NCBI GenBank assembly: GCA_037446635.1
Contig: JBBIIG010000066.1
Location: 1-20,802 of the forward strand
Source of the DNA: a bacterium
Lineage (GTDB): Bacteria; Zhuqueibacterota; Zhuqueibacteria; Oceanimicrobiales; Oceanimicrobiaceae
DNA: 20,802 bases
Direction of reading: 5' to 3'
Each line of letters begins with the position of its first letter. Within the stretch, counting starts at the first letter, position 1. Below are positions 1-20,802 of the stretch, one piece after another. The translations under genes were made by a program, and so were the position numbers. The notes below the pieces were generated by a model that saw only the letters and a list, made by a program, of their open reading frames with translations, searched no databases and was not told the DNA's origin.

Positions 1-2
1 AT

Positions 3-290
3 TTGCAGGTGACCTATTCCACCAGTTCGAAGACGGTGTATTTTCTGAAGGATCATCTGGGCAGTGTTCGGGCAACGGTGGACAATACGGGCGCAGTGGT
101 GGGCTATGATGATTACGACCCGTGGGGATACATTCTGGCCGGCCGAAGCTTGGCCACGCCGTGGAGTTCGGTGCAGGGGACGGCAAAGAATAAGTTTACG
201 AGCAAGGAGTGGGATGATGAGTTTGGGGTGAATTGGAACTACTTTGGGGTGAGGCATCCGGATTTTTCGCTGTATAATTATGTGCGGTAG
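3..290 (+). pseudogene. Truncated Rhs repeat-associated core fragment (5' part runs off the window)
   Basis: Translation YFLKDHLGSVRATVD..GAVVGYDDYDPWG...KNKFTSKEWDDEFGVNWNYFGVR matches the Rhs core signature. The usual YYDPxxGRWxSxDP segment is absent and a TAG at 288-290 occurs before NNP/DPxG, so no toxin domain follows. Confidence 0.8.
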
Positions 291-325
291 TTCAGGGAAC
301 GGCGAAGAACAAGTTTACCACCAAA
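290..325 (+). repeat. Diverged second copy of a 36-nt Rhs-core segment (first copy 171-206)
   Basis: 171-206 gtgcaggggacggcaaagaataagtttacgagcaag (VQGTAKNKFTSK) versus 290-325 gttcagggaacggcgaagaacaagtttaccaccaaa (VQGTAKNKFTTK), in a different frame; differences mostly at third codon positions. Confidence 0.8.
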
Positions 326-338
326 GTAGTAGTTAAAC

Positions 339-677
339 TTATTTGCTATTCCCCGCACCCGTTTCTTCCCCCGGCGCCTTGAATCCGATCTTCTGATTCA
401 CCTGCGGCGGGCCGCCGTGAATTTTGATTTCGCCGAATTGCTTCTCATATTTTCCGACGTTTTCCTCCAGCGCTTTCAGAAATGATTTCGCGTGCTGCGG
501 GGTCATCACCACCCGCGCGTAAACTTTGGTTTTCGGCACGCCGGGCAGAATGCGGGTGAAGTCAATCACAAATTCGCCGGGCGAGTGGGAAATCAGCGCC
601 AGATTCGAATAAATTCCCTCGGCTTCTTTTTCGCCTAATTCGACATTGATTTGCTGCGGTGGATTGGGCTGGTTCAT
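339..677 (-). CDS. DUF3467 family protein
   Basis: EAEGIYSNLALISHSPGEFVIDF...ARVVMTPQHAKSFLKALEENVGKYE fits the DUF3467 pattern; AAGGAG Shine-Dalgarno at 690-685. Confidence 0.9.
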   Translation of the reverse strand: MNQPNPPQQINVELGEKEAEGIYSNLALISHSPGEFVIDFTRILPGVPKTKVYARVVMTPQHAKSFLKALEENVGKYEKQFGEIKIHGGPPQVNQKIGFKAPGEETGAGNSK

Positions 678-710
678 AGCTGCGCTCCTTTGGTCAAACT
701 TGTTTCAGAG

Positions 711-739
711 ATTATATTGAATTTTTACTTAACAAGCAA
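711..739 (-). promoter_or_regulatory. Putative sigma70-type promoter for the DUF3467 gene
   Basis: Minus strand: -35 TTGCTT (739-734), 17-nt spacer, perfect -10 TATAAT (716-711). Confidence 0.7.
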
Positions 740-743
740 TTGT

Positions 744-772
744 TTGACATTTTATTTCTATTGTTATAAATT
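744..772 (+). promoter_or_regulatory. Putative sigma70-type promoter for the orf188-orf73-polA unit
   Basis: Perfect -35 TTGACA (744-749), 17-nt spacer, -10 TAAATT (767-772); an overlapping extended -10 TGnTATAAA lies at 762-770. Confidence 0.7.
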
Positions 773-778
773 TGCGCC

Positions 779-1345
779 ATGATCGACATCGACAAAAACC
801 TTCCCGTCCTCGTCGCCAATCTTATCAAAAGAATGAGTCCGCAGGAAAAAGAAATATTGGTTTCAAATTTGGATACACTAACGTTGCGCGATTTGCAGAA
901 AGGTGTTTTGGAAGGGCGACCTTATCTCGAACCGGATGCATTTGTGCGGGTTGCAGTTGATTACGTTAGTTTCGAGATTCCAGAACCGAAAATTACCGAA
1001 TTTCTGATTCGTCTGTCGCGACTGTTACGAGCACCTGAAATCATGCTTCGGTGGAATAACAATGGCGCCGCCTTTGCGAAAACAGCATCCAATGCTGAGT
1101 TTCGGAAGGCGCTGCAAAATATTCAAAATATCATCGCTGACGGCGTGGTGACATTTGAGTTTGGCCCACACTCGCTTTATTCCACCGGCGGCGGATGTAT
1201 GCTTTTGGAAACGCCGCTTTCCAATAGAATGAAAAAAAAGATTGCATTAGAGTTTTTGAAACTGTGCGGTTACTTGGTCAAAATAAATGCAACGTATTTT
1301 TCGGCTGCTGTTATCAAGGAAAGGGTTGAAGTAAAGAAGGAATGA
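779..1345 (+). CDS. Hypothetical protein (188 aa)
   Basis: Long ORF in AT-rich sequence directly after a consensus promoter; ATGA overlap with the next gene; no family recognised. Confidence 0.75.
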   Translation: MIDIDKNLPVLVANLIKRMSPQEKEILVSNLDTLTLRDLQKGVLEGRPYLEPDAFVRVAVDYVSFEIPEPKITEFLIRLSRLLRAPEIMLRWNNNGAAFAKTASNAEFRKALQNIQNIIADGVVTFEFGPHSLYSTGGGCMLLETPLSNRMKKKIALEFLKLCGYLVKINATYFSAAVIKERVEVKKE

Positions 1346-1563
1346 AGCATTTTGTGAAAGAGGCGGTCGGGCACTTCAAGGTTTTGATGGATCACAGTTT
1401 GAGAGATTATGAACCTTATCCAGTTCATGTTTTGAAGCGAATGGTTGTCCCGCTTGGTCAGGATTTTGAGCGAATCCTCGATCAGGGAACAAAAAATGAT
1501 GCTTGGCAAATGTTGGAGTCGATTGTTCACGAATGCCATAAATTTAAATCAGAGAAACCCTGA
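1342..1563 (+). CDS. Hypothetical protein (73 aa)
   Basis: ATGA start/stop overlap with the upstream gene, purine-rich upstream sequence, ends 12 nt before polA; no family recognised. Confidence 0.65.
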   Translation: MKHFVKEAVGHFKVLMDHSLRDYEPYPVHVLKRMVVPLGQDFERILDQGTKNDAWQMLESIVHECHKFKSEKP

Positions 1564-1575
1564 TCGTTTCGCAAA

Positions 1576-4296
1576 ATGATGCCTTCCAAAAAACTTTTTC
1601 TCGTCGACGGCTCCGCTCTGGCCTACCGTTCCTTTTTTGCTTTTATCAAAAATCCACTCACCAATTCGAAAGGTGAAAACACCAGCGCAGTGTTCGGATT
1701 CTGCCGTTTTTTGTTTAAAATTATTGACGAGGAAAATCCCGACTACCTGGCGGTGGTGTTTGATCCGCCCGGACCGACGTTCCGCCATCAACAATTCAAA
1801 GAGTACAAAGCCACCCGTCAGAAGATGCCCATTGACATGCGCGATCAAATCCCCAAAATTCATCAGGTGATTTCCGCGCTGAACATTCCCATCATCGAGT
1901 TTCCCGGTTACGAAGCCGACGACGTCATCGGCACGCTTTCGAAACGGGCCGCCCGTGAAAATTACCAAACCTATCTCGTCAGCGGCGACAAAGATTTTAT
2001 GCAGCTGGTGGGCGACGGCGTCATCATGTACAACCCCAAACGCACCGGCGATGACATCGAAATTTTGGACGCCAAAGCGGTGGAGGAAAAAATCGGTTTG
2101 CCGCCGGCCAAAGTTGTGGATTACCTCGGCCTCATGGGCGACACCTCCGACAACATTCCGGGCGTCCCCGGCGTGGGCGAAAAGACCGCGGTGCAGCTCA
2201 TTCAGGAGTTTGGCAGTTTGGAAGCCGTGCTGGAAAACGCTGAGAAAGTGAGCCGCGCCAATGTCCGTGAAAATTTGAAAGCGCACCGCGATGCGGCGCT
2301 GCTTTCCAAAAAGCTGGTGATCATCGATACTGCCGTGCCCATCGATCTCGATTTGGAAGCGCTGCGCCGAAAAGAGCCGGACAACGAAACGGTCATTCGT
2401 CTGTTTCAGGAACTGGAATTCAACAGCCTTCTCAGCCGTTTCACAATCCCAAAAAAATCCAAACAGCTCAATTACACCATCATCGATACCAGAGAGCAAT
2501 TGCAAAAATTGTTGAAGATGATGGGCGCCGCCGGCCAATTTGTTTTCCATCTCGAAATCAGTGAAGCGGATCCTGTACGCGCCGAAATCACGGGACTGGC
2601 GGTTGCCCTGAAACCCGAAGAAGCATTTTATCTTCCCATCAAAGTTGAAAAGTCAGGAACGAAACGCGAGTTGTTGTTTCAGGAGGCCGGCGACCTTTTT
2701 GGCGCGATGGCAATTTCTGAAATGCTGCGAGCGGTTTTCGAGAATGAAGCGATTGCAAAGTGCAGCCACAACCTCAAGCGCGATCTGCTGGTCTGGGCGC
2801 GGCACGGTATCGATGTGCAGGGAGCCAATTTTGATACCATGGTCGCGGCGTACCTGCTCAATCCCACCCAGCGGCAGTACAATTTGGAGTCGCTGGCGCT
2901 GGAACATTTGAACCACACCATGCAGCCGCCGCCAGATGCGAAAAATAAAGATCGCAGCCAAACCAGTCTCGAGGTAGCGCCGGAGAACGCGGCGACGCAG
3001 TACGCCTGTGAGAACGCGGAGGTGACGCTGCGGCTGCAGCGCTTTTTCGCGACGAAACTAAAAGAGGTACAATTAGAGAGCTTGTTTGAACATGTTGAAC
3101 TGCCCCTGATTTATGTTTTGGCGGACATGGAAAAAACTGGTGTAGCGCTCGACCTGCCGTTTTTGCAAAACATGTCGCAGGAGATGGGCGCAAAATTGGA
3201 TCAACTCATCGCGCGCGTTTATGAAATGGCAGGGGAGGAATTCAACATTAATTCCACTCAGCAATTGGGGGAAATTCTTTTTGAGAAATTAAAGCTGCCG
3301 CGGAAACGGCGCACCAAAACCGGCTATTCCACGGATATCAATGTTTTGGAAGAGTTGGCGAAGGTGCACGAGCTGCCGCGCTCGCTGATCGAATATCGTG
3401 AGCTGATGAAGCTCAAATCCACTTATGTTGATGCACTGCCGAAATTGGTGAATCCGGAAACCGGCCGACTGCACACCTCCTACAATCAAACGGTGACGGC
3501 TACCGGGCGGCTGTCTTCCAGCGATCCCAATTTGCAGAACATCCCCATTCGCACCGAGATTGGCCGCAAAATTCGGCAGGCGTTTATTCCGGGAGATGCG
3601 GATCATGTGATCCTCGACGCCGACTATTCGCAGATCGAGCTGCGCATCATGGCGCATCTTTCCGGCGATCCCGTGCTTCTGGAATCGTTTCAAAACGATG
3701 AGGACATTCACACCAAAACCGCGGCGCTGGTGTTTGAAATCCCGCCGGAAGCGGTCACGGCCGATCACCGCCGCCGCGCCAAAGAAATCAACTTTGGCAT
3801 CATGTACGGCATGGGAGAATATGGGCTGGCGTCGCGGCTGGAAATTTCGCGGGAGGAGGCGCGGGATTTCATCACCAACTATTTCATCAAGTATCCGAAG
3901 GTGAATGACTTCATCATCAAAACTATTTCCGATGCCCGCGAAAAGGGATTCGTGACCACCATGCTCAATCGCCGCCGCTACTTGCCGGACATCCTCAGCA
4001 GCAACCGCGGCCGCCGGGAATTTGCGGAGCGCACCGCCATCAACACGCCAATTCAGGGCACGGCCGCGGACTTGATCAAAGTGGCGATGATCAACATCTG
4101 GCGGCGATTGAAAGAGAAGAAGCTGCAAACTAAAATGATCATGCAGGTGCACGACGAGCTGGTGTTCGAGGCGGCTAAATCGGAACTGGAGGAAGTAAAG
4201 AAATTGGTGCAGGAGGAAATGGAGAGCGCCATTCAATTAAGCGTGCCGGTGAAAGTGGAGATTGGCGTTGGGCCGAACTGGCTGGCGGCGCATTGA
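1576..4296 (+). CDS. polA: DNA polymerase I
   Basis: 5'-3' exonuclease (LVDGSALAYRSFFA, GYEADDVIGT, GDTSDNIPGVPGVGEKTA); family A polymerase motifs (TATGRLSSSDPNLQNIP, DYSQIELR, RRRAKEINFGIMYG, QVHDELV). Confidence 0.99.
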   Translation: MMPSKKLFLVDGSALAYRSFFAFIKNPLTNSKGENTSAVFGFCRFLFKIIDEENPDYLAVVFDPPGPTFRHQQFKEYKATRQKMPIDMRDQIPKIHQVISALNIPIIEFPGYEADDVIGTLSKRAARENYQTYLVSGDKDFMQLVGDGVIMYNPKRTGDDIEILDAKAVEEKIGLPPAKVVDYLGLMGDTSDNIPGVPGVGEKTAVQLIQEFGSLEAVLENAEKVSRANVRENLKAHRDAALLSKKLVIIDTAVPIDLDLEALRRKEPDNETVIRLFQELEFNSLLSRFTIPKKSKQLNYTIIDTREQLQKLLKMMGAAGQFVFHLEISEADPVRAEITGLAVALKPEEAFYLPIKVEKSGTKRELLFQEAGDLFGAMAISEMLRAVFENEAIAKCSHNLKRDLLVWARHGIDVQGANFDTMVAAYLLNPTQRQYNLESLALEHLNHTMQPPPDAKNKDRSQTSLEVAPENAATQYACENAEVTLRLQRFFATKLKEVQLESLFEHVELPLIYVLADMEKTGVALDLPFLQNMSQEMGAKLDQLIARVYEMAGEEFNINSTQQLGEILFEKLKLPRKRRTKTGYSTDINVLEELAKVHELPRSLIEYRELMKLKSTYVDALPKLVNPETGRLHTSYNQTVTATGRLSSSDPNLQNIPIRTEIGRKIRQAFIPGDADHVILDADYSQIELRIMAHLSGDPVLLESFQNDEDIHTKTAALVFEIPPEAVTADHRRRAKEINFGIMYGMGEYGLASRLEISREEARDFITNYFIKYPKVNDFIIKTISDAREKGFVTTMLNRRRYLPDILSSNRGRREFAERTAINTPIQGTAADLIKVAMINIWRRLKEKKLQTKMIMQVHDELVFEAAKSELEEVKKLVQEEMESAIQLSVPVKVEIGVGPNWLAAH

Positions 4297-4299
4297 GCA

Positions 4300-4318
4300 G
4301 TTGGCAGTTATTGCCAAC
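4300..4318. terminator. Small hairpin between convergent genes (possible terminator)
   Basis: GTTGGCA-gttat-TGCCAAC 7-bp stem just after the polA stop, in the 43-nt convergent gap; no U-tract. Confidence 0.35.
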
Positions 4319-4339
4319 CGACGGAGAGGAAATTTACAT

Positions 4340-6721
4340 TTACTTCAAAGCCTCCAGCAGCCGTTTTGAAGTGGTTTCTTTTGAGGTGGGGATGAGTTTT
4401 TTAAGCTCAGCGGAAAACTCCTGAATGGTGTTGTGGCGGTGGTTGGGCGCTTTGGCCAAGGCTTTGGCTAAAATGTCGTCGAGCGCCTGCGGGATGTCGG
4501 CGCGGAATTGCGAGGCGCGCACTGCTTCGTCCGCGAGGATTTTGACGCGCACCTCGCGGGCGTTTTTGCCGCGGAAGGGGTGCACGCCCGTGAGGCTTTC
4601 GTATAACATCACTCCTAATTGAAAAATGTCGCACGCGGGCGTGAGCGTCAGCCCTTGAATTTGTTCCGGCGCGCTGTAAGCCTGCGAGTTGATATCGTCG
4701 TTCCAGACTTTCTCGGTGTGCCGCACTTGCAGCAAACCGCTGTCCGCCAACTTGATCTCCCCCTGGCCGGAAATGAAAATGTTGTCCGGTTTCAAATTTT
4801 TATGCCAGAGGTGACCTTCATGATGGATCGCGAGGATTTTGCAAATTTCGCGGTAGTACTCAATGGTTTTGATGATATCTGGCAAGCCGTCTCGCAACAA
4901 ATATTTGTTGAGCGTCTCCCCCTCGATGAACTCACGCACTAGATATAAAATATCGCCTTCTTCGCCGGCGTCGTAAATCACCGTAATGTTCGGGTGGTTG
5001 ATGCGGTTGAGTTTTCGCACCTCCTCATAAAACTGTTTGCGCAGCGACGAGAAATCTTTGAAGCCGGCAAACGCCTGCGCGCGGTAGGCTTTGATCACCA
5101 CCACCCGCTCCAACTGCGGATCGTAACCCTTGAAGGTCGAGTAGAGCTGGATTTCTTTGATGGGCTTCACCACCTCATATTTGCCGAACTTTTGCGGCCG
5201 CGGCGCGCTCAGACGCTCACCGATTTCTTTCACTTCATTTTTCGCTTCTTTCAACGAAATGGTAAAGATTTTATGGAGGTGTGGAAATTGCCGTAAACGG
5301 TATTCGCCTAACCGCTGGGCGCGATAACTGGTGATCGCGCTGGCGACGGATTCGGTGAGCAGCAGCGGCAGGGCGTCAGGTTGGGAAATCCATTCGCCCG
5401 CGAGCTGCGCCGGCAACCCATGCACCTTGAAGGCTTTGCGCAGCTCCTTGAGGCTGGTCTTTTCGAGGTTGACGAACGGCACCAGGCTGCAATGCAGGGT
5501 GACGCGGAGCTGGATTTTTTCCGAGTTCTCCACGACCCGGTTGTAGCGTTCCAGGCGCTGCAGGATGGCCACCGCGGCGCGCAGCAACTTATCGGGATCG
5601 CAGTTGAACGTTAAGACGCCGTTTTGCGCGCGGCAGGCGAAAATATCATTGACGCGGTTGAATTCCGCCGCAATGAAATTTAAAAACGACGCAAACGGCA
5701 GCTTCGATGATTCGGCGTCCTCATCGAAATTGGCGATTTCAAAAATCCCCAGCGTGTTGCTGCGATTCAAAATTTGCGCGAGCGCCGGCGCGGCGTCGAG
5801 TTTTGCGCCGCTATCGACTTTCTGAATGAAGTCGCGGTAGAAGTCAAACGTTGAGTCGATGTCCACCGCCGCGGCGTGGTTATCGGAGTCTTTGTCCCTT
5901 TTGACCGGCGATTTTTCTAAAATGAAGAATTCATACTCGTCGTTGCCCGGAAGTTTTGGACGGGCAGGCGGTTTAAAATTCAAAAACAGATTTTTGAGAT
6001 CGAGATACGTTTCGATGTCGGCGATTCGTTGAATCGGCTCGTCGAAATTTTTGTACTGCAAGATCAGGCGGATGTCGTTGGCGCTGTTTTCAAAGGCGGC
6101 GCCGTTTTCTTCGCACCAGGCTTTTTTTTCAAGCTGGGTTTCGTAAAACGCCCTCAAGTAAATCGGGTTCTCCCGCGAGTGCTTGTACAAATCTTTCACC
6201 ACCTGCAGCGCGTCGTCGAATTTGCCGCTGCGCCAGGCGGTGTTGAGATAGAGCGCCAGCAGCTCCGGATTTTCGCCGCACTCCAAAAGAGTTTGCCGCA
6301 GTTCGGAAAGCGAGAGCGTGTCGGTTGATTCGCGAAAGATTTTTTCCAGCGCCGTACGAATTTGATCTTCGAATGGCGGAGCAAATTTCAGGGCGCGGCG
6401 AAAAATTTGCAGAGCCGGATCGGCGAAAAGATTTTTTTTCAAAAACAGCGTCGCCAGGGTGAGGATGAGGCTTTGGTTGTTTTCATTGGCGTCGGCCGCC
6501 ATTTTATAAATGGTAAATGCCTCTTCCGAGCTGGCTTCGCTGCGCGCCAGCGCCAAAGCAAAATAAGTGATCACCTCCGTATCCTCAACGCCGTTTTGCA
6601 ACAGTTGCCGGAATTTTTCCGCGGCGCGCTGATTCTCGCCGTTTTCTAAATAGGCGCGCCCTAGCGCTTTTAACAAATCGATCACTTCCGCATCATAGCG
6701 TTGTTCTGCAGCGGCGGTCAT
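4340..6721 (-). CDS. TPR + degenerate class III nucleotide-cyclase-like domain + Ser/Thr pseudokinase
   Basis: N-terminal TPR-like helices. Middle (~5255-5760) follows the cyclase fold pattern (GIFEIANF / QNGVLTF / AAVAILQRL..YN / LRVTLH / LLLTESVA / LGEYRLR). C-terminal Hanks kinase fold (VVIK, HPNITVIYDAG, HKNLKPDNI, DSG, YSAPEQ, DIFQLG) with substituted catalytic residues. Confidence 0.85.
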   Translation of the reverse strand: MTAAAEQRYDAEVIDLLKALGRAYLENGENQRAAEKFRQLLQNGVEDTEVITYFALALARSEASSEEAFTIYKMAADANENNQSLILTLATLFLKKNLFADPALQIFRRALKFAPPFEDQIRTALEKIFRESTDTLSLSELRQTLLECGENPELLALYLNTAWRSGKFDDALQVVKDLYKHSRENPIYLRAFYETQLEKKAWCEENGAAFENSANDIRLILQYKNFDEPIQRIADIETYLDLKNLFLNFKPPARPKLPGNDEYEFFILEKSPVKRDKDSDNHAAAVDIDSTFDFYRDFIQKVDSGAKLDAAPALAQILNRSNTLGIFEIANFDEDAESSKLPFASFLNFIAAEFNRVNDIFACRAQNGVLTFNCDPDKLLRAAVAILQRLERYNRVVENSEKIQLRVTLHCSLVPFVNLEKTSLKELRKAFKVHGLPAQLAGEWISQPDALPLLLTESVASAITSYRAQRLGEYRLRQFPHLHKIFTISLKEAKNEVKEIGERLSAPRPQKFGKYEVVKPIKEIQLYSTFKGYDPQLERVVVIKAYRAQAFAGFKDFSSLRKQFYEEVRKLNRINHPNITVIYDAGEEGDILYLVREFIEGETLNKYLLRDGLPDIIKTIEYYREICKILAIHHEGHLWHKNLKPDNIFISGQGEIKLADSGLLQVRHTEKVWNDDINSQAYSAPEQIQGLTLTPACDIFQLGVMLYESLTGVHPFRGKNAREVRVKILADEAVRASQFRADIPQALDDILAKALAKAPNHRHNTIQEFSAELKKLIPTSKETTSKRLLEALK

Positions 6722-8475
6722 GACGACACCCTCATTTTTCTCATCTTCGTGTCCAGTTCTTTTTCGAGGATGTGAATCGCGCTCATATCGGTGCGCCCCT
6801 GGTTCAAGTAGTGAGTAGCGAGGATGGAGTTGATGGCTTCGCGCTTGTTCGTCAGAATGTTCAACCGCAGAATGGTTTCATACACTTTCAGCGCCCGCTC
6901 ATCGCGGCGATTTTGAAGCAAATAAATGTTGGCCAGCACCGGGTAGAGTTTAATTTTTCCGGGATGTTTCTCCAGCATTTTTTCGTAGAGCGCCGCCGCG
7001 CGATCGTATTTGCCCTGCAGCAGAAAAATCCGCGCGCGCGTTATCGGTGAAAAAACCATGACGCCAACGAGCGGCAGGATCAGCAGGGCTGCCGCGGCGC
7101 CGGCTAACGTCGTCATGCTCAGCGGCAGCGCCGGCGAAGCCGGCGCCACCGGCGCGCGGCTGGTCTTGTTCAAATTGAAGTGGGCGTCTGCCAGTTTGTT
7201 TTTGAGATCGCGATAATCCGGCGCGACGGCAGCGATTTTTTCAAACGCCTGCGCCGCCCGCCGCCACTCGCCGTTTTGCAGCGCCAGCTCGCCCTCGGTG
7301 TACAGAGCGGCGATCTCCTGCTGCGTTTGCTGTGCGAGTGAATCGCGCGCGCTTTTCAGCAAGGCCTGCGCGTCGCGATAATTGGGAGCGATGCTGGTCA
7401 AGCGATCGAAACTGGCCAGCGCCAGCGACCAGTTTCCCTCCTGCAAATAAGATAAGCCCTCCTGATAGAGCGGTTCATGAAGATCCGGCTCCGCCCTCGG
7501 CGTTGGAGTTGGAGGGTCGTTTGCCGGCGGAGTTTCCTCGCGCACGCGCCGGCCGTTCGTTGCATTTGGAGTGTTCGTTGTTTCGACTCGGCGGGCCTGG
7601 CGCTGCGCTTGCAGTTCCTGCAACTGCAGTTGCGCGTCTTTGAAATTGGGATCGACGCGCACGATTTCATCGAAGAGGTTGATGGCTTCGGCGGTTTCGC
7701 CGCTTTGCGCTTTGGCGACGGCCTGCGAGTAGAGCGCGGCCAGACGTTTCGTTTGCTTGCTGCGCTGCGCCAGACGGATTGCCTCTTCCAATTGGCTGGC
7801 CGAATCTTTAAAATGGCGATCGCTTTGCACCACTTCCTTCAGCAGCGCCGCGGCGTCGTCGTAGCGTTCGGCGCGCATCATGCGCAGGCTTTCGTTGTAC
7901 TTGTCGTCGAGAATTTTTTTGCTTTCGGCGAGCGCGAGGGCGTCGTCAAAAAGTTTGGCGTTTTGCGGCAGCAGCGCCTTGCCTTCGCGGAACTCGGCCA
8001 GGGCGCCAGTGATGTTGCCCTCCTTCAGATAAAGCTGGCCGAGGTCATAACAAATTCGGCCTTTGGCGCTGGCGGCGGTGGCGAGCCCCTTGGCGCCGGA
8101 GAGCGCTTCTTTGGCCTTATCGTTTTTGTCTAATTGTTGATAGATGGCGCCCAACTCGTACAGGATGCGAGTTTTGATGTCGTTGTTCAGAGCATAAGGA
8201 TTTTTGAAGTAGGCTTTGTTCAGCGTAATTTCCGCTTCCTGAAAGCGTCCGGCCGCCTTATACGCTAGGCCGAGATAATAGTAGGCCTCGGTGTAGTTGG
8301 GGTCTAATTGAATCGCCTGTTCGAACGCGCGGATTTTGGCGTCTACCGGTGCGGCGTCGAGACCGGCTTTGACCCAATCGGCGGCGCGGGTTTGGCTTTG
8401 GGATTCGTGGGGGGCAACCAATAGCAGGGACAAAGTCAGAATAGTCCATCTAATTTTGCGTCGTAAGCTCATCAT
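6718..8475 (-). CDS. Membrane-anchored TPR repeat protein (signal peptide, extracytoplasmic TPRs, TM helix, cytoplasmic TPRs)
   Basis: Signal peptide MMSLRRKIRWTILTLSLLLVAPHESQS; canonical TPR (AIQLDPNYTEAYYYLGLAY); four related repeats ending in a PxY/FxD-like motif; TM LAGAAAALLILPLVGVMVF; three further TPR-like repeats. Confidence 0.9.
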   Translation of the reverse strand: MMSLRRKIRWTILTLSLLLVAPHESQSQTRAADWVKAGLDAAPVDAKIRAFEQAIQLDPNYTEAYYYLGLAYKAAGRFQEAEITLNKAYFKNPYALNNDIKTRILYELGAIYQQLDKNDKAKEALSGAKGLATAASAKGRICYDLGQLYLKEGNITGALAEFREGKALLPQNAKLFDDALALAESKKILDDKYNESLRMMRAERYDDAAALLKEVVQSDRHFKDSASQLEEAIRLAQRSKQTKRLAALYSQAVAKAQSGETAEAINLFDEIVRVDPNFKDAQLQLQELQAQRQARRVETTNTPNATNGRRVREETPPANDPPTPTPRAEPDLHEPLYQEGLSYLQEGNWSLALASFDRLTSIAPNYRDAQALLKSARDSLAQQTQQEIAALYTEGELALQNGEWRRAAQAFEKIAAVAPDYRDLKNKLADAHFNLNKTSRAPVAPASPALPLSMTTLAGAAAALLILPLVGVMVFSPITRARIFLLQGKYDRAAALYEKMLEKHPGKIKLYPVLANIYLLQNRRDERALKVYETILRLNILTNKREAINSILATHYLNQGRTDMSAIHILEKELDTKMRKMRVSS

Positions 8476-8505
8476 TCCTGAACGAGTTTTATCTGGCTGG
8501 TCATT

Positions 8506-10995
8506 CTACGATCTTTGATTTGCTTTAATGATTCGCTCGCGCCTTTTTCGGCTGATTGAAATTACTGCGATCGCGCCCAAAAAAAGCACGCTGGATATAG
8601 ATAAAGTAACGTCATAAACCTTTGATTGCGGTTGCACGAATTCGTAACGGCACGAATTGCGTTCGTTGCCAAACGCCTGCCCCCAAATGACGCTGTTTTT
8701 GGCGATGCTGGAATTGGTTTGAATTTTATAAACGTTTAGATCGCGGCGAATGAGAAAAACGTTGAGATAACCGTCGCTGCCGACGTCGCCGGCCAGCGCC
8801 GCGGAGACAGCAGGATTATCCGGTTTTTTGATTTCATAAAGAATTTTGCCGTCGCGGCCGTTGACGATGGCCGCGACGCCGTTGCTGAGCGAGACGACGA
8901 GATCGTGGACGCCGTCTTTGTTGAAATCGACCGGAGTCAGCGGCGCTGCGATCTCATTCAAACCAAAATCGGTTTGCCACAAGGCGATTTTGCGGTTTTG
9001 CGGATCCGCGGAGCCTTTGATGACTTTCACGAAGTGGCGGGAAGCGAGCGCCACGTCTTCCAGTTCGTCGTCGTCAAATTTCCCGGCCGCCGGCGCCGCC
9101 CAGGCGCCCGCGCCTTCCGGCTCGATTTGCTCGTGCCAGAGCCGGCTGAAGCTGCCGCCTTCCAGCGCCAGGTACCAGCCATTGGCGCCGCCCACTACTA
9201 AATCCAGAGCGCCGTTGCCGTTCAAGTCGGCGATCGCCGCTGGTTGGCGAATTTCAAAATTGCTGATGGGCGAGCCGGTGGCTTTGCTCAATTCTTCTTT
9301 TAGATCCAAAACTTTGGTGACGCCGCTGCCCTCGAGCACGATGAGCTGGCCTTCTTCGCTGCCGATGAAAACTTCGCTGCGGCCGTCGCCGTTGCCGTCC
9401 ACTGCCGACGGCGCGCTCAGAATTTTCACGCCGCTGTCGATGGTTTTCCAATCCATCTCGTTGACGTAGGCGATGCCAATATGGATTTGGCCGGCCGCGG
9501 TGCACACCACCACGTCTCGCAAGCCGTCGCCGTTCAAGTCCGCGGCGACCGGTGCTCCGGAGATGGTTTCGCCTAAAATTGGGCTGAGCCAAATTTCGGC
9601 GCCGTTGACGCCATCGAGAGCGCGCAGCCGGGAATCGCGGCCAACCACCAGCACATCCAACTGGCCGTTGGCGTTGAGATCGACCAAAACGATGGGGATG
9701 GCGTTTTGAACCCCAATCTGTTCATTCATCCAGAGAATTTTTTTGGAGACGCCATCGATCGCGATCAGATTTTGCTGGTGATCGGTGAAGATCACGTCTG
9801 GCTTGCCGTCGCCGTTCAAATCGCCTAACGCGAGGCTGGAGCGCAGGCCTGCGCCGGCAGGCAGGTTGGCGTTTGCACTTGGCGCTGGGCTGCCTGCCTG
9901 TGACTTGCGGTCGCCCTGGTACCAGGTTTCTTCGATGAATTTCAGCTCGCCCGGTTTTTTGTTGGCGGCCAGGCGATTCATGCTGCCAAGCCCGAGCGCG
10001 CCGACGGCGAGCAGTCCGGTCGCAATCGTGAGCAGAGTTCCCAGGCGATGGGCGTTGCGCATCCACCACACGCCGGCTTTACGCGGCGGCGAGAAGTCCG
10101 GATTGGCTGCGGAGGTAAGCCGGAAGATTGTGCTCTTCTGGTCGCTGACAATTTCGATTTCATCTCCTTCTTCGATGGGGATTTCATCGTCCGTGCTTAA
10201 TTTGATTTGGTTGACGTACGTGCGGGTTTTGCTGCGTTTGTCGGTGATGTAAAAGCGGCCGTTTTTGCAGGAGATGGTGGCGTGCCGGCGCGAGATGCTG
10301 GGATCCAGCGCGCCTTTGTCGTTCACGCGGATGACGATATCGTTCAGCGAATTGTCGCGGCCGATGCGGGTGTCGCCCTCATTCAACGAAAAAGTTTTTC
10401 CGGTGTAGGGGCCGTAGATGGCAGTCAGCTGATATGAGGTCGCGGCGCTGTTTTTCCCAACCAGCGAGGGTTTGGGTTCCGCTTGCGGCGGCGTTTGCAG
10501 ATCGTCCGGCGTTGGCTCGGTCTCAAAATATTCCTCCGCGTCAGGGCCGTCAACCTTGGCGGCGGGCGGCCCGTCATTCACGGCGACCTCGCCGGCAGAG
10601 GAAAGGGAGAACGCGCTGTTGATAAATTTTTTATCTAAATAATCCTCGTCGATGACTTCGATTTCGTCGCCGGCAGAGCTCAGGCTCGCCGGTTCGCGGG
10701 TGTGATTCACGAACAACATGCTGAGCTCGCCGACGGCGATTTCGTCGCCCTGCACCATTTGCACGCGCTTCAAAAGCGGGCGGCCGTTAATGATAGCGCC
10801 GAGTTCGTTTTCAAGCGTTTCCAGGTAGTAGTTGCCATTGGAGTACTCTATTTTTAGATGGCGAGCGGAGACCGATTTTTCCGCGAGCACGAGGTCGTTT
10901 TCGGGATGCGAGCCCAGGGTAAATTGCGCCCGCCCGGGTTCCAGCTCGAAAACGTTCACCAGTTCGGCTTTTCTTTTTACAATCAATTTTGCCAT
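8506..10995 (-). CDS. Tandem FHA domains + TM + FG-GAP/PQQ-like beta-propeller + C-terminal TM
   Basis: FHA1 (LGSHPENDLVL..SVSARH), FHA2 (IGRD...SISRRHATI...TYVN); TM LGTLLTIATGLLAVGALGLG; eight DxNxDG-like repeats; second TM followed by RKRRER. Confidence 0.9.
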   Translation of the reverse strand: MAKLIVKRKAELVNVFELEPGRAQFTLGSHPENDLVLAEKSVSARHLKIEYSNGNYYLETLENELGAIINGRPLLKRVQMVQGDEIAVGELSMLFVNHTREPASLSSAGDEIEVIDEDYLDKKFINSAFSLSSAGEVAVNDGPPAAKVDGPDAEEYFETEPTPDDLQTPPQAEPKPSLVGKNSAATSYQLTAIYGPYTGKTFSLNEGDTRIGRDNSLNDIVIRVNDKGALDPSISRRHATISCKNGRFYITDKRSKTRTYVNQIKLSTDDEIPIEEGDEIEIVSDQKSTIFRLTSAANPDFSPPRKAGVWWMRNAHRLGTLLTIATGLLAVGALGLGSMNRLAANKKPGELKFIEETWYQGDRKSQAGSPAPSANANLPAGAGLRSSLALGDLNGDGKPDVIFTDHQQNLIAIDGVSKKILWMNEQIGVQNAIPIVLVDLNANGQLDVLVVGRDSRLRALDGVNGAEIWLSPILGETISGAPVAADLNGDGLRDVVVCTAAGQIHIGIAYVNEMDWKTIDSGVKILSAPSAVDGNGDGRSEVFIGSEEGQLIVLEGSGVTKVLDLKEELSKATGSPISNFEIRQPAAIADLNGNGALDLVVGGANGWYLALEGGSFSRLWHEQIEPEGAGAWAAPAAGKFDDDELEDVALASRHFVKVIKGSADPQNRKIALWQTDFGLNEIAAPLTPVDFNKDGVHDLVVSLSNGVAAIVNGRDGKILYEIKKPDNPAVSAALAGDVGSDGYLNVFLIRRDLNVYKIQTNSSIAKNSVIWGQAFGNERNSCRYEFVQPQSKVYDVTLSISSVLFLGAIAVISISRKRRERIIKANQRS

Positions 10996-11006
10996 GGCTG
11001 TTTCCG

Positions 11007-13583
11007 TTATTGTTTAGTAAGATTGAATTCGATCATGTTTAAGCCTGCCGCCTGAATCATCGCCGACTGCTCCTGATAACGATAGCCGCTTTTGCTGGTG
11101 CGGAAAACATAGAGTCCCGGCGGCAGGTTGCCGCTGCAGGTGCCGTCGCTGTCCGTGATGTTAAACAACATTTCTCCGGCGCGCGGTTTATCGAGGGATT
11201 TATAACGAATCTCGACGTTGCCCAACGGCCGCTTCGTTTGCGCGTCGAGAATTACCACCGTCACCTCCCCGTCCAGCGGCTCCATGAGTGCCGTCACTTC
11301 GCGATCGTTGGGGGAAATCTTTATTCTGGCGTCGCGGTAGCCTTTTTTTGAAAAGAACGCTTCGTATTCCACCGGCTGCAGGTTGATTGCGGTGGGCGTC
11401 GTGCGCCGGCGAACCACCACGCGATCGTTGCGCACGATCTTGGTGATGCTGGCGCCGAGGTCTTTGGTTTTGCCGTTGGTGGCGTCGAAGGCCGCGAATT
11501 TCACCGGCCGGCTGAGGGCCGCAAAGATTTGCAGCGGCGTGGTCTCGCCGACGGTCAGGTTGATCATCTCCGGGATGAAGCCCTCTTTGCGCAGGGTGAT
11601 TTTATGCGGCTGGGCGGTCAAAAAGATTTTTGTTTGGTCGCCGGTTTTGCCAATCGGCTCAGCGCTGTTGTTCAAATAAATCAGCGCCTCCGGCGGGTTG
11701 GATTGGAAGGTAAAAAACTTGCCAAACAATCCGGTCGCTTTATAGGCCGTGGCCGGCTCGCGCTTCATTTCGAAGCGCCACAAGCGGCGGTCTTCGATTT
11801 CTTCCACTCCTTTTTCAGTATTCAAGCTGAAGCCGCTTAAGTTTGCGAAGCCGGCTTTGCGCAATTCGAGCCGGCACGCTTCGCCCACTTCCAGCGTCAC
11901 CGAGCACGGCGTGTTCAGGCCGTATTTGACGCCGTTGATATAGACTTCGGCATCGGGCGGCGAGGATTCGATTTCGAGCGTGGTTTTGAAGCGGAAGAGG
12001 TAGGGCTGGTTGCCGCGGCGCGCCGGCTCGCCCTGGATTTCCGCCGCGCCTTTGCTGGGCACGTGAATAGATTTGAGAATAGGCTTGTAGCCCTCGGCGA
12101 CTAATTTTAATTCATAGACGCCGGGCTTGATTTTGTCGATCGCCAGCGGCGTTTTTCCAGGCAGCGCCTCGTTGTTCAAATAGACGGCTGCGCCGGCTGG
12201 CGCCGATTCGATTTTGATGGCCGGCGGAAAGAGCGCGTCGTAGGCCTGCGTTCCCAGCGCCGTCCACTGCAGGAACACATCCAAAACGAAGAAAGCGGCG
12301 GCGGCAGCGAGCGCGATGATCCCGCCTTTGACGAACATTTTCTTGTGGCCGCGTTCGGAGAGCCGCACCACGTCGATCACGGTTTTGATCTCGTCCCCGA
12401 CTTCGGTGAGGGTTTGAGTAAATTCCGTTTCTTTATTTGTCGCCGTCGGCCCCGCGACGGCGGCGTTTTCCAACTCGATGGTTTCGGGGTAGCTCGCCGC
12501 GGGTTCGTCCAACTCAAGCGGTTCGCTCTCCGCCTCGTTGTCGAATTCTGCGACGGCTTTCAAATCTTCCTCAAAAAAGGCCTCCGTTTCTTTTCCGTAA
12601 AACGGATCGGTATCCGCAATCTCCAACATATCCGCCCATTCATCGGGCTGCTGACGCTCGTCGTTGGTGAAACGCGCTACCCATTCCGCTATTTCCTGAT
12701 CGATGTTCGTGGTGTCGGCGTTCAGCACCAGAAACGTCATGAGGTCGATGTAGAGCTGGTTGGCGTTTTGATAGCGCCGCTCCGGCGATTTTTCCAGCGT
12801 GCGCGCGAGAACGTTTTGCAGGGGTTTGGGCGTATTCTTGAAATCCTTCAGCTTCAATTTGCCGTTTTTGAGGATGTCAATAATTTTCTGGCTCTCCTCG
12901 GTCAGGAAGAAGCGCTTGCCTTCGAGGATTTCGTACAGCACCAATCCCAGCGAGAAAAGATCGGAGCGTTTGTCAATTTCCAAATTCATATCCACGTGTT
13001 CCGGGGACATGTATTGCACCTTGCCCTGCAGGGTGACAGAGTTTTCTTCCTGCAGCGCTTTTTTCTGCACGCCGGCGATGCCGAAGTCGATGAGCTTGAT
13101 GACGCCGTGTTTGGAGATCATGATGTTGCTGGGGGAGATGTCCTGGTGCACCAAGTTCAGCGGCTCGCGGCGATCGCGGCCGATGCAGTTGTGGGCGTAA
13201 TCCAGCGCCTTGCACACTTCCGCCGCGATGTGCACGCCGAGGTGCGGCGGCAGTGGCTGGCCGCGCTTCAGGCATTCCAACAGCAAACGCCCCAAATCGA
13301 TGCCATCGATGTATTCCATGATGATGTAAAACTGGCGATCATCGTGCTGCACCAGATCGAAAATATGCACGATGTTGTGGTGGTTCATCTTCGCGACGTT
13401 GCGCGCCTCTTTCTGAAATTGCTCGACGTACCAATCGTCTTTCAATAGCTCCGGCTTGATTTCCTTGACGGCGATGTCTTTGCCGAGCACGCTGTCGTAG
13501 CCTTTGTAGATGATGCCGAACCCTCCTTTTTTAATAATCGAGAGGAGTTGGTAGCGGTTGTTCAGAACCTTGAGAGCTTCCAT
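11007..13583 (-). CDS. Membrane Ser/Thr protein kinase with extracytoplasmic PEGA repeats and carboxypeptidase-regulatory-like domain
   Basis: KGGFGIIY, IAVKE, HQDISPSN, DFG, YMSPE, SDLFSLG; acidic linker; TM GGIIALAAAAAFFVLDVFL; PEGA repeats (IESAPAGAAVYLN, IESSPPDAEVYING, QSNPPEALIYLN); terminal TDSDG..LPPGLY..SKSGY domain. Confidence 0.95.
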   Translation of the reverse strand: MEALKVLNNRYQLLSIIKKGGFGIIYKGYDSVLGKDIAVKEIKPELLKDDWYVEQFQKEARNVAKMNHHNIVHIFDLVQHDDRQFYIIMEYIDGIDLGRLLLECLKRGQPLPPHLGVHIAAEVCKALDYAHNCIGRDRREPLNLVHQDISPSNIMISKHGVIKLIDFGIAGVQKKALQEENSVTLQGKVQYMSPEHVDMNLEIDKRSDLFSLGLVLYEILEGKRFFLTEESQKIIDILKNGKLKLKDFKNTPKPLQNVLARTLEKSPERRYQNANQLYIDLMTFLVLNADTTNIDQEIAEWVARFTNDERQQPDEWADMLEIADTDPFYGKETEAFFEEDLKAVAEFDNEAESEPLELDEPAASYPETIELENAAVAGPTATNKETEFTQTLTEVGDEIKTVIDVVRLSERGHKKMFVKGGIIALAAAAAFFVLDVFLQWTALGTQAYDALFPPAIKIESAPAGAAVYLNNEALPGKTPLAIDKIKPGVYELKLVAEGYKPILKSIHVPSKGAAEIQGEPARRGNQPYLFRFKTTLEIESSPPDAEVYINGVKYGLNTPCSVTLEVGEACRLELRKAGFANLSGFSLNTEKGVEEIEDRRLWRFEMKREPATAYKATGLFGKFFTFQSNPPEALIYLNNSAEPIGKTGDQTKIFLTAQPHKITLRKEGFIPEMINLTVGETTPLQIFAALSRPVKFAAFDATNGKTKDLGASITKIVRNDRVVVRRRTTPTAINLQPVEYEAFFSKKGYRDARIKISPNDREVTALMEPLDGEVTVVILDAQTKRPLGNVEIRYKSLDKPRAGEMLFNITDSDGTCSGNLPPGLYVFRTSKSGYRYQEQSAMIQAAGLNMIEFNLTKQ

Positions 13584-13592
13584 GATTTTACC

Positions 13593-14768
13593 TTATTTGC
13601 TTCGATACAAAAGTTCTACGCGCGGCCGTCCGTCCGTGGCGCGGAACAGTCGTGGAAAATAGGGTGGAGTTTGAGCGCGCAGCCGATCATCGTAAACATG
13701 AGTTAAGTTGTAACCCAAGCCCAATACACTAAATTCCTCGCCGTTCCTCTGCCCGATAGATCCCAAAATGGTCAACGTTTTGATGGGCAGCGAGCTTCTA
13801 TATGGTACGCGCACATATTCTCTGGCTAAGAGCGCGCCGTGAATCTCCAAATCGGTATTTTTGTTGATGATGATATCGTTCTGCGCAACCAGGCCCAGCA
13901 AATCGGTAGAAGTGGGATCGACGCGGGGATCGGTGAGATAGCGAATGTCGCCTTCGATGTACAGGTTTTCGTCGCTTAAGACGGTGAACTGGCCGGTGAA
14001 GGTTCCTTCTACGTGAAGATGTTTGTCATTGGTGGTTCGAACCCCCTGGTAATCCGCCACATTGTTGGTGTGTTCAATTGTTGCGGTTGAGCAGGCAAAG
14101 GTGCCGTCGCCGTTGAACATAACCCACAATTCCTGGTTATGCACGTGGCCAAAGGCAGACAGCGAATCTTCCAGGCCAGTTAGGGAAGGATAAGGGACGA
14201 AGGAACAGCCGAATTCTGCTCCGCCAAAAAATTGCGGCGAGGCGCTGACCACGACAGTGTAAGATGAATTAGTGGAAGATACTTTTCCGAGGAACACCGG
14301 GCTGCCGCTGATCCGAATGCTTTGATTAGAATGAATGGGCGCGGGAATGGTGTCGCCGGTTACAAAGGTCTTCCAAGTCGGCCAGTCGCGGGAGAGATAG
14401 TAGTAGTATGAATACGCCGGCTGCATCAACTCGACGATGGTGGTGTCGCTTTCCTTGCCAAATGTGGAGACTGCCGTAACTCTTATCCGCTTGGCCTGGG
14501 TAGCGGAATCGGCGGTGACCTTGGCCACACTCGTGGAGTAGGTTGCGCCGTTGAAGCTGCCGCTGAGCGTTCCTAAATTATTGAAATCCTGAATTAGTCG
14601 TGAAGCCGCCACGTTGGCGACGCTCTCGGCAGCGTTTTGCGCCATCCACTTTTCGTACTGAATCGCAATCGCATCCGTGGAGCGCGATTGGTTGGCGGAG
14701 AGGTTAAACATCACCACGCTAAAAATGGTCGAGAAACCAACGACGATAATCATCAATGCTTTTCCCAT
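13593..14768 (-). CDS. PilX/GspK-like large minor pilin
   Basis: N-terminal hydrophobic helix then AQNAAESVANVA (PilX-like AxxxAESG pattern); beta-rich C-terminus (LHVEG, LYIEGDIRY, LGLVAQNDI, YDDRL..TPPYFP). ATG at 14768 preferred over TTG at 14774. Confidence 0.7.
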   Translation of the reverse strand: MGKALMIIVVGFSTIFSVVMFNLSANQSRSTDAIAIQYEKWMAQNAAESVANVAASRLIQDFNNLGTLSGSFNGATYSTSVAKVTADSATQAKRIRVTAVSTFGKESDTTIVELMQPAYSYYYYLSRDWPTWKTFVTGDTIPAPIHSNQSIRISGSPVFLGKVSSTNSSYTVVVSASPQFFGGAEFGCSFVPYPSLTGLEDSLSAFGHVHNQELWVMFNGDGTFACSTATIEHTNNVADYQGVRTTNDKHLHVEGTFTGQFTVLSDENLYIEGDIRYLTDPRVDPTSTDLLGLVAQNDIIINKNTDLEIHGALLAREYVRVPYRSSLPIKTLTILGSIGQRNGEEFSVLGLGYNLTHVYDDRLRAQTPPYFPRLFRATDGRPRVELLYRSK

Positions 14769-14779
14769 TTTCAAACGCC

Positions 14780-15358
14780 CTAAAGATTGGTGTTCGGAAT
14801 ACGATACAGGCTTTTGGGAGTCATCCGTTTTTCCCAGATGGCGCGGGCGTAGCTGCCATCATATTGAATGGTACTTTCAACCGTGAGCAAAACGTGTGTC
14901 ATATGCACGTTCATTACGTTTGTGGTTGTGCCGCCGGTGCGATTGAGCAATGTTAGTCGAAATCTCCGCACCCCCGCCGGCTCGCCGATGGTGGTATCGG
15001 AGTTGACGATGCGATATAAAATGCGGTCGTTGGGATTTTCCGTGGCGGCAGCCGCAGCGGTGTTGCTGAGGGCATAACGTACGGTTTCAGCAACCCCGTC
15101 GTCATCGATGTCGCCCAAAAAGGTAATAGACGAGGTATCGGCCGCCAGAATCGCCAGCGCCGGCGAGCTCACGCCGCTGCCGATTCGTTGGAAATCATGC
15201 GTGATGATTTCCATGAACGACGCCGCCGTCTCCTGGGCCAGCAATTCAAACATTCTGTTGTGGGAGTAATCCACCACGCCGCCGTGAAACGACAATAGCC
15301 CCAACAGAAAAATGCCGCCAATGACGATGCTGCCAATGAGAGTAAGGTTCGAGTCCAT
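14780..15358 (-). CDS. PilW/GspJ-like minor pilin
   Basis: Hydrophobic N-terminal helix, IITHDFQRIG (PilW-like DLRxAG), SITFLGDIDDDGVAETVRY, LYR; middle gene of a three-gene cassette after the secretin. Confidence 0.7.
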   Translation of the reverse strand: MDSNLTLIGSIVIGGIFLLGLLSFHGGVVDYSHNRMFELLAQETAASFMEIITHDFQRIGSGVSSPALAILAADTSSITFLGDIDDDGVAETVRYALSNTAAAAATENPNDRILYRIVNSDTTIGEPAGVRRFRLTLLNRTGGTTTNVMNVHMTHVLLTVESTIQYDGSYARAIWEKRMTPKSLYRIPNTNL

Positions 15359-15363
15359 AGTTT

Positions 15364-15849
15364 CTAAAGATTCTTTTGAAAAGCAAACACGTAGCGCGCC
15401 ACCACCGGGTTCGTTAAGTAGGGCGTGGTTACCGTTACCTGCATTCTTTTGTAGAATGTCCTAGTGCCAGCGCTGACATCGAGATTGGTGTCAGCCACGT
15501 AAGTGAAGGCAATGTTGACAGTCATATTGCCCAGGTCCGAGACGAACGTAGTTGGCGCCTCCACGAAGTCATCCACGTCATCAAAGTTTGGGTAGGCTTC
15601 AGTTCCATCCGCTTTCAAAGGATTAATAAAAGCCGTTGGGCTGGTTACCAGCGTGTTAATGGCCTTTTCGTCAAATTCTTTGGTTTTGGCTTCCTCAATG
15701 AATCGCTGCGCCATGCTCAAGGCATAAAACTCCGCCTGCCGCTGATATACCGCCTCCGTGTTGCGCACGGTGTTCTGGTTAATTGCCAGCGAGGTCATCG
15801 CAAACGCTACAATAGCGCCGAGAGTTAGTAGTAGTTCCTGGTGTCCCAT
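15364..15849 (-). CDS. PilV/MshD-like minor pilin
   Basis: Hydrophobic N-terminal helix, ALSMAQRFIEEAKTKEFDE, FDDVDDF and KRMQVTVT, a pattern seen in MshD/PilV-like proteins. Confidence 0.7.
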   Translation of the reverse strand: MGHQELLLTLGAIVAFAMTSLAINQNTVRNTEAVYQRQAEFYALSMAQRFIEEAKTKEFDEKAINTLVTSPTAFINPLKADGTEAYPNFDDVDDFVEAPTTFVSDLGNMTVNIAFTYVADTNLDVSAGTRTFYKRMQVTVTTPYLTNPVVARYVFAFQKNL

Positions 15850-15863
15850 GGCATTACTGTTAT

Positions 15864-15892
15864 GTGCCAGGCACTTTTAAAGTGCCTGGCAC
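15864..15892. repeat. Perfect 14-bp inverted repeat (REP-like hairpin)
   Basis: GTGCCAGGCACTTT-T-AAAGTGCCTGGCAC; each arm contains the interrupted palindrome GTGCC(A/T)GGCAC. Confidence 0.85.
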
Positions 15893-15920
15893 GTTTTAGG
15901 GTTTTCAGTTTTTTTTTAAG

Positions 15921-15979
15921 ACCCCACCCTTCCGCGAAGCGGATCCGGTTTGGCGGAAACCCTCTTCTGCAAGAGAGAG
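15921..15979. repeat. REP-like element interrupted by a double hairpin
   Basis: ACCCCACCCT [TCCGC-GAA-GCGGA TCCG-GTTTGG-CGGA, 15931-15957] AACCCTCTT-CTGC-AAGAGAG. Confidence 0.5.
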
Positions 15980-15986
15980 ATTTTTT

Positions 15987-17207
15987 TTACCGCCGCCGGG
16001 TCGCTGCGCCGCTCGGCGCCCGGCCGTTGGCGCTGTTAGCGGTTTTGAGCTGACGCAGTTTGCGCATGAATTCCAACCGCTTCTGCTCGATGAGATTTCT
16101 TTGTCCCTGGCGCATGGCCACGCGCTCGGCAATCGTCGGCACCACGGAGGCCTGCAAAATGATGATCAACTCCTTTTTCTTGGCCTGCTTGAAGTTGTAT
16201 CCAAACAGGTAGCGCAGCCCGAAAAACCACGGCGGCAAATCTTTCAAAACCGGGATGCCGCGGCGGCCCTCGACCATTTCGTTCGAGAACAGGCCAGCGA
16301 TCACGGTTTCTTCGCCGTTCAGCAGCAGCACTTGGGTGCGGCTTTCGGTGATGTTTTTGGTGGTATTCACAGCGTCCGGAAAGACCGTGCTGCGTTCGGC
16401 CAAAATATCTAAATGAACAAACAGCGAGTCGCCAGCGCCAATCACCTGCGGCGTGACCGTCAGGATGACCCCGGCCTCGTATTCGGTGAATCGCAAGTTG
16501 CCGGCGAAATCCTGGGTGGTGAGAAAAAAGTTGGTGCCGACTTTAATTTTTCCTTCCTGGCCGTCCAAGACTTTGATTTGCGGATTGGCGAGCACCTCGC
16601 CTTTGTCCATGGTTTCGAAAGTTCGCAGCAGACCGAAGATGTCCCACATGCGGAAGCGATCGTTGATGCGCACCGAAAATAGATCGCGCGTCACCTGGCT
16701 GCCGAAATTTCCTAACACTCTTACCCGCCCATTATCGATGCGCCAATCGACGCCGGCCTCGAGCAGCGTGCCGTAATCGGCGTCGAAGAACACGGCGTTG
16801 ATTTCGACTTCCCTGCTGCCGGTGGTGATGAGCTCGGCGGGGCTGCTGCTCTCCGAAGATTTGGTGAGCGGCACCACCTCGTAATATTTTTCACGCTCCT
16901 CGAATTTCATGAGATTGGAACGCAGAATGTATTCCAGCGCCCGCCGCCAGTGCATGTTGTTGACCATGACGTTGATGTTGCCCTTGGCCACGCCCGCCGG
17001 ATCGATAATGAGCTTGTTTTCGTGCCGCATGCTGTATTGGCTTAAAATATCAAGCGCTGTTTTCATGGACAAGCTGCGATCGAGACTGATCAACTCATCT
17101 GGTTTAACCTCGCGCGGATAGTCTTCCTGGCCAAACGATTCGCGTCCTATGCCCATGAAACATGCCACAGTCCAAAAAATTGCAAATGCTTTCAATTGGT
17201 ACGTCAT
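15987..17207 (-). CDS. Short secretin (PilQ/GspD superfamily)
   Basis: Signal peptide; N0/STN-like domain (NINVMVNNMHWRRALEYIL); secretin core (EVEINAVFFD, VLANPQIKVLDGQEGKIKVG, AGVILTVTPQV, NGEETVIAGL, GIPVLKDLP..LRYLFG, KKELIIILQA); AAGGA upstream. Confidence 0.92.
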   Translation of the reverse strand: MTYQLKAFAIFWTVACFMGIGRESFGQEDYPREVKPDELISLDRSLSMKTALDILSQYSMRHENKLIIDPAGVAKGNINVMVNNMHWRRALEYILRSNLMKFEEREKYYEVVPLTKSSESSSPAELITTGSREVEINAVFFDADYGTLLEAGVDWRIDNGRVRVLGNFGSQVTRDLFSVRINDRFRMWDIFGLLRTFETMDKGEVLANPQIKVLDGQEGKIKVGTNFFLTTQDFAGNLRFTEYEAGVILTVTPQVIGAGDSLFVHLDILAERSTVFPDAVNTTKNITESRTQVLLLNGEETVIAGLFSNEMVEGRRGIPVLKDLPPWFFGLRYLFGYNFKQAKKKELIIILQASVVPTIAERVAMRQGQRNLIEQKRLEFMRKLRQLKTANSANGRAPSGAATRRR

Positions 17208-17218
17208 TGAATTTTCCT

Positions 17219-18121
17219 TTATTTGCTCTCATCGATTCTGAGAGTGATTCTCTGGCTGACTCCGAATTTGGTGATGATGAATTCTGCCTCGTTGCGATCC
17301 TGATTGATGCTCACCAAACGCCCCAAATAGACCGGCTCGCCGATTTTGAGCTGCACCGGCGGCCCGCCGGCTTCGGAAATGAAGATCGAGTTGCTGGCCA
17401 CCGCTTTCAACGTGGCGCGCTCGACATCGATTTGGCCGGGGAGTTTTGCCGGCAGCTTCGGCGCTTCCGGCTTCGGCGCCGCCACGACCACCGGCCGCGG
17501 CTTCACCAACGGCTCAAAGAAATTTCGCGTAAACCCATAATTGTAGTTGCGGGTGGGCCGCAGCGAAGTAAAATCGTCCAAAATTTCCGTTTGGCTGTCC
17601 ACGGTGTAACCTTCAAGTGTCATAACAAATTTAAGATAGTTGTTATCCGCCGAACTTGGCGACAAAGTCAGCGAATTTATTTTGTACAGAATCGGTTCGT
17701 AGGTCAAATGCCAAATCATTTTGTAGATGTCGGCGTACGGGCCTTCGCCGGTGAGGCTGTAGGTGAAAAGCGTATGATCGCCGCTTTTTTTCTTGTTGTT
17801 GAGCACGAAGTCGAAATCGATGGCCAAATTGTTGGACGACATGATCCAGTTGAGGTACGACAGCGTGAACGACGGCTCATCGGCGGAGATGATCATTTTC
17901 GGCGCCTCCTGCCATTTGCGCCGCATCTGTTCGTGAACGGTTTCCACTTGCGTCAGCCGTTTGATCTCTTCCTGTGATTTGGACAACAGCTCCCGTAGGG
18001 TCTTTTCTTCGCCGGCGGCTTTCACCAGGTTGCGGGCATCTTTGACGTACCAAAAAATGCCGACGACCAGCAGCACCATCCAGAAGCCGAAAAGCGTAAG
18101 ACTGTTTCGTTTCGCAAACAT
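17219..18121 (-). CDS. PilO-like protein with C-terminal PilP-like beta domain
   Basis: N-terminal TM and coiled coil; PilO/GspM pattern YSLTGEGPYADIYKMIWHL...KINSLTL; then RNFFEP, a Pro-rich linker and LKAV..SIFI..G...LKIGE...GRLVSI (PilP/GspC-HR-like). Confidence 0.75.
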   Translation of the reverse strand: MFAKRNSLTLFGFWMVLLVVGIFWYVKDARNLVKAAGEEKTLRELLSKSQEEIKRLTQVETVHEQMRRKWQEAPKMIISADEPSFTLSYLNWIMSSNNLAIDFDFVLNNKKKSGDHTLFTYSLTGEGPYADIYKMIWHLTYEPILYKINSLTLSPSSADNNYLKFVMTLEGYTVDSQTEILDDFTSLRPTRNYNYGFTRNFFEPLVKPRPVVVAAPKPEAPKLPAKLPGQIDVERATLKAVASNSIFISEAGGPPVQLKIGEPVYLGRLVSINQDRNEAEFIITKFGVSQRITLRIDESK

Positions 18122-18140
18122 GATTTTTATCTCGCTTTAA

Positions 18141-18295
18141 GGGGCTGTCCAAAAAAAGGGTGAAAAATGTCATTGCCTGCCTGCTGCAGGCAGGCGAAGC
18201 GCTCTTTGCCGAAGCAGTCCCACGTTGAAAAGCGGCAGATCGCTTCGCAAAAAGCGCTCGCGATGACAGAATTTTGCTGCCTTTTGGACAGCCCC
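18141..18295. mobile_element. 155-bp MITE/REPIN-like nested palindromic element
   Basis: Perfect 14-bp terminal inverted repeats GGGGCTGTCCAAAA (18141-18154) / TTTTGGACAGCCCC (18282-18295); inner long imperfect inverted repeat 18168-18268; innermost palindrome 18175-18195. Confidence 0.75.
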
Positions 18296-18311
18296 GGGGT
18301 TAAGTTTCCTT

Positions 18312-20162
18312 TTACCGGCTTAACCGCACCACTTTGTTGGGTTCGCCACCAGCGGCCGGCAGCGCGCCGGCCAGCCGGTTGGCTTCCTGCTCGTTTTCAT
18401 ACGATCCCACAATCACCGCAAACTGCTTGGCATTGAGCGGCGACACTTTTACCGCGTAGCCTTTTTGAAAATATTTTTGCGCCTCGCGATCGGCTGCAGC
18501 CTGCGTTCCAAAGACGCCCACCTGCACGCCGTAGAGCGCCCGCGTGTGAGCGCCGTTGCCGTTGGAGCCATTGCCCGCCAGCAGCGACTGAATGCTCACA
18601 CCCTTAGATTTTTCCGTGGTATCGATGGTCTTTTCCAATTGAAATTCAAAAACCCGGGTGTCGTGCAAATCCGAGCGCGTAACTTTTTTTAAATTTGCGC
18701 CGCCTAACGCGCTGGCCAAGATCGGGATGCGCTCGCGCTCGCGCGCTATGCCGGTGATGGTTACCACGTTGCCCTGTTTGCGGAAGTCGGTCAGCCACAT
18801 TCCTCCGCTGCTGGCGATGGCTTGATTGAGCAAATTCAAGAACTCGATGGTCTCGTCGAAGCCCTTACTGTAGTTATCCACCAGACTGAGCTTTTTTTCG
18901 AGATCGACGATTTGGTTGTCGAATGATTGGATGCGCTCGGTCAGCGACTTGTTGTTTTCGATTTGAGCCTTCATCGTCGCGATCTTGCGTTTGACGTGCC
19001 GCAAGTCGAGATTTTTTGAAACCAGCACCATCGTGAAGCCAAACGCCGTCAGCCCCAACAGCGCCAGCAGCAAGTAACCGTGCAGCGCCAGCTTGGGCAT
19101 TTTGTGGCGCTCCAACAAATATTCCGGCAGCAAGTTGCTTTTGGATTTGACGACGTTTTTCTGCAGCGCTTTCCACGCCAGCGCAATGGCGATGGCGTAG
19201 CGCGAAAACAGCAGCCCGCGATCCTTGAAACGCAGGTTGGATTGGATTTTCCGCGAGTTGAGATAGCCGGTGATGGCGTACGGAAATTTCTGACGAAAAT
19301 AGTATTTCGCCTTCAATTTCGACGAATGCCCGGCCACCAAAATTTTGTTGATCTCAGGAATGAAATAATGATCCTGCGCGAAAATGATGCGGCTGTAAAT
19401 TACTTCCAGAACGTCTTTGGACATGCTGCCTTTGTGGATGATGGGCGTGATGTGATAAATGTTTTTGCCTTTGAGAAAAATCACCCGCGAGAAATCCTGC
19501 TCCACGTAAACGATGGCGGTGATTTCGTCCTTCTTGAATTTGTAAATCTCCCGCACCAAATCCACCAACGCCAGCTCGTTGGTGTCCATCAACACCAGGC
19601 TCATGTTGCCGGCGCGAAATTGGTTGACCTCCTCCACCAGCTCGATGATGGGAGGGTGGTGCTCGTAATCGATCTGCAAAATCTTGCCGTCGCTCACCTC
19701 GAGATAGTTGCTGCGGCGGGCGCCGTCATCGTCGTCTTTGCCCCAGATGTTGATGCGTTCTTTGATTTTCTTTTTGAGATTTTTATCCTGGGCAACCGCG
19801 GCCCCGTCTAAAAAATCGTATTTGACCGTCAGCACCGGCGTGTTCACCGCCACTGAGGTTTTGAGATGCTGGAAGCGATCGACCAGGGAATAGATCAATC
19901 CGATGTTGTTGTCTTTCGGCGATTTTTCCGACGAGACCGTTTGTTCTTCATCGTGCAGCTTGGGCTCGGGGATGTCGAAAGCCTTTTCGAGATCGTTCAA
20001 CGACTCGTGCTTGCTTTCCGGCTGTTGAATGTTTTCCAGCGGCGTGTCTAACTTGGTGGACTCCAGCGCTTCGATGCAGGATTTCCCCCGAACAAGACTC
20101 AAAAACGCGGCGCGAATTTCGTTGCCGTTAACGGCCAGTCCAATGGCGTATTTGGTTTTCAT
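18312..20162 (-). CDS. PilM-PilN fusion with C-terminal SPOR domain
   Basis: PilM-like actin-fold landmarks (AIGLAVNG, AIVYVE, KILVAGH, YAIAIALAWKAL); PilN NLLP motif at 19125-19136; TM, coiled coil, MWLTDF...VTITGIA; SPOR pattern YGVQVGVF...AVIVGSYENEQEA. Confidence 0.8.
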   Translation of the reverse strand: MKTKYAIGLAVNGNEIRAAFLSLVRGKSCIEALESTKLDTPLENIQQPESKHESLNDLEKAFDIPEPKLHDEEQTVSSEKSPKDNNIGLIYSLVDRFQHLKTSVAVNTPVLTVKYDFLDGAAVAQDKNLKKKIKERINIWGKDDDDGARRSNYLEVSDGKILQIDYEHHPPIIELVEEVNQFRAGNMSLVLMDTNELALVDLVREIYKFKKDEITAIVYVEQDFSRVIFLKGKNIYHITPIIHKGSMSKDVLEVIYSRIIFAQDHYFIPEINKILVAGHSSKLKAKYYFRQKFPYAITGYLNSRKIQSNLRFKDRGLLFSRYAIAIALAWKALQKNVVKSKSNLLPEYLLERHKMPKLALHGYLLLALLGLTAFGFTMVLVSKNLDLRHVKRKIATMKAQIENNKSLTERIQSFDNQIVDLEKKLSLVDNYSKGFDETIEFLNLLNQAIASSGGMWLTDFRKQGNVVTITGIARERERIPILASALGGANLKKVTRSDLHDTRVFEFQLEKTIDTTEKSKGVSIQSLLAGNGSNGNGAHTRALYGVQVGVFGTQAAADREAQKYFQKGYAVKVSPLNAKQFAVIVGSYENEQEANRLAGALPAAGGEPNKVVRLSR

Positions 20163-20176
20163 TCCGATGTTGCAGC

Positions 20177-20802
20177 TCAGTAGTTGTATTTAACCAGTTC
20201 TTCAAATCGTTTTTTGTTATTGGCGTTGATATAGGCTTCGAAATAGGAGATGACGTTTTGCGAATACAAGCGCGCCAAATCCTGCTCCATAGTATTCATG
20301 CCTTGATCGCCAGACTGTTGGATGATCTGATAAATTTCGTTGGTGTTGTTGTTGCGAATCGCGGTGCGCACCGACGGGTTGGAGATCAGTACTTCTTTGG
20401 CCAGCACGCGTTTGCCGTCGGTGCTGGGAATTAATTTTTGTGAAATGACGCAGCTCAGCACGTCCGCCAGCCGCGAACGAATGCGATTTTGCTCGTTGGG
20501 GGGAATCTCCCCCAAAATGCGGTCGATGCTCTCCACCGCCGACGAGGTGTGCAGGGTCGAAAAAACTTTGTGGCCGCTGTCCACCACTTCCAACACCGTG
20601 AGGATGGTGTCGGCGTCGCGCATCTCGCCGATGATGATGATATCCGGGTCCTGCCGTAGCGCTTGAATGGTGCCCTCTTTGAAAGAATGGACGTCGCGGC
20701 CCACTTCGCGATGTTTGACGATCGATTTGATCGGCCTGTGAACGTACTCAATGGGGTCGGCGATGGTGACGATGGGCGGCTCCGTGGGGCGGTTGTTGGC
20801 GG
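20177..20802 (-). CDS. pilT: PilT/PilU-family type IV pilus ATPase (5' part outside the window)
   Basis: Frame stays open to the window end: IVTIADPIEYVH..KSIVKHREVGRDVHSF..ALRQDPDIIIIGEMRD (Walker B), GHKVFSTLHT (His box), ISQKLIP, GMNTMEQDL. Confidence 0.9.
   Translation of the reverse strand, partial: ANNRPTEPPIVTIADPIEYVHRPIKSIVKHREVGRDVHSFKEGTIQALRQDPDIIIIGEMRDADTILTVLEVVDSGHKVFSTLHTSSAVESIDRILGEIPPNEQNRIRSRLADVLSCVISQKLIPSTDGKRVLAKEVLISNPSVRTAIRNNNTNEIYQIIQQSGDQGMNTMEQDLARLYSQNVISYFEAYINANNKKRFEELVKYNY

Follow-up and report, generated by a model that had tools for sequence, protein, structure and literature searches.

A type IV pilus operon between two Ser/Thr kinase-FHA cassettes, one of them perhaps co-opted for the pilus, in a family of uncultured KSB1 bacteria

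Introduction

The threonine phosphorylation pathway of the type VI secretion system (T6SS), in P. aeruginosa that of the H1-T6SS with the genes PpkA, PppA and Fha1, places a membrane Hanks kinase, an FHA protein and a PP2C phosphatase beside an envelope machine. Its contact-triggered FHA cascade is mentioned in a paper on the Myxococcus Kil system (PMC8460266). The locus described here has the same classes of protein beside an envelope machine, but that machine is a type IV pilus, the FHA domains sit on a two-TM FG-GAP protein, a TPR receptor and a pseudocyclase-pseudokinase are added, and the cassette also occurs apart from the machine. No T6SS cluster surrounds the cassette; next to it lie pil genes, Mla/RsbW-like genes and polA.

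A second comparison is the mycobacterial circuit of PknB, FhaA and MviN, in which PstP is the PP2C: an active kinase, an FHA reader, a phosphatase and a pseudokinase share one envelope circuit there and, judged by sequence, here as well. The phosphorylated juxtamembrane segment of PknB binds FhaA (PMC12077195), and PknB phosphorylates the pseudokinase tail of MviN, whereupon FhaA is recruited (PMC12599244). Our locus differs in having no PASTA domains and a non-RD kinase, and its pseudokinase is fused to TPRs and a cyclase fold, not to a flippase.

Ser/Thr-FHA control of type IV filaments already has precedent, in the archaellum and in Kil. A Ser/Thr kinase, FHA and a phosphatase control the type IV filament of Sulfolobus, according to an excerpt of PMC7472852; that network (the FHA protein ArnA, ArnB, the kinase ArnC and PP2A) combines the same component classes with such a filament, but it is archaeal, controls the synthesis of archaellum components and operates without trans-envelope FG-GAP, PEGA or TPR receptors. 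The Kil cluster, likewise encoding a type IV filament, includes FHA proteins and a short secretin, and the main text of the Kil paper does not contain the word "kinase" (PMC8460266); Kil is a Tad subtype with FHA fused to the ATPase KilF, whereas the ATPases of our pil locus gave no FHA match. The Synechocystis Ser/Thr kinases SpkA and SpkB count among the regulators of type IV pilus motility, and the part of that source at hand mentions no FHA-PP2C-pseudokinase cassette for Synechocystis (PMC7076178). Like the T4aP of the TFFscan model (Denise et al. 2019), our machine keeps PilB, PilT, PilC, PilM/N/O and the secretin together and PilD as a loner, but its pilins depart from the canonical leader and Glu5, and there is no clear PilP.

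Layout of the locus

The window—by which we mean the whole stretch of 20,802 nucleotides that was analysed—covers the downstream half of a locus that extends beyond it. Its features are these:

1576..4296, plus strand: polA (domain search), convergent with the cassette, whose older downstream flank it marks
4340..6721, minus strand: cytoplasmic TPR-pseudokinase protein with a predicted degenerate class III cyclase fold between (AF2 models)
6718..8475, minus strand: TPR protein; periplasmic TPR array, TM 457-475, conserved cytoplasmic TPR-like tail of ~110 aa
8506..10995, minus strand: 2xFHA + FG-GAP protein; FHA1 and FHA2, TM, periplasmic FG-GAP propeller, TM
11007..13583, minus strand: Hanks-type Ser/Thr kinase, non-RD (HQD), catalytic motifs intact; periplasmic PEGA and CarboxypepD_reg; TM 420-438
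13593..14774, minus strand: large PilX-like minor pilin, DUF4900-related (DUF4900 in 18/37 homologs; synteny)
14780..15358, minus strand: minor pilin-like, W slot (N-terminal helix, homolog N-termini, synteny)
15364..15849, minus strand: minor pilin-like, V slot (Met-Gly start, N-terminal hydrophobic helix; inside pil operons class-wide)
15850..15986, unstranded: REP-like palindromic repeat, replaced in a related strain (run X3)
15987..17207, minus strand: short secretin, 406 aa (PF00263, E=1e-26)
17219..18121, minus strand: PilO with C-terminal extension (PilO in 10/36 homologs)
18122..18311, unstranded: REP-like palindromic repeat; 46 other letters there in run X3
18312..20162, minus strand: PilM-PilN fusion with C-terminal SPOR (Pfam PilN, SPOR; one TM at ~364-382)
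20177..20800, minus strand: PilT-family retraction ATPase, 3' half (TIGR01420 best match; 5' cut by the contig end)

The earlier note had counted 11 co-directional genes, and eleven minus-strand ORFs do lie between 4340 and 20800, with gaps in transcription order of 14, 190, 11, 137, 5, 5, 9, 11, 30 and -4 nt (an ATGA overlap). It had proposed looking beyond the contig end for pilB, pilC, pilD, a major pilin and a PP2C phosphatase; the adjoining contig of the same genome, C36, carries a second cassette, which has the PP2C, together with pilA-pilC-pilB and the missing 5' part of pilT, and PilD lies elsewhere in the genome. The full order is (STK-FHA-PP2C-TPR-pseudokinase)-pil operon-(STK-FHA-TPR-pseudokinase). 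We call the cassette downstream of the pil operon copy A, the upstream one, before pilA, copy B, and a third one in the genome, unlinked to the pil locus, copy C. C36 and the window overlap in 45 of 53 letters, a single 6549-nt contig of the related strain (run X3) matches both and so bridges the join, and in six relatives (genomes G051, G058, G059, G062, G063 and G065) both cassettes and the pil genes share one contig.

Palindromes do fill the two larger gaps, as had been noticed, but they are not specific to the locus, their cores recurring genome-wide (46 times for the 190-nt gap, 45 for the 137-nt one); these copies, and the absence or replacement of the repeats in the related strain's contig, rule them out as locus-specific regulators. 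Promoter-like sites (14 against 9.5 ± 3.0) and terminator-like sites (27 against 30.6 ± 5.3) stand at chance level, and an Rfam search returned two sub-threshold chance matches only. In most genomes pilA is preceded by its own leader region of 132-409 nt, in which RNAalifold shows no covariation. The earlier note saw no room for a terminator or promoter in the 9 nt between the last pilin gene and the kinase; this gap is at most 24 nt in 8 of 13 genomes and 63-150 nt in the other 5, where a separate kinase promoter is possible.

The pilus machine

A type IV pilus-like machine had been proposed from the window alone, and the proposal stands: PilB, PilC, PilT, PilM/N/O, a secretin and, elsewhere in the genome, a prepilin peptidase are all present, most pil components scoring below their equivalog cut-offs. 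PilB (C36 936-2762) matches TIGR02538 best, at 446 bits, below the cut-off of 676; PilC (C36 2882-4276) has two T2SSF domains; and the 5' half of pilT lies at C36 1-660, a full-length ortholog (L044) scoring 324 bits against the TIGR01420 cut-off of 319. The PilM part of the fusion is a profile match (hhalign prob. 94%), and the PilO-gene product aligns with PilO at P=1e-4; its C-terminal tail looks PilP-like by eye (hhalign against PilP, P=0.22), and the pil locus has no separate PilP gene. The prepilin peptidase (PF01478, contig C10) lies within a second, canonical T4aP cluster of this genome. Tad features (a Tad-type ATPase with N-terminal FHA, a TadB/C pair, a Flp pilin) were not found; there are PilB, PilT and a single PilC instead.

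The pilins are atypical. A class III signal has a basic leader followed by G|F-x-x-x-E; among ~40 homologs per gene the N-termini show neither the canonical leader nor Glu5, and in the V and W slots even the Gly is not kept. None of the pilin models in Pfam or NCBIfam matched, and PDB sequence searches were empty for the V-slot and X-slot proteins. The look-alikes of the V-slot protein in the ESM Atlas include an N_methyl cluster at 0.95, with the family on 11% of members. Through DUF4900 the X-slot pilin may resemble Thermus ComZ. Genes for ComEC and HHH_3, which are common ones, are present in the genome.

The signalling cassette

By sequence, the cassette has an active-type membrane Hanks kinase, a phosphothreonine-competent FHA2 and—in the upstream copy only—a PP2C phosphatase (NF033484, 224.7 against a cut-off of 230). 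The catalytic residues of the kinase are kept among 67 homologs (K in 66; E, D, N and D in all), as are the juxtamembrane T401 (67/67) and the TxxD around it (66/67). FHA2 keeps the residues that bind phosphothreonine (R and S in 72/72, H in 69/72), and FHA1 has lost its Arg, kept in 2/72 only. TxxD is also frequent as a helix N-cap motif; here it is likely to be the dock for the intact second FHA domain. The upstream cassette retains the TPR tail alone, as a 130-aa gene.

The last gene was rightly called a pseudokinase: the catalytic Asp of its C-terminal domain (~aa 508-781) is missing in 50/50 homologs, the HxD position holding N in 38, R in 7, K in 3, S in 1 and G in 1. The Lys is kept in 47/50 and the DFG-Asp in 50/50, the Gly-rich loop is absent, and no Thr of the protein is conserved above 61%. 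Ahead of it, the domain at ~aa 319-497 (nt 5231-5767) is, in the predicted models, a degenerate class III nucleotide cyclase fold. Fold searches with the whole protein gave kinases only; the domain itself resembles Ma1120 (Foldseek E=1.4e-8) and CyaB (VIA Z 15.8, rmsd 3.2, 162 aligned), PF00211 stands among the families listed in 20 of the 31 distant profile matches picked, and a PDB sequence search with it was empty. Class III cyclases use two metal-binding Asp, a substrate Lys and an N-x-x-x-R. With these positions aligned by eye and with hhalign across 50 homologs, the first Asp position holds E in 17 and D is outside the six commonest residues, the second holds D in 30 (N in the window), and the Lys and N-x-x-x-R are unconserved. 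Three class III cyclases are encoded in the genome, and the domain matches them weakly (hhalign P=0.016).

Linkage across KSB1

Synteny of pil and signalling genes recurs, as had been suggested it might, in many genera of the window's family, but in none outside it. Within the family, 14 genomes have the DNA upstream of copy A assembled, and in 13 of them a pil gene comes directly before it; on the other side, all 12 informative genomes have copy B in front of pilA. The contact has re-formed where the pil gene order changed: in G067 and G068 the secretin stop and the kinase share 1 nt, and in G053 21 nt lie between the two genes. Among the exceptions, G056 has retained its pil operon but not copy A, copy A of G064 lies apart from the pil genes, and parts of copy A are lost in G066 and in G068, whose pseudokinase is an 89-aa remnant; a loss in G050 is only apparent, a run of N lying at the site. 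The PP2C survives only in B and the full TPR protein only in A, a complementary decay which suggests that the two copies work together.

The earlier note had staked its reading on linkage in related genomes, and outside the family a pil gene lies beside the cassette in none of the 46 cassette-bearing genomes (fetched stretches with at least 2 kb upstream in 33, downstream in 22 and both in 16), nor does any of 33 non-family secretin loci carry the cassette. The pilus occurs, with no full-length cassette detected, in families f7 (partial matches in 2/19), f8 (0/8), f9 (0/14) and f10 (0/1); in f14 the cassette is in 10/10 genomes and this pil-locus secretin type in 1/10. G130, a 95% complete genome, carries the cassette but shows no such secretin and no PilT match, and G157 has this secretin type without a PilT match, which makes single absences weak evidence. 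Since cassette and pilus are thus distributed independently among families, dedicated pilus gating finds no support as the cassette's basic function; since the linked genomes all belong to one family, they count as one linkage event. We conclude that the cassette is a general phospho-switch of the KSB1 envelope which gained its pilus linkage once. Outside the family, 10 of the 33 loci (f7, f9, part of f12) have receiver-domain-like genes inside the same pil operon, which thus often carries regulators of its own.

Discussion

How, then, did a pilus operon come to lie between two kinase cassettes, and does it matter to the pilus? The account that we favour, and to which we give just short of an even chance, is that two paralogs of the KSB1-wide envelope signalling cassette flank the operon, the downstream one having been co-opted for the pilus in one family. 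What the sequences show is the gene content, its order, the catalytic state of the proteins and their distribution; the mechanism that follows is inferred. A cue from the envelope or a surface would be picked up in the periplasm by the PEGA, FG-GAP and TPR domains. The non-RD kinase would autophosphorylate at the juxtamembrane T401 and so give FHA2 of the adjacent two-TM protein a docking site, from which a trans-envelope complex would form. The TPR-pseudocyclase-pseudokinase, as a scaffold for output without catalysis, would be held by the cytoplasmic tail of the TPR protein, and the upstream copy's PP2C would switch both cassettes back. TxxD and an intact FHA2 match the juxtamembrane logic of PknB and FhaA (PMC12077195), and we count this for the explanation. 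That the complex tunes pilus assembly or retraction, or reports pilus state, is plausible, and a tuning role likely, gene order being the sole basis. Against it, cassette and Pil domains were nowhere seen fused, and we came upon no sign of a Pil protein being phosphorylated or contacted by the cassette.

It is possible, if on the unlikely side, that the cassette is a general envelope or surface-state sensor with no direct control of the pilus, which selection holds in the same transcription unit as the pili since an attached lifestyle calls for both. In all other families it is independent of pili, it has an envelope cluster as its older neighbour (MlaE/F/D-like with RsbW, STAS and GAF phosphatase, labelled by eye and BLAST), in G058 and G063 genes for polysaccharide export come after the locus, and the Pil proteins show no Thr co-variation (family-specific Thr gain in 2/92 lineage-specific columns against 11/136 and 5/92 in controls, a comparison of low power). 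Shared expression, however, does not readily explain why the tight coupling was re-formed after pil genes were reshuffled, or why both ends of the locus were kept across many genera. Simple history, which we find doubtful, would have the cassette duplicate at the Mla/RsbW-polA locus and the pil operon insert once, with rearrangements rare thereafter. The single cassettes of G135 and G137 share both flanks with the double locus (polA follows the single cassette in G133 too), the AU test allows A and B to be sisters (p-AU 0.15; FastTree trees do not resolve them as such), copy A has decayed in G056, G066 and G068, and pilA mostly has its own leader region; but the long stems of clades A and B imply an old arrangement, the third copy and the cassettes of other families have very diverse neighbours, and the link outlived the change in pil order.

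Very improbable, to our minds, is a T2SS-like apparatus whose secretion the cassette gates: the pilins are atypical, the short secretin has GspD as its best NCBIfam match (77 bits against 74 for PilQ) and the genome has its other T4aP set, but the operon has PilM/N/O and a PilT-family ATPase, which the T2SS lost (excerpt of PMC6668835), and its extension ATPase fits PilB better than GspE (398 bits). A bolder picture, which we think quite unlikely as a whole, is a retractile pilus of leaderless pilins wired to twin trans-envelope kinase complexes, in which tension or contact would lead to autophosphorylation, FHA docking and release of the pseudocyclase-pseudokinase to pair with active cyclases or pilus ATPases. 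If true, it would do with Ser/Thr kinases what chemosensory systems do in surface sensing.

Whether co-opted or not, the cassette is a phylum-specific, envelope-spanning kinase-FHA-phosphatase switch. We found no published description of its TPR-pseudocyclase-pseudokinase output protein and no mention of an isolate. If the pilus is indeed controlled in this way, a bacterial PilB/PilT-type pilus would have a Ser/Thr switch encoded in its own operon, which we did not come across in the literature searched; and a family in which the cassette was captured around a pilus operon offers a natural experiment on the recruitment of a general signalling module by a machine.

A cassette on either side of one pilus operon

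The earlier note read this DNA as one co-directional operon. The window is all of contig G000:C66, and eleven genes do lie on its minus strand, from a cut pilT to the TPR-kinase gene, with intergenic distances of 14, 190, 11, 137, 5, 5, 9, 11, 30 and -4 nt. Both of the larger gaps do hold palindromic repeats, but these occur genome-wide (cores in 45 and 46 copies), and those of the two gaps are missing or swapped in a related strain. The 5' half of the window's pilT is the end of contig C36 (overlap 45 of 53 letters), and run X3 gave a 6549-nt contig (depth 23.9) that covers part of both C36 and the window. Of the genes sought by extending the contig, pilB, pilC, the major pilin and PP2C are all on the adjoining C36; PilD lies with a second pilus set.

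Joined locus, in order
First part, copy B of the cassette: STK (Ser/Thr kinase)-FHA-PP2C-short TPR-pseudokinase
Middle, pil operon: pilA-pilC-pilB-pilT-pilMN-pilO-secretin-three minor pilins
Last part, copy A: STK-FHA-TPR-pseudokinase, convergent on polA

The genome has 24 Hanks-type kinase ORFs and three cassette copies, of which the third, copy C (contig C13), is not next to pil genes. C10, and C36 farther along, carry a second type IVa pilus (T4aP) set, which is canonical and includes PilD:

G000:C10 38018-53864 and L032:9115-15682: PilD, pilins of the GFTLIE type and a homolog of the Big_1-type lipoprotein

At the window's contig end, 3-290 (+) is an RHS-core-like fragment, judged by eye and without a Pfam match; a DUF3467 gene (339-677, -) and a 188-aa ORF of unassigned function (779-1345, +) both precede polA. 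Downstream of the locus (L038, L041, L188), G058 and G063 have Wza-like genes for polysaccharide export and GNVR genes for chain length directly after it, and in G056 genes of similar size follow.

How did one genome come by these copies? The double locus is flanked by an Mla/RsbW-like cluster and by polA, and the single cassettes of families f11 and f13 adjoin the same neighbours (the cluster in five genomes, polA in three). Both the STK and the FHA tree give each of the three copies a supported clade of its own, C grouping with f3, f14 and f15; sisterhood of A and B is neither shown nor rejected (p-AU 0.15, with 23 of 67 kinases used). The simplest reading is that an old locus was duplicated, the pil operon was inserted once and complementary loss followed, which would have taken PP2C from A and the periplasmic TPR from B.

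Proteins of the cassette

Each catalytic residue of the kinase is conserved in 66-67 of 67 sequences, and the kinase is non-RD (Arg in just 2 of 67); its juxtamembrane Thr, T401, is invariant, 19 residues ahead of the TM, within a TxxD present in 66 of 67. FHA2 retains, in 72 of 72, the Arg and Ser that we take to be pThr-binding, and FHA1 has that Arg in 2 of 72. The periplasmic portion of the FHA protein is an FG-GAP propeller, weakly matched by integrin-alpha and lectin propellers. In the TPR protein the cytoplasmic tail is conserved, and copy B retains the tail alone, as a gene of ~130 aa directly 5' of the pseudokinase.

The last protein has three parts, and the name pseudokinase is deserved, the catalytic Asp missing in 50 of 50. 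Its middle part is modelled as a class III cyclase fold (pLDDT 88.5; Foldseek E=1.4e-8; superposition Z 15.8, rmsd 3.2, 162 aligned), with cyclase-like ESM Atlas matches at 0.94-0.95 and PF00211 in 20 of 31 picked distant matches; the catalytic set of a class III cyclase is absent from it.

Pilins and the pilA leader

The pilins (window 13593-15849; L031:4433-4840) start Met-Gly, with a leader of two residues, or have no leader, and lack Glu5. Their assembly may not need cleavage by prepilin peptidase. They match no Pfam or NCBIfam pilin model; we call them pilins because of synteny and because an ESM Atlas look-alike of the V-slot (minor) pilin falls in an N_methyl cluster at 0.95. V-slot look-alikes occur in Ignavibacteriota and Bacteroidota. 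The major pilin has 1655 relatives, and the copy at this locus matches no Pfam model.

L031:4887-4960 (G000:C36), minus, leader motif upstream of pilA

In this motif a GC-rich hairpin is followed by GGAGGTG and next by a stretch with partial complementarity to the loop of the hairpin. Of 12 pilA genes in the window's family, 11 have the motif, 79-224 nt 5' of the major pilin, with the hairpin predicted in all 11; GGAGGTG alone precedes 3 of 16 pilA genes outside the family. It matches nothing in Rfam, RNAalifold gives no covariation, and it is possibly a pseudoknotted RNA element.

Distribution across the phylum

The FHA protein is matched in 72 of 167 phylum genomes and the secretin in 84 of 167; these tallies and the f15 figures take in the unpublished G158 and G162, which synteny counts, trees and alignments leave out.

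Cassette and secretin by family (genomes)
f1: cassette 20/20, secretin 17/20
f3: cassette 1/1, secretin 0/1
f7: cassette 2/19, partial, secretin 11/19
f8: cassette 0/8, secretin 8/8
f9: cassette 0/14, secretin 10/14
f11: cassette 2/2, secretin 1/2
f12: cassette 11/14, secretin 11/14
f13: cassette 5/5, secretin 4/5
f14: cassette 10/10, secretin 1/10
f15: cassette 17/19, secretin 19/19

The pil-kinase synteny that the earlier note proposed to look for recurs within the window's family and was not found outside it. Within, 14 genomes have assembled DNA upstream of copy A, and in 13 of them, all but G064, a pil gene directly precedes this copy; copy B lies ahead of pilA in all 12 genomes that are informative. 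Among the remaining 7 of 21 for copy A, contigs of G049, G052 and G060 begin within the cassette, a run of N interrupts G050, and the FHA gene of copy A was not found in G054, G055 and G056. Outside, cassette loci of 46 genomes include no pil gene (just 16 have at least 2 kb on both sides), and 33 secretin loci (32 genomes) include no cassette. A two-conserved-peptide scan of 185,579 species genomes, which would miss remoter relatives, gave 68 loci, their neighbourhoods being the cassette as in the window's genome.

After most non-family secretin loci comes a gene for a WD40 protein or for a lipoprotein with Big_1 Ig repeats; in 10 of the 33, receiver-domain-like genes separate pilB from pilT. 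At 11 f14/f15 loci the gene next after the secretin encodes a cytoplasmic-looking WD40 protein of 900-1000 aa ending in a Cys-rich motif (L159:5141-7891 and orthologs), and at 19 loci of other families it encodes a Big_1 lipoprotein. In G034, of another class, L076:5108-16201 is a divergent STK...FHA-PP2C cassette, then a MotA/ExbB-Big_1 protein and two ExbD-like genes.

What the cassette might do

By analogy, the cassette most likely operates like a PknB-FhaA-phosphatase-pseudokinase circuit or the T6SS threonine switch. In the mycobacterial circuit FhaA binds PknB through its phosphorylated juxtamembrane segment (PMC12077195), and PknB recruits FhaA by phosphorylating the tail of the pseudokinase MviN (PMC12599244). 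Periplasmic domains would sense a cue, the kinase would autophosphorylate T401, FHA2 would then dock, the signal would pass through the dead-enzyme scaffold, and PP2C would reset the cassette.

Control of type IV filaments by Ser/Thr-FHA already has precedent. In Sulfolobus a Ser/Thr kinase, an FHA protein and a phosphatase regulate the archaellum (PMC7472852), and Synechocystis Ser/Thr kinases are listed among regulators of motility by type IV pili (PMC7076178). A Tad-like cluster at L072:14245-20000 (G137), with two FHA proteins (one FHA+TPR), converges on a divergent STK...FHA-PP2C cassette, an order of genes that recalls Kil (PMC8460266). The cassette-pilus combination was not found described in the literature searched, which omits most subscription journals and supplements: within that scope, queries on PEGA/FG-GAP/FHA/kinase/secretin matched nothing, those on pili, FHA, threonine kinase and PP2C matched a prophage module and not this pairing, and neither pseudokinase, FHA, PP2C and operon nor KSB1 (Zhuqueibacterota) and type IV pili brought it up. 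The main text of PMC11683472 does not mention pili, pilus or motility, nor the available text of PMC12599244 cyclase, TPR, KSB1 or pili; supplements of PMC11683472 and PMC6668835 may include cassette genes or this pilus subtype.

Does the cassette, then, act on the pilus? We give its co-option to do so somewhat less than an even chance. The argument for it is the linkage, family-wide and kept despite internal reshuffling of the pil genes. It is weakened because the cassette is independent of pili elsewhere, because the linkage has a single origin, because copy A is partly lost in some genomes, and because the Pil proteins of the window's family showed no Thr signature in a test of low power. 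The cassette and pilus might instead be co-expressed with no direct control of one by the other, which we consider rather unlikely; that their linkage is an accident seems less probable again, and that the machine serves secretion is very improbable.

However control by the cassette is judged, its linkage to the pilus is real and conserved; in it, a cassette of general use has been recruited at the level of one family.
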